A stretch of DNA of 64,000 bases from Candidatus Anstonellales archaeon. Lineage in GTDB: Archaea; Micrarchaeota; Micrarchaeia; Anstonellales; J096. The notes under the pieces are model-generated. The model made no database searches. It saw only the letters and a list, made by a program, of their open reading frames with translations, and had not been told where the DNA came from. The stretch spans positions 1-64,000 of the forward strand of contig JAWAFD010000001.1 of the NCBI GenBank assembly GCA_038890745.1. The letters are read 5' to 3'. The position numbers and the translations under genes are program-made. How positions within the stretch are numbered: the stretch's first letter is position 1; each line of letters starts with the position of its first letter. Positions 1 through 64,000 of this stretch are shown piece after piece.

Positions 1-3000
1 TATTGTTGGAGGAGGATATCCAAAAACCATCATCTGAATTATTATTTGCCACATTATCAAAAATTAGCGTATCGTTTGCGCTGCTTGATAAAACAAATCC
101 ATAATACGTATTATTGTACGCTGCATTCCCAAATATTTTATTATACGGTGAAATGATATGAAAACCCCATAGAGAATTGTTATACGCTGTATTATTTGAT
201 ATATTATTGAAACTTGAATACACATAGAAGCCAGAGTTAGCGTTGCTATGGGCGGTGTTATTATACACGAAGTTGTTAGTGGAGTTCGTGAAAAGCCAAA
301 AGCCATTGTCGTTTTTATAAGCAGTGTTATTAAATACGCTATTGCCATGAGAGTTCTCTGCAATGCGGAATCCGCCATTCGGGTTATTATACGCAATGTT
401 ATTATAAATAGTATTATTTTCTGACTCTGAAAGATAAAAGCCAACCCAAGAGTTATTGTACGCCGTGCTATTCGCAATAATGCTTTTTGAACTTAAACGA
501 AGGTGAATACCATCTTGTGTGTTATTATGTGCAGTTAGATTCAGAATAACAGTTTCATTCGAAGCGTAGACATAAACACCGTACGTGTAGTTCGATATGC
601 TCGGGCAATTTTTAATAGTTACGTTAAGTAGGGAGCCGTTTAGTAGAACGCCGTACGTATCCCCAGAAGTTCCATTATTAGTTATGTTATAGCCATTGCA
701 GTCGTAGAGCACGTTTGAGGCCGCTATCTTTACACAAGCAACTCCAGAAAGCGGAGACGCGTTATTAGGCGCGCCAACATAGTTCTGTGTTTGGATGTAT
801 GCCCCAGGAGAAGTTATTACCGGACAGTTCTCAGCTCCTTGGAGCATTCCATATATACTTGCAGGATTCATGTTTGAAAGAGAAAGACGATTGTTGGTTG
901 TATCGGGAGTGTTATTTAGCATCGTCCAACCAGAGGAATTGTATTTCCAGAGTTCGAACATGCTCTCATAATAACCAGTAAGTTCAGAATCTAACCATGT
1001 CCAACTAATGGAGTCTATGGAAACCTCTCCGCCTCCCGGGTAGATCTCTACAAATTTTTGAGCAAAACTAATTCGGTCGGTTGGCAAAGAGGTGGAGTTT
1101 TGAGTCCAATTTATTATGTATGCTTCTTCCTGTGTTGGGCTGCCAAATGAATCTATTATATCTAAAGAGGTATAGTTTTCAAAATTGCCTAAAGGATTGT
1201 CTACTGTTAGGTTTTTAATGTAGATATTGTAAATGTTAAAATCATCAGAACTTACTAGCATATCTTGTGTATTGTTATAAACATGATTGTCTGTTAAGTT
1301 GGTGTTATTTGATACATAAACTGTTATACCATAATAGCTTTCGTGTACAGTATTTTCCAGAACCGTAACATTATTGCTATTGTGTAAGAATATTCCATCT
1401 TCGCTGCAATTGCGAGCAGTGTTATTTTTAATTAAGACCAAAGTATTGCTAGATGAATAAATGCATTTTTGATTTGCGTCTTCTACTCTATTATTTGTGA
1501 CATTATTACCTAGTGAATAGGGATCTAACCGTATACCGGTTCTATCATTTGAATACACAAAATTTTCTGAGATTAGAGAATAGTTTGAATCAGAAATTAA
1601 GATACAATCTGATGCAAGCGAGCAGTTGTTTTGGGTTATGTTATTTAAATTACTTTTTACAAAGTTTACTCCAACTGTGTTATTTTTAACCATGTTTGCC
1701 TCTATTTTATTATTCGTTGAATATTCCAATTTTAAACCTGTATTTGTGTTATTTTCGAATGTATTGTTTCTTATTGTATTGTTGTGAGAATCGTTCAGAT
1801 AAAGCCCTATATTAGAGTTGGCAAAAATTTGATTTTCTATAATCGTATTGTTATAGGACGGGTCCATGAACATGCCATATTGCGATTTGAATAAGGTATT
1901 ATTTTTAAACAGCGAGTTATTCGTATTGAGTACATGAATGCTTGAGGAGAAATTTCCTATAATGCAATCTATTATAGAGAAATTGGTTGTATTTTGTACG
2001 AGTATTCCATATCCTGAGGAATTACCTTTTATTGAGAAACCAGAGCAGTTTATCTGGACGTTGCTTTCTTTTACAGTAAAACATGTCCCGTTTGAGTATA
2101 AATTAGATGTCATCGTGCACGATTCATTTATAATTTCTCCGCATCTGAATGTCTTCGTCACGCCAACACATCCTTGTGTCAAAATACTAACATTCCTTGT
2201 TTCTGTCCAGTTCTGGTTTTCTGCTAAATCTACGGCGGTTGCGTTGAAATAGTAGAGCCCATCCGCAAGATTTGTGAAATTCACAAAGAATGGTGAGGTT
2301 GAGGAATATGTTTCGTTCAAAAGTCCTCCTGTTGAGTTGTAGAGGAATATTCCTATGACATTAAGGTTTGTATCATTTGCGCTTACATTTACAAGTATAT
2401 AATTGCGGTAAACGGTTGTTCCGGAAGTTTCTGTTGGGGGCTCAAACCATATGGATGGTTTAGTGTTGTCTATCGTGAAGTTTCCGAACAGCGTGTAGCT
2501 GTTGCTCAAACCCTCAGGGGTTTCGTTTTCAAAAACAAGAATTTCCATGGAATATACCCCATCTTCGTAAAGAGTACTATCCCAATCGTACTGAGTAGAG
2601 GAGGAGTTTCCATAATTGGAGACTATTGTTGCATTGTAGGTAAGGTCTGGGTTAAGTAGAGTGATATTAAACTGTAAACTGTCATTGTTGTAGTCATAAA
2701 CATTGCTCCAAGTGATATGGTAGGTTCCGCTTACAAACTCTCCTGGGAATGGGGTAAGTAGGTACGGTTTTGAAGGGGGATAGTTATGATAAACTATTGT
2801 GAAGTTTGTTTTTTCTGTATTATTCATTCTTCCTAAATTATCCATTACAATTATTGTTACATTGTAAAGCCCGAGCAGGTCTGTATTCTCAAACATTCCA
2901 AAAGTAAAGTTGCTATCATTAACAACAAAGTTATCCCAGCTTACATTTATGCTGCCCCATCCTGGATACGTAGATTCTGCTTCCATTGTAACATAAACTG

Positions 3001-6000
3001 CACGCGCGAAATCAAGTTCTGTTGAATTCTCTTCCATCCACTCTCCACCAGTATTGTTCCATGTGTAGAATGTAAAGTTATTGCCGACACGTTTTATTCT
3101 CATCTTTCCATAAGTATCATCTGTCTCTCTGGTTGCAATATAATCTGAGACGGTTCCATCATCCACAAATACCTCATAATTTCTTCCCCAACCTGTCCAG
3201 TTTGAAAGAGATATGAAAGCAATTTTTGATGCTTCTGCTGATGTTGGAATCTCTGTTATCTGGAAGTTTAATGCGATGTCTGTTCCTTCATACCCTTCTA
3301 TATTGAAATCTACTTGAATGTCAAAATCTCCATCTATTGCTTTCTTTGAAATGAGAGAGCAAAGGGTATCGGCCTCTGGGGTTCCATCCCCGGAAATTCC
3401 TGTAAATGCTTTATCTGGAATTGTGGTATCAATATCAACGATGCAGTTCTGCGAAGGACCGATAGTTTCCTCATCTGTCCAGCTTATTCCTAATGAATCC
3501 ACGCTGAAATCATCGCTCTGCTGTCCTTTTTCAAGAGTTAGATTTTCCATCGTTCCGTTTGGGTACGTTATTTCTGCAATTGAATAGTTTATGCCATCAG
3601 GGTCGGTTGCATTTATGGAAATTGAAACAGGCATGGACTGTGGGTAATCTTCTCCATGAGGAGCATTTATTATTACAATTGGAACATCGTTGTTTATATA
3701 GAAGATTCCGGTCAGAGTGTAACTATTGCTGAGATGCTCGGCTGTTTCATTCTCAAAAACAACAATACGCAGAGAGTAGTAGCCATCTGCATGTGCAGTT
3801 GTGTCCCATTCATAGCTTGTTGTTGTTATGTTTCCATAGTTAGATACTAAGGTTGTGTTGTAGGAGTAATCTGAATTAAGAAGGGTTATGTTGAACCATA
3901 CGCTATCCCCTTCCTCATCATAAACCGTGCTCCATGTAATATTATAAACTCCGTATATTTTTGAGCCGATAGATGGAGTGAGAATGAATGGGGTTGAGGG
4001 CGGGTCGTTCACTTGAATTATTGTAAAGTTTGTTTTTTCTGAATTGTTAAGCGAGCCGATGTTATCGCGAACATAGAAAGTTACATTGTAAAGGCCAATG
4101 GTATGTGTATTGTTGAACAAGCCAAAAGTGTAATTGTTGCTCCATACGCTGAAATTATCCAAACTAACATTTATGCTACCCCATCCAGGAGAAACGGATT
4201 CTGCTTCAAATGTTACAAAAACCGCCCTGCTGAGATTAAATTCATTCTGGGAAACATTTTCTTCGGTCCAATCGTTCGCAGTGTTGTTCCATGTGTAGAA
4301 TGTAAAGTTATTGCCAACCCGTTTAATTCTCATCTTTCCATAAGTGTCGTTTGTTTCTCTAGATAGAATGTAATCTGAAAAAGTTCCATCGCTTGCATAT
4401 ATCTCATAAAGATGACCAAACCCAGTCCAGTTTGAAACCGCAATAAATATCATTTTTGTAGCGTTTGCAGAACCAGGCATCTCTGTAATCTGGAAGTTGA
4501 ATGCGGTATCTGGCTCTAATGAGCCAAGAATCTCAAATGAAATGTTTATGTCAAAATCTCCATCTATTGCTTTCTTTGAGATTACTGAGCATAGGGTATC
4601 AGTTTGCGGAGAGCCATCCCCGCTCAAAGAGATAAACAACTTATCTGGAATCGTTGCATCAATATCTGCGTTGCATGTCTGCCCGGGACCAATAGAAACA
4701 TTCTCAATAAACCAGTTTGTATCCATCGTATTTACGTTAAAATTATCGCTTTCCAAACCCGCCCCTAATGTAATGTTTTCCATAGTTCCATTAGGAAGAG
4801 TTACTTCTGCAATAGAAGAGTTTATTCCTTCAGGGTCGGTTGCGTTTATGGAAATAGAAACTAACGAGTGTTGGTCGTATTCTTCTCCAAGAGGGGCGAT
4901 TACGATAACTATTGGTGGGCTTCCATAACTAAGCGTTCTCGTTTCGCTAACATTCCAATTCCCAGAATAATCTGCCGCCCAAACCTTATATGTATATGTT
5001 CCTACTGCAAGGTCTGTCTTGTTTTTGTACCAGTTCGTGCTGTTCGTATAGTTCATGGATTCATTTGTTCCGTTCCATTCAAGAAGAGCCTGCGCAACTC
5101 CAATATTGTCTGTAATTGAAGTGTTTATCAGGGTGTAGTTAACAGTTATTGTGCTATCGTTAGCTGGCGTTGGGGGGGTGAAAACTATGGATGGCGGAAC
5201 TCTATCCTGCTTAAACGCAACACTATACGCCTCATAAGTAGAAACTGTTGTATCCGCTGTTATTGCAGCATCACCGTAGTTATATATTGTTGGTGCAGAG
5301 GAGTTTATGTAAAAAGAGCCAATATCAAAATTTGAATTTAATCTTATTCCAAGGTCTCTTACTGTTTTTGTTGCATCTGGCTGTCTGTAAAGGGTCAGCC
5401 AAGCACCGGTGCCTGCGAATGTAGAAACCGTCTGGGTTGCGCCAGCGCACTGTGGAGTGCATAAACGATAACTCAGTGTTGTTCCAGCACCATCAGTATC
5501 CCATACCAAATATCCCTGGCTTCCTTTATAATCCCATTCAAAATCAACGCATCTTGCAACTCCTGTGTCAAGCCCAGTATCAATAGCTATAGTCGTTGCC
5601 CAAACAGAGCCATTCCAGTAAGCCGTACCCAATCTGCTTCCGCTATCCACAAAAACTCCTTGTAAATCATCGCTCGCAGGGTCTGCCTTAAGGTTTGCCC
5701 AGAGAACATCTTGGTTACCTGACGTTATATCAAAAGTTATGGTTGCAGACCAAGCAGCACCATTCCAATACCTAGTATTTACATTTCCAACCGTTCCGTC
5801 TCCACCTATAGCCATGCCTTTACTCCCATCAGCAGCATACCTAACTGCAAGTGCTTCGTACCCTCCTGTTGCTGTTGCAGCCCCAGAAATTTCAATTTGG
5901 TTTCCCCACTTATTTCCATCCCATACCCATGCGTTTATGTGATTATTACTAGAATCAAAACCAACAACTATAAGTTCATCTTTTTGTGGGTTTCTATCCA

Positions 6001-9000
6001 TTCTTATCCATGTATACTGAATATCTGTTGCATGTCCTGTATCATCTATGTACTGTTCTGTTATTCCGGTAAAGTTTGTGGTGTTTGCAGGAAGAACCTT
6101 ATACGCAAGATCACGGTTAGTTGCAGCATCCACAATCCCATATACAACAATAGCATCCCCGCTTACTGTTTCAAACTCAACATCAAACCTTCTTGATGAA
6201 GTTGCTGGAGCGGTTGTCCAAACCCTGCCAATATCTGGGGTGTACTGCCAACTGAGGGGATTTGTGCAGTTCTCCATGCACACAAAGGCATCTAAATATC
6301 CATCATCGCTTTGGGTTATCAAAACTTTTTTGCTTGAAATCGGAGACCACTTTATGATTGCATAGCGAATTGGAGAGCCAACAGCCTGCAGCTCTATCTC
6401 ATTACTCCAGTTTCCATTTCCAGTAGAGTTCCAAAACCTAATCTTGGGAGAGTATACTCCATATACGCCTGTATTAGAACGGTAGGCTATTATTCCATCA
6501 AGCTCTGGTGGGGTGCTTGAAAGGGTATAGCCACTAAATCCATAAACTTCAACTTCAGAACTTTTAGCATCGCAAGAGATAACAGCTCCTAGATAGCTTG
6601 TGCCATTTGCAAGAACATCCTCCTTTGTAACTGGAAAACCTGGTTTTGTCAAAATTAATGGTGGGCAGGATGGAGAAGACAGGATCAGCCTTGATGTTGT
6701 ATTAAATTCTGGAACAGAGCCGTTTACAGCAACAAAATCAGGGTAGAGAAGAATACTTCTTAAACTATCCGCGCGGATTTCATTGGCAGAAGAAATTTTA
6801 AGGAAGTTAACCAAACCTACCGTTCTGTTATACCCAAATGTAAGATTAAGAAAATCGTTCGCACCTCCGCTGGCAGCTTGATAGAAATAAGCGCTTGTAT
6901 TTAGTATTGTTGTGTTCTCAATGCGCAGGTACCGACAATCATTTAATAACTGAAACTCATAGTAACTACCATTTGTTGAATTCATAAATACGTTGTTTGT
7001 AAGGTTTGTGTACCATGTGTAGTTTAGAGCAAGGCATAAAATCTGATTTGAGTGGAATGTATTACCAATGAAACTGGCATAATCAATTTCGTGTCCCCAC
7101 ATTCCATAAGTATTATTGTATATTGTGTTGTTCTCAAAAATTCCTCCAAGTCCATCCACAGAGTAAATTCCAAAACTATTGTTCCATAAAATATTGTTAT
7201 AAATTTTTGGGGAATTTGCTGTTGAATAGGTAGAAAAGAATGGGTAGATACCAACCTGGAATCCAGAAATGTTGCAGTTTCTTATGGTTACATTCTGGCC
7301 ATTGTTTATGAGGATTCCAAAATCCCCAGCCCCTCCGTCTCCATGTATCCAGTTTCCTTGGCAGTCAACAGTAACATTGCTTCCGGTAATTGTTAAGCAT
7401 GTAGAATCGTTTGTTATGTTTCTTGCAAGGTAGTAAACAGCATTCGAATTAGATATTGTTCCGCACTCCCTCATCGGCACTGCATTAATGCTAAGCGTGA
7501 GCATATCAACATACCACGTGCCCAAAAGAAATGTGGCCATCCTACATCTGTAGGTTTGGTTTGTTTTGTTTATCCGAGCAACATCTGAGACATTGCACGT
7601 ATATATACTATCTGTTGCTGGAGGAGTTAACCCTAAACCCTGGCATACAGTATACCATGTGCTATCTGTATAATTGAAGTAATCAAAGTATAGATCGAAT
7701 GTTAATCCTGCGCCAGTTCTTTTAATCTCGCAATCAACCTGAGCATAATCTATGGCATCGGATTGGCTCAGGCCAGTTGAGAATGTAGCATTGACCCAGT
7801 ATGTTGAGGTGCTGCTCTGCGCATACTGATCATCTGATGAGCTCACATTTGAAGTAACATCATAACCATTGCTATCATAAGCAATATCCGGCCCGCGCTC
7901 AACAAAAGCAGGGTCGTTTTCATCTATTCTTACAACATACTCCTTACCAAGAGTTAAAAACTGAACAAATTCCCACTCTCCATTGCATACCTCGTTTTCA
8001 AAATCCCAATCCTTGCATTTGAACAAACGGGTTCCATGCGCTTTTGCAAAAACAAGGGTTTCTTTTGCAGTTATTGGATTTACTGCAAAACCATTCTCAA
8101 TTTTTCTGAATCTTATTTCCCCATCAGTAATTATTCCTTCAACATGCTCATCCTCAAGCTTTATTTTTATCTTTTCTTTTATCTTCTCTGCTTTTTTTAC
8201 TTTTGTTTTTTCTATTTTCCAGTTCTTTGCTTCATCAAATTCTTTTTTGGCTTCTTCATCCCTCGCCAATACCGATCCTACCTCTACTGCTAGAGGAAAA
8301 GAATCAAAAAATGTTATTTTTTCATGTTCCTTATCGTTGATTTTTTCATTTTCCGGCTCAGTTGAAGCAAGGACTGAAACTGGCTGGACATTTTCAAGAA
8401 CAATTATTGTCTCGTTTGCGGTATAGTTAGCAGTTATATTTTGAGTAAGGTTTTGAAAGCTTGAGTTTATTATTATCCCTCTCTTTTCTCCCCATGTGCT
8501 ATTTCCATTCACATCTACTGCGAGGCAGTTCCAAGAATAATTGCCGGCCGGCATTTCAACATTCCAGGATGCAGATGCATTTTTTCCTGAAACCGTTGTT
8601 TTATTTATTACGAAGAACTGCTCGCTATCATTTATTATGTAAAGCGAAATGCTCTCTAATCCAACATCGCTTATCGCAGAGCAAACAAATTCTATAGAAC
8701 ATGGCGCACATGTATCGTTATAATAGTTATCTGGTGGGCGGTCAAGAACAACTAAAAACTGGGCCGGCTCCTCAACTTCCATGTATTCAAATTCTATGCC
8801 CAAGTCATACTGATCATCATCATAATTTATAATTTTAAACAGAACCTCATCCATATAAGCAAGGTTGAGATAGTCATCAACATCTATAAATTCAGAAGTA
8901 TTTGTTTGATTGCCCGTATCACCGGTTTCGTTGAAAAGCTCATCCACATTTACATAGTTATCCGGTTCTGCACCAGAATCGCTCATATTATTAAAATACT

Positions 9001-9214
9001 GGTCGACGCTTGTATATTCCTGTTCAGGAACATCAAAATATGAAAATGGAATCAACTGCTCAATAATCCCAGATGGTTCATAATCATCATAATTTATTAT
9101 TTCGCTAAGAACAGCATTAATTTCTGCAAATGGGTCCTCTGTATTTTCATGAATTAAAAATGCGAGTGGCACAAACAAAACTAGCGAAAGCAATGCAAAA
9201 ACCCAAACCCTCAT
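1..9214 (-). CDS. Giant secreted surface/adhesin-like protein (>3070 aa, 3' end outside window) with parallel beta-helix repeats, Ig-like and lectin-like domains
   Basis: ATG at 9214 gives MRVWVFALLSL... (signal peptide) after TATA-like TTTAAA. The same frame reads ...NSDDGFWISSSNN at the left edge. Its absence from the ORF track is consistent with no stop in the window. Asn/Thr/Ser-rich with many N-x-S/T sequons and NNT/GI-type beta-helix repeats. Confidence 0.85.
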   Translation of the reverse strand, partial: MRVWVFALLSLVLFVPLAFLIHENTEDPFAEINAVLSEIINYDDYEPSGIIEQLIPFSYFDVPEQEYTSVDQYFNNMSDSGAEPDNYVNVDELFNETGDTGNQTNTSEFIDVDDYLNLAYMDEVLFKIINYDDDQYDLGIEFEYMEVEEPAQFLVVLDRPPDNYYNDTCAPCSIEFVCSAISDVGLESISLYIINDSEQFFVINKTTVSGKNASASWNVEMPAGNYSWNCLAVDVNGNSTWGEKRGIIINSSFQNLTQNITANYTANETIIVLENVQPVSVLASTEPENEKINDKEHEKITFFDSFPLAVEVGSVLARDEEAKKEFDEAKNWKIEKTKVKKAEKIKEKIKIKLEDEHVEGIITDGEIRFRKIENGFAVNPITAKETLVFAKAHGTRLFKCKDWDFENEVCNGEWEFVQFLTLGKEYVVRIDENDPAFVERGPDIAYDSNGYDVTSNVSSSDDQYAQSSTSTYWVNATFSTGLSQSDAIDYAQVDCEIKRTGAGLTFDLYFDYFNYTDSTWYTVCQGLGLTPPATDSIYTCNVSDVARINKTNQTYRCRMATFLLGTWYVDMLTLSINAVPMRECGTISNSNAVYYLARNITNDSTCLTITGSNVTVDCQGNWIHGDGGAGDFGILINNGQNVTIRNCNISGFQVGIYPFFSTYSTANSPKIYNNILWNNSFGIYSVDGLGGIFENNTIYNNTYGMWGHEIDYASFIGNTFHSNQILCLALNYTWYTNLTNNVFMNSTNGSYYEFQLLNDCRYLRIENTTILNTSAYFYQAASGGANDFLNLTFGYNRTVGLVNFLKISSANEIRADSLRSILLYPDFVAVNGSVPEFNTTSRLILSSPSCPPLILTKPGFPVTKEDVLANGTSYLGAVISCDAKSSEVEVYGFSGYTLSSTPPELDGIIAYRSNTGVYGVYSPKIRFWNSTGNGNWSNEIELQAVGSPIRYAIIKWSPISSKKVLITQSDDGYLDAFVCMENCTNPLSWQYTPDIGRVWTTAPATSSRRFDVEFETVSGDAIVVYGIVDAATNRDLAYKVLPANTTNFTGITEQYIDDTGHATDIQYTWIRMDRNPQKDELIVVGFDSSNNHINAWVWDGNKWGNQIEISGAATATGGYEALAVRYAADGSKGMAIGGDGTVGNVNTRYWNGAAWSATITFDITSGNQDVLWANLKADPASDDLQGVFVDSGSRLGTAYWNGSVWATTIAIDTGLDTGVARCVDFEWDYKGSQGYLVWDTDGAGTTLSYRLCTPQCAGATQTVSTFAGTGAWLTLYRQPDATKTVRDLGIRLNSNFDIGSFYINSSAPTIYNYGDAAITADTTVSTYEAYSVAFKQDRVPPSIVFTPPTPANDSTITVNYTLINTSITDNIGVAQALLEWNGTNESMNYTNSTNWYKNKTDLAVGTYTYKVWAADYSGNWNVSETRTLSYGSPPIVIVIAPLGEEYDQHSLVSISINATDPEGINSSIAEVTLPNGTMENITLGAGLESDNFNVNTMDTNWFIENVSIGPGQTCNADIDATIPDKLFISLSGDGSPQTDTLCSVISKKAIDGDFDINISFEILGSLEPDTAFNFQITEMPGSANATKMIFIAVSNWTGFGHLYEIYASDGTFSDYILSRETNDTYGKMRIKRVGNNFTFYTWNNTANDWTEENVSQNEFNLSRAVFVTFEAESVSPGWGSINVSLDNFSVWSNNYTFGLFNNTHTIGLYNVTFYVRDNIGSLNNSEKTNFTIIQVNDPPSTPFILTPSIGSKIYGVYNITWSTVYDEEGDSVWFNITLLNSDYSYNTTLVSNYGNITTTSYEWDTTAHADGYYSLRIVVFENETAEHLSNSYTLTGIFYINNDVPIVIINAPHGEDYPQSMPVSISINATDPDGINYSIAEITYPNGTMENLTLEKGQQSDDFSVDSLGISWTDEETIGPSQNCIVDIDTTIPDKAFTGISGDGTPEADTLCSLISKKAIDGDFDIQVDFNIEGYEGTDIALNFQITEIPTSAEASKIAFISLSNWTGWGRNYEVFVDDGTVSDYIATRETDDTYGKMRIKRVGNNFTFYTWNNTGGEWMEENSTELDFARAVYVTMEAESTYPGWGSINVSWDNFVVNDSNFTFGMFENTDLLGLYNVTIIVMDNLGRMNNTEKTNFTIVYHNYPPSKPYLLTPFPGEFVSGTYHITWSNVYDYNNDSLQFNITLLNPDLTYNATIVSNYGNSSSTQYDWDSTLYEDGVYSMEILVFENETPEGLSNSYTLFGNFTIDNTKPSIWFEPPTETSGTTVYRNYILVNVSANDTNLNVIGIFLYNSTGGLLNETYSSTSPFFVNFTNLADGLYYFNATAVDLAENQNWTETRNVSILTQGCVGVTKTFRCGEIINESCTMTSNLYSNGTCFTVKESNVQINCSGFSIKGNSSGYGILVQNTTNFSIIDCIIGNFSSSIHVLNTNNSLFKNNTLFKSQYGMFMDPSYNNTIIENQIFANSNIGLYLNDSHNNTIRNNTFENNTNTGLKLEYSTNNKIEANMVKNNTVGVNFVKSNLNNITQNNCSLASDCILISDSNYSLISENFVYSNDRTGIRLDPYSLGNNVTNNRVEDANQKCIYSSSNTLVLIKNNTARNCSEDGIFLHNSNNVTVLENTVHESYYGITVYVSNNTNLTDNHVYNNTQDMLVSSDDFNIYNIYIKNLTVDNPLGNFENYTSLDIIDSFGSPTQEEAYIINWTQNSTSLPTDRISFAQKFVEIYPGGGEVSIDSISWTWLDSELTGYYESMFELWKYNSSGWTMLNNTPDTTNNRLSLSNMNPASIYGMLQGAENCPVITSPGAYIQTQNYVGAPNNASPLSGVACVKIAASNVLYDCNGYNITNNGTSGDTYGVLLNGSLLNVTIKNCPSISNYTYGVYVYASNETVILNLTAHNNTQDGIHLRLSSKSIIANSTAYNNSWVGFYLSESENNTIYNNIAYNNPNGGFRIAENSHGNSVFNNTAYKNDNGFWLFTNSTNNFVYNNTAHSNANSGFYVYSSFNNISNNTAYNNSLWGFHIISPYNKIFGNAAYNNTYYGFVLSSSANDTLIFDNVANNNSDDGFWISSSNN
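2455..4914 (-). repeat. Tandem ~1230-nt (~410 aa) internal duplication in the giant protein
   Basis: CATGTGTAGAATGTAAAGTTATTGCC occurs at ~3060 and ~4290; ATGTCAAAATCTCCATCTATTGCTTTCTTTGA occurs at ~3318 and ~4548. The offset is 1230 nt. Confidence 0.85.
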
Positions 9215-9270
9215 GCAACTGGATTTCAGAAAAGAGGTTTAAATACTTTTCTCATTCTTAATCTCAACTA

Positions 9271-9474
9271 GCCGGGGTGGCAGAGTGGCGATGCGGCCGG
9301 CTGCAGTCCGAACCCAGGGGGAGTTCCCCTAGGTTTGAGGTTCCTCCGTAACCCCCTTCGCTTTGGTGGGACGGCGGTTGGGCACCTAACCTGTGCCCTT
9401 ATGATTGCAGCTTTGCTCCAGGTTCCATTTTATTTGGAAACCGGCATAGAGGGGTTCGATTCCCTTCCCCGGCT
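9271..9474 (+). tRNA. tRNA-Cys(GCA) with ~133-nt intron at 37/38 (9307-9439)
   Basis: Acceptor GCCGGGG/CCCCGGC with U73; anticodon arm GCCGG-CT-GCA-G|A-CCGGC; T-arm AGGGG-TTCGATT-CCCTT. Confidence 0.85.
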
Positions 9475-9487
9475 TATCCAAACAGGG

Positions 9488-9605
9488 CGGAAGTAACTTC
9501 TGGGCGGAAGTTTTATTAGATTTAGGTTTTTAGAATACTAAACAATCTCTTAGAAAGGGTGATTAAAGGAATTGGCCGGAAGTAACTTCTGGGCGGAAGT
9601 TTTAT
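9488..9605. repeat. Two identical 29-bp palindromic repeats (9488-9516, 9577-9605) upstream of the ATPase
   Basis: CGGAAGTAACTTCTGGGCGGAAGTTTTAT occurs twice; the second copy runs into TATA-like TTTATATA (9601-9608). Confidence 0.9.
9526..9585 (+). pseudogene. 3'-terminal remnant of a paralogous AAA ATPase gene
   Basis: Translates VFRILNNLLERVIKGIGRK*, colinear with the C-terminus TYRISDPVLQTAIKKMGRK* of the ATPase at 9631-10683. Confidence 0.65.
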
Positions 9606-9630
9606 ATACCTTTCTTTTCCATATACATAC

Positions 9631-10683
9631 ATGCTCTTTGACCCAAAACCAAAAGACAGGGTAAGCGACCTTTTTAACTACAAAGAAGAGTTGAGGGCTC
9701 TCCTTTCTGGTATGGGGAGTAAAAAAATAATCATCATAAAAGGTGTAAGAAGAATCGGAAAAACCTCTCTTCTTAAAGTTGCGATGAATGAAACAAAGCT
9801 TCCATGTGTGTACATGGACGGAAGGTTTTATTCAAACAGAAAAGAGTTCATGAATGGATTAAAAGACGCCCTCCTTCAGCTTCATTCAAAAGCTTCCATA
9901 AGAGGAAAAATAGGGAAAATTCTTCCAAAAAAATTGGAGCTATATGGAATAAGGATAGGGTTGGCTTCCGAGGATCTAATAGAGCTCTCGAAGAAAGTAG
10001 ATAGAGAGATAGAAAAAGGGGTGTTGATAGTAGATGAAGCCCAGAAACTTAAAAGATTTGGTGGGGATGAAATCTTTGCGGCACTTTATGATGCCACGAA
10101 AAACATAAATTTTGTATTCTCTGGTTCAGAGATAGGGTTGATAGAAGAATTTATAGGTTCTTCTGCCGGTTCTTTATACGGAAGAGCCGTGGAAACAATA
10201 GAATTAAGGCGCCTTCAAAGAGAACAATCGCTTGAATTTTTGAGAAGAGGATTTTTGGAGAATAAAAAGGAGTGGAAAGAAGAGGAGATTGAAGAAGCAG
10301 TAGATGAATTAGACGGAATAATAGGATGGTTGACGCTATATGGGTATTTCAGACTTTCGAATACACACAAAACTGCTCTAAAAAGAATAAATGAAGAAGC
10401 AATAAAAATAGCAAAAGATGAACTAGAAGCATTTCTTAGAAACAAGCAAGAAGCGGGAAAAAGATATCTTATGATCTTAAAAGCAATCGCTGAAGCACCG
10501 CGCTCTTGGAGCGATATAAGAATGGTTATTGAAATTGAAGAGAAAAAAAGGATAAGCGAAGGCAGGATATTTGAGTACCTAAAAAATCTTATGGCGTATA
10601 GTTTGGTAGAAAAACGGGAGGGAACGTATAGAATATCGGATCCTGTTTTACAAACGGCAATTAAAAAAATGGGCCGGAAGTAA
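9631..10683 (+). CDS. Archaeal AAA+ ATPase with C-terminal winged helix
   Basis: MLFDPKPK start, Walker A GVRRIGKTS, Walker B IVDEAQ, FSGS and LYGR motifs, C-terminal Y.I.DP. Confidence 0.85.
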   Translation: MLFDPKPKDRVSDLFNYKEELRALLSGMGSKKIIIIKGVRRIGKTSLLKVAMNETKLPCVYMDGRFYSNRKEFMNGLKDALLQLHSKASIRGKIGKILPKKLELYGIRIGLASEDLIELSKKVDREIEKGVLIVDEAQKLKRFGGDEIFAALYDATKNINFVFSGSEIGLIEEFIGSSAGSLYGRAVETIELRRLQREQSLEFLRRGFLENKKEWKEEEIEEAVDELDGIIGWLTLYGYFRLSNTHKTALKRINEEAIKIAKDELEAFLRNKQEAGKRYLMILKAIAEAPRSWSDIRMVIEIEEKKRISEGRIFEYLKNLMAYSLVEKREGTYRISDPVLQTAIKKMGRK

Positions 10684-10694
10684 CTTCTGGGCGG
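10672..10694. repeat. Third copy of the ATPase-flanking repeat; contains the ATPase stop codon
   Basis: GGCCGGAAGTAACTTCTGGGCGG is identical to 9574-9596. Confidence 0.9.
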
Positions 10695-10698
10695 TCAT

Positions 10699-11286
10699 AT
10701 GTTTAAGCATGTGATTTTTGATTTGGATAATACGATTGTGGCTCTGAATGTAGAGTGGGATAGTGCAAGAAAAGAGGTTATTGAGTACATAAAACAGATT
10801 GGGGTTAGGATTGAAAGCGAGGAGCATTTTTCTCTTTGGGAGATGCCATTCAGAGTTCCGCAATTCAGGAAGCATAAAAAAGAAATAGACAAAATTTTTG
10901 AGAAGTGGGAAAGAAAAGCGATAGAGGAAGGAAAGCCACAAAAAATAGGATACGCTGTGGAGCTGATAGAAAAAATAAATGGAAAGGTTATGGGGATCGT
11001 CTCTAATAATACGCATTCAACAATAGAACTGATATTGGGGAATATTGGGATTAGGGATAAGTTTAAGTATGTAATCGGGAGGGATGACACTTTTGAAATA
11101 AAGCCACTTCCAGGAATTGTTGAGATGGCCATAAAGAAAAGTGGTGTGCCGAAAGAGGAGAGTTTGTTTGTTGGGGATAGTAGATGGGATTTTATTGCAG
11201 GAAGCAGTGCAGGTGTTCCGGTATTCATAATGAGGAACGAGGAGGATGCAAAAACTTTAGAATATATTTTAAATCTAACTCTATAA
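10699..11286 (+). CDS. HAD-superfamily hydrolase (phosphoglycolate phosphatase-like)
   Basis: FDLDNT motif I, VSNN, KP.P, FVGDS..D. Confidence 0.85.
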   Translation: MFKHVIFDLDNTIVALNVEWDSARKEVIEYIKQIGVRIESEEHFSLWEMPFRVPQFRKHKKEIDKIFEKWERKAIEEGKPQKIGYAVELIEKINGKVMGIVSNNTHSTIELILGNIGIRDKFKYVIGRDDTFEIKPLPGIVEMAIKKSGVPKEESLFVGDSRWDFIAGSSAGVPVFIMRNEEDAKTLEYILNLTL

Positions 11287-11300
11287 AAATAATAAACAAT

Positions 11301-11407
11301 AGCCCCGTCGTCTAGTGGTCAAGGATAGGAGGCTCTGGACCTCTTGACAGCGGTTCGAAGAGCCCTTTTTCCTGGCGGAAAGGGGTTTGGAAATCCGCTC
11401 GGGGCTA
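11301..11407 (+). tRNA. tRNA-Gln(CTG) with 34-nt intron at 59/60 (11360-11393)
   Basis: AGCCCCG/CGGGGCT acceptor; GGAGG-CT-CTG-GA-CCTCT anticodon arm; T-loop TTCGAA|T split by a BHB-forming insert. Confidence 0.9.
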
Positions 11408-11441
11408 TTTTTTAAAAATATTTACGCAAATAAACACTAGT

Positions 11442-12119
11442 ATGGACGCAAAGGAAGTATACAAATTACATATGGGAAATGTAAACTACCGGTTCTTCGG
11501 TTCAGGCATAGCCCACTATTCAAAATTCTTAGGTATAAAGGTAGAAGAGGTTATTAGGGAACGGATGCATAAAAAAGAAAGAGTTAGTATTTTGGATATA
11601 GGAACCGGAAACGGATTGTTCTTGAAAGAAATTGAAGAGAGATTCAAGAAAGTCGATGCTTATGGGATTACATTGAAGATGGATGGAAAACCAAAATCTA
11701 AAAAAATAATCATCTCTAATTGCGGAGAATGTATCCCATTCAAAGAGGGATGTTTTGACTTTGTTTTTTCTGTTATGACAGCTGTGTACATTCCTGACAT
11801 TACGAACTTGCTATTGGAAACAAGGAGGGTTATCAGCAATGATGGAACGGCATACATCCACTTGGGAGGTATATGTGATAGTAGAGTAAAAATTCAAAGC
11901 GGAAGTAATAGCGAGTATGTAAACATTGACCTTTTTCTTAGCATGTGCAATATAGGATGTATTAGAACATTACAGCGTATTGTTTCTACCGTTTACCGGC
12001 AGGACATAACAATATGCATATATAAAAATACAATGATACCGGAGCTTAGACACCTTGAGTCTAAATTTGAGGGTTACGATTGGAGCAACTATTTTATACC
12101 AACCGGTAGATATTTATAA
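11442..12119 (+). CDS. Class I SAM-dependent methyltransferase
   Basis: ILDIGTGNG motif I; PFKEGCFDFVFS. Confidence 0.75.
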   Translation: MDAKEVYKLHMGNVNYRFFGSGIAHYSKFLGIKVEEVIRERMHKKERVSILDIGTGNGLFLKEIEERFKKVDAYGITLKMDGKPKSKKIIISNCGECIPFKEGCFDFVFSVMTAVYIPDITNLLLETRRVISNDGTAYIHLGGICDSRVKIQSGSNSEYVNIDLFLSMCNIGCIRTLQRIVSTVYRQDITICIYKNTMIPELRHLESKFEGYDWSNYFIPTGRYL

Positions 12120-12121
12120 GA

Positions 12122-12688
12122 ATGAGCCCGCAAAAACCATACATGGATTGGAAAAAATTCAAAGAGGAGAAACTTTCTGAATTGAAAAAAGCGAAAGCAA
12201 ACGGCGAAGTGGATAAAGAAATTCTTGATTTGGTGCGCGCGATAAATAAAAAACAGAATTATGTTACAAGTTCAAGCTGCGCTGGAAGGATTCTTCTTTT
12301 GGAGGGAACGGTGAAGGGGTATGCGAAGCATTATGCAAAATGGCACTCTTTACCGGCAAAAAAAGAAATTGAAAATGCCGTGAAAGCATACAGAGGAAAG
12401 AAAATTCTCTGGTTAAGGGTGGAGCCTTTCATTCTGCATGTTTTTGCAAAGGACCTAGATTCTGCAATGGATTTTATGAAGAGAGCGAAAAATGCGGGGG
12501 TGAAGAGGGGTGGAATTCAATATTCGAAAAATTTTTATTTTATTGAAATACAAGGAACGGCTGGATTGAACATGCCTATAAATGTATGCAAATGCGATTT
12601 TGGGAAGGTGTATGGGATAATAAAAAGAATGCTTGTGGAAAATGAGCTCAGGAGAGGAATACTTAAAAAAGAGATGGCAAAAAAATAG
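12122..12688 (+). CDS. taw3: tRNA wyosine-pathway methyltransferase Tyw3/Taw3
   Basis: [16 protein letters not shown] and EPFILHV motifs. Confidence 0.85.
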
Positions 12689-12691
12689 CTT

Positions 12692-14440
12692 ATGCATGAA
12701 ATCCGCTCGCCGATTGTTGCTGTTCTTGGCCATGTTGACCATGGAAAGACCAGCATTCTTGATGCCATAAGGGGTTCAAGGGTTGCCGCAAAGGAAGCGG
12801 GCGGGATTACGCAGATGATAGGTGCAAGCTATGTTTCAAAGCAGGATATTGAAAATCTAAGCAGTGGGCTTGCTGAAAAACTAAAAATAAAGCTTGTCGT
12901 TCCGGGGCTACTTTTCATAGACACACCCGGCCATGAGGCATTCACGAATTTGAGGGATAGGGGAGGAAGCATAGCCGATATTGCAATACTTGTTGTGGAT
13001 GTGAATGAAGGGTTCATGCCCCAAACAATTGAGAGCATAAACATTTTGAAGAGGTACAAAACGCCCTTTGTTATCGCTGCAAACAAGATAGATATTTTGA
13101 GCGGGTGGAACAAGCAGAATACAAAAAGCTTTCTTGAAAGCCTTGGAAAACAGAGAGAAGATGTGAAACTAAAACTTGATGAAAAGATATACTCTATTGT
13201 TGCAAAATTAGGAGGGTATGGGTTTAACAGCGAAAGGTTTGATAGGGTTGGCGATTTTTCTAAGGAGGTTGCAATAATTCCAATATCCGCAAAAACACAT
13301 GAGGGGCTTGCAGAACTTCTTCTTCTCGTTGCAGGCCTGAGCCAAAAGTACCTCGAAAAGGAATTGTACATAAACAGGGATGAACCAGCAAAGGGAAGCA
13401 TAATTGAGGTTAAGGAAGAGAAGGGGATGGGAACAACAATAGATGCAATAATATATGATGGTGTTTTGAAAACTGGCGATGAATTTTACTTTTTAACCAA
13501 TAAGGGAGTGAAGAAAACAAAGATAAGAGCACTGCTATTACCGAATGTACGGGGCGGGGAGAAGTACACGCAGGTTGAAAAGATCGTTGCGGCTGCTGGG
13601 GTGAAAATAATCGCGCCAGAGCTTGATGGCGCCATCCCTGGGTCGCCATTTGCGGTTGTGGGTGCATCAAGCGAGGAGGAGATGAAAAAACAGCTTACTA
13701 GCATTGTTTTTGAAAAATCAGAAGTTGGGGTATATGTTAAGACAGATTCTTTGGGCAGCGCGGAGGCTTTGATAGCATTACTAAAGGAACATAACATACC
13801 GATTGCGAAAGTAAATATTGGTAGTGTAAGCAAGGAAGATGTTTTGTTTTCAAAAAGCATATCTGAGAAAAATAAATACCTTGGTGTGATTTTGGCATTC
13901 AACACAAGAACGCCGAGGGATGTTTTAAGGTTTGCTGAGGATGAAAAGGTAAGGATTATTGAGAACAATATAATATACAGGCTTGTTGAAAATTATGAGA
14001 GCTGGGTTGAGGAAGAGAAAGAGAAGGAGAAACGGGAGATGTTCTTAAAGCTTGGCTACCCTGCAAGAATAAAATTTTTGCCCGGATGCTGCTTCCGGCT
14101 TTCAAAACCTGCTGTTTTTGGGGTTGAGATTTTGGATGGAAAAATAAAACCAGGAGCAAAGATTATGGATAAGGAAGGAAATGTCTTGGGGGAGATAAAA
14201 GGGGTGCAGGAGAAAAAGGAGGTGCTGAATGAAGCGTGTAAGGGAATGCAGGTCGCGATAAGCGTTGATGAAATTGTAGTAAATAAAGACATTTGCGAAG
14301 GGGATATTCTTTACACTTATCTAACACAGGAAGAGATAGAAATGTGGAAGGAGAGGGAAGAGTTGCTTACTGATGATGCAAAATTCGCTTTGGAAGAAAT
14401 AAAAAAAATAATTTTGAAAAAAAGAATAGAAAAGAAATAG
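12692..14440 (+). CDS. infB: Translation initiation factor aIF5B (IF-2)
   Basis: [35 protein letters not shown]. Confidence 0.97.
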
Positions 14441-14441
14441 A

Positions 14442-14651
14442 CTAGGGTTTTTCTATTTCAAAGTTATCGTTGGTTGGGTCTACTGCCGGATCGTCTATTT
14501 GCAAATCAGAGTCACTTATACCCAAATCAATTCCGGTTGTTTTTTCCTCTGTCTCGCTTTTCTCCTTTGTTCCGATTTCTTTCGTGCTCGCTTTTACGCA
14601 ACCTGCAAAGATAAGGAGAAGGGAAATCACAAAAGCGAGAATGAGTTTCAT
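14442..14651 (-). CDS. Small putative lipoprotein
   Basis: Hydrophobic N-terminus with lipobox-like IFAGC; overlaps the stop of the upstream gene. Confidence 0.6.
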   Translation of the reverse strand: MKLILAFVISLLLIFAGCVKASTKEIGTKEKSETEEKTTGIDLGISDSDLQIDDPAVDPTNDNFEIEKP

Positions 14652-15571
14652 TCTTCTTTCCCTCCTTCCTTAACCCCACCTTTTATCTCATCCACTAGCT
14701 CTCTTATTTCATCGCTTGCTTCTAGTATGTATGCTCTTGCTTCCCTAAATTCTTCAGGGGTATAGTACTCATCCTCTCCTATGGTTACTGCTTTCTCAAG
14801 AAGCTCTCTTATTTCACCCACCCTCTCTTCATATCCATCTGTTTTTTCAAGAATTCTGTCCAAGAAGAGCGATAATCTTTCTTTATGGTATTTTGCCCAG
14901 AGGTAGAGATGATGCTCCCAGCGGGTTTTTCTTTCCTCAAGTAGAGCGGTGGTATCCTTATTTTTCAGTATTTTTTCCATATCGTCTGTGTTTTCCTTTG
15001 CTTCATCCAAAATCTTCTCAAGCTTGGTTGTATCATACCCTTTTTCGCGCATATTTTTTGCAACCTCCTCCCCAGCATCTATCCAGTATCTGTTAAGCTT
15101 TATCTCTGCGCTTATCCTGTTCCTTGTCGCTTTTACATGGCAGTTCACAAACTCTTTATGAGCAGAATCAAAATCTTCTTTAATCTGCGCCATTAATTCA
15201 GATTTATTTTCACCTGAGTTTTTGATTGCCTCAATCCTGGCATCGTGTATCGTCTGAACAGCTTCTCGGAAATAACCTTTTGTTTTTGCAACAGCCTCGC
15301 CGAATGCCTCAAGGTTGTTCTCATCCGCTGCCTGCTGGACCTCTTCCATGCTTAACTGAAGGTTGGCTATTATCTCATCATAGCTCTCTCCTGTGTAACC
15401 CTCCGAATACTCAAGCATTGTTACAAGAAAATCAACCCTGCATTCAAGCTGCGCCGCGTGCATCTCCATTACCGCCTGCCTCAGATCCATTCCAAATGTT
15501 TCGTTGCCTTCTGCCGCTACCAAACCAACCGCAGCAAAGAGCAACAAACACATCACAAAAAACTTTTTCAT
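14648..15571 (-). CDS. Secreted helical/coiled-coil hypothetical protein
   Basis: Likely start MKKFFVMCLLLFAAVGLVAA (signal peptide) after GGTGA RBS. The track's longer start runs through the repeat and tRNA. Confidence 0.75.
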   Translation of the reverse strand: MKKFFVMCLLLFAAVGLVAAEGNETFGMDLRQAVMEMHAAQLECRVDFLVTMLEYSEGYTGESYDEIIANLQLSMEEVQQAADENNLEAFGEAVAKTKGYFREAVQTIHDARIEAIKNSGENKSELMAQIKEDFDSAHKEFVNCHVKATRNRISAEIKLNRYWIDAGEEVAKNMREKGYDTTKLEKILDEAKENTDDMEKILKNKDTTALLEERKTRWEHHLYLWAKYHKERLSLFLDRILEKTDGYEERVGEIRELLEKAVTIGEDEYYTPEEFREARAYILEASDEIRELVDEIKGGVKEGGKEE

Positions 15572-15652
15572 ATTCTCACCGGTTTCTGGTTGAATTGAGC
15601 CATTTAAAAAGAAACTTATTTGAAAGCTTTCGAAAGCTTTAGGTCCCTTGTC

Positions 15653-15720
15653 TGCTCCTAATAATATAGGGGGGTAGAAGCGTGAGGGGGTCTGAGAATA
15701 AGTTAAAGTACCCCCTGGTC
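15653..15720 (-). repeat. Dispersed hairpin repeat immediately 3' of tRNA-Gly
   Basis: Minus strand GACCAGGGGGTACTTTAACTTATTCTCAGACCCCCTCACGCTTCTACCCCCCTATATTATTAGGAGCA; its two halves recur at 21307-21342 and ~21470-21507. Confidence 0.85.
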
Positions 15721-15723
15721 TAA

Positions 15724-15939
15724 TGCGGCCGCCGGGATTTCCACCAGACAAACCTCATAGGGGCTTCGCCCCTCGCGGTTTTTCCTTGATTTCCTCCCCC
15801 CTTCCCTCAAAAACATTGTTCAAAATGAGGGGGTTAAGGAGGATACCTAGAACCTAGGGGGAAACTTCCCCCTGGGTTTGGTTTCGGACCCGGGTCTCGA
15901 CCGTGGCAGGGTCGTGTCCTACCACTAGACTACGGCCGC
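15724..15939 (-). tRNA. tRNA-Gly(GCC) with ~145-nt intron at 59/60 (15738-15882)
   Basis: GCGGCCG/CGGCCGC acceptor; CGACC-CT-GCC-AC-GGTCG; T-arm CCGGG-TCCGAA|T-CCCGG. Confidence 0.85.
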
Positions 15940-16017
15940 TTGATTTTTCTTTTTCTCCCAAAACATATAAAAACTTTAAACCTTTAAAATCCAAACCCAA
16001 AAAGGAGTGTGAAAGGT

Positions 16018-16245
16018 ATGAACGAGAATAAAAAAACCGGTTCTCTATTGCCAAAGCCTGTGAATGAAGGTGATGAGCTAGATGTAGAGATTGTGAGCAA
16101 AGGAAAGAAGGACGGAGATGGAATAGCTAAGACAAAAGAAGGTTTTGTAATTATAGTAGAGGGAGGAAACGAAGTAGGAAAAAAGTATCATGTAAAAATA
16201 ACTAGAGTAGGGCTTACTGTTGCTTGGGCTAAAATTACAAACTGA
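16018..16245 (+). CDS. Single TRAM-domain RNA-binding protein
   Basis: PV.EG....V.I...G..GDGIAK..GFVI.V.G...G....VKI.RV pattern. Confidence 0.85.
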   Translation: MNENKKTGSLLPKPVNEGDELDVEIVSKGKKDGDGIAKTKEGFVIIVEGGNEVGKKYHVKITRVGLTVAWAKITN

Positions 16246-17488
16246 GCACCTCACCAAATTTTGGTGCAACAGCCTTTATCCCTTCTTTTTCTTCTATTTC
16301 TTTCGCAAAATTTTCCGGCGCATCCCCATGCACGCAAACAACCAACTCCGGATTAATGCTTCTTATCATTTTGTAAAGGTCCTCCCTTCCAGCATGAGCA
16401 GAGAAATCCAGATACTCAGCAGGTAAACCTACATCTAATTCGTATTCATCCACTTTTATTTTTCCATAATTTAAAAGTCTCCATCCATTCGTCCCCTCAA
16501 CGCTATATCCTGTAAATATTATTTTTGAATTTGGGAGGAGGCTCTTCAGATAGCCAAGGGCGGGACCTCCTTCAAGCATCCCTGCTGTTGCAACTATTAT
16601 TGATGGGTGCTTGGTTGCCTTCCCCCTCTCCCTAGCGCTTGCCACCATGTTCACGCTTTCTATTGATTTTTCAAAACCAGGAAAATCCTTTATGTATCCA
16701 GGATATTTCAGATATACTTTATTTACACTCGTCCCCATCCCATCAACATAAACAGGAATTTCTTTTTCGTATTTTCTTATTATCCTTATAATTTCCTGCG
16801 TCCTTCCAACTGCGAATGCGGGAAGAAGAACGTTTCCCCCATTTTCTATTGTTTCCCATATTTCCTGCATCAGCTGTTTTTCTAGCTCCTTCCTATTCGG
16901 ATGCTCTCTATCATAATAGGTCGATTCAATAATCAAAACATCCGCATCCTCAGGTATCTTCGCCCCTTTGTGAAGCTCTGTTTCCTCTATTTTGAAATCA
17001 CCAGTATAAAGCACGCTTTTTCCTTTGCTTTCTACCCTTAACATCGTAGCACCAGCAAGATGGCCTGCATCCATTATTTTTATTGAAAACTCCCCAACCC
17101 TTAAAATCTGCCCGTGTATTGCTGGTATCCAGTAGTTTTTTGCCTTTTCTATTGAGGTCTTTTTGTAAGGAAAATCATGGCCCTTTAATTTCGCAAGCTT
17201 CAAACTATCATTCCACAAAATTTCTGCAATATCTACTGTTGGTGGTGTTGCATACCACCTTACTTTTCCTTCATCAAACAACCTTGGGAGATAGCCAGAA
17301 TGGTCAAGATGCGCATGTGTTATGAACACCCCATCCGGAATTCTCGGCAGAGGCGCTGGGTATGCCGGCTTCTCCTCTTTTGTGAACACCTTTACCCCAT
17401 AGTCAAATAGAAGGGTTGTTTCCTCTCCTTCAAGAAAGAATGCACTTCTTCCTACTTCTCCTGCAGCTCCCAAAGAATATAATTTCAT
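16235..17488 (-). CDS. Metallo-beta-lactamase/beta-CASP ribonuclease (aCPSF2-like)
   Basis: GAAGEVGRS, THAHLDHSG, AGH, YTGD, ESTY, FSAH, VHGD. Confidence 0.9.
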   Translation of the reverse strand: MKLYSLGAAGEVGRSAFFLEGEETTLLFDYGVKVFTKEEKPAYPAPLPRIPDGVFITHAHLDHSGYLPRLFDEGKVRWYATPPTVDIAEILWNDSLKLAKLKGHDFPYKKTSIEKAKNYWIPAIHGQILRVGEFSIKIMDAGHLAGATMLRVESKGKSVLYTGDFKIEETELHKGAKIPEDADVLIIESTYYDREHPNRKELEKQLMQEIWETIENGGNVLLPAFAVGRTQEIIRIIRKYEKEIPVYVDGMGTSVNKVYLKYPGYIKDFPGFEKSIESVNMVASARERGKATKHPSIIVATAGMLEGGPALGYLKSLLPNSKIIFTGYSVEGTNGWRLLNYGKIKVDEYELDVGLPAEYLDFSAHAGREDLYKMIRSINPELVVCVHGDAPENFAKEIEEKEGIKAVAPKFGEVLSL

Positions 17489-17493
17489 GCTAT

Positions 17494-17928
17494 CTATTTT
17501 TCATTACTGTTTATAATTGTTTGGTGTACCTCGATCCAACCCGTAAATGTAGCTATACCAAAACCAAATAAACATCCTCCTAAATAATAAAATCCTTCAC
17601 ATACGGTTTTCCTCGCATCCCTTGGGTATACAATCCTTACATCCTTTCTCATTCCCCGACTCATGTAATCTTCAAGAAGGGCCGGGTCTTTCATGAGCGC
17701 GAGCCACATCGCTCTTTCCAAATCATCTCCTCTCTTAGTGTAAATAGTGTATGCTTTTTCAACAGTCCTTATTCCTATCTTTCCATCCCCAACCGCATCT
17801 TCTATAAGTATCCTTCGCGCAACAGAATCTTGATTAAGCTGATTTTTTGCAGTAGAAAGTGGTTCTGTTGCGTTAACATGTGTTGCGAACAGTACTGTAG
17901 TTAGTAAAGGACTTAAATGTTTTTTCAT
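17494..17928 (-). CDS. Hypothetical protein (signal peptide, C-terminal hydrophobic segment)
   Basis: 144-aa ORF filling the gap, with a TATA-like element upstream. Confidence 0.55.
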   Translation of the reverse strand: MKKHLSPLLTTVLFATHVNATEPLSTAKNQLNQDSVARRILIEDAVGDGKIGIRTVEKAYTIYTKRGDDLERAMWLALMKDPALLEDYMSRGMRKDVRIVYPRDARKTVCEGFYYLGGCLFGFGIATFTGWIEVHQTIINSNEK

Positions 17929-17988
17929 GTTGTAATTTATGGATTGTTAGTTTTTTAAACCTTTGGGTTGAATTTCTTCTGTGATAGT

Positions 17989-19944
17989 ATGGTTGGGACA
18001 GAGATAGAGGCTCTTCTTAAGGAAAAACGACTTTTCAAACCACCAGAAAAAATTGTTGAGGAAAGCAATGTAAAGAAATGGATGGATAAGTATGGAATAA
18101 AAACTTATGAAGAATTGCTTGAGAAAAGCCAGAATCTGGAATGGTTCTGGGGGGAGGTTGCAAAGGAATTTGTAGAATGGTACGAGGAGCCGAAAAAGAT
18201 TCTCGAATGGGACCCTCCGTATTCAAAATGGTTTGTTGGTGCAAAATACAACATTGTTCATGATGCGCTGGATAAACAGGTTAAACTAAACCCTGACAAA
18301 GTTGCTTATATTTTTGAGGGTGAGCCGGGCGATGTACGCAGAATAACCTACAGGGAACTTTACAGAGAAGTAAACAAACTTGCGAATGCTCTCAAAAAAA
18401 TGGGCGTGAAAAAAGGAGACCGTGTTTCCATCTATCTCCCCATGATCCCTGAACTTCCTATTGCGATGCTTGCGTGCGCAAAAATAGGTGCGGTCCATTC
18501 TGTTGTTTTCTCTGGTTTCAGCTCCGGTGCTCTCAGGGATAGAGTAAACGACTGTGAGGCAAAGGTTCTGATTACATGCGATGGATTTTGGAGGAGAGGA
18601 AAGATTGTTCCCTTAAAGCATCAGGCAGAGGAAACGCTTAAGGAAACGCCAACAGTTGAAAAGGTTATTGTTTACAAGCGCGCAGGGCTTGAGATTCCAT
18701 GGAAAGAGGGCAGGGACGTATGGTGGCATGATATTGTTGAAAATGAAAGCGAGGAATGCGAGACAGAAAAAATGGATGCAAACGACATTCTCTACATCCT
18801 TTATACCTCCGGAACAACAGGAAAACCAAAAGGTGTAATGCACAGGCATGGAGGGTATGCTGTTGGCATCGCTCTTACTCTTCATTGGATATTTGACATA
18901 AAACCTGATGATATATGGTGGTGCACTGCTGATATTGGATGGGTAACAGGCCATAGCTATGTTGTTTATGCTCCTCTTATGCTCGGCGCAACCTCTCTAC
19001 TCTATGAAGGTTCCCCTGATTATCCAGAGCCAGATAGGTTTTGGGCGATTGTAGAGAAACACCGGGTAACTGTTTTCTACACCTCCCCAACAGCAATAAG
19101 AATGTTCATGAAGTTTGGGGAAAGTTGGGTGAAGAAGCACGACCTCTCCTCCCTTCGCCTCCTAGGAACGGTGGGCGAGCCGATAAATCCAGAGGTTTGG
19201 ATATGGTATTATGAACATATCGGAAATGGAAAATGCCCGATTATGGATACATGGTGGCAGACAGAAACAGGAGGATTTTGCATCTCCCCCCTTCCAATCA
19301 CAGACCTGAAACCGGGTTCAGCAGTAAAACCTCTTCCGGGGTTCTCTGCTGCTGTGTTTGATGAAGAAGGAAAACCTACCCAGCCAAATGTAGGTGGAAA
19401 TCTTGTTCTTCTCAAACCATGGCCATCCATGCTTTTAGGCCTTTACAAAAACCCGCAAAAATATCAAGAAACATACTGGTCAAAATACCCAAAAGTTTAT
19501 CTAACCGGTGATGTTGCGAAGGTAGATGAAGATGGGTACTTTTGGATAATGGGAAGAGCAGACGATGTTCTGAAGGTTGCAGGGCATAGATTAAGCAACG
19601 CAGAGCTTGAATCAACCCTTGTCTGCCATCCTGCTGTTGTTGAAGCTGGTGTAGTTGGGAAGCCGCATGAGATAAAAGGGGAAAGCATAGTTGCATTTGT
19701 TGTATTGAAAAAAGGAGTACAGGAATCAGAAGAACTTAGGAATGAGTTAAAGGAATTTGTTGCAAAAGAAATAGGAAAGATAGCAAGGCCTGATGAAATA
19801 TACTTTGTTGATGACCTTCCAAAAACACGCTCAGGAAAAATAATGCGAAGAGTGATAAGAAACAAAATAACCGGCCAGCCTGTTGGAGACCTTTCTACGC
19901 TCATGAACCCAGAGGCAGTTGAGCAGCTTGACAAAGCAAGATGA
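17989..19944 (+). CDS. acs: AMP-forming acetyl-CoA synthetase
   Basis: [46 protein letters not shown]. Confidence 0.95.
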
Positions 19945-20457
19945 CTAAACCTCCTTTCCATCCAAAAATTTTCTAATTTTTATTTTTCCTTCTTTATCAA
20001 TCTCTAAAATAATAAAACTCTCATGCCCTCCCTCGCTGCTTCCACCCCATACCCCGGTTGCGCTTCCTGGATTTACAAACAAGACTCCTTTATACTCTTT
20101 CACTTCCAGGTTGTGCGTATGCCCATGCACTAAAACATCAACATCCATTCCCTTTGCAATCCTGAACAGCTGCTCATAATCCCCTCTTGGGTGAACCTCT
20201 GTTCCATGCACCAAACCTATCCTCACTCCATACGCCTCGACCATCTCCTTTTTCGGAAACTCCGCACTATCCATATTTCCTTTAACGCATTTGACTGGGG
20301 CGATTTGAGATAGAAATTGAATTGGTATCATGGACGTTGTATCCCCGGTACATAGAATAAGGTCTGGTTTTTCCTTTATGATAACCTTTCTTATCCATAT
20401 AGGTATATCCCCTGCCCTTTCTGGGATGTGAAAATCACCTATACATAATATTTTCAT
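19945..20457 (-). CDS. Metallophosphoesterase, YfcE/Vps29-like
   Basis: GDFH, GD, GNMD, HG, HGHTH, NPGS. Confidence 0.9.
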   Translation of the reverse strand: MKILCIGDFHIPERAGDIPIWIRKVIIKEKPDLILCTGDTTSMIPIQFLSQIAPVKCVKGNMDSAEFPKKEMVEAYGVRIGLVHGTEVHPRGDYEQLFRIAKGMDVDVLVHGHTHNLEVKEYKGVLFVNPGSATGVWGGSSEGGHESFIILEIDKEGKIKIRKFLDGKEV

Positions 20458-21119
20458 TCAGCACCGCCCAATATTTTTATAATATTCTTTCTTCCTTTCT
20501 TTATTCTTCTAACCAATCCAAGTGCTTCAAGCTCCCCAACTACTAAGCTTGTTTTGCTCTCCGTCCATCTCAAAATTTCTCTCATCTCTTTCTGCTCCAT
20601 CCTACCCTCATTTTCTTTAAGTATTTTAAGAACCATTCTTCCATCTTCATCAATTTCTTTCTTTTCTACTTTTTCCTCTCCTCCCCCTTCTTCACTCAAC
20701 ACATGACCAATAATAAATACCAAGATGCCAATTATGATAAGTGCCATGTAGCATAAAAACTCGCTTCTTTTTTCCGGCATCTCGAACACATCAATTCCTC
20801 CGGGTTCTGAGACTGTATCAAACTCACTAGGATAGAAAAGGATAAGGTCATATTTTGTGTCTTCGCTGATGACTGCCTCCTCCCTGCAATATAGAGTTAT
20901 TTTTCCATTTTCTATATGATATGCTTGTATCGTATAATTCCCCGGCGGCAGTTCGATAGAATAATTATTGCTCGCAACAAATTTTGCAGAGCCTGGCCCG
21001 TTTATTTCAATAACAACATTTTCCAGGTTTTCAAAATTGTTTGCAGAGTATATCTCTCCATAAAGCGTATATGCTGAAACAACGCAGAATGCAACAATCA
21101 AAAAAACAAATTTTTTCAT
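20454..21119 (-). CDS. Membrane-anchored protein with C-terminal winged-helix domain
   Basis: Signal peptide MKKFVFLIVAF, a TM segment, and C-terminal EGRMEQKEM...KTSLVVGELEALGLVRRIKKGRKNII. Confidence 0.75.
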   Translation of the reverse strand: MKKFVFLIVAFCVVSAYTLYGEIYSANNFENLENVVIEINGPGSAKFVASNNYSIELPPGNYTIQAYHIENGKITLYCREEAVISEDTKYDLILFYPSEFDTVSEPGGIDVFEMPEKRSEFLCYMALIIIGILVFIIGHVLSEEGGGEEKVEKKEIDEDGRMVLKILKENEGRMEQKEMREILRWTESKTSLVVGELEALGLVRRIKKGRKNIIKILGGAE

Positions 21120-21132
21120 CCTCTCTTCCCTA

Positions 21133-21264
21133 TGCAGGGGAAGGGATTTTCGAACCTTTTCCGCTGAAGCGCTTTTTGTCAGCAAAAAGGGCTCTTCGAA
21201 CCCTCGAACCCACTAAGGGACTGGCTCCTGAAGCCAGCGCCTTTGACCACTTGGCGACCCCTGC
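21133..21264 (-). tRNA. tRNA-Leu(CAG) with 48-nt intron at 59/60 (21147-21194)
   Basis: GCAGGGG/CCCCTGC; CTGGC-TT-CAG-GA-GCCAG; long variable arm; TTCG/CGAA BHB helix. Confidence 0.9.
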
Positions 21265-21285
21265 AGCAAAATATTTTTCACGCAA

Positions 21286-21808
21286 CCTTTCAAAAACCTT
21301 TCGAAAGACCAGGGGGTACTTTAACTTTTTCTCAGACCCCCTGATGCGGTGAAACAACCCGAAGGGCTTCGGTGCGACCCAACCCACCTAAACTTCTGGG
21401 TCGCACTTGTTTCGCCGCATCACCTGCCTCTTCCACTAGCCAAGGGGGGACTTAAGCATATTCTTATTCCCCCCTCACGCTTCTACCCCCCTATCTTATT
21501 AGGAGCAAAGGGATTAGAAAAAGATGGGGGGTAGTAGAGTAAGGGGGTCTGCGATAAGCAATAGTACCCCCTAGTCTTCTGCCTCTTCCACTAGCCAAGG
21601 GGGGGCTTAAGCATATTCTTATTCCCCCCTCACGCTTCTACCCCCCTATCTTATTAGGAGCAAAAATTAGGGGGTATTACCCCCTGAGGGAAGAAAGTTT
21701 AGAAATGCGAAAAGGGGCTTTGGGGATGTTATCCCCAAATGAGTTTAAGAATAGCGAAGGGGGGCGAGGCGGAATAAGCGCCAGGGGGGTATTACCCCCC
21801 GGGGCTTA
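21286..21808. repeat. ~520-bp non-coding cluster of GC-rich hairpin repeats (REP/MITE-like)
   Basis: 86-bp direct repeat at 21424-21509 and 21579-21664 (1 mismatch); inverted copy at 21521-21576; AGGGGGTATTACCCCC hairpins at ~21669 and ~21783; homology to 15653-15720. Confidence 0.85.
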
Positions 21809-21813
21809 TTTGG

Positions 21814-23223
21814 TTAGAATTTTTTTCTTACTTTTGGCCCTTCGGGGGTATCAAGAATCTCGTACCCGCTTTCATTCAAAATTTTTCTTATTCTATCAGA
21901 AAGCTCAAATTGTTTTGCTTTTCTTAGCTCCTCCCTTATTGAAAGAACCGCATTCAGAAGTGGCTCTTCAGCCCCTTCACTTCCTTTCTCTTCTATCTCA
22001 ATCCCAAGAATAAAGAATACATCATTATAGAATTGCTTTGCAATCTTCAGCGCAGAATAGTCCATTTCCTTTCCTGCTATGTGTCTATTCACTTCGCTTA
22101 TAAAATCGAAGAAGGAAGCAACTGCCTTTGCGGTGTCGAAATCATTATCCATAGCCTCAAAAAACATGTTTTTTAGTTCATACATTTTCCTTCTGAATTC
22201 CGGATCCGGTCTGTTTGGTTTTTTGCTTTTTTCTGCCTCACTTAGTAGAACGAATCCTTCCTCTATTCTTCTCAGCGCAGCCGAAGCACTTTCAACATGC
22301 TTTTCTGAGTAGTCTATCGGACTGGAGTATTTTGTCATCACGAATAGAAGGCGGATTGCTTGAGGGCTATGCTTCGATAGCGCATCTTTTAGGGTTATAA
22401 AATTTCCTAAACTTTTGCTCATCTTCACTCCATTAACAGTAAGGAAGCCTGTATGAAGCCAGTATTTTACAAACTGAACCTTGAACGCGGCCTCGCTCTG
22501 TGCAATCTCATTCTCATGATGGGGGAATATAAGGTCCTTTGCACCACCATGGATATCGATCGTTCTGTTTTCTGTATACTTCATACTCATTGCAGAGCAT
22601 TCTATATGCCAGCCGGGTCTTCCGTACCCCCATGGGCTATCAAAACCAATGGGCTCTTCCCCTTTTTTTGTTTTTTTCCAAAGCGCAAAATCAACTGGGT
22701 TTTTCTTTGTTGGGTCTGGCTCTATCCGATGCTCTTTTTCTATCTCTTTTATTTTCTGTCCCGAGAGTTTTCCGTATTTCTTGAATTTCGCAACATTAAA
22801 ATAAACGCCTGTTTCAGTCTCGTAAGCATATCCATTCCTTATTATTTTCTTTATTATTTCGATTATTTCAGGGATATGCTCGGAAACTGCAGGGTAGAAA
22901 TCAGCACGGAGGATGTTTAGGGAATCAAAAAGAGAAAGGGCTTCGGAGTGGAAATGTTTAGAAAGCTCAAGAGGGCTTTTGTTTGTTTCCTTCGCACGGT
23001 TTATTATTTTGTCCTCAACATCCGTAATGTTCTGGATATGGAGGACATCGTACCCTTTGTACAGAAGATAGCGTTTGATTACATCAAAAGAAACATAGGT
23101 ACGCGCATGGCCTAGGTGGGTATGGTCATATGGAGTAAGGCCGCACACATACATAACAATCTTTTTACTGTGCGTGGGTGAGAAATCCTCAACTTTTTTT
23201 GTAAGCGTGTTGTATACTCTCAT
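21814..23223 (-). CDS. cysS: Cysteinyl-tRNA synthetase
   Basis: MYVCG, HLGH, GRPGWHIECSAM, FPHHENE, KMSKS. Confidence 0.97.
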   Translation of the reverse strand: MRVYNTLTKKVEDFSPTHSKKIVMYVCGLTPYDHTHLGHARTYVSFDVIKRYLLYKGYDVLHIQNITDVEDKIINRAKETNKSPLELSKHFHSEALSLFDSLNILRADFYPAVSEHIPEIIEIIKKIIRNGYAYETETGVYFNVAKFKKYGKLSGQKIKEIEKEHRIEPDPTKKNPVDFALWKKTKKGEEPIGFDSPWGYGRPGWHIECSAMSMKYTENRTIDIHGGAKDLIFPHHENEIAQSEAAFKVQFVKYWLHTGFLTVNGVKMSKSLGNFITLKDALSKHSPQAIRLLFVMTKYSSPIDYSEKHVESASAALRRIEEGFVLLSEAEKSKKPNRPDPEFRRKMYELKNMFFEAMDNDFDTAKAVASFFDFISEVNRHIAGKEMDYSALKIAKQFYNDVFFILGIEIEEKGSEGAEEPLLNAVLSIREELRKAKQFELSDRIRKILNESGYEILDTPEGPKVRKKF

Positions 23224-23816
23224 CTTTTCATCCCAAACAAAAACCTTAGTATCCTTATGGTTTCGTACATAAACCTTAATAAAAGCTCCACAGCTATCAT
23301 GAAAATTGCTATTTTGGGCGCCGAGCTCATTACTGCAAAAAAAGCCTTCTCTATGTCTACCGGAGCAGAAAGAAGAATGGATGGATCAAGCAGGATGGTA
23401 GCAAGAAATACAAGCGGGATGAGTTTTCCAACCTCCATGGAAACCTCTTCATTTATGTACGCAAGTATGCGCGTTGTGGATACAAGAAGGGCAGAAACGA
23501 GGATGGCATAATTTATATCATGCTCCCTTGTAAGAAAAACTATCATCACCGCTATGAAGAATGCCCAGAGAAAAACGTAGAGCGGGGTGAGCACTAGGGT
23601 TTTGATGAGAAATGAAAGCTCAGATATTGTTTTTTTCACAATTGCCAAGATTCCCCTCTCTGATTCTGTTTCATTAAACACAGAAATATCCCTTCTTGCA
23701 AGTTTTTTGTAGAAGAAAAAGATGAGATACGCATAGAACGCAAGGCTAACCGCAGAAACTAAGAAATATGCAAATTCAGAAGAAAGGAGAACCGAATTTA
23801 TGTAGCTTAGATCCAT
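23220..23816 (-). CDS. Multi-pass membrane protein
   Basis: Several hydrophobic helices; tightly packed with polC and cysS. Confidence 0.7.
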   Translation of the reverse strand: MDLSYINSVLLSSEFAYFLVSAVSLAFYAYLIFFFYKKLARRDISVFNETESERGILAIVKKTISELSFLIKTLVLTPLYVFLWAFFIAVMIVFLTREHDINYAILVSALLVSTTRILAYINEEVSMEVGKLIPLVFLATILLDPSILLSAPVDIEKAFFAVMSSAPKIAIFMIAVELLLRFMYETIRILRFLFGMKR

Positions 23817-23824
23817 ATCAGCAC

Positions 23825-26800
23825 CTACATGAAATCCGAGATTCCGGTTTGCTTTATCTTTTCATCTTCAAAAACATTTTTAATCTCTTTCCCAAGGAGA
23901 ACGAGCCTCTGTTTTAAGTAGTTCGGGAGCTGGAATCCATCAACAAGCTTCATGGATACATCGAAATATTTCTCTATTCCTCCCTGATGAATAGTAAGCG
24001 TTAGATTGCCTCCGCATTTGAGGCACTTTCCCACGAGCGGAACGCGCCGGTATTTTTCATTGCAATTTACACACCTAAAATCCTGTCTTGAGAACTTGCG
24101 CAGATTCCCGTACAAATCTGGAATGAAATGGCTTAGAACAAGCCGCTCCATCGCATCTTTTATATCAACTGCCCGTATTTTTTTCATGAGCGAAACCTCT
24201 GCCTGGACCTTTTCAGGCACAGAGCTCAATTTTACGTACGTTGTCCTCAGAACACCTTTATCTATAAATGAAGTTGGATGGGTGAATGGAATCTGAGAAT
24301 ATTGCTCTGGTTTTCCCAGCCGGTCTTTGATGCGAGGGAGGGAAACCTCATACGGCATTTTCATTTCCATGGCAGATTTATAGAATTCTAGTGGATAGGA
24401 TTCGACCGTTTCCATCTCATGAACCTCATCATCAACCTCTCTTGGGTCCAAAAAAACAGTAAGGACAAGAGGGGAATCCATCGTCCCTCCTCTTTTGTCG
24501 CTTAAAAAGTATTTTGAGAAGTTTATAAGGGCATCTAGTAGAAGCATAACTGCATCTTCATCACCATCCGCGTTCCTTCTCTTAGCGGTATGGAAGTATG
24601 GATGCGCATACCCAACATTCGCTTTTGTAAACCCTATCACCCTTGCGAGTACCCCGGCGCTTGTATGCGGGCTCAATCCAACAACAAGATGGCCAACTAA
24701 GTCCTCCTTATTTTTCAAATTATAGAAAGCCTCCATTTCATATAGATTTACGAGCATATCATCTATGAATTTTGAAATTCTAAAAAGATACTCTGCCGCT
24801 GGTTCTGAGAGCAAAATATCCTGAGGCTTGAGTGGGATGAGCTGATCCTCATTTTCTATGGGATTGCCGAGATAATCCCGCGTGTATCCAAGCTGTTTTA
24901 TTTTCTGAACACTAACACCTATCTCTCTAGGGGTGAAGTGGGTAAGGGGGAGGTCCGTTGCATCAAACCTTGCCGTTCCATCCCGGTAGACATAAACAGA
25001 ATGCTTCGCCCGGAGAAACCCCTTCTCAAGCCGCTCTGGAATTTTGTATGAGCTCATGAGACCCTTTACCCCCTTTATCTCAAAGGGCATGAACCCGACT
25101 ATTTTTTTTGTATTTTCCATAAGCTTCACTAGGTCTATGGGGATGCGATCTGTTTTTTTTCCACCTTTCTCTTCAACAACAGCCTTTCCTCCGCAGAGAT
25201 GGCATTTTGTATAGAAAGTAAGCTGTCTGCATTTTGTGCATCTGAGAACGGCAACTTCTATATTTATGTTTTTTACACCCTCCCTTTCTTTAAGCATCGT
25301 ATATATTCTAGATATGCTCCTTGTTTTGTCAGAACCGGTTGGAAAAAGAACATTCGGGGAGCCATCCATCTCCCTCTCATCTGCCTTCTCAGGCCTGCCC
25401 ATTCTTGCACCTATAAAAGTCCCTCCTTTGTCCCGAATCTCAACCCCGCATGCAGCAGAAAGAATTCTCGTCACATCCTCCTCCTCAACGCTCACATTTT
25501 TGAAATTGGACAGAGTAAAAAGAAGGGCAACAGCAGTATCATTTTCAATCAAAACCTTTCCATCCCTAAGCTTATGCTCTGCACCTATTCTTTCCAAAAA
25601 TCTTTTTTCAGGACCATTTTCAACAACAAAAACACCATTTTCAAACTTTCCGGAATTTATCCAGGTTGCGAGGGCAGTGAGCTCTTCTTTGTTTAAATCT
25701 GTCCAGTAGAAAAGATAATCTGGGTGAAGGGGGAGGGAATGTTTTTTTGAGAATTCTATTGCCTCTTTTGCCGAAGAAAATTTTTTTGGCTCAACCCCCT
25801 TTGCCTTTACTTCTTCCACCCACCATTCCTCGCAGTATCCTGGCGGGAGAAGAGGGGTGTTTGATTTCAGAAAATCCCCAAATGGACAGAGGATATCGCC
25901 AAGAAAAAGAATTTCTCTGACTTCATCCTTTATTTTTTCTGCCTCCTGTATTGTTCTTACCTTAACAACATCTCCATTATCAAGAAGAACTATTGGGGGC
26001 TCTATGTTCTCGTTTGCAGCAACAACGCATCCCTTCCCCGGTCTTTCAAGCTTAAGCTGGGTCCCGTATGCGATGAAACCATCAAGAAGAACCATCGCAG
26101 CAGGGTGGATATTTTTTGCCATTATCCCGTTCGTCCTGCTTCTTCCATATCTTAATCTAAACCCACCTTTGGCCATTGGGTAGGAAAAAACAGGCCTTCC
26201 TGCCACAAGCCCATCTAAATAATCTGGATTTGGCTTAATCTCTATTTTTTTCTCCCCGGTTTTTATTTTTATTATTTTCTCAAGCCATGTCCATTCGATC
26301 CCAAGCTTTTTTGTGTATTTCAAAACCTTTGCAGCCTTTTGCGCTATACCCTCGCATATCACGAGCGGAACACCGCCCCTTATTTTATTTGTCTCGACCC
26401 GCTCCAAATCCCTATTTACAGAAACCTCAACATCCTCGGTTGTTGGTTCGCCATCTATACAAACCGGGCAGTTTTCCACTATTATTCTTATGTGCTCTTC
26501 TGGTGGTTTGTATTGAAGATGAGCAACAGCAGCTTCATAGGTATTGATTTCTTCAACATACCGGTCAACTTCTTTTTGAAGAGGTCTGTAGTCACCAATC
26601 CCTGCTTCTCTTCTCGCTAAATCAGCAAGCACAACGCTTAGTGCTGCAACCGTTCCACCTGCGCTTCTTATAGGCCCAGCAAAATATATGGCAACATACT
26701 TACTACCATCCGGGTTTTGCTTTATTTTTATTTTTGCGATTCCTTCTGTCGGTGCAACAAGAACTCCTTCTGTAAGGAGGGCAACCCCTACCCTCACTGC

Positions 26801-27109
26801 CTTCTCTATCCTTTCCTCAATGCTTCTTGAAGGAACGATCTTTCCTCTCGCAATCTCCTTCGCAAGCTCAAACGCTATATCCTCCCTGCTCTTTCCTTCC
26901 TTTTCCCTTCTCCGTATCTCATCGGCAATCTCTATCCCAAGGATACCCTCAACCCTCGCAGCAACATCCTTTGCTACCGTTATCTCAACCTCCTCTGTTG
27001 GGTCAAATCCCTTTGCCCTTGCTTTTGAGGCTACGGAGTATGCTTTTTCAAGCTCTGCCCTGAGCGAATCAAAGTATTTTTTTGTTTCCTCATCTGCAAC
27101 TATTTCCAT
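23825..27109 (-). CDS. polC: DNA polymerase D large subunit DP2
   Basis: YFAGPIRSAGGT, GGFRLRYGRSR, KRRNADGDED, C-terminal Zn finger; no intein seen. Confidence 0.97.
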   Translation of the reverse strand: MEIVADEETKKYFDSLRAELEKAYSVASKARAKGFDPTEEVEITVAKDVAARVEGILGIEIADEIRRREKEGKSREDIAFELAKEIARGKIVPSRSIEERIEKAVRVGVALLTEGVLVAPTEGIAKIKIKQNPDGSKYVAIYFAGPIRSAGGTVAALSVVLADLARREAGIGDYRPLQKEVDRYVEEINTYEAAVAHLQYKPPEEHIRIIVENCPVCIDGEPTTEDVEVSVNRDLERVETNKIRGGVPLVICEGIAQKAAKVLKYTKKLGIEWTWLEKIIKIKTGEKKIEIKPNPDYLDGLVAGRPVFSYPMAKGGFRLRYGRSRTNGIMAKNIHPAAMVLLDGFIAYGTQLKLERPGKGCVVAANENIEPPIVLLDNGDVVKVRTIQEAEKIKDEVREILFLGDILCPFGDFLKSNTPLLPPGYCEEWWVEEVKAKGVEPKKFSSAKEAIEFSKKHSLPLHPDYLFYWTDLNKEELTALATWINSGKFENGVFVVENGPEKRFLERIGAEHKLRDGKVLIENDTAVALLFTLSNFKNVSVEEEDVTRILSAACGVEIRDKGGTFIGARMGRPEKADEREMDGSPNVLFPTGSDKTRSISRIYTMLKEREGVKNINIEVAVLRCTKCRQLTFYTKCHLCGGKAVVEEKGGKKTDRIPIDLVKLMENTKKIVGFMPFEIKGVKGLMSSYKIPERLEKGFLRAKHSVYVYRDGTARFDATDLPLTHFTPREIGVSVQKIKQLGYTRDYLGNPIENEDQLIPLKPQDILLSEPAAEYLFRISKFIDDMLVNLYEMEAFYNLKNKEDLVGHLVVGLSPHTSAGVLARVIGFTKANVGYAHPYFHTAKRRNADGDEDAVMLLLDALINFSKYFLSDKRGGTMDSPLVLTVFLDPREVDDEVHEMETVESYPLEFYKSAMEMKMPYEVSLPRIKDRLGKPEQYSQIPFTHPTSFIDKGVLRTTYVKLSSVPEKVQAEVSLMKKIRAVDIKDAMERLVLSHFIPDLYGNLRKFSRQDFRCVNCNEKYRRVPLVGKCLKCGGNLTLTIHQGGIEKYFDVSMKLVDGFQLPNYLKQRLVLLGKEIKNVFEDEKIKQTGISDFM

Positions 27110-27113
27110 ACTA

Positions 27114-28547
27114 TCACACGAATTTTAGTGTTGAAAGCTTTCCGGTTTTCAGATTGTATACTGGCACCTCACCAGGGGTCGGAACATGGCCTTGCTTTAT
27201 CTGATATTCTGTCTGCGCTTGGAACGTTCCTGAGTTTATGAGAAGGGTCCCGCGGTATTCCATGTATCCGTTTTTGTGAACATGGCCTATGTGCATGACA
27301 TCGGGCACCTCATCGATTACCATATAATCAACCTCTTCTGGTATGATTGGGTTTTCACCATAGAAAGGGGAGAGATGCCTTCTTATGAGGTATTCCTTCA
27401 TTACCTCTTCTGGCTTTGTGTAGCTGAGTTTGGGGATGTTTGCTATGAATGAATCTAAGGATGTGCCATGATAAATAATGTGGGAAACCCCATCTATGAA
27501 AACCCTCGCAGGACTTCCAACCTTGATCACATCGCTTTTTATCAAGTCATTTTCTATAGCCGGCATGGGCTCCCCTCTTCTCACAGCATCATGATTTCCT
27601 GGGATTATGATTACAGATATATACTCCGGGAGCATGCCTACAAAATCATCGAACATCTCATACTGCTTTTCAATATCCTTAACCACCAGCTCCTTCTCTT
27701 GATTTGGGTAGATGCCTATCCCATCAACAATATCACCAGCAACAACCAAGTATTTTATTTTTCCAGCCCTTTTGTCTTTTTTTATGTAATTTAAAAATTT
27801 TTCAAACGAACCCGCGAGGAACTTGTTGCTTCCGAAATGGATATCGGAAACATACGCAACCTCCAAATCCCTTTCGCTCTTATTCCTGTTCCTCTGCAGA
27901 GGAACATCAGGCCATTCAAAATCATCAGCAATAAGAAGAGGATGGAGAACCTTTCCATAGAACGCAATTATGTCATCTTTCACAATTCTTTTTGCATTCT
28001 CAAAAATTTTTTCATTATTTTTTGGTATAACAACTTTGTATACTCCAGTCAGGTCTTCCACTATTACCAGAAGGTTTCCTTTTGCGGTTGTGCTTTTTTT
28101 GTAAACCATCCCTATAATTTTAACCTTCTCCTGATTCCTGTCTTTTAGCTCTGCTATCTCCATCTCAGCATACCCGGTCTTGCTCTCAAAAAAAAGCCGG
28201 CGCATTTTTTTATATCTGTTCCTAAAATACTCTATGAAATTCTCTACTTTGCCAGTAGTCCTGCTCTTCCCAGTAATGTCTTTTTTATAATCTATTGAAA
28301 TTTCAGGGGAATATTCTTTTGCCTCCGGTGCTTTTTCTCCTCTTTTTACTATTACCTCCTCTTTTTTCTCTGCCTCTTTTTCCTTTTCTCTCTTCTCTTT
28401 TTCTTTTATTATTCCCTCGACATCTTCTTTTGTGATGAGCGGTTTGTTCAGCGATAGTACTGCATGTATGAGCTCATGCTTTCCTTTCAGAATCTCCTCT
28501 GCATCCAAAGTAATCCTTATTCCTTTCTCTGAGAGTTCCTTTATCAT
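27114..28547 (-). CDS. polB: DNA polymerase D small subunit DP1 (3'-5' exonuclease)
   Basis: SDIHFGS, AGDIVDGIGIYP, PGNHD, GHVH, NSGTFQ; adjacent to DP2. Confidence 0.95.
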   Translation of the reverse strand: MIKELSEKGIRITLDAEEILKGKHELIHAVLSLNKPLITKEDVEGIIKEKEKREKEKEAEKKEEVIVKRGEKAPEAKEYSPEISIDYKKDITGKSRTTGKVENFIEYFRNRYKKMRRLFFESKTGYAEMEIAELKDRNQEKVKIIGMVYKKSTTAKGNLLVIVEDLTGVYKVVIPKNNEKIFENAKRIVKDDIIAFYGKVLHPLLIADDFEWPDVPLQRNRNKSERDLEVAYVSDIHFGSNKFLAGSFEKFLNYIKKDKRAGKIKYLVVAGDIVDGIGIYPNQEKELVVKDIEKQYEMFDDFVGMLPEYISVIIIPGNHDAVRRGEPMPAIENDLIKSDVIKVGSPARVFIDGVSHIIYHGTSLDSFIANIPKLSYTKPEEVMKEYLIRRHLSPFYGENPIIPEEVDYMVIDEVPDVMHIGHVHKNGYMEYRGTLLINSGTFQAQTEYQIKQGHVPTPGEVPVYNLKTGKLSTLKFV

Positions 28548-28792
28548 CCTTTTATACCCTCTAGTGCAGATAGGATTGCCCAAATTTGGGTTCTGGCATG
28601 AGCGGGTAGGTTGACATCCTCGCTTACTTCTTGGATTATGTATATCGCTGCGCTTATGCGAACCTTAAGTTCCTCTGTCCCTCCGAGACGAACCTTTGCC
28701 TCCTCCAGTGCTCTTCTGACATTTCTCGGCACAGAAAAATCCTCCAGAAGGCTGTTGATCATCTCTATAATCTCTGCAACCTCTTTCTCCAT
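28544..28792 (-). CDS. UPF0147 family protein
   Basis: D.SVPRNVRR, D.NLPAHARTQIW. Confidence 0.85.
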   Translation of the reverse strand: MEKEVAEIIEMINSLLEDFSVPRNVRRALEEAKVRLGGTEELKVRISAAIYIIQEVSEDVNLPAHARTQIWAILSALEGIKG

Positions 28793-28883
28793 CTCACCAC
28801 CCCACTTTACCAAAAAATATGCTGGCAGTCTATTTTGTGCGCAAGTATTTTTATAGGTTTTCAGACCGCGACCAGATTTATAG

Positions 28884-29071
28884 TAGCGGGGGGTGGATTT
28901 GAACCACCGACCTCCGGGTCTCCCACCCCTCATTTGTGAGGGATTTTGAAGGCATCCGTGCCCAAACCTCCTAAAAACATTAGGGGGTTGAAGCTAGGGG
29001 GACTGCCTACTACTCTTAGGCTCCCCCTGGCTTATGAGCCCGGCGGGAACTCCAAACTCCCCTACCCCGCT
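28884..29071 (-). tRNA. Initiator tRNA-Met(CAT) with ~113-nt intron at 37/38 (28920-29032)
   Basis: A1-U72 AGCGGGG/CCCCGCT; three G-C pairs in CCGGG-CT-CAT-A|A-CCCGG; CTCA/TGGG central helix. Confidence 0.9.
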
Positions 29072-29131
29072 GCAGATTAGTTGCGAAGTAGAATAAAGTT
29101 AAGAAGTATTTTTAAATGTGCTATCTGCCCG

Positions 29132-29725
29132 CTATGACCAAACCAAAAAACTCCACCAAGGCTTTTCCTCGCTTATTACCTTTCCATCTGTGGCATCTAT
29201 TCTATATTTTATTTCCATCTGCACTGGGAGGACAAAGAATAGATTTCCAGTTGAAACTGCGGTAACCTCATATGCCGGAGATTTTCCATCATCAACAACA
29301 GATATACTTTTTATCTCTGCCTTCGCTGGAATCGCCTCAACCGCAACTGATGGAGGAATCTTTATCTCTTTGCCGCTTTGTGTTGAAACCAGCGCCTGCT
29401 CTCTATATTCTAAATCTGTTCTTACCTCTGCTTGTGTGGAAGCATCTGAAACATAAACCCTATTCTGTTCGTTCACTGTGACCATATTCGTACTTGTGGA
29501 TTGGACCTGCGCGTTGCTTGGCATTCCTTTCCCATCGCCCATTACAATTTCTTCGCCTTTTTCATTCACAAGACCGAGGGATGGTTGACTTTCGCTTACA
29601 TTAACTACGGTTATTTTTTCTCCGGTTTTTACAATAACCTGGTGGGAGCCGCTTCCTCCGCCCACATCAACCACTGCTGCTGAAAGCAAACCAAAAATAA
29701 ACAATCCAAACAATATTGCTCTCAT
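29132..29725 (-). CDS. Secreted protein with C-terminal PepSY-like region
   Basis: Signal peptide; YEV...G.LFFV.PV......IDATDGKVI...KPWWSFL. Confidence 0.7.
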   Translation of the reverse strand: MRAILFGLFIFGLLSAAVVDVGGGSGSHQVIVKTGEKITVVNVSESQPSLGLVNEKGEEIVMGDGKGMPSNAQVQSTSTNMVTVNEQNRVYVSDASTQAEVRTDLEYREQALVSTQSGKEIKIPPSVAVEAIPAKAEIKSISVVDDGKSPAYEVTAVSTGNLFFVLPVQMEIKYRIDATDGKVISEEKPWWSFLVWS

Positions 29726-29765
29726 GGATAAAACTATGAGTGGAAGAGAATAAAAAAGTAACTAT

Positions 29766-30755
29766 TTATTTTGCTTTTTTATAAACCAGTCCTTTAATTC
29801 TTTCAGCAAAACCATCTTCTTGATAGATTGTAAAATTTGAAAACCCTCTTTCATTCATGCGGTTGTATAGACCAGCAACCCTAGTCGCATAGTTTCCTGT
29901 TTTAACTGAGGATTTTGTTGTTATGTTAAGTTCATTGGCAACATCTTTCATTAAGGAGCCAAGAGTAAAATTTCCGCTTGCGAGCACATTCAGCGCGCTC
30001 TCAAATGCATTCAAGGTTGAGGAAGGGGCGTTGTGCATTGCAGCCACAACAAAGGCAGTAAATTTTCTCTGCTCTTCCTCAGATGAAGAGTTCCAAACAG
30101 TTTGCAATGTTTTGTATTTTGAAAATATTCTGGTGTTGAAAAGGGCCAGATTCTCATACGCAAGAAGAATCGCAACCACTGCCTGCTCCTCATAAGTATC
30201 GCAGTTCTTAAAAATTGGAATTTTAAATGATGGGTATTGCTGTTTTATTAAATCATGCGTTCCGGGAAGGGTTTGAAAAACACCCATGCTCCCAAGTTTG
30301 TCGCTCGAACGTATTTTTGTGAGATCAGAAGTGAAGAGAACGTAAGCAATGTCTATCATCCCATCAACATCTGTTTTTATTGGGATGAGTTCTTCGATAA
30401 CTATCGCCGCAAGCATAAGCTTATCCAGTCGCTTTGAGAGAGGATTTCCTATTTTTAGCGTACCTTTTTTAATATGGGCCTGAACAGTCTCGCAAGCAGA
30501 GGAAAGGCCAGCAAAGAATGTGGATAAGGAACAATTTTTATTGTATCCAGCGTACCATGGAAGGTTTCCTGTTATCCTACCAAGGTCACGCCACCCATCT
30601 TTTGTTTTTTCAATTCTATCGATTATAACATGGTTGGGTTTATCAAATTTGAAAGCGATAATTCGCGTTCCTGTTTCAGTAGTATGCCATCCGTTTGTTT
30701 CTGGGTGGTTTTTCTTGAACTCTTCGGGGCTTATGGTTTTTTTCTGCGAAGGCAT
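29766..30755 (-). CDS. Hypothetical protein, possible lytic transglycosylase/lysozyme-like fold
   Basis: AIVIEE, MGVFQTLPGT, AAMHNAP and NYATRV occur in SLT motif order. Confidence 0.55.
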   Translation of the reverse strand: MPSQKKTISPEEFKKNHPETNGWHTTETGTRIIAFKFDKPNHVIIDRIEKTKDGWRDLGRITGNLPWYAGYNKNCSLSTFFAGLSSACETVQAHIKKGTLKIGNPLSKRLDKLMLAAIVIEELIPIKTDVDGMIDIAYVLFTSDLTKIRSSDKLGSMGVFQTLPGTHDLIKQQYPSFKIPIFKNCDTYEEQAVVAILLAYENLALFNTRIFSKYKTLQTVWNSSSEEEQRKFTAFVVAAMHNAPSSTLNAFESALNVLASGNFTLGSLMKDVANELNITTKSSVKTGNYATRVAGLYNRMNERGFSNFTIYQEDGFAERIKGLVYKKAK

Positions 30756-30806
30756 AGAGGGTATAGAACAAATAACAATTTAAACACTTTCTAAAAAAGA
30801 GGGATT

Positions 30807-32144
30807 ATGAGTATTCATTTCGGAACAAATGGAATAAGGGGGAACTTTGAAGAGCTAACCCCTGAGCTTGCGTTGAAATTGGGGAAGGGAATAGGAAGAT
30901 ATTTGGGGAAAAAGATTGGGGTTGGAAGGGATGGAAGAAAAACCGGCCTCTGTTTGAAAAACGCGCTCATTTCTGGCTTGCTGAGCGTTGGGTGCAACGT
31001 GATAGATTTTGATATCGTCCCTTCTCCTACGGCAGAGTTTATGATCAAGGAGCTTGGTTTGGATGGGGTTGCGGTTGTTACGGCAAGCCATAACCCTCCT
31101 GAATGGAATGCTATAAAAGTTACCGATAGAAAAATGATTGCGGTTAGCCGGGAGAGGGGAGGAAAAATAGAGAAAATTATGGAGAAAGCAAAGAATGTAA
31201 AATGGACCGAGGTTGGAGAGTATAGAAAGGAAGAAAACACGGTAAGGATGCATATTGAAAAGATAAAAAATTTTATTGACTGCGAAGCGATCGCGAGGAA
31301 AAATCCATTTTTTATTCTTGATTGCGGAAATGGGACTGCTTCTTTAATGGTTGAATTGTTTAAAGAGATCGGAGTGAAAGTAGTAAGCATAAACGATTTT
31401 ATTGATTGGAGGTTTCCGGGTAGGGAATCAGAACCAACAGAGGAACATCTTAAGGATTTGAAAAGGGCTGTTGTTGAGCTAAAGGCAGATGGGGGGATCG
31501 CATGGGATGGAGATGGGGATAGGGTCGTTTTTATAGATGAGAAAGGAAGTTTTGTAAGCGGGGATAAGGTTGTCGGACTATCTGTTCTGAAATCCGCTAT
31601 GGACGGAAAAAAAGGAAAATTCGTAACAACCGTTGCAACGAGCAGGGTTGCGAGCGATACTGCAAAGAAATATGGGTATACTGTTGTTTACACTAAGGTT
31701 GGAGCACCTTATCTGAGCGAAGAGGCTGTAAAAGGGGCTGCGATTGCTGGTGAAGAGGTCGGTGGGGTTATCTGGCCTGAACTAAGTTTGGCAAAGGATG
31801 GGTTCACAACTGCGGCTAAAATAATTGAGCTTATTGTAAAGGACGGAAGAAAATTCAGCGAGATTGTTGAGGAAGAATTGCCAAAGTATTATTTTGTGAA
31901 AACAAAAATTCCGTGTAAAGATGAGAAGAAGAAAGGGGTTATGGAGAGGATAAAAAAAGAGATGAAAAAAGAGTATGGAAAGATCATAACTATCGATGGG
32001 GTCAGGGCGGATTATGATGGGGGATGGGTGATAGTAAGGGCAAGCGGGACAGAACCAATAATAAGGATATTTTCCGAAAATAGAGAAGAGAAGAAAGCAA
32101 AAGAGGTAATGGAGTATTGGATGGAGAGGGTTAGAAAAGTATAA
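30807..32144 (+). CDS. Phosphohexomutase (PMM/PGM/GlmM family)
   Basis: FGTNGIRG, TASHNP, DGDGDR, GEE.GG, RASGTEP. Confidence 0.93.
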   Translation: MSIHFGTNGIRGNFEELTPELALKLGKGIGRYLGKKIGVGRDGRKTGLCLKNALISGLLSVGCNVIDFDIVPSPTAEFMIKELGLDGVAVVTASHNPPEWNAIKVTDRKMIAVSRERGGKIEKIMEKAKNVKWTEVGEYRKEENTVRMHIEKIKNFIDCEAIARKNPFFILDCGNGTASLMVELFKEIGVKVVSINDFIDWRFPGRESEPTEEHLKDLKRAVVELKADGGIAWDGDGDRVVFIDEKGSFVSGDKVVGLSVLKSAMDGKKGKFVTTVATSRVASDTAKKYGYTVVYTKVGAPYLSEEAVKGAAIAGEEVGGVIWPELSLAKDGFTTAAKIIELIVKDGRKFSEIVEEELPKYYFVKTKIPCKDEKKKGVMERIKKEMKKEYGKIITIDGVRADYDGGWVIVRASGTEPIIRIFSENREEKKAKEVMEYWMERVRKV

Positions 32145-32146
32145 GT

Positions 32147-32644
32147 CTATATCTTATGAATAATCGCAACTGCTTCCTTTATCTTATCAGTAATCTTATC
32201 TGCAGTATCTCTCAGTAAGAGCCAACTATTCATTATTTCCATGTGTGTTACGCCGGTTAGTCTTTCCACGGTCCCTACTATGTCTGGACCAGGTTCTGAT
32301 TTCAATCTTACTGAGCCAAGGAAGAAGGCTGTCAGTTTTTTATTTTTCTTTGTTATATTTGTTTTGATGGAACGAAGCGAATTCAACAATGTTTGTGTAA
32401 TATTTTTAAACTCGGTAAGTTTGTTTTCTCCATATTTACTTCGATCCCCGTATGCAAGCTCTTTGAACATAGATGTAAAGGCCTCTAATTGATTCAGAAC
32501 ATCGTTTGCCCTTTCTCTTGCCGGGATAGGAACATTGCGCTTTGTCATTTTTTCAATGAGATCTTTCCACCTGGATTGTAAGGTCCGCAGCTGTTTGCTA
32601 ATCTCCTCCTTCTTACTACTACCATGCTTAATTCTTCTCATCAT
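32147..32644 (-). CDS. Hypothetical protein, paralog of 35762-36298
   Basis: Shared LAYGDRSK.G..KL.EF and RDTA....I..AV.II motifs. Confidence 0.7.
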   Translation of the reverse strand: MMRRIKHGSSKKEEISKQLRTLQSRWKDLIEKMTKRNVPIPARERANDVLNQLEAFTSMFKELAYGDRSKYGENKLTEFKNITQTLLNSLRSIKTNITKKNKKLTAFFLGSVRLKSEPGPDIVGTVERLTGVTHMEIMNSWLLLRDTADKITDKIKEAVAIIHKI

Positions 32645-32692
32645 GTCACCTAAATCTTTTATTTTATGTTTTGTTATTATGTGTGAAAAAGT

Positions 32693-33523
32693 TTATAAAT
32701 GTTTTTTATAGTTTTTTATCTTCAAATCTAACTCCTTTGCCTCCTCAAAACTCGCTCTAACGAAATCCTTTGTCTGTTTTTTCTCGTATGCATAAGCAAG
32801 AGAGGAAGAAACGTTTATTCGGTGTATGGATGGGTTTGGTTTTATTGCTTTCATAACGGTTTCCAGATCTCCTCCCTGCGCACCTATCCCAGGAATGAGC
32901 ATAGGGACTTTGGCTTTTGTTTTTTCGCATACTTTCAGAATGTCTTCGCTTGTTGCACCAACAACTATTCCTGTTTTCCATTCCATAGCTTTCTCAACTA
33001 CCTTCTCATACACCCGACCACCGGTTTTTAACTCAAGCATCTGAAAATCCTCTGCCCCTTTGTTGCTTGTTCTCGCAAGAAGATAAACAAAACCTTTCTG
33101 CAAAAACGGCTGAACAGAATCAAAACCCATGTAAGGGCTTACGGTAACTGCGTGAGCCTGCCAGAATTCAAAAACCTCTTTTGCATACGCCTCGCTTGTC
33201 TTTCCAATATCCCCTCTTTTTGCATCCAAAATTATGAATAACTCATCCCTGTATCTTTCAATAAGGTGCTCAAGGGCAAAAAGCCCTTCAAACCCGTACT
33301 GCGCAAAAAATGCATAGTTTGGCTTTATGGTTCGTATGAGGTTTTCTTCCTTGAGCTTATCTATTATTGGGTAGAAAAAATTTTCTATTCTATCCTCTAT
33401 TGTTCCTTCAATAGGAATCTTTTCTATAACAGGGTCTATGCCAAAACAGAGAAGCGAGGTTTTTCCATCTTCTTCAAGCTTTGATAATGTCTTTTGCAAA
33501 TTTTTCAACCTCCTTTGCTCCAT
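32693..33523 (-). CDS. pyrF: Orotidine-5'-phosphate decarboxylase
   Basis: LCFGIDP, KPNYAFF, LDAKRGDIG.T, SPYMG.DS, PGIGAQGG; start uncertain. Confidence 0.92.
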   Translation of the reverse strand: MEQRRLKNLQKTLSKLEEDGKTSLLCFGIDPVIEKIPIEGTIEDRIENFFYPIIDKLKEENLIRTIKPNYAFFAQYGFEGLFALEHLIERYRDELFIILDAKRGDIGKTSEAYAKEVFEFWQAHAVTVSPYMGFDSVQPFLQKGFVYLLARTSNKGAEDFQMLELKTGGRVYEKVVEKAMEWKTGIVVGATSEDILKVCEKTKAKVPMLIPGIGAQGGDLETVMKAIKPNPSIHRINVSSSLAYAYEKKQTKDFVRASFEEAKELDLKIKNYKKHL

Positions 33524-34499
33524 CAAAATTCTTTGCAAAGGAATAAAAGCGTTTAAGGTTTGGTCTTAAAGAAAGTGCTTTTTCTATTGCAAAATCAAGA
33601 ACGTTCTCATCAAGCCAGCGCGGGTTTACCAAAACCCCCAACCCAAGCCGCTCAACGCCTTGTGCGTTTTCAACCCTTTCGGTATAATTCTCCAAAGGCG
33701 CAACAACCATCGGCTTTTTCATTAAAACGCATTCCATTATGCTCGTATGCCCGCCATGTAGTATGCAAAACTCGCTGTGGAGCATGTAGTCTCGAATATC
33801 TTTCACAAAATTTATATTGCGCATTCTTTCTTTCCTGCTTCCTTTTATAAAATAATTATACTTTGATTTTTTCAGAACATGGAGAATATTTGTAGAGGTA
33901 TCCGAACCACCTGAAACAACCGCCCCAAAACCTTTCTTTGTTTTTTTTGTTTTTTTTGGTTTTACGGTTGGTCCAACAAACCTTATGGGTATGTTTGTGT
34001 CAAGCCTTTTCGCCGGAGAGATGTTAAACGGAGGGGGAAAATCAACTATGGCTATCCCATCAACTGAGGAGAAAATCTGCGTGAATAGTTTTTCTGTTAT
34101 TTTTCTAACAAAAAACCCTGAAAAAAAGGTCGAGGGGTCTATTTGGTTAAGCACGACAAGTGTTTTTATTCCCATCATCTTCCCCATCGCAATTCCAAGA
34201 GGGGTGGAATCCACTATTACAACATCACTATCTTTTAGGGCCGAGATAGAAGTGGCAAGAATTTTTGGGTTTATTGCCTTAGCGCTTTTCACTATTGTCT
34301 TTACCCAATCTACCCCCTCTTCATCTACCTCTAGATTATATGGTTCTGGAATTTTTCTAACCTCCACTCCATAAGAGGAGAGAAACCTAGCCCCTGTTCC
34401 ATAGCTTATTACCTCCCTTTTCTTGAACCTTTGGATTATTGGGAGCATTCTGGATGCATGGCCATACCCAATCCCTTCAACAAAAAAGGTTGCTTTCAT
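33474..34499 (-). CDS. GT-B glycosyltransferase (GT28/MJ1255-like)
   Basis: GIGYGHASR, HGGHTSIME, E...NA...ERLGLG. Confidence 0.8.
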   Translation of the reverse strand: MKATFFVEGIGYGHASRMLPIIQRFKKREVISYGTGARFLSSYGVEVRKIPEPYNLEVDEEGVDWVKTIVKSAKAINPKILATSISALKDSDVVIVDSTPLGIAMGKMMGIKTLVVLNQIDPSTFFSGFFVRKITEKLFTQIFSSVDGIAIVDFPPPFNISPAKRLDTNIPIRFVGPTVKPKKTKKTKKGFGAVVSGGSDTSTNILHVLKKSKYNYFIKGSRKERMRNINFVKDIRDYMLHSEFCILHGGHTSIMECVLMKKPMVVAPLENYTERVENAQGVERLGLGVLVNPRWLDENVLDFAIEKALSLRPNLKRFYSFAKNFDGAKEVEKFAKDIIKA

Positions 34500-35158
34500 G
34501 CCTTACTCCCATATTCTTTAAAGTATTCCAAGAATGCGGAATATATTTTGTCGTCAACGTGTATTTTTCCATCAATCTTTCTGTTGTGGAGATAGTCAAA
34601 AATCTCTGTTATTTTTGCAACAGAATATACCGGCATACCGAATTCCTTTTCAAATTCCTTTATCGCGTTTTCCCTTTCTCCTTTTTCTTCCCTGTCAACT
34701 GCGATCACTATCCCAAGAATGTTAACGCCGGCTGTCCTCTTCAGTTTGTTTATGCTCTCAACCTTCGTGCCACCGGTTGTGAAAACATCATCAACCATTA
34801 CGATCTTCTGGCCATCGCGAGGTCCATCACCTATAAAAACCCCCTTATCCCCGTATTCCTTCTCCTGCTTCCTGTCAAAAAGCCATGTCTTGTTTATTTT
34901 GAAATGCTTTGCAAGCGCAACGGAAACTGAAACAGCAAGGGGAATTCCCTTGTACGCCGGCCCGTATATTGTATCAAATTCAGGAAATTTTTCTTTTATC
35001 ACCCGCGCATACGCCTTCGCCAGTTCGTACGTGCCCTCCCCATCAGCAATCACACCTGTGCTTATGAAATATGGGCTTTTCCTTCCGCTTTTTAAAGTAA
35101 ACTCACCGAATTTAATTGCTCCTCTTCTTACGAGGAGCTCAACAAACCTCTTATCCAT
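34496..35158 (-). CDS. pyrE: Orotate phosphoribosyltransferase
   Basis: FGEFTLKSGRKSPYF, GPAYKGIP, VDDVFTTG. Confidence 0.95.
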   Translation of the reverse strand: MDKRFVELLVRRGAIKFGEFTLKSGRKSPYFISTGVIADGEGTYELAKAYARVIKEKFPEFDTIYGPAYKGIPLAVSVSVALAKHFKINKTWLFDRKQEKEYGDKGVFIGDGPRDGQKIVMVDDVFTTGGTKVESINKLKRTAGVNILGIVIAVDREEKGERENAIKEFEKEFGMPVYSVAKITEIFDYLHNRKIDGKIHVDDKIYSAFLEYFKEYGSKA

Positions 35159-35162
35159 AAGC

Positions 35163-35711
35163 TCACCTAAAAATTTTTGTGAAAACGAATATTAAAATAC
35201 CTCCTATTAGCGCGGTTGTGAATTGAAGAATACCCATCGCTTCCAAAAACATTTCTGGAAGCTGAATTGTATTATGGAGAATGAATGCTGAGGTGAATAG
35301 GAATGAGGATTTGAGAAGCGCACCTACTAATAATGAGAGGAAGTAGTTTTTGTTTAGTTTTGCGTGCAGATATTTTATTGAGAAAAGAAGGAGCGCGTTT
35401 CCTATCCATATAAAAGGAATTAGATAAGCAAGGAAGATTGTTAAAGGACCAAAAAGCAGACCCCTTGAGAATGCAGCGATGCTTGGGAGAAGAATGACCG
35501 GTAGTATATTTTTTCCTTTGAAACGAAGCGCTGCAAAAATTATGAATGAGTTTACAAGCGCGCCTGTGAGAAGCTGCGGGTGAGGGATGAAAAAAGGGAT
35601 TGCAAAGGAGAGGAGAGACACAACGCAAAGCTCCAGGAATTCGTAATTTTCTTTAAGCACATACTTTCTCTCATAACTTAGATTTGAGAGGAAAGAATAG
35701 ATGTCTTTCAT
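35163..35711 (-). CDS. Membrane protein, ECF S-component-like
   Basis: QLLTGALVN, LLPS, IPFIWIGN, QFTTALIGG; about 6 TM helices. Confidence 0.65.
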   Translation of the reverse strand: MKDIYSFLSNLSYERKYVLKENYEFLELCVVSLLSFAIPFFIPHPQLLTGALVNSFIIFAALRFKGKNILPVILLPSIAAFSRGLLFGPLTIFLAYLIPFIWIGNALLLFSIKYLHAKLNKNYFLSLLVGALLKSSFLFTSAFILHNTIQLPEMFLEAMGILQFTTALIGGILIFVFTKIFR

Positions 35712-35761
35712 AAAAAAAATAAAATCAAAAGGGGTTAAAAAGGTTTCTTATGTAACTATAG

Positions 35762-36298
35762 TTACAATTCATACTTCTCTTTTATAATCGTTACTGCCTG
35801 CTCTATTTCTTCAATAGTCCTTCCAGCAGTATCCCTTACAGAATCCCACCAGCCGATTGTTTTCTGTCTAAACATTATTTTTTTCAGAACCCATAATTCA
35901 AACCTACTCCACCAGTTTTTACTATACTCCTCCTCAATTTTATAAACTTGTTTTTCTGCATTCGCTTTAGTTGAGTGCAGTAGTTTCCAAAGCATTTCAG
36001 CAAAACTTATGAACTCATCCAACTTATCTTTTCCGAATTTGCTGCGATCTCCGTATGCTAGTTTTTGGAACATGTATGCAAACGCAGCAACCATGGGCCC
36101 GAGTTCTCCTTCTTTCCCTTCTTTTATCCGCTCTACCCGATAGCCATTCTCCAGTTTTCTCTCCTTTTCTCCCAGAAGCTCCATCCATTTAAATGCCAAT
36201 TTGTTCAACCGTTTGATAGTATACTCTTCAAGACCGCCGTGATTAAAATACCCCTTGGCCGTGGATTTAAGCCTCTCTCCAAATCCAACTTTTCTCAT
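35762..36298 (-). CDS. Hypothetical protein, paralog of 32147-32644
   Basis: Shared protein motifs and shared upstream sequence with its paralog. Confidence 0.7.
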   Translation of the reverse strand: MRKVGFGERLKSTAKGYFNHGGLEEYTIKRLNKLAFKWMELLGEKERKLENGYRVERIKEGKEGELGPMVAAFAYMFQKLAYGDRSKFGKDKLDEFISFAEMLWKLLHSTKANAEKQVYKIEEEYSKNWWSRFELWVLKKIMFRQKTIGWWDSVRDTAGRTIEEIEQAVTIIKEKYEL

Positions 36299-36405
36299 AT
36301 AAAATCACCTCTATATGTTTTATTTTATGTTTTATTGTTATGTGTGAAAAGGTTTATAAATATAGATGTTAGCAAACTTTTAAAAAACAGTTGAGAAAAA
36401 AACAC

Positions 36406-37035
36406 ATGGCAAAAATTTACTTTGATATTGACGATACGCTTTTTCCAAGCACCGAATTTGCAGAACTTGCCAGAAAGAACGGGGTTAGGGCAATGGTTGA
36501 AATGGGGCTTGATGAGGATCCGGAGAAACTCTACTCCATGCTCATGGAGATTGTTGAAAGAATGGGTCCAAACTACACAAAGCATTTTGACGAACTTTGC
36601 AGGGAATTGGGGATAAAAAAGCCGGCAAAGTATATTGCCGCGGCTGTTGCTGCCTACCATGACACAAAAACCGCTATCATGCCTTTCCCCGAGGTTCCTT
36701 CTGTTCTTCTAAAATTAAGGGAATCTGGGCATGAGCTTTATGTCGCGAGCGAGGGGGAGGAGAAGAAACAATGGGACAAGCTTATAAGGCTGGGTTTGCA
36801 GTGGTTTTTTCATGGTGTTTTTGTAACAAAAAGGAAGAGCGCCCATTTCTTCAAAACCCTCCAGCGCGGTGTTGTTGTTGGAGACCATCCCATAAGGGAT
36901 ATCGAGTATGCAAAAACAGCTGGCCACATTGCTGTAAGGGTCCTGAGAGGAAAACACGCGAAAGAAGAAAGCAGAGCGGATTATGAAATAAAAAACCTGA
37001 AAGAACTATTAAGCATTAAAAACATTTTGATTTAA
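36406..37035 (+). CDS. HAD-superfamily hydrolase
   Basis: FDIDDTL, KQWDKLIRLGL, VGD...DI..A. Confidence 0.85.
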   Translation: MAKIYFDIDDTLFPSTEFAELARKNGVRAMVEMGLDEDPEKLYSMLMEIVERMGPNYTKHFDELCRELGIKKPAKYIAAAVAAYHDTKTAIMPFPEVPSVLLKLRESGHELYVASEGEEKKQWDKLIRLGLQWFFHGVFVTKRKSAHFFKTLQRGVVVGDHPIRDIEYAKTAGHIAVRVLRGKHAKEESRADYEIKNLKELLSIKNILI

Positions 37036-37059
37036 AGATAAGTCAGGTTTGGTGGTTGA

Positions 37060-37896
37060 ATGAAAAATATTTTAATTGTGTTTGGAATTGTTGGGTTGTT
37101 TTTGATCCTTTCTGGATGTGTTGGTGGATGCGAGAGCGACGCAAACTGTAAATCCTGGCAGAGATGCAATATAGAGAAGAAGATATGCGAACCAAAGGAA
37201 GGGATGTGCGACAGTTCTTCCGATTGTAAAGAGTGGGAAATATGCGACACAAAAACCCACTACTGCGTTGTAAAATCAGGGATGTGCGCGCGCGATGGGG
37301 ATTGCGAAACATGGCAGGTTTGCGACACCTCTTCCCATAAATGCAAGGCAAAGCCTGGCTTTTGTGTAAGTAATGAAGAGTGCGGAGAGATAGAGGTATG
37401 CGATGCTGAGAGTCATAGGTGCAAACCTGCAAAGGGATATTGCTACAACAATTATGATTGTAATTACTGGGAATACTGCAACCTGGCTGAAAAAAGATGC
37501 TATCCTTATGAAGGAAAGTGCAACTCTGGGGCTGATTGTAAGGAATGGCAGTACTGCGATAATAAAACAAAAACATGTTACGCAAAAAAAGGGTATTGTG
37601 ATATAGATACGGATTGCGAAGAATGGCAGAGGTGCAATGAGAATACTCATTTATGCGTTCCGCTGCCGGGATACTGTGATGCCAACGAACAGTGCTCCTC
37701 GTGGGAGTTCTGCGAGCCTGAAGAGCATGTATGCACAGTAAAGAAGGGGTATTGCAACAGCGATAGAGACTGCGAGGAATGGCAGACATGCACGCTATCA
37801 ACGCATACATGCAAAACAAAATTAGGGAGGTGCGGAACAGATAAGGACTGCGGGGTTGGGGAGTACTGTGATGAAAGGACGCATACCTGCCATTAG
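37060..37896 (+). CDS. Cys-rich tandem-repeat lipoprotein
   Basis: Lipobox LSGC followed by ten ~26-aa G.C-x5-C-x5-C-x6-C repeats. Confidence 0.8.
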   Translation: MKNILIVFGIVGLFLILSGCVGGCESDANCKSWQRCNIEKKICEPKEGMCDSSSDCKEWEICDTKTHYCVVKSGMCARDGDCETWQVCDTSSHKCKAKPGFCVSNEECGEIEVCDAESHRCKPAKGYCYNNYDCNYWEYCNLAEKRCYPYEGKCNSGADCKEWQYCDNKTKTCYAKKGYCDIDTDCEEWQRCNENTHLCVPLPGYCDANEQCSSWEFCEPEEHVCTVKKGYCNSDRDCEEWQTCTLSTHTCKTKLGRCGTDKDCGVGEYCDERTHTCH

Positions 37897-37928
37897 TTTT
37901 TTATTCTATTTGTTTCATTTTAAACTTA

Positions 37929-38130
37929 GCCAAGGTAGCTCAGCCTGGTTATGAGCGCCAGACTCATAGGAAATAAACTTATGAGTGATGAGCCTTTTGG
38001 CGATGATATAAAATGGCGTTCTAACTTAGGAACGCTCTTAGAAGAAAATTCTTCTGAGAGATCTGGAGGTCGCGGGTCCAAAGAGCCCTTTTTGCTGGTG
38101 GAAAAGGGTTTGGAAATCCCGCCCTTGGCA
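37929..38130 (+). tRNA. Elongator tRNA-Met(CAT) with two introns (37969-38060 at 37/38; 38083-38116 at 59/60)
   Basis: GCCAAGG/CCTTGGC; CCAGA-CT-CAT-A|A-TCTGG with perfect CTCA/TGAG BHB helix; GCGGG-TCCAAA|T-CCCGC. Confidence 0.88.
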
Positions 38131-38144
38131 ATAATGGTGGTCGT

Positions 38145-39032
38145 GTGAACATAGAGGACACTGAAAAACTAGAGATAGAAAAAATGAAAAACATAGGCTT
38201 TCAAGCAACAAACCTAGGAATAGGGATAGAAATAATAAAAAGAATGAAAGAAGAGAAAGCAAAAATCTTCTTTGGCTTCACTGCAAACTTGGTTGCATCT
38301 GGAATCCGAGGGCTTATTGCTGATTGGGTGAGAAAAAAATTTGTTGATGTGATAGTAACCACCGGTGGCTCTCTTGACCATGATCTGATAAAAGCGCACA
38401 AACCTTATTTGCTTGGCTCTTTTTACGAGAATGATGCAGAACTCCATAAAAAAGGGATAAACAGAATTGGGAATATTCTCGTTCCGGGCGATAGATACGA
38501 ATTGCTTGAGAAAAAAATCCAGCCGATTTTTGAAAAATGCTATGAAAAATACGGAAGGATCGCTTCTCCAAGCGAGATTGCGTATGAGATCGGCTTAACA
38601 ATCCAAGACGATAGTTCTTTTCTAAAATGGGCTTCAAAAAATAACATTCCTGTTTTCTGCCCGGGGATTACGGATTCTGCAATAGGCCTGCAGACATACT
38701 TTTTTAAACACAAAAAAAAGGACTTTGGAATAGATGTAACAAAGGATATGAAAAGGCTTGCGGACATTGTTCTTAATGCTGAAAAAACAGGGGCAGTGGT
38801 TTTAGGAGGAGGGATAAGCAAGCATCATATTATAGGAGTAAATTTGCTTAGAGGAGGACTTGACTACGCTGTTTATGTAACTACCGCCCAGCCATGGGAC
38901 GGAAGTTTGAGTGGAGCCAGGACAGACGAGGGGATAAGCTGGGGGAAGATAAAGGAAAAAGCAAGACATGTAACAATAGATGGGGATGCAACTATTGTTT
39001 TTCCTTTGCTGCATTCAGGAGTAAGGATTTAA
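38145..39032 (+). CDS. dys: Deoxyhypusine synthase
   Basis: GFQAT.LG, INRIGN, LGGGISKHH, DGSLSGA...EGISWGK, GDATIVFP. Confidence 0.95.
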   Translation: MNIEDTEKLEIEKMKNIGFQATNLGIGIEIIKRMKEEKAKIFFGFTANLVASGIRGLIADWVRKKFVDVIVTTGGSLDHDLIKAHKPYLLGSFYENDAELHKKGINRIGNILVPGDRYELLEKKIQPIFEKCYEKYGRIASPSEIAYEIGLTIQDDSSFLKWASKNNIPVFCPGITDSAIGLQTYFFKHKKKDFGIDVTKDMKRLADIVLNAEKTGAVVLGGGISKHHIIGVNLLRGGLDYAVYVTTAQPWDGSLSGARTDEGISWGKIKEKARHVTIDGDATIVFPLLHSGVRI

Positions 39033-39065
39033 AAAATGTTTTGAATAAAGCAAATATGTGTAAAA

Positions 39066-39776
39066 ATGAAAACGCGCCTTATGATGCTTTTGATGGGCGG
39101 GCTTTCGGTTTTTTTACCTTTTGAAATAAACAAGCCACCACGCCCCCCTATTGCAAAGGTTTGGGCGTATGATCCGTTAACCGCCAACATACTCTCTTTT
39201 TATGAAGGGAAAAAATTGCTTAAAAAAGCCGGACCGAATCTAGAGTATGATAGTCTCTATGCTCTGCTAAAAAATGAAGGGTATAGTATCCCTTACTCGC
39301 CTCCAAAAGAAAAAATTAAAACCGAGCAAATTGTAGTAAAGATTCCAATAGATAGCTGCGATATAAAAGCAATAGTGCTCGAAAAATCAGAAAGGGCATA
39401 TATTTTATACCAGCTCTTGACAGGAAGGACAAAGGTAGACGTATTAGGAATAGATGAACTAAGACATCCATTTGGAAAAAAAGTTTTATTCACTGGGTAT
39501 TATTCTGATATAGACACAATAGACCTTGATTATGTGCTAACGCAATCAGATATGGCCTGTTTAGAGTTTGCAGTGCTATGTGGAAGTGTTCTACTTTCCT
39601 ATGGATACAGCCCAGAAATTAAAATACTTCTCAGTAAAAATGGGGGACATGCATTTATTCAAATTAACGGAATTATAATTGATGATGAGTACACAAGAAA
39701 AGAGGATATAATGCTAAAATATTATGGAAAAGAATGGGGAAAGGAGTATAGGATTATAAACCTTTTCCCTCAATAG
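39066..39776 (+). CDS. Secreted hypothetical protein, possible transglutaminase-like Cys protease
   Basis: Signal peptide; ACLEFAVL ... GHAF ... IIDD. Confidence 0.55.
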   Translation: MKTRLMMLLMGGLSVFLPFEINKPPRPPIAKVWAYDPLTANILSFYEGKKLLKKAGPNLEYDSLYALLKNEGYSIPYSPPKEKIKTEQIVVKIPIDSCDIKAIVLEKSERAYILYQLLTGRTKVDVLGIDELRHPFGKKVLFTGYYSDIDTIDLDYVLTQSDMACLEFAVLCGSVLLSYGYSPEIKILLSKNGGHAFIQINGIIIDDEYTRKEDIMLKYYGKEWGKEYRIINLFPQ

Positions 39777-39791
39777 AAATATGGTGAAAGT

Positions 39792-40235
39792 ATGAATGGA
39801 TCTAGACTTAAAACGGCGGTTGAAAAATATGTCGTCCTGCCTGCCCGCGAGCTAGACCCCAAGACTGGCCTGTTATGCGATGTGCTTAGGGCTGGAAATC
39901 GTGAATTATGGATTAAAGGTGTTGCAGAGACAGAATTTTTCAAGGAAATGACACCTAAAGGTCTAACAATTGATAAAGAGGGCTACACAAAACTACATGT
40001 AGCTGGAAAGACGGAGTTAGAGGAATTTAGAGTAAACGGTTTTTTTCAAAAAAATAGCTGTATAATCGCAGTACTCACCAACATGAGTAATGAGATCGTA
40101 TTTGGAACCTTAAATGAAGTTACTCGAAGATTTGGAAAAGATACAAAATATACTACATGGGAATTTATTCCCCTCGACAAGACAACAGGACAGATATCAA
40201 TCGGTGGAACGTTGTTTGACTATGAGATAAGATAA
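39792..40235 (+). CDS. Hypothetical protein
   Basis: 147-aa ORF with GGTGA RBS. Confidence 0.6.
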   Translation: MNGSRLKTAVEKYVVLPARELDPKTGLLCDVLRAGNRELWIKGVAETEFFKEMTPKGLTIDKEGYTKLHVAGKTELEEFRVNGFFQKNSCIIAVLTNMSNEIVFGTLNEVTRRFGKDTKYTTWEFIPLDKTTGQISIGGTLFDYEIR

Positions 40236-40276
40236 CCACAAAATAACTTTAAAAATCCGTAACCTCAAACTTACTT

Positions 40277-40771
40277 ATGAACCTAACATGCGCAATCCTT
40301 CTTTTTCTTGCTGGTTATCTGACTAAACTAAATGATGATGAGATTGATAAGGATAAAAAACATAGGGCAGAGCTTAGGCATGCGGTTATAGCTATAGTCG
40401 CTGCTCTTATGATACTTTATGTTTTTCTTTTTGGGGATGTTGAGGAATTTCTAATGGCTGTTGTTCTTGCATCCGTATTCATGGGAAAGATAGATAACCT
40501 TGCCCATGGAATATTAGCTGCATCGGTTATACTTGGTTTTGTGCTGATTGGAGGATACATAGACATAAATCTTCTTTTATTTTTCTTTATAGCCGCTGCT
40601 GTGGATGAGACAAACATTCCAATAATAAAGGATTATCGGCCAGTTCTAAAAATTGCAACACTCTACCCTGCATTCTTAGGGTACTATTCGCCATTGATCG
40701 CGGTGATAGTTTTTGATGCAGGATATGTTGCAAAATCGGTTTTGGAAAAAATTTTAAAAAATACTCTTTAG
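40277..40771 (+). CDS. Multi-pass membrane protein
   Basis: Hydrophobic helices, K..DD, GKID...H, DE motifs. Confidence 0.7.
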   Translation: MNLTCAILLFLAGYLTKLNDDEIDKDKKHRAELRHAVIAIVAALMILYVFLFGDVEEFLMAVVLASVFMGKIDNLAHGILAASVILGFVLIGGYIDINLLLFFFIAAAVDETNIPIIKDYRPVLKIATLYPAFLGYYSPLIAVIVFDAGYVAKSVLEKILKNTL

Positions 40772-40852
40772 CTCTAACTAATCATGTGTAGTTAGTTGAT
40801 TAATAGTTGTAAGCAGTGGTACTTAAAAAACTTATCACACAAAATATATACG

Positions 40853-41797
40853 ATGGGATTTAGAAAACTATTGATTGCAGGATTGCTTGTGGGCGCGGCT
40901 GCTTCCCCTTCAAAAGAGAGAATGGTAAGAGATGCGTTCTCTATCCCAGATAGTTCGGAATATACACAAACATACGAGCAAGCAAGAAGAATGCTCATGA
41001 AGCATGGTGATACTGTTCCCAACCTCTCTGCTTTTCTACCAAAAAGCCGGGAAACAACATATGTTTTTTGGCCTGTTTTTTCTGATTCGCAACCAGGTGT
41101 TTATGTATTTTATAAGGACGTGAGGTTTTTGCCTCTTATTCAACTATGGGGAGGGAACGCAAGTCTAACACCTTATGATATTGTGATCACCACCCCGATC
41201 GACACTTTGGCATGTACAAAGGTTTCTATTGAAGGTAATCCAAATGTTTTTGATTTGTCTTATGTTCTTTCAAAACCTGTTGAGGAGAGAGTTTGCGCAG
41301 ATATGGCATTTCTTGGAAAATTTGTTATAGACCTTTTATCCTTGGGTGTAGAAGTTGAACCGTTGTTCTTTGTTTTTTCAGCATATCGAAATGATACCCT
41401 TGTTGCTGAAAACGCACACGTTGCCCTAATAAATCTTAATAACTGGAAGGTGTATGATTTCAAATTAAGAACAACAAAGAAACTTATTTATGAATACATC
41501 GCTGACCTTGATGTGGTCAGTGTTATGTTAGGAGAAGATGTGTTAAAAAATGCTAACAGGATTAGAGTAAGCGCAAGCTTCGGATGGAGGTTGGAGGATA
41601 TCGATACTACAGTTGCAATGGCTATAATTGAAGGAAGGGCTGGAGAAACCGAAAAAAAATATGTAAGTCAAAAAACAAACCAACGTTTTCAAACTTATAA
41701 TAATAGGATGAAAGGGATGGAAGCCACTCCTCAAAGTATAATTCATGCTCTCGCTGAGTTTGGTTGTTTTATAGTAAATATGGATGTTGTCAACTAA
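40853..41797 (+). CDS. Secreted hypothetical protein, possible transglutaminase-like
   Basis: Signal peptide MGFRKLLIAGLLVGAAA; VCADMA ... AHVALI ... VYDF. Confidence 0.55.
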   Translation: MGFRKLLIAGLLVGAAASPSKERMVRDAFSIPDSSEYTQTYEQARRMLMKHGDTVPNLSAFLPKSRETTYVFWPVFSDSQPGVYVFYKDVRFLPLIQLWGGNASLTPYDIVITTPIDTLACTKVSIEGNPNVFDLSYVLSKPVEERVCADMAFLGKFVIDLLSLGVEVEPLFFVFSAYRNDTLVAENAHVALINLNNWKVYDFKLRTTKKLIYEYIADLDVVSVMLGEDVLKNANRIRVSASFGWRLEDIDTTVAMAIIEGRAGETEKKYVSQKTNQRFQTYNNRMKGMEATPQSIIHALAEFGCFIVNMDVVN

Positions 41798-41854
41798 CCA
41801 TATGATACATCGTAGCAGTTCTCGATAGGCAGAGGAGATAAAATGGAAAAATAG

Positions 41855-42886
41855 TTAGAGCCAACTCGACATCCTAGATTGCCCTCCCTTCTCCTCCATC
41901 CCCTTTACCATCTTCTCAATAGCATTCCTCACCCTTTCCTCTGAAAAATCATGTTTTTCAACAAGAATTTCAATTATTTTTTCTGCGTTTGGCTTTCCCC
42001 ATCTTAGCTCAGCATCTATGCATGGGGGGTTCAGGAAATACTCAAAAACTTCTTCTATGTATGGTTCAAATTCATGAGCGTATTTATTTTTAACAAACCT
42101 TAAAACATTCTCAAAAGTTTTCTGCTCCTTTACTATTTTAAGGGCTGTTTTCGGCCCAACCCCCTTAACCCCCTCATTAAAATCTGTTCCAACAAGAATG
42201 CCAATTAAAATAAGCTGCTCCTGCGTTATACCATTCGCTGAGAGAAGTTCGGAAAGGGAGATCTGTTCTGGATAGATGAGCGTATACTGGTCTCTTCTTG
42301 GAAGCTTTCTTTTTCCTGTTATTGAAAGATTGCGAATCAAAAGCGGTGATCCAAACAGGAGGGAATCATAATCCTGCGAAGCAGAGGCATAAACAATTCC
42401 TTTTTTTGCCATGCACGCTGCCTGTGCCTCCCCTTCTTCAGGAGCTTGGATGCAGGGAATACCCATGGCTGAGATGAGCTCCATGCTCTCAGCAATCATC
42501 TCATCTGTAAGTTTTGAGGTTGCTTGGGCATATGTTTTCGCTCCTTCTTCTTCAAGCGCAAGCGCTTTCTCCCATTTTTCTTTTGCCTCCTCCTTTGCCT
42601 TTCTCCTTTTTTCTATTGTTTTTTCCTTAAAAGCAGGTGGCTTGCCATCAAAAACATACACTACCTTTATTCCGTTCTCCATAAGCCTTTCTGTTCTGTA
42701 AAGCAAACCGCTAAGATGAGAAGTGATATTTCCTGAAAAATCCATCAAAGGAGTCCCATCCGGCTGCCTTATAGATGCGAGGAATTGATAAAGAACATTA
42801 TGGGCATCTATTGCAATCTTTTTGCCTGCCAAACTCTCCAATGTTATCTCACGCTTTTCAACAATAGGTGAAAGGTCTACACCCAT
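41855..42886 (-). CDS. fen: Flap endonuclease 1
   Basis: MGV.L, YQFLASIRQPDGTPL, EGEAQAA, SQDYD, GTDFN.G..G.GPK; C-terminal PIP box QSRMSSWL. Confidence 0.97.
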   Translation of the reverse strand: MGVDLSPIVEKREITLESLAGKKIAIDAHNVLYQFLASIRQPDGTPLMDFSGNITSHLSGLLYRTERLMENGIKVVYVFDGKPPAFKEKTIEKRRKAKEEAKEKWEKALALEEEGAKTYAQATSKLTDEMIAESMELISAMGIPCIQAPEEGEAQAACMAKKGIVYASASQDYDSLLFGSPLLIRNLSITGKRKLPRRDQYTLIYPEQISLSELLSANGITQEQLILIGILVGTDFNEGVKGVGPKTALKIVKEQKTFENVLRFVKNKYAHEFEPYIEEVFEYFLNPPCIDAELRWGKPNAEKIIEILVEKHDFSEERVRNAIEKMVKGMEEKGGQSRMSSWL

Positions 42887-42890
42887 TCAA

Positions 42891-43352
42891 TCACTTCTTT
42901 TCTTCAACAAAATCCCCAAGCGTCAGCTCTTCTTTTGTTTTTTTCTCAGGTTTTTCTATTATTACTTCTGTTGTTTTTTCTATAAGCTTTATACCGAGGG
43001 CCCTCTCAAGCTTTTTTGCTGTTTTTATGGTGGGCCTCATCCTCTCCTTTTCTATGTGCTCTAAATAGCTTTCGCTCTCACTTATTTTTCTTGCAAGCTC
43101 CTGCCTGCTAAGTCCAAGCCTTTCCCTTGCTTTTCTTACAATTTCACCATACCCTTCTATAATATCCTCCTCAACAACTCCTGTTTCAACAACCCTAACC
43201 CCTTTCTCTATTTCCTCATCCGGCTTTTTATTTAGAATTTTTGCTCCCTTCGCGCATACTGCACATGCATTCATGATCGCGCCTTCTATCGTGATAATAA
43301 ACCTTGCTTCCCTCTCCCCGCAAACCTCGCACATGTCTTTTTTCTTTTGCAT
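42891..43352 (-). CDS. Archaeal MBF1 (Zn ribbon + HTH)
   Basis: CEVCG...CAVC, HTH region, LTLGD. Confidence 0.9.
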   Translation of the reverse strand: MQKKKDMCEVCGEREARFIITIEGAIMNACAVCAKGAKILNKKPDEEIEKGVRVVETGVVEEDIIEGYGEIVRKARERLGLSRQELARKISESESYLEHIEKERMRPTIKTAKKLERALGIKLIEKTTEVIIEKPEKKTKEELTLGDFVEEKK

Positions 43353-43403
43353 AAAATCTAATTGTCTAGAAAAGCATTTATAATGTTTCGCAGAATTCTA
43401 CCC

Positions 43404-44528
43404 ATGCTCAGAAAGGTTGTTATTCTTCTCGCGATAGCGATATTCTACATCATAATTAATCTCAACATCCCGGGAACAGTGAGGTTCTTTGCTGCTGTTC
43501 TTGAATTGGGGGTAGTTGGGGAGTGGCTAAGGAAGGAATATAAGTTGGACGGCGAGTATGGGCTTTTTCTTCTGAAGAGCAGAAAGGGGATAAACAAAAT
43601 AAATGAGGTTGCGTTGAGGTATGAAAGGATACTAAAAATTTTTGCTGATGTTTCTATCGCCGTTGGCTTTGGCCTTGCCTCTTTCTTTGTTATGAAATGG
43701 AGGCCGGTAAAGGAAAGGGTTGGAATCGTTCTTGCGGGTTTGGGTATAATGATTCTTGTTTCCTTGCTCGTTTCCCCATTCGCGCTCGGGGTGATAATCT
43801 CAACAATCGGAATAAAGGGGGTTGGGGAAACCGTTTCCGGTGAGTTTAATATTATATACCCGGCCATGCTTCTCTTTACGGGTTTTTGCGGGTTCATTTC
43901 TTACTCGTTGGTTGCGCATGGAATCGGGGTTGTTTCTGCAGTCTATGAAATAGTGATGTATGGCATCGAGCAAGAGGTACAGGAAGGGGCAACCCTTCTT
44001 CTTCCGGGTATAAACCTCCCATTTTTAGAAGGGGTTTTTGCTCTCGCTTTAATACTGATCGTTCACGAGGGCGCGCACGCTCTCCTCACAAGAATTGCTC
44101 GGGTTAGATTGCTTAGCTCTGGGATTGTTTTCTTTGGGTTTATACCTGTTGGTGCTTTTGTGGAGCCGGATGAAAACCATCTTCTACAGAAAAGTATTAA
44201 GGAGCAGGAGAGGGTTCTTGCTGTCGGAACGGGTGCAAACTTTCTTGCGAGCATAGTTCTTCTTCTTATTTTCTTGGGTTTTTTTTATGCTACGAAAGGG
44301 TTTTACGAAGAAGGGGCTTTTTTCTACGGGATACTCCAGTTTATGTATAAGTTTTTGGGGCTTGCCTTTGCCCTAAACTTTGTTGTCGCTGTTGTAAATC
44401 TTTTACCCGTTCCTTTTTTTGATGGGTACAGGATGGTTGAGCTTGTTGTGGGGAAGAGAATTGCACAACCTCTGTCTATTCTATTGCTCACCGCGCTTGT
44501 AATAAACTTCCTTCCTGCGCTTTTCTAA
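43404..44528 (+). CDS. Site-2 protease (M50)
   Basis: HEGAH, GAFVEPDE, NLLPVPFFDG. Confidence 0.88.
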   Translation: MLRKVVILLAIAIFYIIINLNIPGTVRFFAAVLELGVVGEWLRKEYKLDGEYGLFLLKSRKGINKINEVALRYERILKIFADVSIAVGFGLASFFVMKWRPVKERVGIVLAGLGIMILVSLLVSPFALGVIISTIGIKGVGETVSGEFNIIYPAMLLFTGFCGFISYSLVAHGIGVVSAVYEIVMYGIEQEVQEGATLLLPGINLPFLEGVFALALILIVHEGAHALLTRIARVRLLSSGIVFFGFIPVGAFVEPDENHLLQKSIKEQERVLAVGTGANFLASIVLLLIFLGFFYATKGFYEEGAFFYGILQFMYKFLGLAFALNFVVAVVNLLPVPFFDGYRMVELVVGKRIAQPLSILLLTALVINFLPALF

Positions 44529-44568
44529 ACATAAAGTTTAAAAACATTTTTGAACATATATTAACACT

Positions 44569-45597
44569 ATGATGGAAGCAGAAAGATATGGGGATAATAA
44601 GGTGAAGGAAGCTTTTTTGCTAGTGTATAATGATGTAATAGAGACAGTAAAAAATCCAATAAAAAACCCCATAGCGAAAGCTTTAGAGGCGGTTGTCTCA
44701 ATCGCAACGTTTCCACTAATCCTTGCTGGGTTGTATGCGCCAAAGCAGAATGGCCACGTTGGCAAAGTCGGTGAAAATGAAGAAAGCGAGGAAGAGATCG
44801 ATTTCTATGAATGGAAAAAAAGACAACGAGAAGCAGAAGAAAGAAACGCTAATTTTGAGAGGGCTAGGATAACAGTAAATGGAATAACTTACACAAGAGA
44901 AAAAAGGGAGGGTGAAACACGAGAAGAATGCTACATAAAATTAATAATGGAAATTATGAATTCATGGTGCGATGATCTTGTTGAAAGTGAAAGGATGATA
45001 AATTTTTTCAGTGGAAAAATGCCCATCCCAAGGATTCTTGACCCAAACGGGGAGGGAAACGATTCGTTCATCCTAAAAAACAGTTCTATTATCACAGCCC
45101 TTCTGCTCATGGATAACCATGAGATTGATGAGGAGCTTAAAGAATATATTACTACTTCTGTAGAGAGAATGAGCTCCCGTACTTCTATGTATATACTATT
45201 TCGAGACAAGGAACGAGTGGATAGGGGAATAAAAACAATCCTTGAAATTTTAAAAGAACTTACAGACCGAGGGGATGTGAGAAGAGTATTAGAAACTATA
45301 GAAGGATTCGAAGGATTCATGGGGGATAACATTGAGGGTGGGTTAATAATTCAAATATTTAGTAGGGCCTTCTCAGCAAAAGGAAATGATGTGGAAAAGG
45401 AGATGAAGTATAAAGAATTGCTTGAACGACTTAGCAGAAAAAAGACAACGGCACTAAAGATTTTAGAAAGCGAAGGAGAGGGGATGAGAAAGGATTATAG
45501 AGAAGTGCTCAAGAAACTTGAGTGGACTCTTTTTAGGTTTGGTGGAGTAAACTACGAAAGGAACATTATGGTTCCAACCAAAAAAAGAGCATCATAG
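44569..45597 (+). CDS. Hypothetical protein
   Basis: 342-aa ORF with one hydrophobic segment; no recognised motif. Confidence 0.6.
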
Positions 45598-46344
45598 ATG
45601 GCATACCCAGCCGCCATCTATCACAAGAACAGTTCCTGTAACATACGAAGCCTCATCGCTCGCCAGGTAAAGGGCTCCGTACGCAATATCCTCTGGTTTT
45701 CCAACCCTTTTTATTAAAACTGGGGCGAGGTATGCTTCAAGAAGTTCTTTGTTTGCAATAATGTCCTTTGTCATGGCTGTTTCTATCAAACCAGGAGCGA
45801 TCGCATTTACCCTAATGCCAAACGAAGCAAGCTCCTGCGCAGCTGATTTTGTGAAATTCACTATCGCTCCTTTTGAGGCTCCATAATGGGTTGCACCCCC
45901 TATCCCACGAATGCCGGCTACGCTCGCAATGTTTATTATCGCTCCTTTCTTCTGCTTTTTCATCTGGATGGATGCGTACTTTGTTCCGAAGAAAACACCA
46001 TTCAGATTTACTGCCATGAGTCTGTTCCAGTCCTGCTCTGTAATTTCATCAATGTTTTTTGGAAAATAAATCCCTGCATTGTTCACCATAATATCAAGCT
46101 TTCCGAATTTCTTTACTGTTTTCTCAACCAAACTCTTAACCTCATTCTCTTTTGAAACATCGCATGGAAGGGCAAAAGTTTGACCGAATTTTGAGAGCTC
46201 TTCGGCAACGCTCTTTGTATGTTCCTCATTTTCAGAACTTATCACAACCTTCGCACCTGCTTTAAGGAAAACTGTTGCGATCCCTTTTCCAATCCCAGAG
46301 GTTGAGCCGGTAACAATAGCAACCTTATCCTTTAGGGAAAACAT
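45592..46344 (-). CDS. Short-chain dehydrogenase/reductase (FabG-like)
   Basis: [21 protein letters not shown]. Confidence 0.92.
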
Positions 46345-46387
46345 AGAACCACAAAAAGGATAGAAAGGAATATTTTATAAAATTAAT

Positions 46388-46568
46388 TGCAGGGGGAGGG
46401 ATTCCCGAGCCTTTTCCGCTGAAGCGCTTTTTGTCAGCAAAAATGGCTGTTCGAACCCACGTAGACCCTAGGTCACCAGGTTTCGCATGCAGGTTTGTTT
46501 GCAACCTTTTTGGACAACCCAAAAGGTTTCCTTGAGCCTGGCGCGTTTGACCGCTCCGCCACCCCTGC
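46388..46568 (-). tRNA. tRNA-Leu(CAA) with two introns (46482-46530 at 37/38; 46402-46449 at 59/60)
   Basis: GCAGGGG/CCCCTGC; CCAGG-CT-CAA-G|A-CCTGG; long variable arm; TTCGAA|T. Confidence 0.88.
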
Positions 46569-46665
46569 TAAACCTATTTTATAGAAATGGATTTAAAAAA
46601 TTTGGGCTTTTTAAAACCCTTCCAAGTGGGGATGGAAGCCTTTAAAAACATCAAAACAAAATTTT

Positions 46666-47691
46666 TTATACATGTTTTGGAATAAAGTTTAAACCTAAGG
46701 CAACTAACTGGTCTTGTTTATAAATGTTTGCTATTCGAAAAACTATTTGTGTTCCTGGTGAAACTGTTGTTTCTGTAATAGTCATGCTTTCTTCTCTAGA
46801 AGGTTTAATAAGAACAAATTCGTCATTAGTTTTATCATAAAGCAAAAACTCTCTTCCTGATTGCGTCTTTCTTCCTCCAATATAAACTATATTATTTGGA
46901 TCGCGACCAATCTGCTTACACATTTGACCAAGCCAATATGCACCATACTGATTAGCTATTCTATCCTCATATTGTTGTTGGGTTTCACCTGGACGCTGCG
47001 CGTAGTCTGTCGAACCAATAAGTCCTACGGGCTTGCCAAAGGCTTCGGATAATGACCTAAGAGTTACATCGTTCCATCCAGAGCCTTTCTGCGCGCATAC
47101 TGACCCTACACCTGGAATTGATTTAAGAGCATATGGCTTCTTCATGCTTTCTTCCGTACCTTTTCTTTTTGAATATGTAGTAATTTCCCGTATAGCCCCT
47201 TCACCAATTTTTTCCCAACCTAGATGCGTACGTGCTCTGTTGATGCAATCCAAAACCTTTTCCCTTGCCGGGTCGCCAGCTGGAAGCATATCAAGTAGTT
47301 GCCCCCAACAGTTAAGTGCTTCTTCATACTTTTCGTTGGCGTAAGCTTGAAGACCTGATGAATAGAGATCTCTGGCCGTCTTAGAATATGGCGGAGAACT
47401 TATAAGACTGAGGGCTAAACCAGAAGCTGAAGCGCCGCCAGCGAATAGCCCGCTTTTTTCTATTTTGTATCCTAATTTTGCTTCGCTTCTTTCCAAACCT
47501 TTTTTTGCTTTTTCATTATTTGGGTCAAGCTTCAATGCTTGCTTAAAATACTCAATAGCTGTTTTGTAATCCCCATTTTTGTAGGCATCAACGCCACGGA
47601 GGTACAGTTCTTGAGACGTGGGCTCCTTCTTTTCTCCTGCTTTATTTTTTGCTCCTTTCGTCGCTTCTACCAACTTATCCCCAATTCCCAT
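46666..47691 (-). CDS. TPR-containing hypothetical protein
   Basis: LYLRGVDAYKNGDYKTAIEYFKQALKLDPNN plus a second TPR; likely start MGIGDK. Confidence 0.7.
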   Translation of the reverse strand: MGIGDKLVEATKGAKNKAGEKKEPTSQELYLRGVDAYKNGDYKTAIEYFKQALKLDPNNEKAKKGLERSEAKLGYKIEKSGLFAGGASASGLALSLISSPPYSKTARDLYSSGLQAYANEKYEEALNCWGQLLDMLPAGDPAREKVLDCINRARTHLGWEKIGEGAIREITTYSKRKGTEESMKKPYALKSIPGVGSVCAQKGSGWNDVTLRSLSEAFGKPVGLIGSTDYAQRPGETQQQYEDRIANQYGAYWLGQMCKQIGRDPNNIVYIGGRKTQSGREFLLYDKTNDEFVLIKPSREESMTITETTVSPGTQIVFRIANIYKQDQLVALGLNFIPKHV

Positions 47692-47764
47692 CTTCCCACG
47701 CTTTTTATTTCTGCCAAGAAATACTTTTAAATACATTGCTGTTGATATTGGATGTGGTGGAACC

Positions 47765-48001
47765 ATGACAACGAAGCTGTCCAGGATGTATGGCATGGAC
47801 ATTTTTACAGATGCAGGAAAGTTTTTGGGGAACGCACAGGATTTTATAGTGGATGTTGAGGAAGGCGTAGTGGCAAGAATTCTGCTCGAACCTCTCCCGG
47901 CTAACAAAGAGCAAGCAAAAAATGTTCTGCGGGAAAAAAGCGTCCTATATAAAAACGTAAAATCCGTGGAAGATGTAATAGTTGTGAAAAAGGTTTCATA
48001 G
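47765..48001 (+). CDS. PRC-barrel domain protein
   Basis: LS.MYG.DIFTD.G..LG...D..VD...G.V ... VKSVEDVIVV. Confidence 0.8.
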   Translation: MTTKLSRMYGMDIFTDAGKFLGNAQDFIVDVEEGVVARILLEPLPANKEQAKNVLREKSVLYKNVKSVEDVIVVKKVS

Positions 48002-48586
48002 AGAATTAATAAGCGCGTCAATATCCTTTGTTGCTTCCCCCTTTTCTTCTCTTATTTTTTTTGCTTTTTTCAAATATTCCAATGCTTTTTTCTTCAGCGC
48101 TTTGTTCTCACCTTTAAATGTTTTTATTGCATTCATTATTACCTGAGCTTTTTTTACATACTCATGGGCGACATCAACCTCAACATTCAAATCCTCTAAA
48201 ACCCTGGCAATCTCCTCTTTAAATTTCTCTTTTTCCTTTGGAGGGAGAGAAGAAAAAAATGAAATGAAAGAATCAACGATATCATCTACCTGCTTCCCGG
48301 CTTTTTTCCTTTCTTCTATCAAGGCAAGATAGCTTTTAACCCTTACCTCATTTGAGACCCTTGTACTCGGTATAGCCCCAACCTTAACCTGCATTTCAGA
48401 AACTATCCTTTTTAGCTCCTTTATCTTTTTCTCAATTCTCTCATCCCTAATTCCCGACCTCTCATATTCGTTTATTGTTGAACGGATAAAACCCAAAGCA
48501 TCCTGAGTGTATCCTTTTTCAAAATCCATAAGCCGGGCATTTTCATAAGCGATAAGAGCCGCAACAACCTTATCCTCGATCTCCAT
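47996..48586 (-). CDS. Hypothetical helical protein
   Basis: 196-aa charged ORF with upstream TATA-like element. Confidence 0.65.
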   Translation of the reverse strand: MEIEDKVVAALIAYENARLMDFEKGYTQDALGFIRSTINEYERSGIRDERIEKKIKELKRIVSEMQVKVGAIPSTRVSNEVRVKSYLALIEERKKAGKQVDDIVDSFISFFSSLPPKEKEKFKEEIARVLEDLNVEVDVAHEYVKKAQVIMNAIKTFKGENKALKKKALEYLKKAKKIREEKGEATKDIDALINSL

Positions 48587-48637
48587 GGATTTGTTCTACC
48601 TGTTAAATTTTTAAACACTTTCTACTAACCTGAGTGC

Positions 48638-48817
48638 ATGGGAGATGAATGGAAGGTTGCGGTAAGGGGAATAATTGCTATCATTTTCGGTGCGCTTTTC
48701 GTATGGTTCTGGCAGAGCATGAGACCGGATGATGACCCATTAACAGTATATGGGGTGGGGGTACTCCTCACGCTTCTGTTCTTTGCTCTTCTACATTTCA
48801 TAGGGAAGGGAGAGTAA
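48638..48817 (+). CDS. Small two-TM membrane protein (59 aa, not in track)
   Basis: MGDEWKVAVRGIIAIIFGALFVWFWQSMRPDDDPLTVYGVGVLLTLLFFALLHFIGKGE*; TTTAAA about 25 nt upstream. Confidence 0.6.
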   Translation: MGDEWKVAVRGIIAIIFGALFVWFWQSMRPDDDPLTVYGVGVLLTLLFFALLHFIGKGE

Positions 48818-49295
48818 CCATTCTTTTAATTATTCCCTCAGCCATTTTTTTTGTTTTCTCTCCGCCATCAACAGCAACAACCCCCTTTTCAAAGATCCCA
48901 TATATTAAAATAAAATTTTCTTCAAGAGAGCGGAGGAAAGCAAGTGCGACAAGGTCCTCCTCACCATCAACAAAAAGCGCCCCACCAGTTTTCAGCAATC
49001 CTTCTGCAATTTTAAAAATCTCTTCATTAAGCGTACCCGCAGGGTTGCTTATTTTTATTGCATTCGGAAAATGAGAAATAAGTTTCTGCTTTTCTTCCTC
49101 GCTTATCTCTTTTCTTAAATTCTTAAAATCAAAAACAGCAACAAAAGGCTTCGTTTCTTTTTCTAGCAAAGAAAGAACAACGATATCCCCAACAGCAATA
49201 ATTTTTTTGTTTGTTTTTAAAACCTCTTCTATGGAAGCCATCCTCCCCAAAGGTTTTTTCAATTCCACCCTAAGCTCTTCTGTGATTTTCAGCAT
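48798..49295 (-). CDS. GTP-dependent dephospho-CoA kinase (DUF359)
   Basis: LR.ELKKPLG, VGD.V, NPAG, VDGEEDL, YG....GVV. Confidence 0.85.
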   Translation of the reverse strand: MLKITEELRVELKKPLGRMASIEEVLKTNKKIIAVGDIVVLSLLEKETKPFVAVFDFKNLRKEISEEEKQKLISHFPNAIKISNPAGTLNEEIFKIAEGLLKTGGALFVDGEEDLVALAFLRSLEENFILIYGIFEKGVVAVDGGEKTKKMAEGIIKRMVTLPSL

Positions 49296-49299
49296 AGGA

Positions 49300-49956
49300 T
49301 CACGGAGAAAGGATCTCCACAGTATTGCCGCGCCCGATCAAAACTTTTGAAAACTTTGTGAATATTCCGTTCTCAAATATCCCTGGTATAGAGTTCAGCC
49401 ATTTTTCCATATCTCTTGCATTCTCTATTTCAATGTTCGCATCAAGCAAAAAATTTCCATTATCCGTAACAACAGGGCCCAGTTTTGTTTTTGACATTCT
49501 TAATGAAGAGGGAATTTTGTTTTTTTCAAGCTCGCGCATAACTGTTGGGTAAGCGAATGGAAGGACTTCTATCGGCACTTTGCTCCTTTTTCTTGTTTTT
49601 GAAGAATCGACGATTATGATAAACTCTTCTGCAGAATACCCAACAACCTTCTCCCGGGCAAGGGCCCCTCCCCCTCCTTTTATCACATACTCTTTACATA
49701 CATAATCAGCCCCATCAACTGCGATATCTATTTTATTCACGCTTGAAAGTGGGACAACATCCAATCCGCACTCACATGTAAACATCTCTGTATCGTATGA
49801 AGTTGGGATACATTTTATACATAATTTTTGCCTCTTTACCTTATTCGCCAAAAGCTCAATAAACAACTTTGCGGTTGAGCCGGACCCAAGACCTACAACC
49901 ATTCCATCTTTTATGTATTTAAGTGCTTCCTTTGCAACAAGGAGTTTTTCTTTCAT
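49300..49956 (-). CDS. rpiA: Ribose-5-phosphate isomerase A
   Basis: GLGSGST, DGAD, IKGGGGALAREK, TDNGN. Confidence 0.95.
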   Translation of the reverse strand: MKEKLLVAKEALKYIKDGMVVGLGSGSTAKLFIELLANKVKRQKLCIKCIPTSYDTEMFTCECGLDVVPLSSVNKIDIAVDGADYVCKEYVIKGGGGALAREKVVGYSAEEFIIIVDSSKTRKRSKVPIEVLPFAYPTVMRELEKNKIPSSLRMSKTKLGPVVTDNGNFLLDANIEIENARDMEKWLNSIPGIFENGIFTKFSKVLIGRGNTVEILSP

Positions 49957-49985
49957 GTGAAAAAAAGAAGCAAAAGAAATTAAAA

Positions 49986-49998
49986 GGTGGTGGGCATC
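49986..49998. repeat. 13-bp duplicate of the SRP RNA 3' end (att-like)
   Basis: GGTGGTGGGCATC occurs at 49986-49998 and 51017-51029. Confidence 0.7.
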
Positions 49999-50428
49999 AA
50001 ATTTTTTCTTTTATTCTTTCTTTTACGAATTTTAAAAACTCTTCGGCTGAATTTATCGCATACTTTGCTTCGTACTCTGATATAACATCTGGTTTTTCAT
50101 AAGTTGCGAGCGCTCTTTTTGAGCGGATTCTGTTTAAACTCTGAACAAATCCTGAGTATTTTTTGTCAAGAACCACAGAAAGAAAATCAAAGGTTGCTTT
50201 GTGATGAAACTCTGAATCCGGTCTGTAGCCATAAGAATGCATTAAGGCTCTCGCAGCTTGCAGTAGGCTATTGTATGCTAGATTAAGAGCACCATCAAAA
50301 CTCTTTAGAAAAATTTCTTTTGCAAGCCTAAGGTCTCGTTCGCTTATTTTAAGCAAATCACTGATCTGTGTCTTATCAACAGGAATTCTATGTATGAACC
50401 CCTTCTTTTCAAGTTCTGATAAGCTCAT
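49997..50428 (-). CDS. HEPN-domain protein (putative toxin)
   Basis: AY.S.LQAARAL...GYR....HH; RALATY (Rx4Y variant); overlaps the MNT gene. Confidence 0.8.
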   Translation of the reverse strand: MSLSELEKKGFIHRIPVDKTQISDLLKISERDLRLAKEIFLKSFDGALNLAYNSLLQAARALMHSYGYRPDSEFHHKATFDFLSVVLDKKYSGFVQSLNRIRSKRALATYEKPDVISEYEAKYAINSAEEFLKFVKERIKEKI

Positions 50429-50972
50429 CAAAATCACCGACCAAAGAAATTTTTTTGCTTGACAGAATGTTTTTAATAAATGGTGAGTTTTTTTTGCTTC
50501 TGAATTCTTCTTTGCTGTAAACAAAAAAGGAAATTTTCCGGTTTATTTTTTTCTCCGCTTCAAAAATCAAGCAATTTAGTTTTTTCATATCCGGCTTGCC
50601 AACAATAAAAAGGTCTATATCGCTATGCTCATCCATCCTTCCCGTAGCGTAAGAGCCAAATATAAATGCAGACTCTATTCCAGAAATTTTAGAAAGCTGT
50701 TTTTTTATTAAAATGTGTGCGCCCTTCAATTTAAGCAGTAGGGCCCTTAATTCGTCTATAAAAGTGCACTTCTCATTCACTGAATATACTAATGCATTTG
50801 AAATTCTTTCTTTTTTTAAAATTCCAATTTCTTCAAGGTTTTTTAGCTCTTTTCTTACATGAGAGGGCATTATTTTAACTTTTTTAGCAATCTCGCGTAT
50901 TGAACCCTTAAAGTTTTCCAAAAGCATTAGTATAAGGATGCCTTCCCTAGTCTCAGAACCGAGCAATCCCAT
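50409..50972 (-). CDS. HTH + minimal nucleotidyltransferase (MNT antitoxin)
   Basis: N-terminal wHTH; FGSYATG....SDIDLFIVG. Confidence 0.85.
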   Translation of the reverse strand: MGLLGSETREGILILMLLENFKGSIREIAKKVKIMPSHVRKELKNLEEIGILKKERISNALVYSVNEKCTFIDELRALLLKLKGAHILIKKQLSKISGIESAFIFGSYATGRMDEHSDIDLFIVGKPDMKKLNCLIFEAEKKINRKISFFVYSKEEFRSKKNSPFIKNILSSKKISLVGDFDELIRT

Positions 50973-50973
50973 A

Positions 50974-51013
50974 TGTACACTTTTAGTATACAAATGTATA
51001 TAAATAGTATACA
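50974..51013. promoter_or_regulatory. Tandem palindromic operator-like sites over the MNT-HEPN promoter
   Basis: TGTACACTTTTAGTATACA and TGTATATAAATAGTATACA; the second contains the minus-strand TATA box TTTATATA. Confidence 0.6.
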
Positions 51014-51016
51014 TAG

Positions 51017-51279
51017 GGTGGTGGGCATCCCGGTTCACCCCTCCACCATGAAGCTAAGTCCAAACCTCTGCTCGCCCCTGCAACCCCCAAAGCATGCCTT
51101 CAGAGGCTTAGGGCTGCTCCTTCCGGCCTGACCCGCTTCGCCAGGGAAGACATCGATGGGGACAGGGGGTCTCAGCTTTGGAATGGGTTCACTCCATAAT
51201 GGATGGGTTATCCGGGCATTCGGCCCGCCATGAAGAGGATTTGCGGAACGGGGACCCCTAACCCCCTACCTAGCCCACC
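51017..51279 (-). ncRNA. ffs: Archaeal SRP (7S) RNA
   Basis: 5' GGTGGGCTAGG pairs with 3' GCCCACC; helix 8 TCAGGCCGGAAGGAGCAGC; helix 6 GCGAAG. Confidence 0.9.
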
Positions 51280-51311
51280 AATATTTTTTAGGAAAAACGA
51301 GTTAATAAATG

Positions 51312-51917
51312 TTATTGCTCAAAAAGTTTTACAATATCCTCTTTTTCTAAATCCTGTATTCTTCTAAGCATTTCTATCTTTCTGTCTATTTTTGATGCAA
51401 GCGCATGGACTGCTTTTCCGAAATAAAAACCACCCAATCCTAACCCCAACGCACCAATCCAGAGAGAGTAGGAATAGAGGTTTTTTATTAGTGGTTCTGC
51501 GTTTGCGAATGATGCGTCAAAACCCAAAAAAGCCGGGATAATTCCTGCAATTCCAACAGGAATGGAAAGCAGGGTCTTTGCTGTTTTGTTCATTTTTGAG
51601 GTTAGGATAGCTGTAAAAATTAACGCGCAACCCCCAAAACCAAACGCGGAGCCAAAACCATAAACATAGGCAAGAGGATTGCCGGTTCTTATTGAGGCTG
51701 CAACCGCATCAAAAGCAATAAACCCTGGAATGAGTGAAGAAGCTCCAAAAATACCTGCAAAAGGATACCCAACTGTGTTTAGTGTAATTTTTGCAAATTT
51801 AAGGGCAGCTATTTTTCTCCTTGCCTCTTCTAAAGCAACATCGGGTAATTGCTCTCTATCTATCTTGTCTTTTGAGTAGAGCTTGTATGTTTTATTTAAT
51901 ATTTTCCTAATGTTCAT
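51312..51917 (-). CDS. Membrane hypothetical protein
   Basis: Four Gly/Ala-rich hydrophobic segments. Confidence 0.6.
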   Translation of the reverse strand: MNIRKILNKTYKLYSKDKIDREQLPDVALEEARRKIAALKFAKITLNTVGYPFAGIFGASSLIPGFIAFDAVAASIRTGNPLAYVYGFGSAFGFGGCALIFTAILTSKMNKTAKTLLSIPVGIAGIIPAFLGFDASFANAEPLIKNLYSYSLWIGALGLGLGGFYFGKAVHALASKIDRKIEMLRRIQDLEKEDIVKLFEQ

Positions 51918-51942
51918 AGTTTTAATTTGTGTCTAATAGAGT

Positions 51943-52644
51943 TTAAAAATGTTTTGGTTCGGTGTATGGTAGAAACCTTTCCTTAAACTCCCTGCCCTGG
52001 AGGAGGAAAGTTCCGGGTTGGTCTGCTATGGTGTAGAGCACACTGGCATAGTTATTTATGGTGGAGATAAAATCGTGCATCGTACCTATTGCATAACTTA
52101 GCACATTCGAAAGGAAAATTGTTGTATAATTTCCCGACTTTATTTCAGAAATATCTGAAACTATAAACGTTATCTCTGCTTCTGATGGAAGTTCAAACTC
52201 TCTAAGATAAAAATCCGGTATCCTACCCGGGGGAAAGATTGCATCTCTTATTATAAAATAGGGATGAATACCATATGGGCTTAAAATTTTGAATTGGTCA
52301 GGAAAGTTTTTGTAAAGCTCGCTGAGGATCCTACCATCCTTGCCGCGACTTATAAGGAATTCTGAGAATTCTTTATGTTTTTTTAAGCTGACTGCACATA
52401 GCCGCAAAAAAGCAAGAAAAATCGCATCAAAAGAAATATCCACAACATCTACTCTCCTAGCCCCTTTCTCAAGAAGCATGAGCATCGGAATTCCTCCTCC
52501 ACTTGCAATAGTAAGGACATTTTTTAGGTTTAAGTTGGATGGAAAAATCGGGTTTTCTTCAAACGGAAAGGCATAGGCTGGATGGGAGAACGAATATTTT
52601 TCGTTTTTACATTCCTTTATTGTGCTGAATTTAACAGTTAGCAT
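51943..52644 (-). CDS. SAM-dependent methyltransferase-like (DUF3419/BtaA-like) protein
   Basis: VLTIASGG, VDVVDIS, IFLSNV. Confidence 0.55.
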   Translation of the reverse strand: MLTVKFSTIKECKNEKYSFSHPAYAFPFEENPIFPSNLNLKNVLTIASGGGIPMLMLLEKGARRVDVVDISFDAIFLAFLRLCAVSLKKHKEFSEFLISRGKDGRILSELYKNFPDQFKILSPYGIHPYFIIRDAIFPPGRIPDFYLREFELPSEAEITFIVSDISEIKSGNYTTIFLSNVLSYAIGTMHDFISTINNYASVLYTIADQPGTFLLQGREFKERFLPYTEPKHF

Positions 52645-52669
52645 GTTGTATTATATGTTATTAAATGTT

Positions 52670-53017
52670 TTAAATCCTTTCTATCTTCTTCTCTATCCTT
52701 TCAAGCCTTTTTTCCAAGTTTTCAAGCATCCTGAAATTCCTCTGCCATGCAGGGCTCCTGCTTATGGCTGCCCTTTCCTGCGCTTGCGGGAATTTTATGT
52801 ACCTCTCAAGAACCAAACCAGTAAGCCATATGCATGCCAATGCAAGGGGAACGAAAATGAGAAGAAGCTCGGCAGTATATTGAATGCCAAAAAAGCTTTT
52901 CAGCTTATCAGAAGCTGTAATAACAAGAAGGATGAAGTTTACTAAAGTAAGAACCTGAATGCCTATCAGAAACCTCCACCATTGCTCAGCAAAAAAATCC
53001 CTTATTTCCCTTATCAT
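52670..53017 (-). CDS. Small membrane protein
   Basis: Two TM helices and a C-terminal coiled coil. Confidence 0.65.
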   Translation of the reverse strand: MIREIRDFFAEQWWRFLIGIQVLTLVNFILLVITASDKLKSFFGIQYTAELLLIFVPLALACIWLTGLVLERYIKFPQAQERAAISRSPAWQRNFRMLENLEKRLERIEKKIERI

Positions 53018-53021
53018 TCTC

Positions 53022-53954
53022 TCACCTTCCTTTATACCATTCGACCGTTCTCCTCAAACCTTCCTCTAAACCTGTTTTCGGCTCCCACCCTAAAAGCTGT
53101 TTTGCAAGGGAGATGTCTGCCAAACTGTGTTTTACATCACCCGGCCTCTCCTTCTCAAAAACCGGTGCCAAGTTTTTGCCCAGTATTTTATTCAGAAGAG
53201 CGGCAAGCTCAAGAATGGAAGTTTGTTTCCCTCCAGCAATGTTTAGCGCTTTTCCGAATGCATCATTGTTTTTTGTTTCCATCGCCCTTATGTTTGCATC
53301 CACAACATCATCAACATACGTAAAATCCCGAGTTTGTTTTCCATCCCCATAGATTATCGGGGGTTTGTTTTTAAGCATCCGGGAAATAAACGCTGGAATA
53401 ACGGCAGCATACTCGCTTTTCGGGTCCTGTTTTTTTCCATATACATTGAAATAGCGGAGGGAGATTGTTTCAAGCCCATAGAATTCATAGAATTGTTTTG
53501 CATGCTGTTCATTTATTACTTTCGCGGAAGCGTATGGGCTTTTTGGCTCTGGGCACATGCTCTCAACTTTTGGAAGCGTTGGCTTGTCTCCATAAACTGA
53601 GGAAGAGGAGGCGAGGATTACTCGTTTAACATTGTTTTTTCTTGCGCATTCAAGGACATTCAGGGTTCCGATTATGTTTACTTTGCTTGTTCCTATTGGG
53701 TCCTTTATGCTTTTTGGAACAGAGGGGATGGCTGCTTGGTGAAGAACAAAATCAACATTTTTCATGGCTTTATTAAGAGCATTTTCATTCAGTATGCTCT
53801 CCTTTATGAACTTTATTCGGTTTTTAAATTCTGAAATGTTTTCTATTTTTCCTGTGGATAAATCATCAAAAACAATTACTTCATGTTGTTCGCTTATCTT
53901 CTCTGCGATGTTTGAGCCAATAAACCCGGCACCACCGCTTATAAGAATTCGCAT
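53022..53954 (-). CDS. NAD-dependent nucleotide-sugar epimerase (WbpP/GalE-like)
   Basis: SGGAGFIGS, ASSSSVYG, YASAK, LRYFNVYG, GDGKQTRDF. Confidence 0.92.
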   Translation of the reverse strand: MRILISGGAGFIGSNIAEKISEQHEVIVFDDLSTGKIENISEFKNRIKFIKESILNENALNKAMKNVDFVLHQAAIPSVPKSIKDPIGTSKVNIIGTLNVLECARKNNVKRVILASSSSVYGDKPTLPKVESMCPEPKSPYASAKVINEQHAKQFYEFYGLETISLRYFNVYGKKQDPKSEYAAVIPAFISRMLKNKPPIIYGDGKQTRDFTYVDDVVDANIRAMETKNNDAFGKALNIAGGKQTSILELAALLNKILGKNLAPVFEKERPGDVKHSLADISLAKQLLGWEPKTGLEEGLRRTVEWYKGR

Positions 53955-53982
53955 GTAAAGGTTTGAGATAAAGGATTTAAAA

Positions 53983-55239
53983 CTATTGTGATGGATTGGA
54001 AATTCTAACAAGCCATTTCCATGCAGGAATAACGTGGATTATATTACCTTGGATATTCATTTCCTTCTCCTGGTCGAAAGTTATGATACTCCCTTCCTTC
54101 AGATTGTAGGCATTCATTGCTTCTAACAAGCCTTCAATCTCCCGCCTTTCGTTTTCTTCTGAAAACTCGTATGCTACTTGAACGGCCTGCTTCCCATCCA
54201 CAATAAAATCGCATTCTCTTTTTCCATAGTGGTAACAAACTTTTTTTCCTTTTTTTATCAATTCCATAAAAATGAGGTTTTCAAGCATCAACCCCCTGTC
54301 TTCCTTGATCTCAAAAAGTTTAAGATATCCGTTGTCCACAAAAAATCTTTTTTTTCTTTCCTGCCGCAAAACAGACTTTGAGAATGGGTATGATGGTATG
54401 AGAAGGAATGCTTCTTCAAGGTACTCAAGATATTTTTCCACTGTGTTTGGGCCTACATCTATCCCCGCTTCTTTTGCTCCACGGTATACTGAACGAGGAG
54501 TGAATGTATTGCCAACATTCTCTCGCGCTTTTTTTATTATAAACCTAAGAATGCTTTCATTTTCAAGTTTTCTCCGGCCGATCAAATCTTTAAAAAAAAC
54601 AAGGTCAAAGTATGTTGCAAGCACGCTATATTTTGCTTCAGGTTGGGTTAGTTTAGCCACTTCCGGAAATCCGCCAAACAATAAATATTCTTCGAGAAAT
54701 CTCTTTAATAAAAACCGGTCTTTTGAAAACTCTGTATCCTGCTTTATACTAAACCCCTTAAACCTCAAAAATTCATTAAAGTCTAGGGGGAACACCGGCA
54801 CCTCTATAAATCTCGCTCCAAGCCTCTCTGATATTTCACGGCTCAACAATTTAGAGTTTGACCCGGTTATGATTGTTTTATATCCGGTATCGGCAAGTCT
54901 ACGAGCAAATGATTCCCAACCATTGATTATATGCACCTCATCCAAAAATATGACTGGAGTTTCTTGTTTGAGCTCATAGTAAGCGTCTAGAATAAGGTCA
55001 AAATGCTCTTTCCTAAAACCATCTAGACGGTCATCCTCAAAATTTATATATACGATATTTTTATCAGAAAGCTGCTCTCTTATTTCGTACACCAAAAAGC
55101 TTTTTCCTGCACGCCGTGGACCAGTTAGAACTAGACAGTGGTTTCCGGTTATTAACTCTGATGGAATTTTATGCCTTTGGATAAATGCTGGTTTTGATTC
55201 CCAGAACTCAACAATCAAACGTTTAATTATTTCCTTCAT
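53983..55239 (-). CDS. AAA+ ATPase with DUF4143-like C-terminal domain
   Basis: GPRRAGKS, YINFED, LDEV, ITGSNSKLL, GGFPE, FVDNG, ENL...EL, ECDF. Confidence 0.88.
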   Translation of the reverse strand: MKEIIKRLIVEFWESKPAFIQRHKIPSELITGNHCLVLTGPRRAGKSFLVYEIREQLSDKNIVYINFEDDRLDGFRKEHFDLILDAYYELKQETPVIFLDEVHIINGWESFARRLADTGYKTIITGSNSKLLSREISERLGARFIEVPVFPLDFNEFLRFKGFSIKQDTEFSKDRFLLKRFLEEYLLFGGFPEVAKLTQPEAKYSVLATYFDLVFFKDLIGRRKLENESILRFIIKKARENVGNTFTPRSVYRGAKEAGIDVGPNTVEKYLEYLEEAFLLIPSYPFSKSVLRQERKKRFFVDNGYLKLFEIKEDRGLMLENLIFMELIKKGKKVCYHYGKRECDFIVDGKQAVQVAYEFSEENERREIEGLLEAMNAYNLKEGSIITFDQEKEMNIQGNIIHVIPAWKWLVRISNPSQ

Positions 55240-55288
55240 GTATTATTAATAATACAAAAATATTTAAAAATGTATCATTTATAATACA
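55239..55288. promoter_or_regulatory. Paired palindromes flanking the TATA box of the DUF4143 ATPase
   Basis: TGTATTATTAATAATACA and TGTATCATTTATAATACA either side of TTTAAA. Confidence 0.6.
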
Positions 55289-55291
55289 AAA

Positions 55292-56398
55292 TCAAAGATT
55301 AGCCACCTGATGATAAACATTTTCAGTGAGCTTTGCAACATTTTCCCACGAATACTCCTCTTTAATTATGTACTTTGCCTTTTCTATTATTTTTTTGAAT
55401 GTTTTTTGGGATTTTAAAAACCTAAGGAGTTTTACGACAAGATCATCTTCGTTTTTGAAAATAAATCTTTCTTTTTTCTCTCCATAAGCCTGCTCGAATA
55501 AGTACGGGGCCTCGCCTACTGGGGTGGAGAACATCGGCCTACCGGAAGCAATCGCCTCAAGCCAAACCAAACTAAACCCCTCGTATCTGCTCGGAAGAAC
55601 AATCGCTTTGCTCTCGCAGTATACCTGAGGCATTTGCTCATATGGAACTTCCATAAAAGTTGATTTTATGTTCAATGAATTTGCAAGAGCTTCTAATTTG
55701 CTTTTTATCCCCTCATCCTTTCCGACCAGTTCAAGCTCTAATTCTGGAAAGTATTTTTTTATTTTTGCAAAGGCCCTTATCAAAACATCAATTCCCTTAT
55801 CCTCATCTAACCTTCCAACATAAGTTATTTTGTTTTTCTTTTCATAATCAAGCTCGCAATCAAAAATCTCCTCTATCCCATTCGGAACATAAACAATTTT
55901 TTGCGGGTCGCATTCTTTTGCAATCTTCGGTATTGTTGCTTTTGAAACAACAATTACTTTCTTTGCTATTCTAAGAAAAATTGAAGCAATAAAAAATTTG
56001 TAAAAATAATAGAATAATTTTTTTGGTCCTTTCACCTCAGGATACCCATGAAGGGTGAACACAAAGGGTTTTCTGTTTAGGAAGGCGGCGATGGAAGCGA
56101 AAAACGGCATTATGGAACCATACCCATGGCTTGCGTATATGTCTGGGTTTTCTTTTAGCATTCCAAAAAATGCAAATATGGGAAGCCGGGCGGAGGAGAA
56201 TATAGGGAAATCGATGGAGAAGAACCGCTTCACTTTCACTCCATTAAAATCCTCTTCTCCTGAGGTTCCTCTATCTCTTGTAGTTATCACCACTACATCA
56301 TTTCCGAGAGCATGGAGCTCCTTAGAAAGATGGTAGACGTGGTGCTCAATACCCCCTTGGGTTGGGGGGAATGAGTGGACGGCTTGGAGGATCTTCAT
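55292..56398 (-). CDS. GT4 glycosyltransferase
   Basis: GG.E.HV, PNG, VGRL...KG, PSRYEGF..VWLEA. Confidence 0.9.
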
Positions 56399-56450
56399 GA
56401 AAAGAGATGGAAGAGGAGGGTTTTTATTTGTTTTTGGAATAACCTATCAC

Positions 56451-57005
56451 ATGGGAGAATTAAAAGTTGGGCAGAACACAAAAATAGCTAATGATGTGGT
56501 GTTTGAAAGGATGGAACTTGGAGATGTGGTGATTGGAAGTGGGTGTACCATACGCTCTAACAACGTAATATATGGAGGTACAAAAATAGGGGATGGCACA
56601 AAAACAGGGCATTTTGTTCTAATAAGGGAAAAAACAGTAATCGGAAAAAACTGCTTAATTGGTTCTGGAACGATACTTGATGGTGATGTAAAAATTGGGG
56701 ACAATGTAAGAATACAAAGCATGGTATACATTCCACCTAAGTGTATAATTGAAGACGACGTATTTATAGGGCCAAGGGCTGTGCTTACAAATGATAAATA
56801 CCCGCCGCAGCCTAATTTGCAGGGGGTTACCATAAAAAAGGGCGCCTCGATTGGTGCAAATTCAACCCTACTCCCGGGTGTTGTTGTCGGTGAAAACGCT
56901 TTGGTAGGAGCTGGAGCTGTCGTGACAAAAAATGTTCCACCAAATAGTGTTGTGGTAGGAAATCCTGCAAGGGTTATAAAAAAACGTTCGGAGCTGAGAA
57001 AATGA
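56451..57005 (+). CDS. Hexapeptide N-acetyltransferase (WbpD-like)
   Basis: Hexapeptide repeats, TNDKYP, GANST, VGNPAR. Confidence 0.85.
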
Positions 57006-58105
57006 TTCCGATAGCAAAACCAATAATTGAAAATGATGAGGTAGATGCCGTCGCACGAATTATGAAAAGTGGAATTCTGGCGCAGGGGGAAGAAGTAAAA
57101 AAATTCGAAGAAGAGTTTGCAAGGTATATCGGAGTTAGACACGCAGTTGCAGTTTGCAACGGAACCGCTGCGTTGGATATAATATTAAAATCTATTGGGG
57201 TAAAGGGTGGGCATGAGGTGATTGTACCTGATTTTACGTTCATAGCAAGTGCAAATGCAGTTCTTTACCAGGGCGCGAAGGTTGTTTTTTGTGATGTTAA
57301 GGAGGATACTTTTAACATTGATGTTGATGATGTTAAGAAAAAAATATCCAAAAAAACAAAAGCAATCATGGCTGTGCATCTTTTTGGTCAGCCGGCAGAC
57401 CTGGCTGAACTAAGAGAAATATGCGAACAGCAAGACATTATATTGATTGAGGATGCTTGCCAAGCACATGGAGCTGAGTATGATGGTAAAAAAGTAGGGG
57501 GCTTTGGAATAGGCGCATTTTCTTTTTACCCTACAAAAAACATGACAACTGGGGAGGGGGGGATGATAACAACAAACGATGATGAAATCGCTGAATTTGC
57601 ACGCATGTATAGAGACCAGGGACAGAAAAACAAATATGAACATTCTATACTTGGGCACAATATGAGGATGACGAATATTGCAGCTGCTTTTGGAAGAGTG
57701 CAGTTAAAAAAATTGGATAGGTGGAATGAAAAGAGAATAAAAAATGCTGAAAAATTAACGAGAGGATTGGCAGAGGTCGCAGGAATCACTCCACCATATA
57801 CCAAAAAAAATGTAAAGCATGTTTTTCATCAGTATGTGATAAAAGTTGAGAGAGAATTTCCTAGAGATAGAGATGGTTTAAAGGAGTTTCTCGCAGAAAA
57901 TGGAGTTGGTACGGGGATACACTATCCGAAACCAATTCACATGCAACCACTGTATCAAAAATTAGGGTATAATAAAAATTTGTGTCAGGTTAGCACGCTA
58001 CTGTCAAACAAGGTTCTAAGTCTGCCAGTGCATCCGGAAGTATCAGAAGATGATATAAGTTTTATTATTGAATTAATCCACAAAGCAAGCGAAAGGAGTG
58101 GGTAG
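57002..58105 (+). CDS. DegT/DnrJ sugar aminotransferase (WbpE-like)
   Basis: [29 protein letters not shown]. Confidence 0.92.
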
Positions 58106-58106
58106 T

Positions 58107-59039
58107 ATGGATGTTGGAGTAGTTGGAGTAGGAATGATGGGAAAAAATCATCTTAGAATATATTCAGAGATGAGAGGAATTGATGACATTTATGTATATG
58201 ATACTAATGTAAAAGCTATGAAAGAAAACGCGAAAATCTATTCGGCCGAAGAGTCTAGAAGTCTAGAAGAGTTGCTAAAAGAAGTTGATCTGGTGAGCAT
58301 ATGCGTTCCAACGGGATATCACTTTGAAACCGCAAAAAAAGCTATCGAGCATGGAGTAAATTTTCTTGTTGAAAAACCAATAACCAAAACGATTGAGGAA
58401 GCAAGGAGGATAGTCTCGCTAGCGGAAAAACAAAACCTTATCTCTGGGGTGGGGCATATTGAGAGGTTCAATCCTGTAATTAGCGAGATTAAAAAAATTG
58501 TAGACGCACCACTGTATGTTGAAATCAAAAGGCATAACCCAAGCTCAGCAAGGATAAGGGACAGCGATGTTATAATTGACCTTATGATACATGATATAGA
58601 TATAGTGTGGAATAAATTGTTTGAAAACGCAGATATTTCGGCGGCAGAGGGGATAAAGGATGGGGAGATAGAAATGGCCCAAGTCATTGCAAGAGACAAA
58701 AGAACTCTTATTAACATTTCAGCAAGCAGACTATCCTCTAGTAAGATAAGAACGATTCTGATAGAAGAAAAAGAAAAAACGATTTTTGGGGACCTTGTGC
58801 TTCAGGAAGTTTATGTATACAAAAAACCAAACGTATACAGTGCTATGAATATTCAATACAAACAGGAAAATGTCACTGAAAAACTAGTTATAAATAAAGT
58901 TGAGCCTTTAAGAACCGAACTGAACACTTTTGTTAATTGTGTGAGAAACAACAAAAAATTTGAAGTGCCGCTTGAAGAAGGACTAAATGCCCTCAAAGTT
59001 GCTTACGAAATAAAAGGAATGATTTCAAATGAAAGATAG
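58107..59039 (+). CDS. Gfo/Idh/MocA oxidoreductase (WbpB-like)
   Basis: GVGMMG..H, EKP, GHIERFNP, DLMIHDID. Confidence 0.9.
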   Translation: MDVGVVGVGMMGKNHLRIYSEMRGIDDIYVYDTNVKAMKENAKIYSAEESRSLEELLKEVDLVSICVPTGYHFETAKKAIEHGVNFLVEKPITKTIEEARRIVSLAEKQNLISGVGHIERFNPVISEIKKIVDAPLYVEIKRHNPSSARIRDSDVIIDLMIHDIDIVWNKLFENADISAAEGIKDGEIEMAQVIARDKRTLINISASRLSSSKIRTILIEEKEKTIFGDLVLQEVYVYKKPNVYSAMNIQYKQENVTEKLVINKVEPLRTELNTFVNCVRNNKKFEVPLEEGLNALKVAYEIKGMISNER

Positions 59040-60216
59040 TGTCATTTCCGTCATCGGGCTTGGAAAAGCAGGCCTACCTCTTGCTTGTGTGATTGCAGAT
59101 GCCGGACTCGAGGTTATAGGCATAGATGTGGATTCTAAAAAAGTCGATATGATAAATCATGGCATAAATCCATTGAAAGAAGAACCGGATCTTGAGGAGC
59201 TTATAAAAAAGCATGGTGGAAATAAGTTAAAGGCAACTACGAGTTATAAAGAAGGGATAGAAAAGGCAACCTTTCATATTTTGATAGTCCCGTTGTTCCT
59301 AGATGCAAATAAAAAACCGGATTACAGTATTTTAGACTCCGCTACTGAACAGGTTGGGAAATTTTTGAAAAAAGATGATGTTGTAGTGGTTGAAACTACG
59401 CTGCCAGTAGGAACGACTGAAGGTAGGATAAAGAAAATACTGGAATCCAAATCAAAAATGAAAGCAGGGGTCGATTTTCATCTAGGCTACTCACCTGAAA
59501 GGGTAATGACTGGATATGCTGTTTCCAGGTATAAAGAATTCCCAAAAGTCATAAGCGGAATAAATGAGGACTCTGTAAAAAGAATTTTTAACGTATATTC
59601 AAAATTTGTCAGAAAAATAGTAACTGCACCAGATATAAAAACTGCAGAGATGGTGAAAATTGCCGAAGGGGTTTACAGAGACGTTAACATAGCAATAGCT
59701 AACGAACTGTATAAGGTATGTAAAGAATATGGAATAGACTTTTCTATAATGAAAGAACTCGCTAAGCACGAGTACTGCAATATTCTTGAACCGGGTGTTG
59801 GAGTGGGAGGCCACTGCATCCCTGTTTATCCTTGGTTTGTTATAAAAAACTTTGAACAAAAGAAACCTGAGAACGTTAAGCTTATGAAAACTGCAAGAGA
59901 AGTGAACGATGGAATGGTTGATTATTGGAAAGCGGAGATATTAAAAAGAATAAAAAAACATGGGAAAGAAAGCAAGAAAGCGAAGATATGTATATATGGG
60001 CTAACATACCGGCCTGGTGTAAAGGAAACCTACGGTAGCAGATCGCTTGCGCTTTACGCGTCTCTGAAAAAAGAAGGTTACAATGTGTATGGCTGGGACG
60101 ATTTGCTCAATCAAGATGAAATAAAAAAATTAAAAGTTAAAATAAAAAAACCTGAAGAATGCGATGTAGTGTTCGATGTTTTTAGCAGAAAAATAAAGAT
60201 AGGACCACAAAGCTAG
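59029..60216 (+). CDS. Nucleotide-sugar 6-dehydrogenase (WbpA-like)
   Basis: IGLGKAGLP, ETT..VGTT, SPER, RDVNIA.ANEL, GVGGHCIP. Confidence 0.9.
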   Translation: MKDSVISVIGLGKAGLPLACVIADAGLEVIGIDVDSKKVDMINHGINPLKEEPDLEELIKKHGGNKLKATTSYKEGIEKATFHILIVPLFLDANKKPDYSILDSATEQVGKFLKKDDVVVVETTLPVGTTEGRIKKILESKSKMKAGVDFHLGYSPERVMTGYAVSRYKEFPKVISGINEDSVKRIFNVYSKFVRKIVTAPDIKTAEMVKIAEGVYRDVNIAIANELYKVCKEYGIDFSIMKELAKHEYCNILEPGVGVGGHCIPVYPWFVIKNFEQKKPENVKLMKTAREVNDGMVDYWKAEILKRIKKHGKESKKAKICIYGLTYRPGVKETYGSRSLALYASLKKEGYNVYGWDDLLNQDEIKKLKVKIKKPEECDVVFDVFSRKIKIGPQS

Positions 60217-61352
60217 GGATTTGTGGTCATTAACTTATAAAGGCCTATTTCTCGCTCTATCCAAGCTCTCTTGCTAAACTCCTGGATGGCAATTTTTCTA
60301 TTTATCTTCCCTATCTTTCTCACCAATTTTTTATTTTTAATTATTCGTTCCATTGCATTTGCAAGAGCAGTTGGATCTTTTGCTGGAACGATAAAACCAT
60401 TTACGTTATTTTTTATTATTTCAGAAGACCATTCAATATCAGCTGCAACTATCGGAAGCCCGCAAGACATTCCCTCAATTATAGTAAACCCTCCAAGGAG
60501 GGGAACAACCAGCGCCAAAGAACGATTAAGATAAATGGGTAATTCACTGTGTTTTACATATCCCTTAAATTTAACCATTTTTTGCAATCTTTCATTTTTA
60601 ACCAAATACTCCAAGCTCCTTCTCTCAGTACCATCCCCACATATCATAATTTTGAATTTATGGCCTTTATTGGCAAGTATTTTCGCGGCTTTGATCAGAT
60701 ACTCCGCGCCTTTTGATTTTTCTAGTCTCCCGACAAAAATAAAAGTATTTTTTTTATTTGTTTTTTTTGGCTTGAATAGTTCCGTATCGACAAAATTTCT
60801 ATGCATAACTATCTTGCTTCCTACGCGCGGAGCAATGGAAAGAACATATTTTTTCACATGGTGGCTGATCACTGGGATTACTACTGAATTCTCATAAACT
60901 TTCCTTTCAAGAAGATCTAACAACCAACCAAGCATGCGATATTTGCTATTTTCTATTTTTTCTACTGTCTTTCTGTCCATATGAGCCGAACAGATGTAAG
61001 GAACACCGGTCAATTTCTTTATAAAATAGGCAATAACCCCACTCGTATGCGGAGCCATTGCCCTAACAACAGATATGTTATATTTTTTAGTTAGCAAATA
61101 AGCATAATACACATCTAAAAGCATGCTTAAGAGGCGAGGAAGATTTTTGTTTTTGCTGGTGTGGACGAAGATATTTTTGCCGAGATAGTATTCTCGGTTA
61201 TCTCTAGGGGAGTAGATATGAACTTCATTAAATATCTGTAATTGGGCCTTAAACATCGTTTCCAGTATATCAAGATGGCCTATGTCTATCTGTTCCTGAA
61301 GAGGATAACCAAGAACCACAAGGATGTTTTTTTTCATTTGAATCTGCTCCAT
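60213..61352 (-). CDS. GT4 glycosyltransferase
   Basis: FVGRLEKSKG, IEGMSCGLP, NG..VP..D..ALA. Confidence 0.88.
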   Translation of the reverse strand: MEQIQMKKNILVVLGYPLQEQIDIGHLDILETMFKAQLQIFNEVHIYSPRDNREYYLGKNIFVHTSKNKNLPRLLSMLLDVYYAYLLTKKYNISVVRAMAPHTSGVIAYFIKKLTGVPYICSAHMDRKTVEKIENSKYRMLGWLLDLLERKVYENSVVIPVISHHVKKYVLSIAPRVGSKIVMHRNFVDTELFKPKKTNKKNTFIFVGRLEKSKGAEYLIKAAKILANKGHKFKIMICGDGTERRSLEYLVKNERLQKMVKFKGYVKHSELPIYLNRSLALVVPLLGGFTIIEGMSCGLPIVAADIEWSSEIIKNNVNGFIVPAKDPTALANAMERIIKNKKLVRKIGKINRKIAIQEFSKRAWIEREIGLYKLMTTNP

Positions 61353-61439
61353 GCAACTATGGAGAAAGTAGATTTAAAAGTATTATTGAGCTAATGTATT
61401 AAAGTTTTGCTACTATAATACAAAAAAAGTGATTGCAGT

Positions 61440-61610
61440 ATGGAATTAAAGATATCAAAATCACCTTTGCTAGATGCCTCAAAAAGCGATGAGCTATTGC
61501 GGACGCTGCCGGGCGCAACAATTTATCAAACGGTTTCATTTGCTGAATCATTAAAAAGAAACAATTTTTTTGATACCAGGTATATCTATGTTTTAGAGCT
61601 AGATTTATGA
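61440..61610 (+). pseudogene. Truncated ORF, possibly a FemAB/GNAT-like N-terminus
   Basis: 56-aa MELKISKSP...LPGATIYQTVSFAESLK...* in a 360-bp gap; family guess rests on weak motif recall. Confidence 0.35.
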
Positions 61611-61711
61611 GTGCTTTCGCCCATCAGTTTTCTCTAGTGGGAAAATAATGAAAGCGGACATATGTTCGGTATACAGAAACTGGCATAAGTTGGGCTACGG
61701 TACATTTAAAT

Positions 61712-62250
61712 TTATGAATCTAGAAGTTTGCTCTTGCTAAGAATAAAAATCGGGCCACCAAAAACTACAGAACATGCATCTTTATTTAGTCTGTATAGTA
61801 TTTTGAACATCCAAGAATGTAGTTCTCCAAGAAACGTGTTTGTTTGGATTATTTCCGTATAGTCCGGATAATATATTTTAAGTGGTTCGAAAAACCTCCC
61901 TACGAGGCTTATGGCTTCACTTTGCGTATAATCCCTAACATGCCCTGATGGATGTGCACGCCCGGGTGCGGCACGTCTTCCCAGTAAAATCTGCAACTTC
62001 ACATAGTACGCATTTTCTATGGGGATCTTGAAAACCCCATACCGACAATTCGTGGCGCATTTTTCCATGAACTTTTCATCATCCTCAATATGCTCCAGAA
62101 CGTCGGAGAATATCAATAAATCATGCGGTTTAACTGGCAGGGATGTAAAGTCCCCGTGGACAAAAGTTATGTTGGGGTAGATTTTCTTGCCTACATCAAC
62201 ATATGGTTTGGCCAACTCATAATTAGTTGCCTTCCTTATTCCTAGTTTTT
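61712..62250 (-). pseudogene. C-terminal part of a frameshifted class I methyltransferase
   Basis: Frame KLGIRKATNYELAKPY...FSDVLEHIEDD...GHVRDY continues motif I (AEVGGADG), which lies in the upstream ORF; the shift is at an A5 run. Confidence 0.65.
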
Positions 62251-62907
62251 GGTCATAATCGAAAGACCATAACCATCCGCCCCGCCGACTTCAGCTATGC
62301 TTTCTATCTTTTCTTTATTTAGTTTTTCCTTAATCATATCAACAAAAGTTAGATAATTCCACTCTTGTATTTTTCTATCCTGGCTAGAAATATTTTTCGC
62401 AGCATAGGAATCATAATCGAATCTTACCTTTTTTTCAACCGTAGACATTCGGATGTTATTTCTTACTTTTTTGAATTTTGCTGGTACCCCAACCCACAAC
62501 TCGTTGCGGCCTATTTTTGTATTTTCGGTTACAACTGCACCTGCGCCGATGACTGAATCATCACCAATTGTTACACCTTGTAATATTACTGACTTCGCGC
62601 CAATCACGCATCTTTCACCTATAATAACATCTTTGCTTTGTTTACCTACAGAAAACGCATAGATTATTGAATCTGTTCCAATTGCGCTTTCCCTTCCTAT
62701 TATTATTTTTGAATCTGGTGTAGCATATAGTCGTACACCTTCACCTATTTTAGCGTCCTCACCCAGTATTATATTTTCCGGACATTCTACTTTGACACTA
62801 GGTTGAACTTGGCCTAGGTACTTATAGATAAACAACCATTTGCCTATCTGTTGTTTCAAACGGTCCAAAATAAATAATGATCTTTTTGTTTTAATCATCC
62901 TCACCAC
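62242..62907 (-). CDS. Hexapeptide acyltransferase read through into a methyltransferase N-terminus
   Basis: Hexapeptide repeats end at WVGVPAK, followed by MSTVEKK...AEVGGADG. Confidence 0.7.
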   Translation of the reverse strand: MVRMIKTKRSLFILDRLKQQIGKWLFIYKYLGQVQPSVKVECPENIILGEDAKIGEGVRLYATPDSKIIIGRESAIGTDSIIYAFSVGKQSKDVIIGERCVIGAKSVILQGVTIGDDSVIGAGAVVTENTKIGRNELWVGVPAKFKKVRNNIRMSTVEKKVRFDYDSYAAKNISSQDRKIQEWNYLTFVDMIKEKLNKEKIESIAEVGGADGYGLSIMTKN

Positions 62908-62913
62908 CCTAGT

Positions 62914-63954
62914 TTAAAGCCATCCTAGCTGTTTGTATACGGTTATTATTTTTTTTACTATGTTCCTTTTATTATGGTACTTATTCAACCATTTCTGACT
63001 TTTCTCACCAATCTCAAGTATGTCTATCTCACAAAGTTTTATCAATATATTATAAATCTCATCTTCATTTTTTGCATCCAAGACTGGCGGTACGGATCTG
63101 TATAATTTTTGATGTAATTTCTCATTAATGTAAGCTATTACGGGTTTTCCGAGAGCCATCGCCTCCAGCGATGTTAAACCCATAGCGCCAAGCACAAATT
63201 GATCTGCGATTATATCAGCAGATAAATACGCATTTAGTAATTCTTCACGTTCCATGACTCCTACAAAAACTACATCTTTAATCTTTTTGCAAATTTCCTT
63301 GGCCTTGTCTTTGTCAACACCCCAATCTACAAAAATGAGTGTTCCTTTCCCACCCCTGCTCTTATAAAGCATAAACGCTCTGATAAGGCGATCCTGGCCT
63401 TTTATCTCAAAATCCAGTCTGGATGGGCAAAAAATTATCGGTTTTTCATATTCTTCGAAAAAATTCTTAGGATTTTTTTGTTTGTGAAAATCCACGCTAA
63501 TTATCTGTGGAATGAACACAGCCTTGTCAACGAGTGAAAAATTTTCTATGTCATGATATAGGTGTACATTGGAAAAAAATATTTTTTCGCACTTTTCTAG
63601 ACTTTTTCGCATTAAAAATCCATCCACGCTATTTCTATATGCTAATTCATGCAGGTCACTTCCAGTTGCATAAACGATAAATGGTTTGAATAAAAATTGA
63701 AGAAACACCGAGGACCCCGCATACGTTTGAAAACAGTCATACTGCGTTGCCAGTCTGGTTAAATCTAAAAGTTTATCTTTGATTGTATATTTTTCGTAGG
63801 CGTATACCCACTCTTCGTTATTATATGGTTTTTCTGCTTGATCCGATATACCGCCAATATAAAGATCTATATTGAGACCTGCAGCTCTTAGTTCTTTAAC
63901 ATATGTATACGGCACATTAGCCAAATTTTTCCCAACATGCGCAATTTTCTTCAT
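62914..63954 (-). CDS. GT4 glycosyltransferase
   Basis: GSDL, PSRLD...KG, DQF.LGAMGLTSLEAMALGKPVI. Confidence 0.85.
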   Translation of the reverse strand: MKKIAHVGKNLANVPYTYVKELRAAGLNIDLYIGGISDQAEKPYNNEEWVYAYEKYTIKDKLLDLTRLATQYDCFQTYAGSSVFLQFLFKPFIVYATGSDLHELAYRNSVDGFLMRKSLEKCEKIFFSNVHLYHDIENFSLVDKAVFIPQIISVDFHKQKNPKNFFEEYEKPIIFCPSRLDFEIKGQDRLIRAFMLYKSRGGKGTLIFVDWGVDKDKAKEICKKIKDVVFVGVMEREELLNAYLSADIIADQFVLGAMGLTSLEAMALGKPVIAYINEKLHQKLYRSVPPVLDAKNEDEIYNILIKLCEIDILEIGEKSQKWLNKYHNKRNIVKKIITVYKQLGWL

Positions 63955-64000
63955 TGTAACCAGATATATTTGTTACTTACTAAACTTTTTAAAAATGATA

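Follow-up and report, generated by a model that had tools for sequence, protein, structure and literature searches.

The window, a stretch of 64,000 nucleotides, belongs to the genome of a tiny Micrarchaeota archaeon of a hot spring and carries tRNA genes interrupted at position 37/38, in the T-loop at 59/60, or at both (Table 1). The genome of ~1 Mb is assembled in five contigs and is 93.8% complete, with module repeats occupying four contig ends. Our genome-wide census, made with our own finder and picks by eye, counted at least 44 tRNA genes, of which at least 35 are interrupted and 26 of 44 carry the interruption at T-loop 59/60; ARAGORN reported 20 tRNAs genome-wide and one for the window. 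Each anticodon was found in one gene in this 93.8% complete genome, tRNA-Cys included, so the interrupted genes would have to give working tRNAs. The 37/38 intron of elongator tRNA-Met(CAT) contains C/D-box-like motifs, seen by eye.

Table 1. Interrupted tRNA genes and hairpin modules in the window, with positions counted from its first nucleotide.
Feature	Position	Strand	Description or evidence
tRNA-Cys(GCA)	9271-9473	+	exons 9271-9307 and 9440-9473; 132-nt intron 9308-9439 at 37/38
Module A copy in Cys intron	9311-9357	+	nhmmer 38.4 bits; covariance model R1 65.9 bits over 9305-9368
Partial module E in Cys intron	9350-9404	+	nhmmer E 24.6 bits
tRNA-Gln(CTG)	11301-11406	+	34-nt F-type T-loop intron 11360-11393
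Module B copy	15658-15721	+	antisense to tRNA, 4 nt 3' of tRNA-Gly(GCC); nhmmer 61.3 bits
tRNA-Gly(GCC)	15939-15725	-	145-nt intron 15882-15738 at T-loop 59/60
K-turn-like hairpin element K, 3' part of Gly(GCC) intron	15744-15794	-	sequence matches in relatives
Module A copy, 5' end of Gly(GCC) intron	15823-15878	-	nhmmer 67.6 bits; R1 90 bits
tRNA-Leu(CAG)	21134-21264	-	48-nt F-type T-loop intron 21147-21194
Module array upstream of tRNA-Leu(CAG)	21293-21811	-	~520 bp
tRNA-iMet(CAT)	29071-28885	-	113-nt intron 29033-28921 at 37/38
Module M (iMet-type hairpin element)	28965-29032	-	nhmmer M; sister family of A
Elongator tRNA-Met(CAT)	37929-38129	+	~92-nt 37/38 intron and 34-nt F-type T-loop intron
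tRNA-Leu(CAA)	46388-46568	-	F-like 37/38 intron and F-type T-loop intron (by eye)

The boundaries of the T-loop introns are those expected for archaeal bulge–helix–bulge (BHB) splicing. All 24 of the T-loop introns treated by script fit a strict BHB motif with an H helix of four pairs out of four (G·U allowed) and an h' helix of at least 3 bp; where nucleotide 57 is A it always faces T (14 of 14), and G57 faces C or T. The Gly(GCC) intron has a strict hBHBh' motif, with H 4/4 and bulges AA|A and AA|T, and the iMet intron has, by eye, the H helix CUCA/UGGG and a weak h'. The Cys 37/38 intron as one unit has no strict BHB and would, by eye, depend on a relaxed motif or on two nested splicing steps. 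The genome encodes the enzymes expected for such splicing: a 375-aa EndA with the Pfam domains tRNA_int_endo and tRNA_int_endo_N, which aligns over its full length to the ε2 EndA of ARMAN-2 (PDB 4FZ2, E = 2.2e-88), and an RtcB scoring 580.7 bits. The introns are probably removed from the tRNA transcripts, as judged from the finding of one gene per anticodon. Runs of T5 within introns could terminate transcription.

The introns contain hairpin-forming repeats of several families, among them those named here modules A, B, D, E, F and M. The first-pass annotation had placed one multi-hairpin element in the Cys, Gly and iMet introns, and all the sequence strings that it quoted lie where it put them. 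For Cys and Gly(GCC) this held up: the two introns align with a Smith–Waterman score of 63, against 17.2 ± 2.6 for dinucleotide shuffles, and none of 1000 shuffles reaches 63. The aligned block of ~54 nt constitutes hairpin module A, which in the Cys intron is a hairpin with a G5/C4-5 stem followed by a CCTCC...CCCCC tail. For iMet it did not: its pairwise scores with these two introns are not significant, since 62 and 119 shuffles out of 1000 reach them, and the covariance model R1 of the module gave 22.6 bits (E = 6.8e-4 in 132 kb) and no match at E ≤ 0.01 in a whole-genome search. Membership of the iMet intron in module A is therefore not supported, though a layout of short motifs common to both makes a distant kinship possible. 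The iMet element instead typifies module M, for which nhmmer also matched the 37/38 intron of tRNA-Arg(CCT) and a copy directly 3' of tRNA-Val(TAC), and which has many copies in both sister genomes, G001 and G002. Further copies of module A were also found: 11 in this genome, eight of them in introns of eight different tRNAs (Cys 37/38 and seven T-loop introns) and three in 3' arrays, with five strong copies in G002 and one in G001 in a covariance model search. Against Rfam 15, SRP RNA alone matched in the window at the gathering threshold, and 14 repeat-bearing loci at E ≤ 0.1 matched only tRNA and sub-threshold microRNA hairpins, so that no Rfam family matches the modules.

Modules A, B, D, E and M form tandem and nested arrays adjoining tRNA genes and, introns aside, occur almost nowhere else. 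The array upstream of tRNA-Leu(CAG) includes four matches to module B, three in the tRNA sense and one antisense, with palindrome D nested in one of them (21342-21422) and a 118-nt-type unit at about 21700-21811. Module D is an 81-nt palindrome with 16 copies in the genome, ending in inverted repeats of about 16 nt that contain a single mismatch (the copy that was measured has 7 perfect), and one filled-versus-empty comparison showed an apparent 2-bp (CC) duplication by eye; modules A, B and M have internal hairpins and no terminal inverted repeats. The partial module E in the Cys intron matches C1:313832, C2:249106 and C2:249185 at 25 of 25 positions, and both tRNA-Leu(TAG) and tRNA-Leu(TAA) have this unit in tandem within their 37/38 introns. 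Element K is single-copy here and multi-copy in relatives, with matches of 83-96% (query positions 147-197) in G001, G002, G025, G026 and G033; it is intergenic in G025 and G026, in the latter just upstream of a protein start.

Among the 52 matches to module B, only nine are intronic, while 37 are outside tRNA genes at distances of up to 700 nt and six are at contig ends, so the intron is one of three places where the elements are tolerated at tRNA loci. The earlier picture of a mobile non-coding family with introns as its safe haven survives in part: the repeats behave as mobile or copied DNA and occupy endonuclease-spliced introns, but they are not specific to introns. Orientation also differs by site: B in 3' flanks is antisense in 26 cases and sense in six, while A and B inside introns keep the sense orientation. 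Purely neutral junk would be expected to show neither strict confinement to tRNA loci nor an orientation bias like that of B, and the two could point to a function or a targeting mechanism.

Most module copies lie directly 3' of tRNA genes, beginning 2-16 nt past the discriminator, which would also suit scars or miniature derivatives of tRNA-targeting integrative elements. Under such an origin, repeated insertion and loss by a virus or plasmid integrase would have left hairpin ends and tRNA 3' fragments, some of which later recombined into introns. The 3' part of tRNA-Ala(CGC), comprising the T arm and acceptor strand and by eye matching the gene over 25 identical nt, recurs three further times at this locus, always adjoining one of the hairpin units, and a single copy lies 3' of tRNA-Ala(GGC). 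Comparable duplications of tRNA 3' ends flank tRNAs in G028 and G004, and A-like elements directly follow the 3' ends of tRNAs in G026 and G013. A published model for Caldiarchaeum subterraneum ties intron gain to a 1.8-kb integrating element with a recombinase (PMC3293823), and the two cases are alike in tRNA fragments duplicated beside tRNAs and in intron gain over short evolutionary time. Here, by contrast, the search for a recombinase gave nothing, and the inserted units measure only about 70-120 nt. The genome has no Phage_integrase match, and the A and B patterns have no matches in a viral contig collection. Integration would moreover leave unexplained the exact BHB ends of 24 of 24 T-loop copies and the families that mix 37/38 and 59/60 introns, and we consider this origin unlikely.

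A mobiliser elsewhere in the genome, which had been proposed as a target for searching, did not emerge from any of the eight families searched. There were no matches for Y1_Tnp (PF01797), OrfB_IS605 (PF01385), DDE_Tnp_1 (PF01609), DDE_3 (PF13358), rve (PF00665), RVT_1 or Phage_integrase in this 93.8% complete genome, and PF07282 gave only weak zinc-ribbon matches. Y1_Tnp occurs in eight of the 41 genomes of the order and in none of the three of the genus.

Copying between tRNA genes is evident from the introns themselves. At an identity of at least 80%, 26 of 42 introns fall into families that span different tRNAs, as do 20 of 42 at 90% or more, compared with none in each of 20 shuffles. Two such families include introns of both sites: one joins the 37/38 introns of Glu-TTC and Ser-CGA with six T-loop introns, and the other joins the 37/38 intron of His with the T-loop introns of Ile-TAT and Pro-CGG. 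Spread at the RNA level, by reversed endonuclease and ligase steps into other tRNAs and copying back to DNA, might be imagined here, since intron RNA could dock on any tRNA through pairing between its 3' end and the conserved T-loop, and since copies of A and B inside introns keep the sense orientation. The T-loop introns of Leu-GAG and Ser-GCT speak for rearrangement as DNA, however: their flanks are identical (35/35 and 52/53), and palindrome D between them is inverted, matching its reverse complement at 80 of 81 positions. Events at the DNA level are likewise seen in the nesting of D inside B and in the repeated unit that holds a tRNA-Ala(CGC) 3' fragment. With D in both orientations inside otherwise identical introns, no reverse transcriptase match in the genome, and most copies outside introns, many of them antisense, a route through RNA appears very improbable.

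In sister species the introns of orthologous tRNAs are different ones, and in other genera they are short or missing. Gly(GCC) is uninterrupted in five other genera and has a different intron of 44-46 nt in G001 and an A-type intron in G000 and G002, while exon matches to Cys in G004, G007 and G008 leave a gap of only 12-14 nt, and Cys in G002 has an E-type intron without module A. In 12 of the 18 genomes from outside the genus, the two exons of iMet are contiguous. Module A is hosted by Ile-TAT, Met, Trp, Gly-GCC and Glu-CTC in G002 and by Pro-TGG in G001, while in G000 the introns of Ile-TAT, Met and Pro-TGG are of the F type; Thr-CGT carries A and B in G000 versus M in G001, and Leu-GAG is intron-less in G004 and G005 and has a different intron in G002. 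Intron gain appears to be recent, with close relatives lacking the intron or carrying another one.

This turnover bears on whether the modules are functional structured RNAs, kept for the action of excised, possibly circular, introns or of 3' trailers in roles such as protein binding, modification guidance, or termination or processing of tRNA transcripts. Unrelated introns occupy the same site in sister-species orthologues and other genera have none there, so no tRNA needs a particular module, even though G000 and G002 share 91% identity over 219 nt of the intron-bearing Gly(GCC) gene. The first-pass annotation had stems kept while loops vary, and 94.9% of cells do pair, with double changes at 14 of 15 pairs. 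The alignment behind this count was made to fit the model and took in weak matches that the model had selected, which tilts the count towards structure. Stems maintained with double changes across genomes would suit RNA function, but a DNA palindrome preserves such "compensatory" changes as well, and covariation therefore fails to separate RNA from DNA. A functional RNA would also fit with modules restricted to tRNA transcription units and with B favouring one orientation; RtcB could circularise excised introns, and the C/D-box-like motifs in the neighbouring Met intron make intron-borne small RNAs plausible. Set against these are the lack of an Rfam match and a copy number, nesting, tandem arrays and inversion that resemble repeat dynamics, and we judge retention for an RNA function to be quite unlikely.

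We suggest that in this Micrarchaeota genus the hairpin families have multiplied solely at tRNA loci, in BHB introns at 37/38 and 59/60 and in 3' or 5' arrays, and that the repeats have probably been copied, swapped and rearranged as DNA between tRNA genes, by recombination or by an unseen trans-acting enzyme. They would persist in introns because a broad-specificity ε2 endonuclease and RtcB would remove whatever sits between correct BHB halves. The T-loop would be the main landing site: its conserved nucleotides 54-57 (TTCR) are predicted to pair with the YGRR at the intron 3' end, so any T-loop intron should be spliceable in any tRNA without adaptation. The modules are probably selfish or neutral DNA-level repeats copied between tRNA loci and tolerated in introns through splicing; we infer both their selfish nature and the idea of a universal socket. 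A bolder possibility, which we hold only tentatively and think rather doubtful, is that the introns are mobile elements that legitimise themselves, with ends carrying the intron half of the BHB, including the 3' YGRR, and tRNA flanks serving as module reservoirs. As the 3' YGRR of the element pairs with the universal TTCR, insertion at 59/60 of any tRNA gene would be spliceable at once; such a system would call for an as yet unrecognised insertion or recombination activity aimed at tRNA genes. If true, it would be the first to let the arrival route of archaeal tRNA introns be traced copy by copy. Most of the tRNA genes have repeats of these few families in their introns and flanks, which offers a direct view of archaeal tRNA genes gaining and swapping introns.

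DNA-level copying between tRNA loci, our preferred reading, has parallels among known repeats and introns. MITEs and REP/BIME-type repeats are short, non-coding, hairpin-forming and multi-copy, and may be nested or in tandem. The modules resemble them in being short, non-coding, hairpin-forming, multi-copy and nested or tandem. D has inverted ends of about 16 nt, but A and B have no terminal inverted repeats, no cognate transposase was found in the genome or genus, and module copies are confined to tRNA loci rather than scattered over intergenic DNA. As in Asgard archaea, most tRNA genes are interrupted, introns occupy BHB-competent sites and many are missed by standard tRNA finders; only 1.5% of Asgard introns belong to cross-tRNA families and their arrival route was left open, whereas copying between tRNAs dominates here. 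Candidatus Micrarchaeum acidiphilum ARMAN-2, of the same phylum, has a homologous EndA and introns at 37/38 and 59/60, several per gene (PMC3239211). Its EndA cuts strict and relaxed BHB motifs in vitro, as assayed on two introns of 13 and 25 nt, and excerpts of that account contain no mention of shared intron families, repeats outside tRNAs or intron copying (PMC3239211; PMC3488258).

The closest precedent is found in the Thermoproteales, so the kind of system, which the first-pass annotation had put forward as a candidate for an undescribed one, is already on record as "intron transposition". Transposed tRNA introns of this order were gained after speciation, as reported by Fujishima et al. 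(2010, Mol Biol Evol 27:2233) according to an excerpt of PMC4090602, and the mechanism is presumed, in excerpts of PMC4090602 and of the preprint 10.64898/2026.10.13.758758, to act on DNA. Cross-tRNA intron families are common to both: 26 of 42 introns here, and 28.3% of 272 Thermoproteales introns at 80% identity or more in the preprint's own clustering, as its excerpt states, the two figures coming from different procedures. Unlike the Thermoproteales, the present host is a DPANN Micrarchaeota with an ε2 rather than an (αβ)2 endonuclease, T-loop 59/60 dominates (26 of 44 genes), the introns include long composites (131-407 nt) of discrete modules, modules also form arrays outside tRNA genes, and one palindrome module with terminal inverted repeats is nested and inverted. 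The best reading of the locus is the Thermoproteales kind of intron transposition, here in a new modular form.

We identified 44 tRNA genes in this genome (989.5 kb in five contigs, ~41% G+C), of which 35 were clearly interrupted and seven uninterrupted, the other two being Ser-TGA, which holds a run of N, and Val-TAC, which was partly read. A custom split-tolerant tRNA finder gave 73 candidates, 40 of which were accepted by eye, and three genes from other tools and one added later completed the census, which excludes one probable tRNA-Ser. The T-loop site 59/60 carried an intron in 26 of the 44 genes. ARAGORN reported one of the seven tRNAs in the window and 20 in the genome with introns allowed, and the Rfam tRNA model gave 31 matches at E <= 1; default finders overlook most of these tRNA genes, so that annotations of such genomes under-call tRNAs. 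ARAGORN also wrongly called tRNA-Val(GAC) as Leu(CAA); this gene, and probably tRNA-Val(TAC), has an intron in the D-arm region. Comparing the genome with itself revealed repeat hot spots mostly at tRNA genes, though the largest repeat region contained neither rRNA nor tRNA. The window, the first 64 kb of contig C1, contains an archaeal SRP RNA; together with the relatives of the splicing endonuclease given below, this places the genome in the Micrarchaeota, among the DPANN archaea.

The Cys, Gly(GCC), and iMet tRNA genes are real, and the first-pass annotation had proposed that one multi-hairpin element was common to their introns. This held for Cys and Gly(GCC), which share a ~54-nt block whose local score of 63 (shuffled controls 17.2 ± 2.6) was equaled by none of 1000 dinucleotide shuffles, but only loosely for the iMet intron, whose scores against the Cys and Gly introns were not significant (matched by 62/1000 and 119/1000 dinucleotide shuffles). 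A covariance model built on eight copies of the block scored 65.9 bits for Cys, 90 for Gly, and just 22.6 for iMet (E = 6.8e-4 in 132 kb), and the iMet intron was missing from its genome-scale matches at E <= 0.01; the order of short motifs in the Cys/Gly block is nevertheless kept there. Relatives of the iMet element (module M) were found in the tRNA-Arg(CCT) 37/38 intron, immediately 3' of tRNA-Val(TAC), and in many copies in both sister species. Toward its 3' end, the Gly(GCC) intron consists of a ~50-nt element in which a GC hairpin, followed by GAGGT, lies between GA/GA dinucleotides with a 3-nt bulge, resembling a K-turn by eye. It is single-copy here and multi-copy in both sister species and in other families. 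There it is intergenic and, in one genome (G026), directly precedes the start of a PEP-synthase-like gene; possible roles are a portable cassette serving as leader or for ribosome binding, or a site for L7Ae.

Coordinates of the tRNA genes, repeats, and other features discussed (C1–C5, contigs of the genome; the window begins C1)
Feature	Location	Strand	Coordinates	Details
tRNA-Cys(GCA)	window	+	9271-9473	37/38 intron 9308-9439, 132 nt
Difference in related strain	window		9482-10675	ends joined via six other letters
Region of short metagenome contigs	window		9200-29100	contigs end at repeats
tRNA-Gly(GCC)	window	-	15939-15725	T-loop 59/60 intron 15882-15738, 145 nt
~50-nt K-turn-like element	window	-	15744-15794	also in loci L020 and L024
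Raised read depth	window		21152-21815	~9-fold
520-bp array	window		21293-21811	upstream of tRNA-Leu(CAG); one D nested inside a B
tRNA-iMet(CAT)	window	-	29071-28885	37/38 intron 29033-28921, 113 nt
Elongator tRNA-Met(CAT)	window	+	37929-38129	37/38 intron, ~92 nt
tRNA-Val(GAC)	C1		141697-141808	D-arm-region intron
Second EndA-like ORF	C1	+	152186-152629	147 aa; locus L026 1339-1782
tRNA-Ala(CGC) 3'-end fragments	C1		179294-179794	three repeats downstream of gene
PPR protein	C2	-	173749-174450	524 aa
Trp anticodon-intron module, two further copies	C2		227680-227880	around probable extra tRNA-Ser
Probable tRNA-Ser	C2		about 227,700	outside the census
tRNA-Ala(CGC) 3'-end fragment	C2		313861-313901	3' of tRNA-Ala(GGC)
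Largest repeat region	C3		30867-35531	
tRNA-Trp(CCA)	C4	-	58114-58679	566 nt; ~87-nt 37/38 intron and 407-nt T-loop intron
tRNA-Val(TAC)	C4		~91700-91780	probable D-arm-region intron

Iterated nhmmer searches, with seeds set by coordinates, bore out the expectation of further copies and placed the hairpin-forming modules almost only at tRNA loci. Module A, the Cys/Gly block, occurred in 11 distinct copies, all in tRNA sense orientation: eight in introns (Cys, Gly-GCC, Ser-GGA, Ser-CGA, Thr-CGT, Glu-CTC, Trp, and Gly-CCC), three in flank arrays 3' of Val-GAC, Ala-TGC, and Leu-GAG, and none elsewhere. Module B gave 52 matches, with nine in introns, 32 within 700 nt downstream of tRNA genes (26 antisense, six sense), five upstream, and the remaining six no more than about 420 nt from a contig end. 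Module D, an 81-nt palindrome, had 16 distinct copies: seven in introns, six in flank arrays near tRNAs, two at contig ends, and one, a partial copy, elsewhere. Family E forms 79-nt tandem units in the Leu-TAG and Leu-TAA 37/38 introns and, in part, in Cys; family F comprises short T-loop introns, H is a further family, and a 118-nt unit lies 3' of Arg-GCG and Phe. Since tRNA genes and 700 nt on either side make up only an estimated 7% of the genome, roughly, this confinement is extreme. Rfam has no family for any of the modules. That they are functional intron or trailer RNAs is unlikely.

Several individual loci displayed further structure. The tRNA-Trp T-loop intron consists of module A, four B matches (three sense, one antisense), and one D nested in a B, and the module in its anticodon intron was found twice more around the probable extra tRNA-Ser. 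The elongator tRNA-Met 37/38 intron contains, by eye, a box C (GTGATGA), a C'-like motif (GATGAT), and a box D (CTGA), resembling C/D guide RNAs carried by introns; the orthologue in one sister species (G002) retains C and C', and the intron had no Rfam match at gathering score. Pieces of the tRNA-Ala(CGC) 3' end, comprising T arm and acceptor strand, recur downstream of that gene, each adjoining a hairpin unit, and once beside tRNA-Ala(GGC), and similar duplicated 3' ends adjoin tRNA genes in two genomes outside the genus (G004 and G028). On contig C43 of the other sister species, G001 (locus L040), tandem E repeats and a stretch of N are all that connects the 5' exon of a tRNA-Cys to the 3' exon of a tRNA-iMet; this reflects either a true rearrangement or scaffolding that collapsed across the repeats.

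We found that tRNAs for different amino acids share introns that are 99% identical. We grouped 42 introns by pairwise links of >=80% identity that had to cover half or more of the shorter member; 26 fell in families spanning different tRNAs (20/42 at >=90%), and no such family arose in 20 shuffled sets. Two families span both insertion sites. One joins the Glu-TTC and Ser-CGA 37/38 introns with six T-loop introns, and in the other the 37/38 intron of His is grouped with T-loop introns of Ile-TAT and Pro-CGG. The Leu-GAG and Ser-GCT T-loop introns match in their flanks at 35/35 and 52/53 positions, while the central 81-nt D is inverted, matching the reverse complement at 80/81; D also sits within a B, where an extra CC is apparent by eye. 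This inversion, the nesting, and the tRNA-Ala fragment units are DNA rearrangements, not products of RNA copying, and spread by RNA-level reverse splicing is extremely improbable. Two apparent target-site duplications, TGCAG on either side of a portion of the Cys intron and GGTTCGAA around F-type T-loop introns, were rejected, because CTGCAG and TTCGAA are palindromic and each repeat is the loop-pairing strand of the bulge-helix-bulge (BHB) helix. We also rejected a joint conversion of intron and T stem: GTGGG occurs in 4/4 hosts of H+D introns, but it is already in the intron-free Leu-GAG of two genomes outside the genus (G004 and G005).

Comparison with relatives revealed turnover of introns. 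The Gly(GCC) intron is of A type here and in G002 (91% over 219 nt), an unrelated 44-46-nt intron occupies the same site in G001, and the intron is absent in five genomes of other genera. The Cys intron is A with part of E here and E units without A in G002, with a gap of just 12-14 nt between exon matches in three genomes outside the genus (G004, G007, and G008). For iMet, the M-type intron here compares with about 36 nt between exon matches in G002, and exon matches abut in 12/18 genomes of other genera. F-type T-loop introns in Ile-TAT and Met correspond to module A in G002, and that in Pro-TGG to module A in G001; Thr-CGT carries A+B here and an M-type intron in G001 between exons 98% identical; and Leu-GAG has an H+D intron here, a different composite in G002, and none in G004 and G005. 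Module A of G002 also lies in Trp, Gly-GCC, and Glu-CTC. Since G026, G013, and G028, which are more distant, have A-like elements adjoining the 3' side of tRNA genes, the flank may be the older position. DNA of the window was recovered in four hot-spring metagenome DNA runs, whose short contigs across the Cys-to-iMet region yielded no usable filled-versus-empty alleles and in which read depth rose across the array upstream of tRNA-Leu(CAG); no RNA run was listed for window positions 9200-19100. A contig of a related strain (~98% identical) from the metagenome run X4 differs by ~1.2 kb immediately 3' of tRNA-Cys.

Because each anticodon was found once, the interrupted genes presumably must yield working tRNAs. 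A scripted check of 24 T-loop introns found in every case an outer helix formed by the T stem, 3-nt bulges with cuts at 59/60, intron ends that pair over 3 bp or more as an inner helix, and 4/4 pairing (G·U allowed) of nucleotides 54-57 with the intron tetranucleotide just before the last two intron bases. Within this tetranucleotide the first base follows position 57, being T in 14/14 introns with A57 and C (five) or T (five) with G57, and a mismatch opposite position 57 was never seen among the 24. For iMet, a 4-bp helix (CUCA/UGGG) was read by eye, and the Cys intron, also by eye, would need either a relaxed motif or a nested two-step scheme, because a perfect GCAG partner of the anticodon loop sits 35 nt before the 3' exon. 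Unconstrained folds of the Cys and iMet pre-tRNAs gave no cloverleaf, so these junctions were not taken from the fold. The genome encodes the ligase RtcB and a 375-aa splicing endonuclease (EndA), 87% identical to proteins of MAGs labeled Candidatus Micrarchaeales/Micrarchaeota, that aligns over its full length to PDB 4FZ2 (E = 2.2e-88), given in PMC3488258 as the ARMAN-2 ε2 enzyme; according to PMC3239211, that enzyme cuts both strict and relaxed motifs in vitro, at 37/38 as well as at 59/60. A second EndA-like ORF, which scores 39 bits against the catalytic-domain family, has no catalytic histidine by eye and may encode a structural subunit. Intron copies are probably tolerated because a broad-specificity endonuclease would excise them, and the T-loop may be favored because its conserved sequence, judging from the BHB pairing, would let one intron end suit every tRNA. 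The conserved T-loop as a universal splice socket would be a simple reason for the 59/60 preference.

A mobiliser elsewhere in the genome, as the first-pass annotation envisaged, did not come to light: there were no matches to Y1_Tnp, OrfB_IS605, DDE_Tnp_1, DDE_3, rve, RVT_1, or Phage_integrase, and a PF07282 search gave weak zinc-ribbon matches only. Y1 transposases occur in 8/41 genomes of the order and 0/3 of the genus. Exact patterns of modules A and B were found in no stretch of a viral contig collection, and that of A in no metagenome contig. An element-borne enzyme could be missing, given a genome completeness of 93.8% and several contig ends inside repeats. That the modules are scars of tRNA-targeting integrative elements is unlikely. 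Candidate donors sought with the D terminal repeat (a degenerate 17-mer; 117 metagenome and 57 viral stretches) were chance matches, as 0/174 loci held a module by nhmmer. With no Phage_integrase match at all, the search did not pick up even a XerA-type recombinase in this 93.8%-complete genome. A PPR protein with seven or eight near-identical 34-residue motifs, whose target by the PPR code would be UUGUGAU(R), was rejected as a partner: this sequence is enriched neither in the genome (186 vs about 190 expected) nor near tRNAs (10 within 700 nt), and is not part of the modules.

The best-supported reading treats the modules as hairpin repeats, selfish or neutral, that DNA-level copying and reshuffling have distributed among tRNA loci, though simple neutrality does not account for their strict linkage to tRNAs or for the orientation bias that B shows in 3' flanks. 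A review (PMC4090602) describes intron families common to different tRNAs in Thermoproteales, with the mechanism unknown. The origin of archaeal tRNA introns has been open since that observation, and this genus offers very recent, datable events to dissect: introns 99% identical, unrelated introns at one site in sister species, free-standing arrays, and an inverted palindrome. Section 2.5 of a 2026 preprint (10.64898/2026.10.13.758758) puts the share of introns in cross-tRNA families at 28.3% in Thermoproteales and 1.5% in Asgard archaea, against 26/42 introns here, a rough comparison only since procedures differ; the 2026 Asgard census gives no general arrival route for introns. Highly disrupted tRNAs with an ε2 enzyme are likewise described for ARMAN-2 in PMC3239211 and PMC3488258. 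In place of an undescribed system, this is a kind already known in two respects, the shared families of Thermoproteales and the disrupted tRNAs of ARMAN-2. A full-text search of open-access papers and preprints returned no description of copied or modular intron repeats in Micrarchaeota. What is new is that the introns are long, modular, and composite, that their modules also lie outside genes, that a palindrome is both nested and inverted, and that the T-loop site dominates.

Follow-up and report, generated by a model that had tools for sequence, protein, structure and literature searches.

Why do tRNA genes for different amino acids carry nearly the same intron in their T-loop? Such likeness may result from recent copying between genes or from old introns held to a common form by the way they are spliced. 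The question is raised by four introns of the window, i.e. the whole 64,000-nt stretch that was analysed. It belongs to a Micrarchaeota MAG of 0.99 Mb and 93.8% completeness (hereafter G000), for which the nearest named records are Candidatus Micrarchaeales / Micrarchaeota MAGs.

Four introns at position 59/60

The four introns lie in a tRNA-Gln gene, a CAT-anticodon tRNA gene and two tRNA-Leu genes, each in the T-loop at tRNA position 59/60 and exactly where a sequence-only reading of the window had placed them. The features concerned are listed below, with the score of the intron family model (R1) where it matched.

11301..11407, + strand: tRNA-Gln(CTG) gene, exons 11301-11359 and 11394-11407, accepted by ARAGORN without 11360-11393
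11360..11393, + strand: Gln(CTG) intron, 34 nt, short form, at 59/60 (R1 57.2 bits)
15724..15939, - strand: tRNA-Gly(GCC), whose 59/60 site holds an insert of 145 nt (15738-15882) from a different, larger family
21133..21264, - strand: tRNA-Leu(CAG) gene, Rfam tRNA model 42.8 bits spanning the insert, accepted by ARAGORN after its removal
21147..21194, - strand: Leu(CAG) intron, 48 nt, long form, at 59/60 (R1 80.2 bits)
37929..38130, + strand: CAT-anticodon tRNA gene with two introns, read by eye (acceptor GCCAAGG/CCTTGGC, anticodon loop CTCATA)
37969..38060, + strand: second intron of the CAT tRNA, about 92 nt, at 37/38, read by eye with approximate boundaries, outside the family
38083..38116, + strand: CAT tRNA intron, 34 nt, short form, at 59/60 (R1 64.3 bits)
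46388..46568, - strand: tRNA-Leu(CAA) gene with two introns, read by eye
46402..46449, - strand: Leu(CAA) intron, 48 nt, long form, at 59/60 (R1 72.8 bits)
46482..46530, - strand: Leu(CAA) intron, 49 nt, at 37/38 (R1 match 46476-46541, 16.2 bits, E 0.038)

Of 34 nt, 3 separate the Gln intron from the CAT intron (blastn on the genome of 0.99 Mb: 91.2%, E 1.2e-6), and 5 of 48 nt separate the two Leu introns (identity 0.90; blastn core 38/39, E 3.2e-14). In alignments, the long form corresponds to the short form with an added central block, and these relationships are those given by the sequence-only reading. Since another CAT tRNA (28883-29071, - strand) is initiator-like, with an A1-U72 end, the one at 37929..38130 is an elongator Met or an Ile2 tRNA; its flanks align to a tRNA locus of a sister species. 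Its 37/38 intron matched neither R1 nor anything in the nhmmer family search, and the weak R1 match of the Leu(CAA) 37/38 intron makes it a possible member.

Detection of the tRNA genes

Standard tools perform poorly on these genes. With default settings, ARAGORN reported one tRNA in the whole window, its end misplaced inside the intron, and Rfam at gathering score also misses or mis-ends the intron-bearing tRNA genes. Candidate T-loop inserts were therefore removed in silico before ARAGORN was run on the remainder, and 15 tRNAs of G000 were accepted, with a restored cloverleaf, once the family insert had been removed. The CAT tRNA and Leu(CAA) were absent from the output of this removal scan and were both read by eye, and Leu(TAA), called an implausible Phe(AAA) after insert removal, was identified through synteny. 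Isoacceptor labels given by ARAGORN were often wrong for multi-intron genes: synteny or reading by eye corrected 'Ser_TGA' to Ile(TAT), 'Ser_CGA' of the congener G001 to the CAT tRNA and 'Leu_x' to Leu(TAA). A brute-force scan for acceptor and T-arms gave 761 candidates, mostly false, and was discarded. Rfam tRNA matches at E<=0.001 number 22 in this genome versus 43-44 in sister genera; in practice, about half of the tRNA genes in these genomes escape standard tRNA finders.

Predicted splicing of the introns

The introns are most simply read as protein-spliced archaeal bulge-helix-bulge (BHB) introns, splicing itself being deduced from predicted folds and host genes. Each of the four forms a strict BHB at 59/60, a position set by the sole register that gives a 3-4-3 BHB, in which 4 bp separate two 3-nt bulges (hBHBh') where exon and intron meet. 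In the family, 98.1% of 262 BHB cells are paired, a value reached by none of 500 shuffles, and slid registers give at most 76.5%. The compensatory pair between exon position 57 and intron position N-5 reads AU in 7 cases, GC in 5 and GU in 2. Minimum free energy folds contain the T-stem and the inner helix. Furthermore, the host encodes an endonuclease of the type that cuts non-canonical positions, a 375-aa EndA matching PDB 4fz2 (the epsilon2 EndA of ARMAN-2) over its full length (E 2.2e-88), as well as an RtcB ligase (match E 5e-175).

In the pre-tRNA, the T-stem would form and U54-U55-C56-R57 of the T-loop would pair with intron positions N-5 to N-2, the 5' arm of the intron (AGCCCUUUU) pairing with its 3' arm (AAAAGGGUU). 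This would leave two 3-nt bulges, A58 A59/G1 and A A/U60, within which the epsilon2 endonuclease would cut before RtcB joins the exons. The short form would be a single hairpin, to which the long form would add an internal arm. Since the near-invariant T-loop would provide half of the recognition motif, one intron sequence could be spliced from any tRNA, which may be why one family is found at 59/60 of 15 different tRNAs.

Other classes of element were rejected. The introns are 29-55 nt long, with one 90-nt tandem dimer, which is too short to encode a protein and excludes a homing intron with its own endonuclease. Self-splicing group I or group II introns are likewise excluded by size, and Rfam gave no ribozyme match in the window, whether the cut-off was the gathering score or E<=0.05; no Rfam family matches the introns. 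A MITE or an insertion sequence was discarded because all 17 R1 matches in G000 lie in tRNA genes and nhmmer gave no further match below E 0.08.

A family found in many tRNAs

The sequence-only reading had proposed a single family spread across unrelated isoacceptors; the introns are indeed homologous, and its four cases understate the observation. In G000, R1 gives 15 matches at 59/60 and two at 37/38, the latter number being at least 2. The nhmmer search gave 12 matches at E<=2.7e-4, plus one at 37/38 of Glu (E 0.0094). All 15 T-arm-plus-intron sequences of G000 can be aligned, and five of the 15 are short forms that lack the internal module. The family occupies both 59/60 and 37/38 in G000, G001, G002 and G021. 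Two pairs of copies in G000 are identical: the CAT tRNA intron and that of tRNA-Arg(TCG) (G000:C1:154433-154466) over 34/34 nt (blastn), and those of Gly(TCC) and Leu(TAA) over 51/51 nt. The exons of the CAT tRNA and Arg(TCG) differ right up to the junction, so that the identity between paralogues stops at the splice sites.

Decoupling of introns from their loci

G000 was compared with two congeners, G001 and G002, with 97% 16S identity and 72-85% identity in flanking DNA. Identity in 15 orthologous pairs is 0.96-1.00 for the exons but 0.52-0.94 for the introns. The best match in another genome is the orthologue in only 6 of 46 comparisons (3.1 expected at random), and introns share a mean identity of 0.690 between orthologues and 0.677 between other pairs, a difference matched in 1403 of 5000 permutations. 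On the intron tree, which was built on 50 columns and leaves most forks unresolved, the genome label requires 15 changes versus 21.3 after shuffling (1/500 as low) and the orthologue label 24 versus 24.9 (175/500 as low). Introns thus group by genome and not by tRNA, a clustering also driven by the near-copies that define the family. Mean identity within genomes (0.696) is only slightly above that across genomes (0.677), the former being reached in 100 of 5000 permutations that used isoacceptor labels predating the synteny correction. At least 90% identity is found for 26 of 324 same-genome pairs from different tRNAs, including the two 100% pairs of G000, and for 11 of 643 non-orthologous cross-genome pairs, which reach 0.92-0.94. 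Four introns (two pseudo-fragments, one containing a nested insert and one tandem dimer) were excluded from these distance tests.

Occupancy also differs between species. Sites in Arg(GCG), Glu(TTC) and Arg(CCT), 59/60 sites among them, are filled in one species and empty in another. In G001, Arg(GCG) at 59/60 and Glu(TTC) at 37/38 hold one and the same tandem dimer, whose linker reads CAAAC. The 59/60 insert of Gly(GCC) in the window belongs to the larger family, and its sister-species orthologue (locus L075, aligning to 15883-16193) holds a 49-nt intron of the small family. The sequence-only reading had suggested looking for the family outside tRNAs: R1 matched no such copy in G000, and a 45-nt one sits in a conserved helix of the 16S rRNA gene of G002, absent from the other two congeners and sharing 93% identity with the T-loop intron of Pro(CGG) in G000. 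Within contigs of four metagenome DNA runs over 9000-22000, which break at intron repeats and suffer cross-mapping from paralogous copies, no intron-less allele or different occupant was seen; one contig, from an approximately 98%-identical strain, covers the whole Leu(CAG) gene, intron included.

These data bear on the view that nothing was copied recently, the introns being old and vertically inherited and alike only because splicing demands a BHB paired with the conserved T-loop and an A/U-rich helix. The same tRNAs are occupied at 59/60 in all three congeners, intron ends are fixed through pairing with U54-R57 and any two family members share a baseline identity of about 0.68, all of which this view would predict. 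However, it is already contradicted by identical 34-nt and 51-nt copies in non-orthologous tRNAs, when flanks are just 72-85% identical between species, by unpaired loop positions that are also common to copies, by orthologues no closer than random pairs, by sites filled in one species and empty in another and by sister genera of the same GTDB family without a strong family match. We consider it very improbable.

Recent copying between loci is therefore supported, as the sequence-only reading had proposed under the name of transposition or homing, by identical non-orthologous copies, decoupling from the locus, presence/absence differences and the copies at 37/38 and in 16S; strict homing does not survive the size of the introns. 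That reading had also held that the same introns fixed at the same loci in distant relatives would indicate old conserved function. Half of this is seen: sister species, too, have 59/60 filled in these tRNAs, and the family is order-wide. Therefore, much of the 'spread' is replacement of variants at an old, portable site rather than fresh colonisation.

Age of the family and selection

Among 151 genomes of the order, 27 have a strong family match and only four have 10 or more; this genus has 14-18 per genome versus 0-2 in most of the order. The sister genera of the same GTDB family, with their ordinary tRNA matches, have no strong match. The family is old. In another GTDB family, although EndA is only 48% identical there, intron identity rises to 0.83 (at most 0.67 after shuffling), and loop motifs such as GGGTTGCC and CTTCACC are shared. 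The pattern therefore also owes something to purifying selection acting on the introns or to transfer between lineages.

Selection could go further if the internal module (AAAAGCGCUUCAGCGG, or UUCA-containing hairpin variants) had a function of its own, for instance by binding a protein or by forming a stable circular RNA, and purifying selection kept the copies alike. The 0.92-0.94 identity of non-orthologous copies across genomes, the motifs shared with another GTDB family and the persistence of single copies in the order would fit such a function. Nevertheless, short forms without the module are common and can be spliced through the same fold, no Rfam family matches, and selection leaves unexplained why variants sit in different tRNAs in each species. 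We find this improbable.

Possible routes of copying

We consider it likely that an old BHB family has been copied repeatedly between genes since the three species diverged, most likely at the DNA level. Usually, an already occupied 59/60 site would have exchanged its variant for another; sometimes, copies would have entered empty 59/60 sites, 37/38 sites or the 16S rRNA gene. The processes involved would be tandem duplication together with ectopic recombination or gene conversion, for which the intron and the shared T-loop would serve as seeds. We infer this mechanism, and the direction of the changes, from the pattern of copies; the present data do not distinguish between transposition, homing and gene conversion. 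No match to RVT_1 was found in the 93.8%-complete genome, which counts for the DNA-level route, but gene conversion alone fails for insertion without flanking homology, as in the 16S gene and at 37/38.

Those same insertions would be expected if excised introns, probably circularised by RtcB, were reverse-spliced into BHB-competent RNAs, then reverse-transcribed and recombined. The end of paralogue identity at the splice sites, clear for the CAT tRNA and Arg(TCG), and the location of all copies found in transcribed RNA genes (17/17 in G000) also suit this route. However, the lack of an RVT_1 match speaks against it, the tandem dimers have a 5-nt linker instead of a clean 3'-to-5' circle junction, and selection against exon changes would likewise trim DNA conversion tracts to the intron. 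We consider RNA-mediated mobility unlikely, and copying at the DNA level is judged the most likely.

More speculatively, the family could be a currently active, non-autonomous mobile element for which the BHB is a niche, inserting by a route new to protein-spliced introns wherever an RNA gene provides the exon half of the motif, as in T-loops, anticodon loops and 16S rRNA, moving between Micrarchaeales lineages in bursts and needing its internal T-arm-like hairpin for mobility. We regard this as possible, although doubtful.

Comparison with known systems and significance

In Thermoproteales, related intron families in different tRNA genes have been described as 'large-scale tRNA intron transposition' (Fujishima et al. 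2010, as presented in passages of PMC4033280, PMC3239211 and preprint 10.64898/2026.10.13.758758). The passages of this preprint that define a transposed family set a threshold of 80% intron identity between at least two tRNA types of the same genome, a level that the 26 pairs at 90% or more exceed. As in Thermoproteales, near-identical BHB introns sit in unrelated tRNAs of one genome, one family occupies different nucleotide positions and the host endonuclease has broad specificity. Unlike in Thermoproteales, the host is a member of the Micrarchaeota (DPANN) with an epsilon2 and not an (alpha-beta)2 EndA, the introns are strongly concentrated at the single site 59/60, turnover is documented among three congeners and one copy lies in a 16S rRNA gene.

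The same enzyme type is found in ARMAN-2 (Candidatus Micrarchaeum acidiphilum), for which passages of PMC3239211 report introns at 59/60, cleavage of a 59/60 substrate in vitro and disruption of 56% of tRNA genes. The 59/60 intron given as an example for ARMAN-2 is a relaxed hBH of 13 nt, whereas those described here are strict hBHBh' of 32-51 nt, and these passages describe neither a shared intron family nor copying. In the literature searched, supplements aside, we found no intron families in Micrarchaeota or DPANN. According to the relevant passages of a 2026 census (preprint 10.64898/2026.10.13.758758), Asgard archaea have almost no shared tRNA intron families.

The 16S insert of G002, ORF-less and present in one species of three, can be related to another known class. 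Small ORF-less BHB introns in archaeal rRNA genes are known from Thermoproteales. Unlike them, this insert closely resembles an intron from the T-loop of a tRNA in a sister species, and no description of an rRNA insert with such a match was found in the literature searched.

The gain of protein-spliced (BHB) introns is an open question, for which Thermoproteales provide the sole well-described case of shared families. This genus represents a second, independent case of the same behaviour, with another endonuclease, and suggests a simple rule for the 59/60 hot spot: the invariant T-loop is half of the splice motif. It also offers favourable material, with three species that have identical exons but different intron occupants, empty and filled sites, a dimer at two kinds of site and an rRNA copy. 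Comparison with the sister species suggests that the family is still being copied between the tRNA genes of a hot-spring archaeon.

Interrupted tRNA genes in the window

Several tRNA genes of the window are interrupted, either in the T-loop (59/60) or in the anticodon loop (37/38):

9271-9474 (+), tRNA-Cys(GCA): 133-nt intron at 37/38
11301-11407 (+), tRNA-Gln(CTG): family intron 11360-11393
15724-15939 (-), tRNA-Gly(GCC): 145-nt insert 15738-15882 at 59/60, of a different family
21133-21264 (-), tRNA-Leu(CAG): family intron 21147-21194
28883-29071 (-), initiator-like CAT tRNA: 113-nt intron at 37/38
37929-38130 (+), tRNA with anticodon CAT: family intron 38083-38116 and a second intron of ~92 nt at 37/38
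46388-46568 (-), tRNA-Leu(CAA): family intron 46402-46449 and a second, 49-nt intron at 37/38

The sequence-only reading had placed four introns (Gln, CAT, both Leu) in one T-loop family, and inspection of the sequence found all four where it had located them. Its counts of differences also hold: 3 of 34 nt between the Gln and CAT-tRNA introns (blastn E 1e-6 in the 0.99-Mb genome) and 5 of 48 nt between the family introns of Leu(CAG) and Leu(CAA) (E 3e-14). Such genes escape routine annotation: ARAGORN with default settings reports one tRNA in the window, its end placed inside an intron, and Rfam at gathering score detects none there; once filters are laxer, the Rfam tRNA model covers Leu(CAG) together with its insert.

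The 37/38 intron of the CAT tRNA (37969-38060, +) carries C-box-like GTGATGA and GATGATA and a terminal CTGA, and could represent a C/D-box guide RNA carried by the intron, in a non-canonical arrangement; it has no Rfam match. In a metagenome contig (run X4) of a ~98%-identical strain, ~1.2 kb (window 9482-10675) are skipped, with 6 other letters instead.

Family size and host genome

The window's own genome (G000) comprises 989,524 bp in 5 contigs, with ~41% G+C and 93.8% completeness; its DNA was found in hot-spring metagenome runs. Using the four window introns as queries, blastn and nhmmer retrieved further family copies. A 59/60 scan, in which candidate T-loop inserts were removed in silico and the remainder had to be accepted by ARAGORN, places a family intron in 15 tRNA genes: Gln CTG and TTG, CAT, Arg TCG, Pro TGG and CGG, Leu CAG, CAA and TAA, Asp, Lys CTT, Phe, Gly TCC, Ala TGC and Ile TAT. 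R1, a covariance model of T-arm plus intron built from these genes, gives 17 matches in G000, all within tRNA genes, 15 at 59/60 and two at 37/38 (Glu TTC and a tRNA near C2:45,4xx); the 37/38 intron of Leu(CAA) is an additional weak match. Eight other tRNA genes carry larger inserts of other families (131-169 nt) at 59/60; therefore, at least 23 tRNA genes of G000 are interrupted there.

The larger inserts affect Gly(GCC) and seven other tRNAs, and at five of these eight loci the sister-species orthologues have small-family introns at 59/60. The Gly(GCC) insert belongs to a larger, separate family, ACCAAACCCAGGGGG...GGTGGAAA, rich in G5/C5 repeats. The Cys(GCA) and initiator-like CAT introns consist mostly of the same G/C-rich repeats, which in G000 occur within both large 59/60 inserts and long 37/38 introns. 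One block within the Cys intron, GGGACGGCGGTTGGGCACCTAACC...GTGCCCTTATGA, is found again in the upstream portion of tRNA-Leu(TAA) (G000:C2:about 249,1xx).

G000 encodes the ligase RtcB and a 375-aa splicing endonuclease (EndA) that matches end to end the epsilon2-type enzyme of ARMAN-2 (PDB 4fz2; E 2.2e-88) and is 87% identical to its two closest named records, from Candidatus Micrarchaeales / Micrarchaeota archaeon MAGs. An archaeal SRP RNA was also found. A second EndA-like ORF (locus L002:1339-1782, +; G000:C1:152186-152629; 147 aa) has tRNA_int_endo N- and C-terminal domains (E 1.3e-9).

A predicted, probably portable splice motif

A single hand-drawn structure was scored on an alignment of T-arm and intron from the 15 genes. 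It comprises the T-stem, a 4-bp helix pairing U54-R57 with intron N-5 to N-2, the bulges A58 A59|G1 and A A|U60, and a 9-bp helix joining both intron arms. Standard pairs occupy 98.1% of 262 cells, a value equalled by none of 500 column shuffles, and pairing falls to 76% when the partner is slid by one column. Free-energy folds recover the T-stem and inner helix for all 15 introns. The modelled motif is a strict hBHBh' (bulge-helix-bulge) with a predicted cut at 59/60. Exon position 57 and intron N-5 form A-U in seven genes, G-C in five and G-U in two, a compensatory variation across exon and intron. Since the exon half of the motif consists of the most conserved tRNA nucleotides, one intron would be able to fit many tRNAs.

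Turnover among congeners

R1 finds 21 and 19 matches in two congeneric genomes (G001, G002), whose 16S rRNA is 97.1-97.6% identical to that of G000 and whose DNA flanking tRNA loci is 72-85% identical. From the match regions, 49 introns were extracted, with orthology set by synteny and by eye; distance tests used 45, leaving out two pseudo-fragments, one intron with a nested insert and one tandem dimer. The intron sequence is decoupled from the tRNA locus. Single-intron tRNAs were compared in 15 orthologous pairs: exon identity is 96-100% (mean 0.99), intron identity 52-94% (mean 0.71). The best match in another genome is the orthologue in six of 46 comparisons (random expectation 3.1), and mean intron identity is 0.690 for orthologous versus 0.677 for non-orthologous cross-genome pairs (1403 of 5000 permutations as high). 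Identity of at least 90% is reached by 26/324 pairs from different tRNAs within one genome, 11/643 pairs of non-orthologous tRNAs across genomes and 1/23 orthologous pairs. A poorly resolved ML tree of 50 columns requires 15 changes for the genome label (21.3 under shuffling, with 1 of 500 shuffles as low) and 24 for the orthologue label (24.9 under shuffling, with 175 of 500 as low). For instance, the G002 orthologue of Gln(CTG) has a 50-nt long form (identity 0.60), the G001 orthologue of the CAT tRNA a 49-nt variant of another subfamily (0.55), and in the G002 orthologue of Leu(CAA) the family ends flank a nested G/C-rich repeat.

The 59/60 intron is often present in the same tRNAs of all three species; therefore, the site is older than the genus. 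The recent spread proposed from near identity in unrelated tRNAs is supported for the intron sequences, which vary beside near-identical exons, much of it being a change of occupant at a 59/60 site already in use.

tRNA-Pro(GGG) of G000 (C1:about 258,480-258,590, -) has a ~20-nt insert at ~53/54, not 59/60, and its G001 orthologue a 42-nt family intron at 59/60; PMC3239211 reports introns at both positions in ARMAN-2 Pro(GGG).

Insertion and copying

There are also signs that some changes are insertions, beyond the replacement of occupants. The T-loop of Arg(GCG), empty in G000, holds a 90-nt tandem dimer in G001; likewise, Glu(TTC) 59/60 holds a 34-nt intron in G001 and the Arg(CCT) T-loop a 52-nt intron in G002, both sites being empty in G000. 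The G001 dimer, CAAAC linker included, is present at both Arg(GCG) 59/60 and Glu(TTC) 37/38. Outside tRNAs, where the sequence-only reading had proposed to search, G000 yielded no R1 match and G002 one copy: a 45-nt insert in its 16S rRNA gene, absent from G000 and G001, 93% identical to the Pro(CGG) T-loop intron of G000, with different last nucleotides, which pair with the local 16S exon.

The G000 16S gene (C3:13670-16436) has four inserts found in neither congener: a near-identical pair of 45 nt at two separate sites, and two larger inserts of 370 and 796 nt. The 16S gene of G001 has its own 48-nt insert close to the 3' end. Fragments of tRNA 3' halves form tandem arrays downstream of intact tRNAs: in G002 after Arg(GCG) (L051, C9:10980-11750), where two fragments contain a family intron, and in G000 after Ala(CGC) (C1:179490-179794), as weaker partial tRNA matches.

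Replacement at occupied sites would readily be explained by ectopic recombination between tRNA genes, because these share intron and T-loop. Entry into 37/38 sites and 16S rRNA goes beyond what such recombination explains. An RNA route of copying is a possible alternative; no reverse transcriptase domain was found in the 93.8%-complete G000, which makes this route less likely. Within our overall reading, we regard copying at the DNA level as roughly an even call.

Age and relation to known systems

Strong R1 matches (E<=1e-6) occur in 27 of the order's 151 genomes, counting G000, and number ten or more in just four: G000 (15), G001 (18), G002 (14) and G021 (10), from another GTDB family. Introns of G021 occupy both 59/60 and 37/38; their identity with introns of the window's genus goes up to 0.83, where the highest shuffled control gives 0.67, and the EndA proteins of G021 and G000 share 48% identity. 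More distant genomes have single copies in assorted tRNAs, e.g. Thr TGT, Ala GGC/TGC/CGC, Gly TCC and Pro GGG. Other genera of the window's GTDB family have the same enzyme type (EndA 41-45% identity), no strong R1 match, and 43-44 ordinary Rfam tRNA matches versus 22, 14 and 24 in the three congeneric species. The distribution is that of an old family: many lineages keep few copies, and bursts have occurred in a small number of them. The high intron identity across species and GTDB families indicates that selection on intron sequence or transfer between lineages also contributes.

The precedent invoked by the sequence-only reading, intron transposition in Thermoproteales, agrees with the summaries of Fujishima et al. 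2010 in PMC4033280 and PMC3239211, according to which intron families are shared among different tRNA genes. In a 2026 preprint (10.64898/2026.10.13.758758), Thermoproteales serve as positive control and Asgard archaea are almost without such families. Full-text searches of the literature turned up no intron family described from Micrarchaeota or DPANN. We therefore file this family as the Thermoproteales-type phenomenon in another phylum and with another endonuclease, having features of its own: one dominant portable site, occupant turnover documented between congeners, and a family copy within an rRNA gene.
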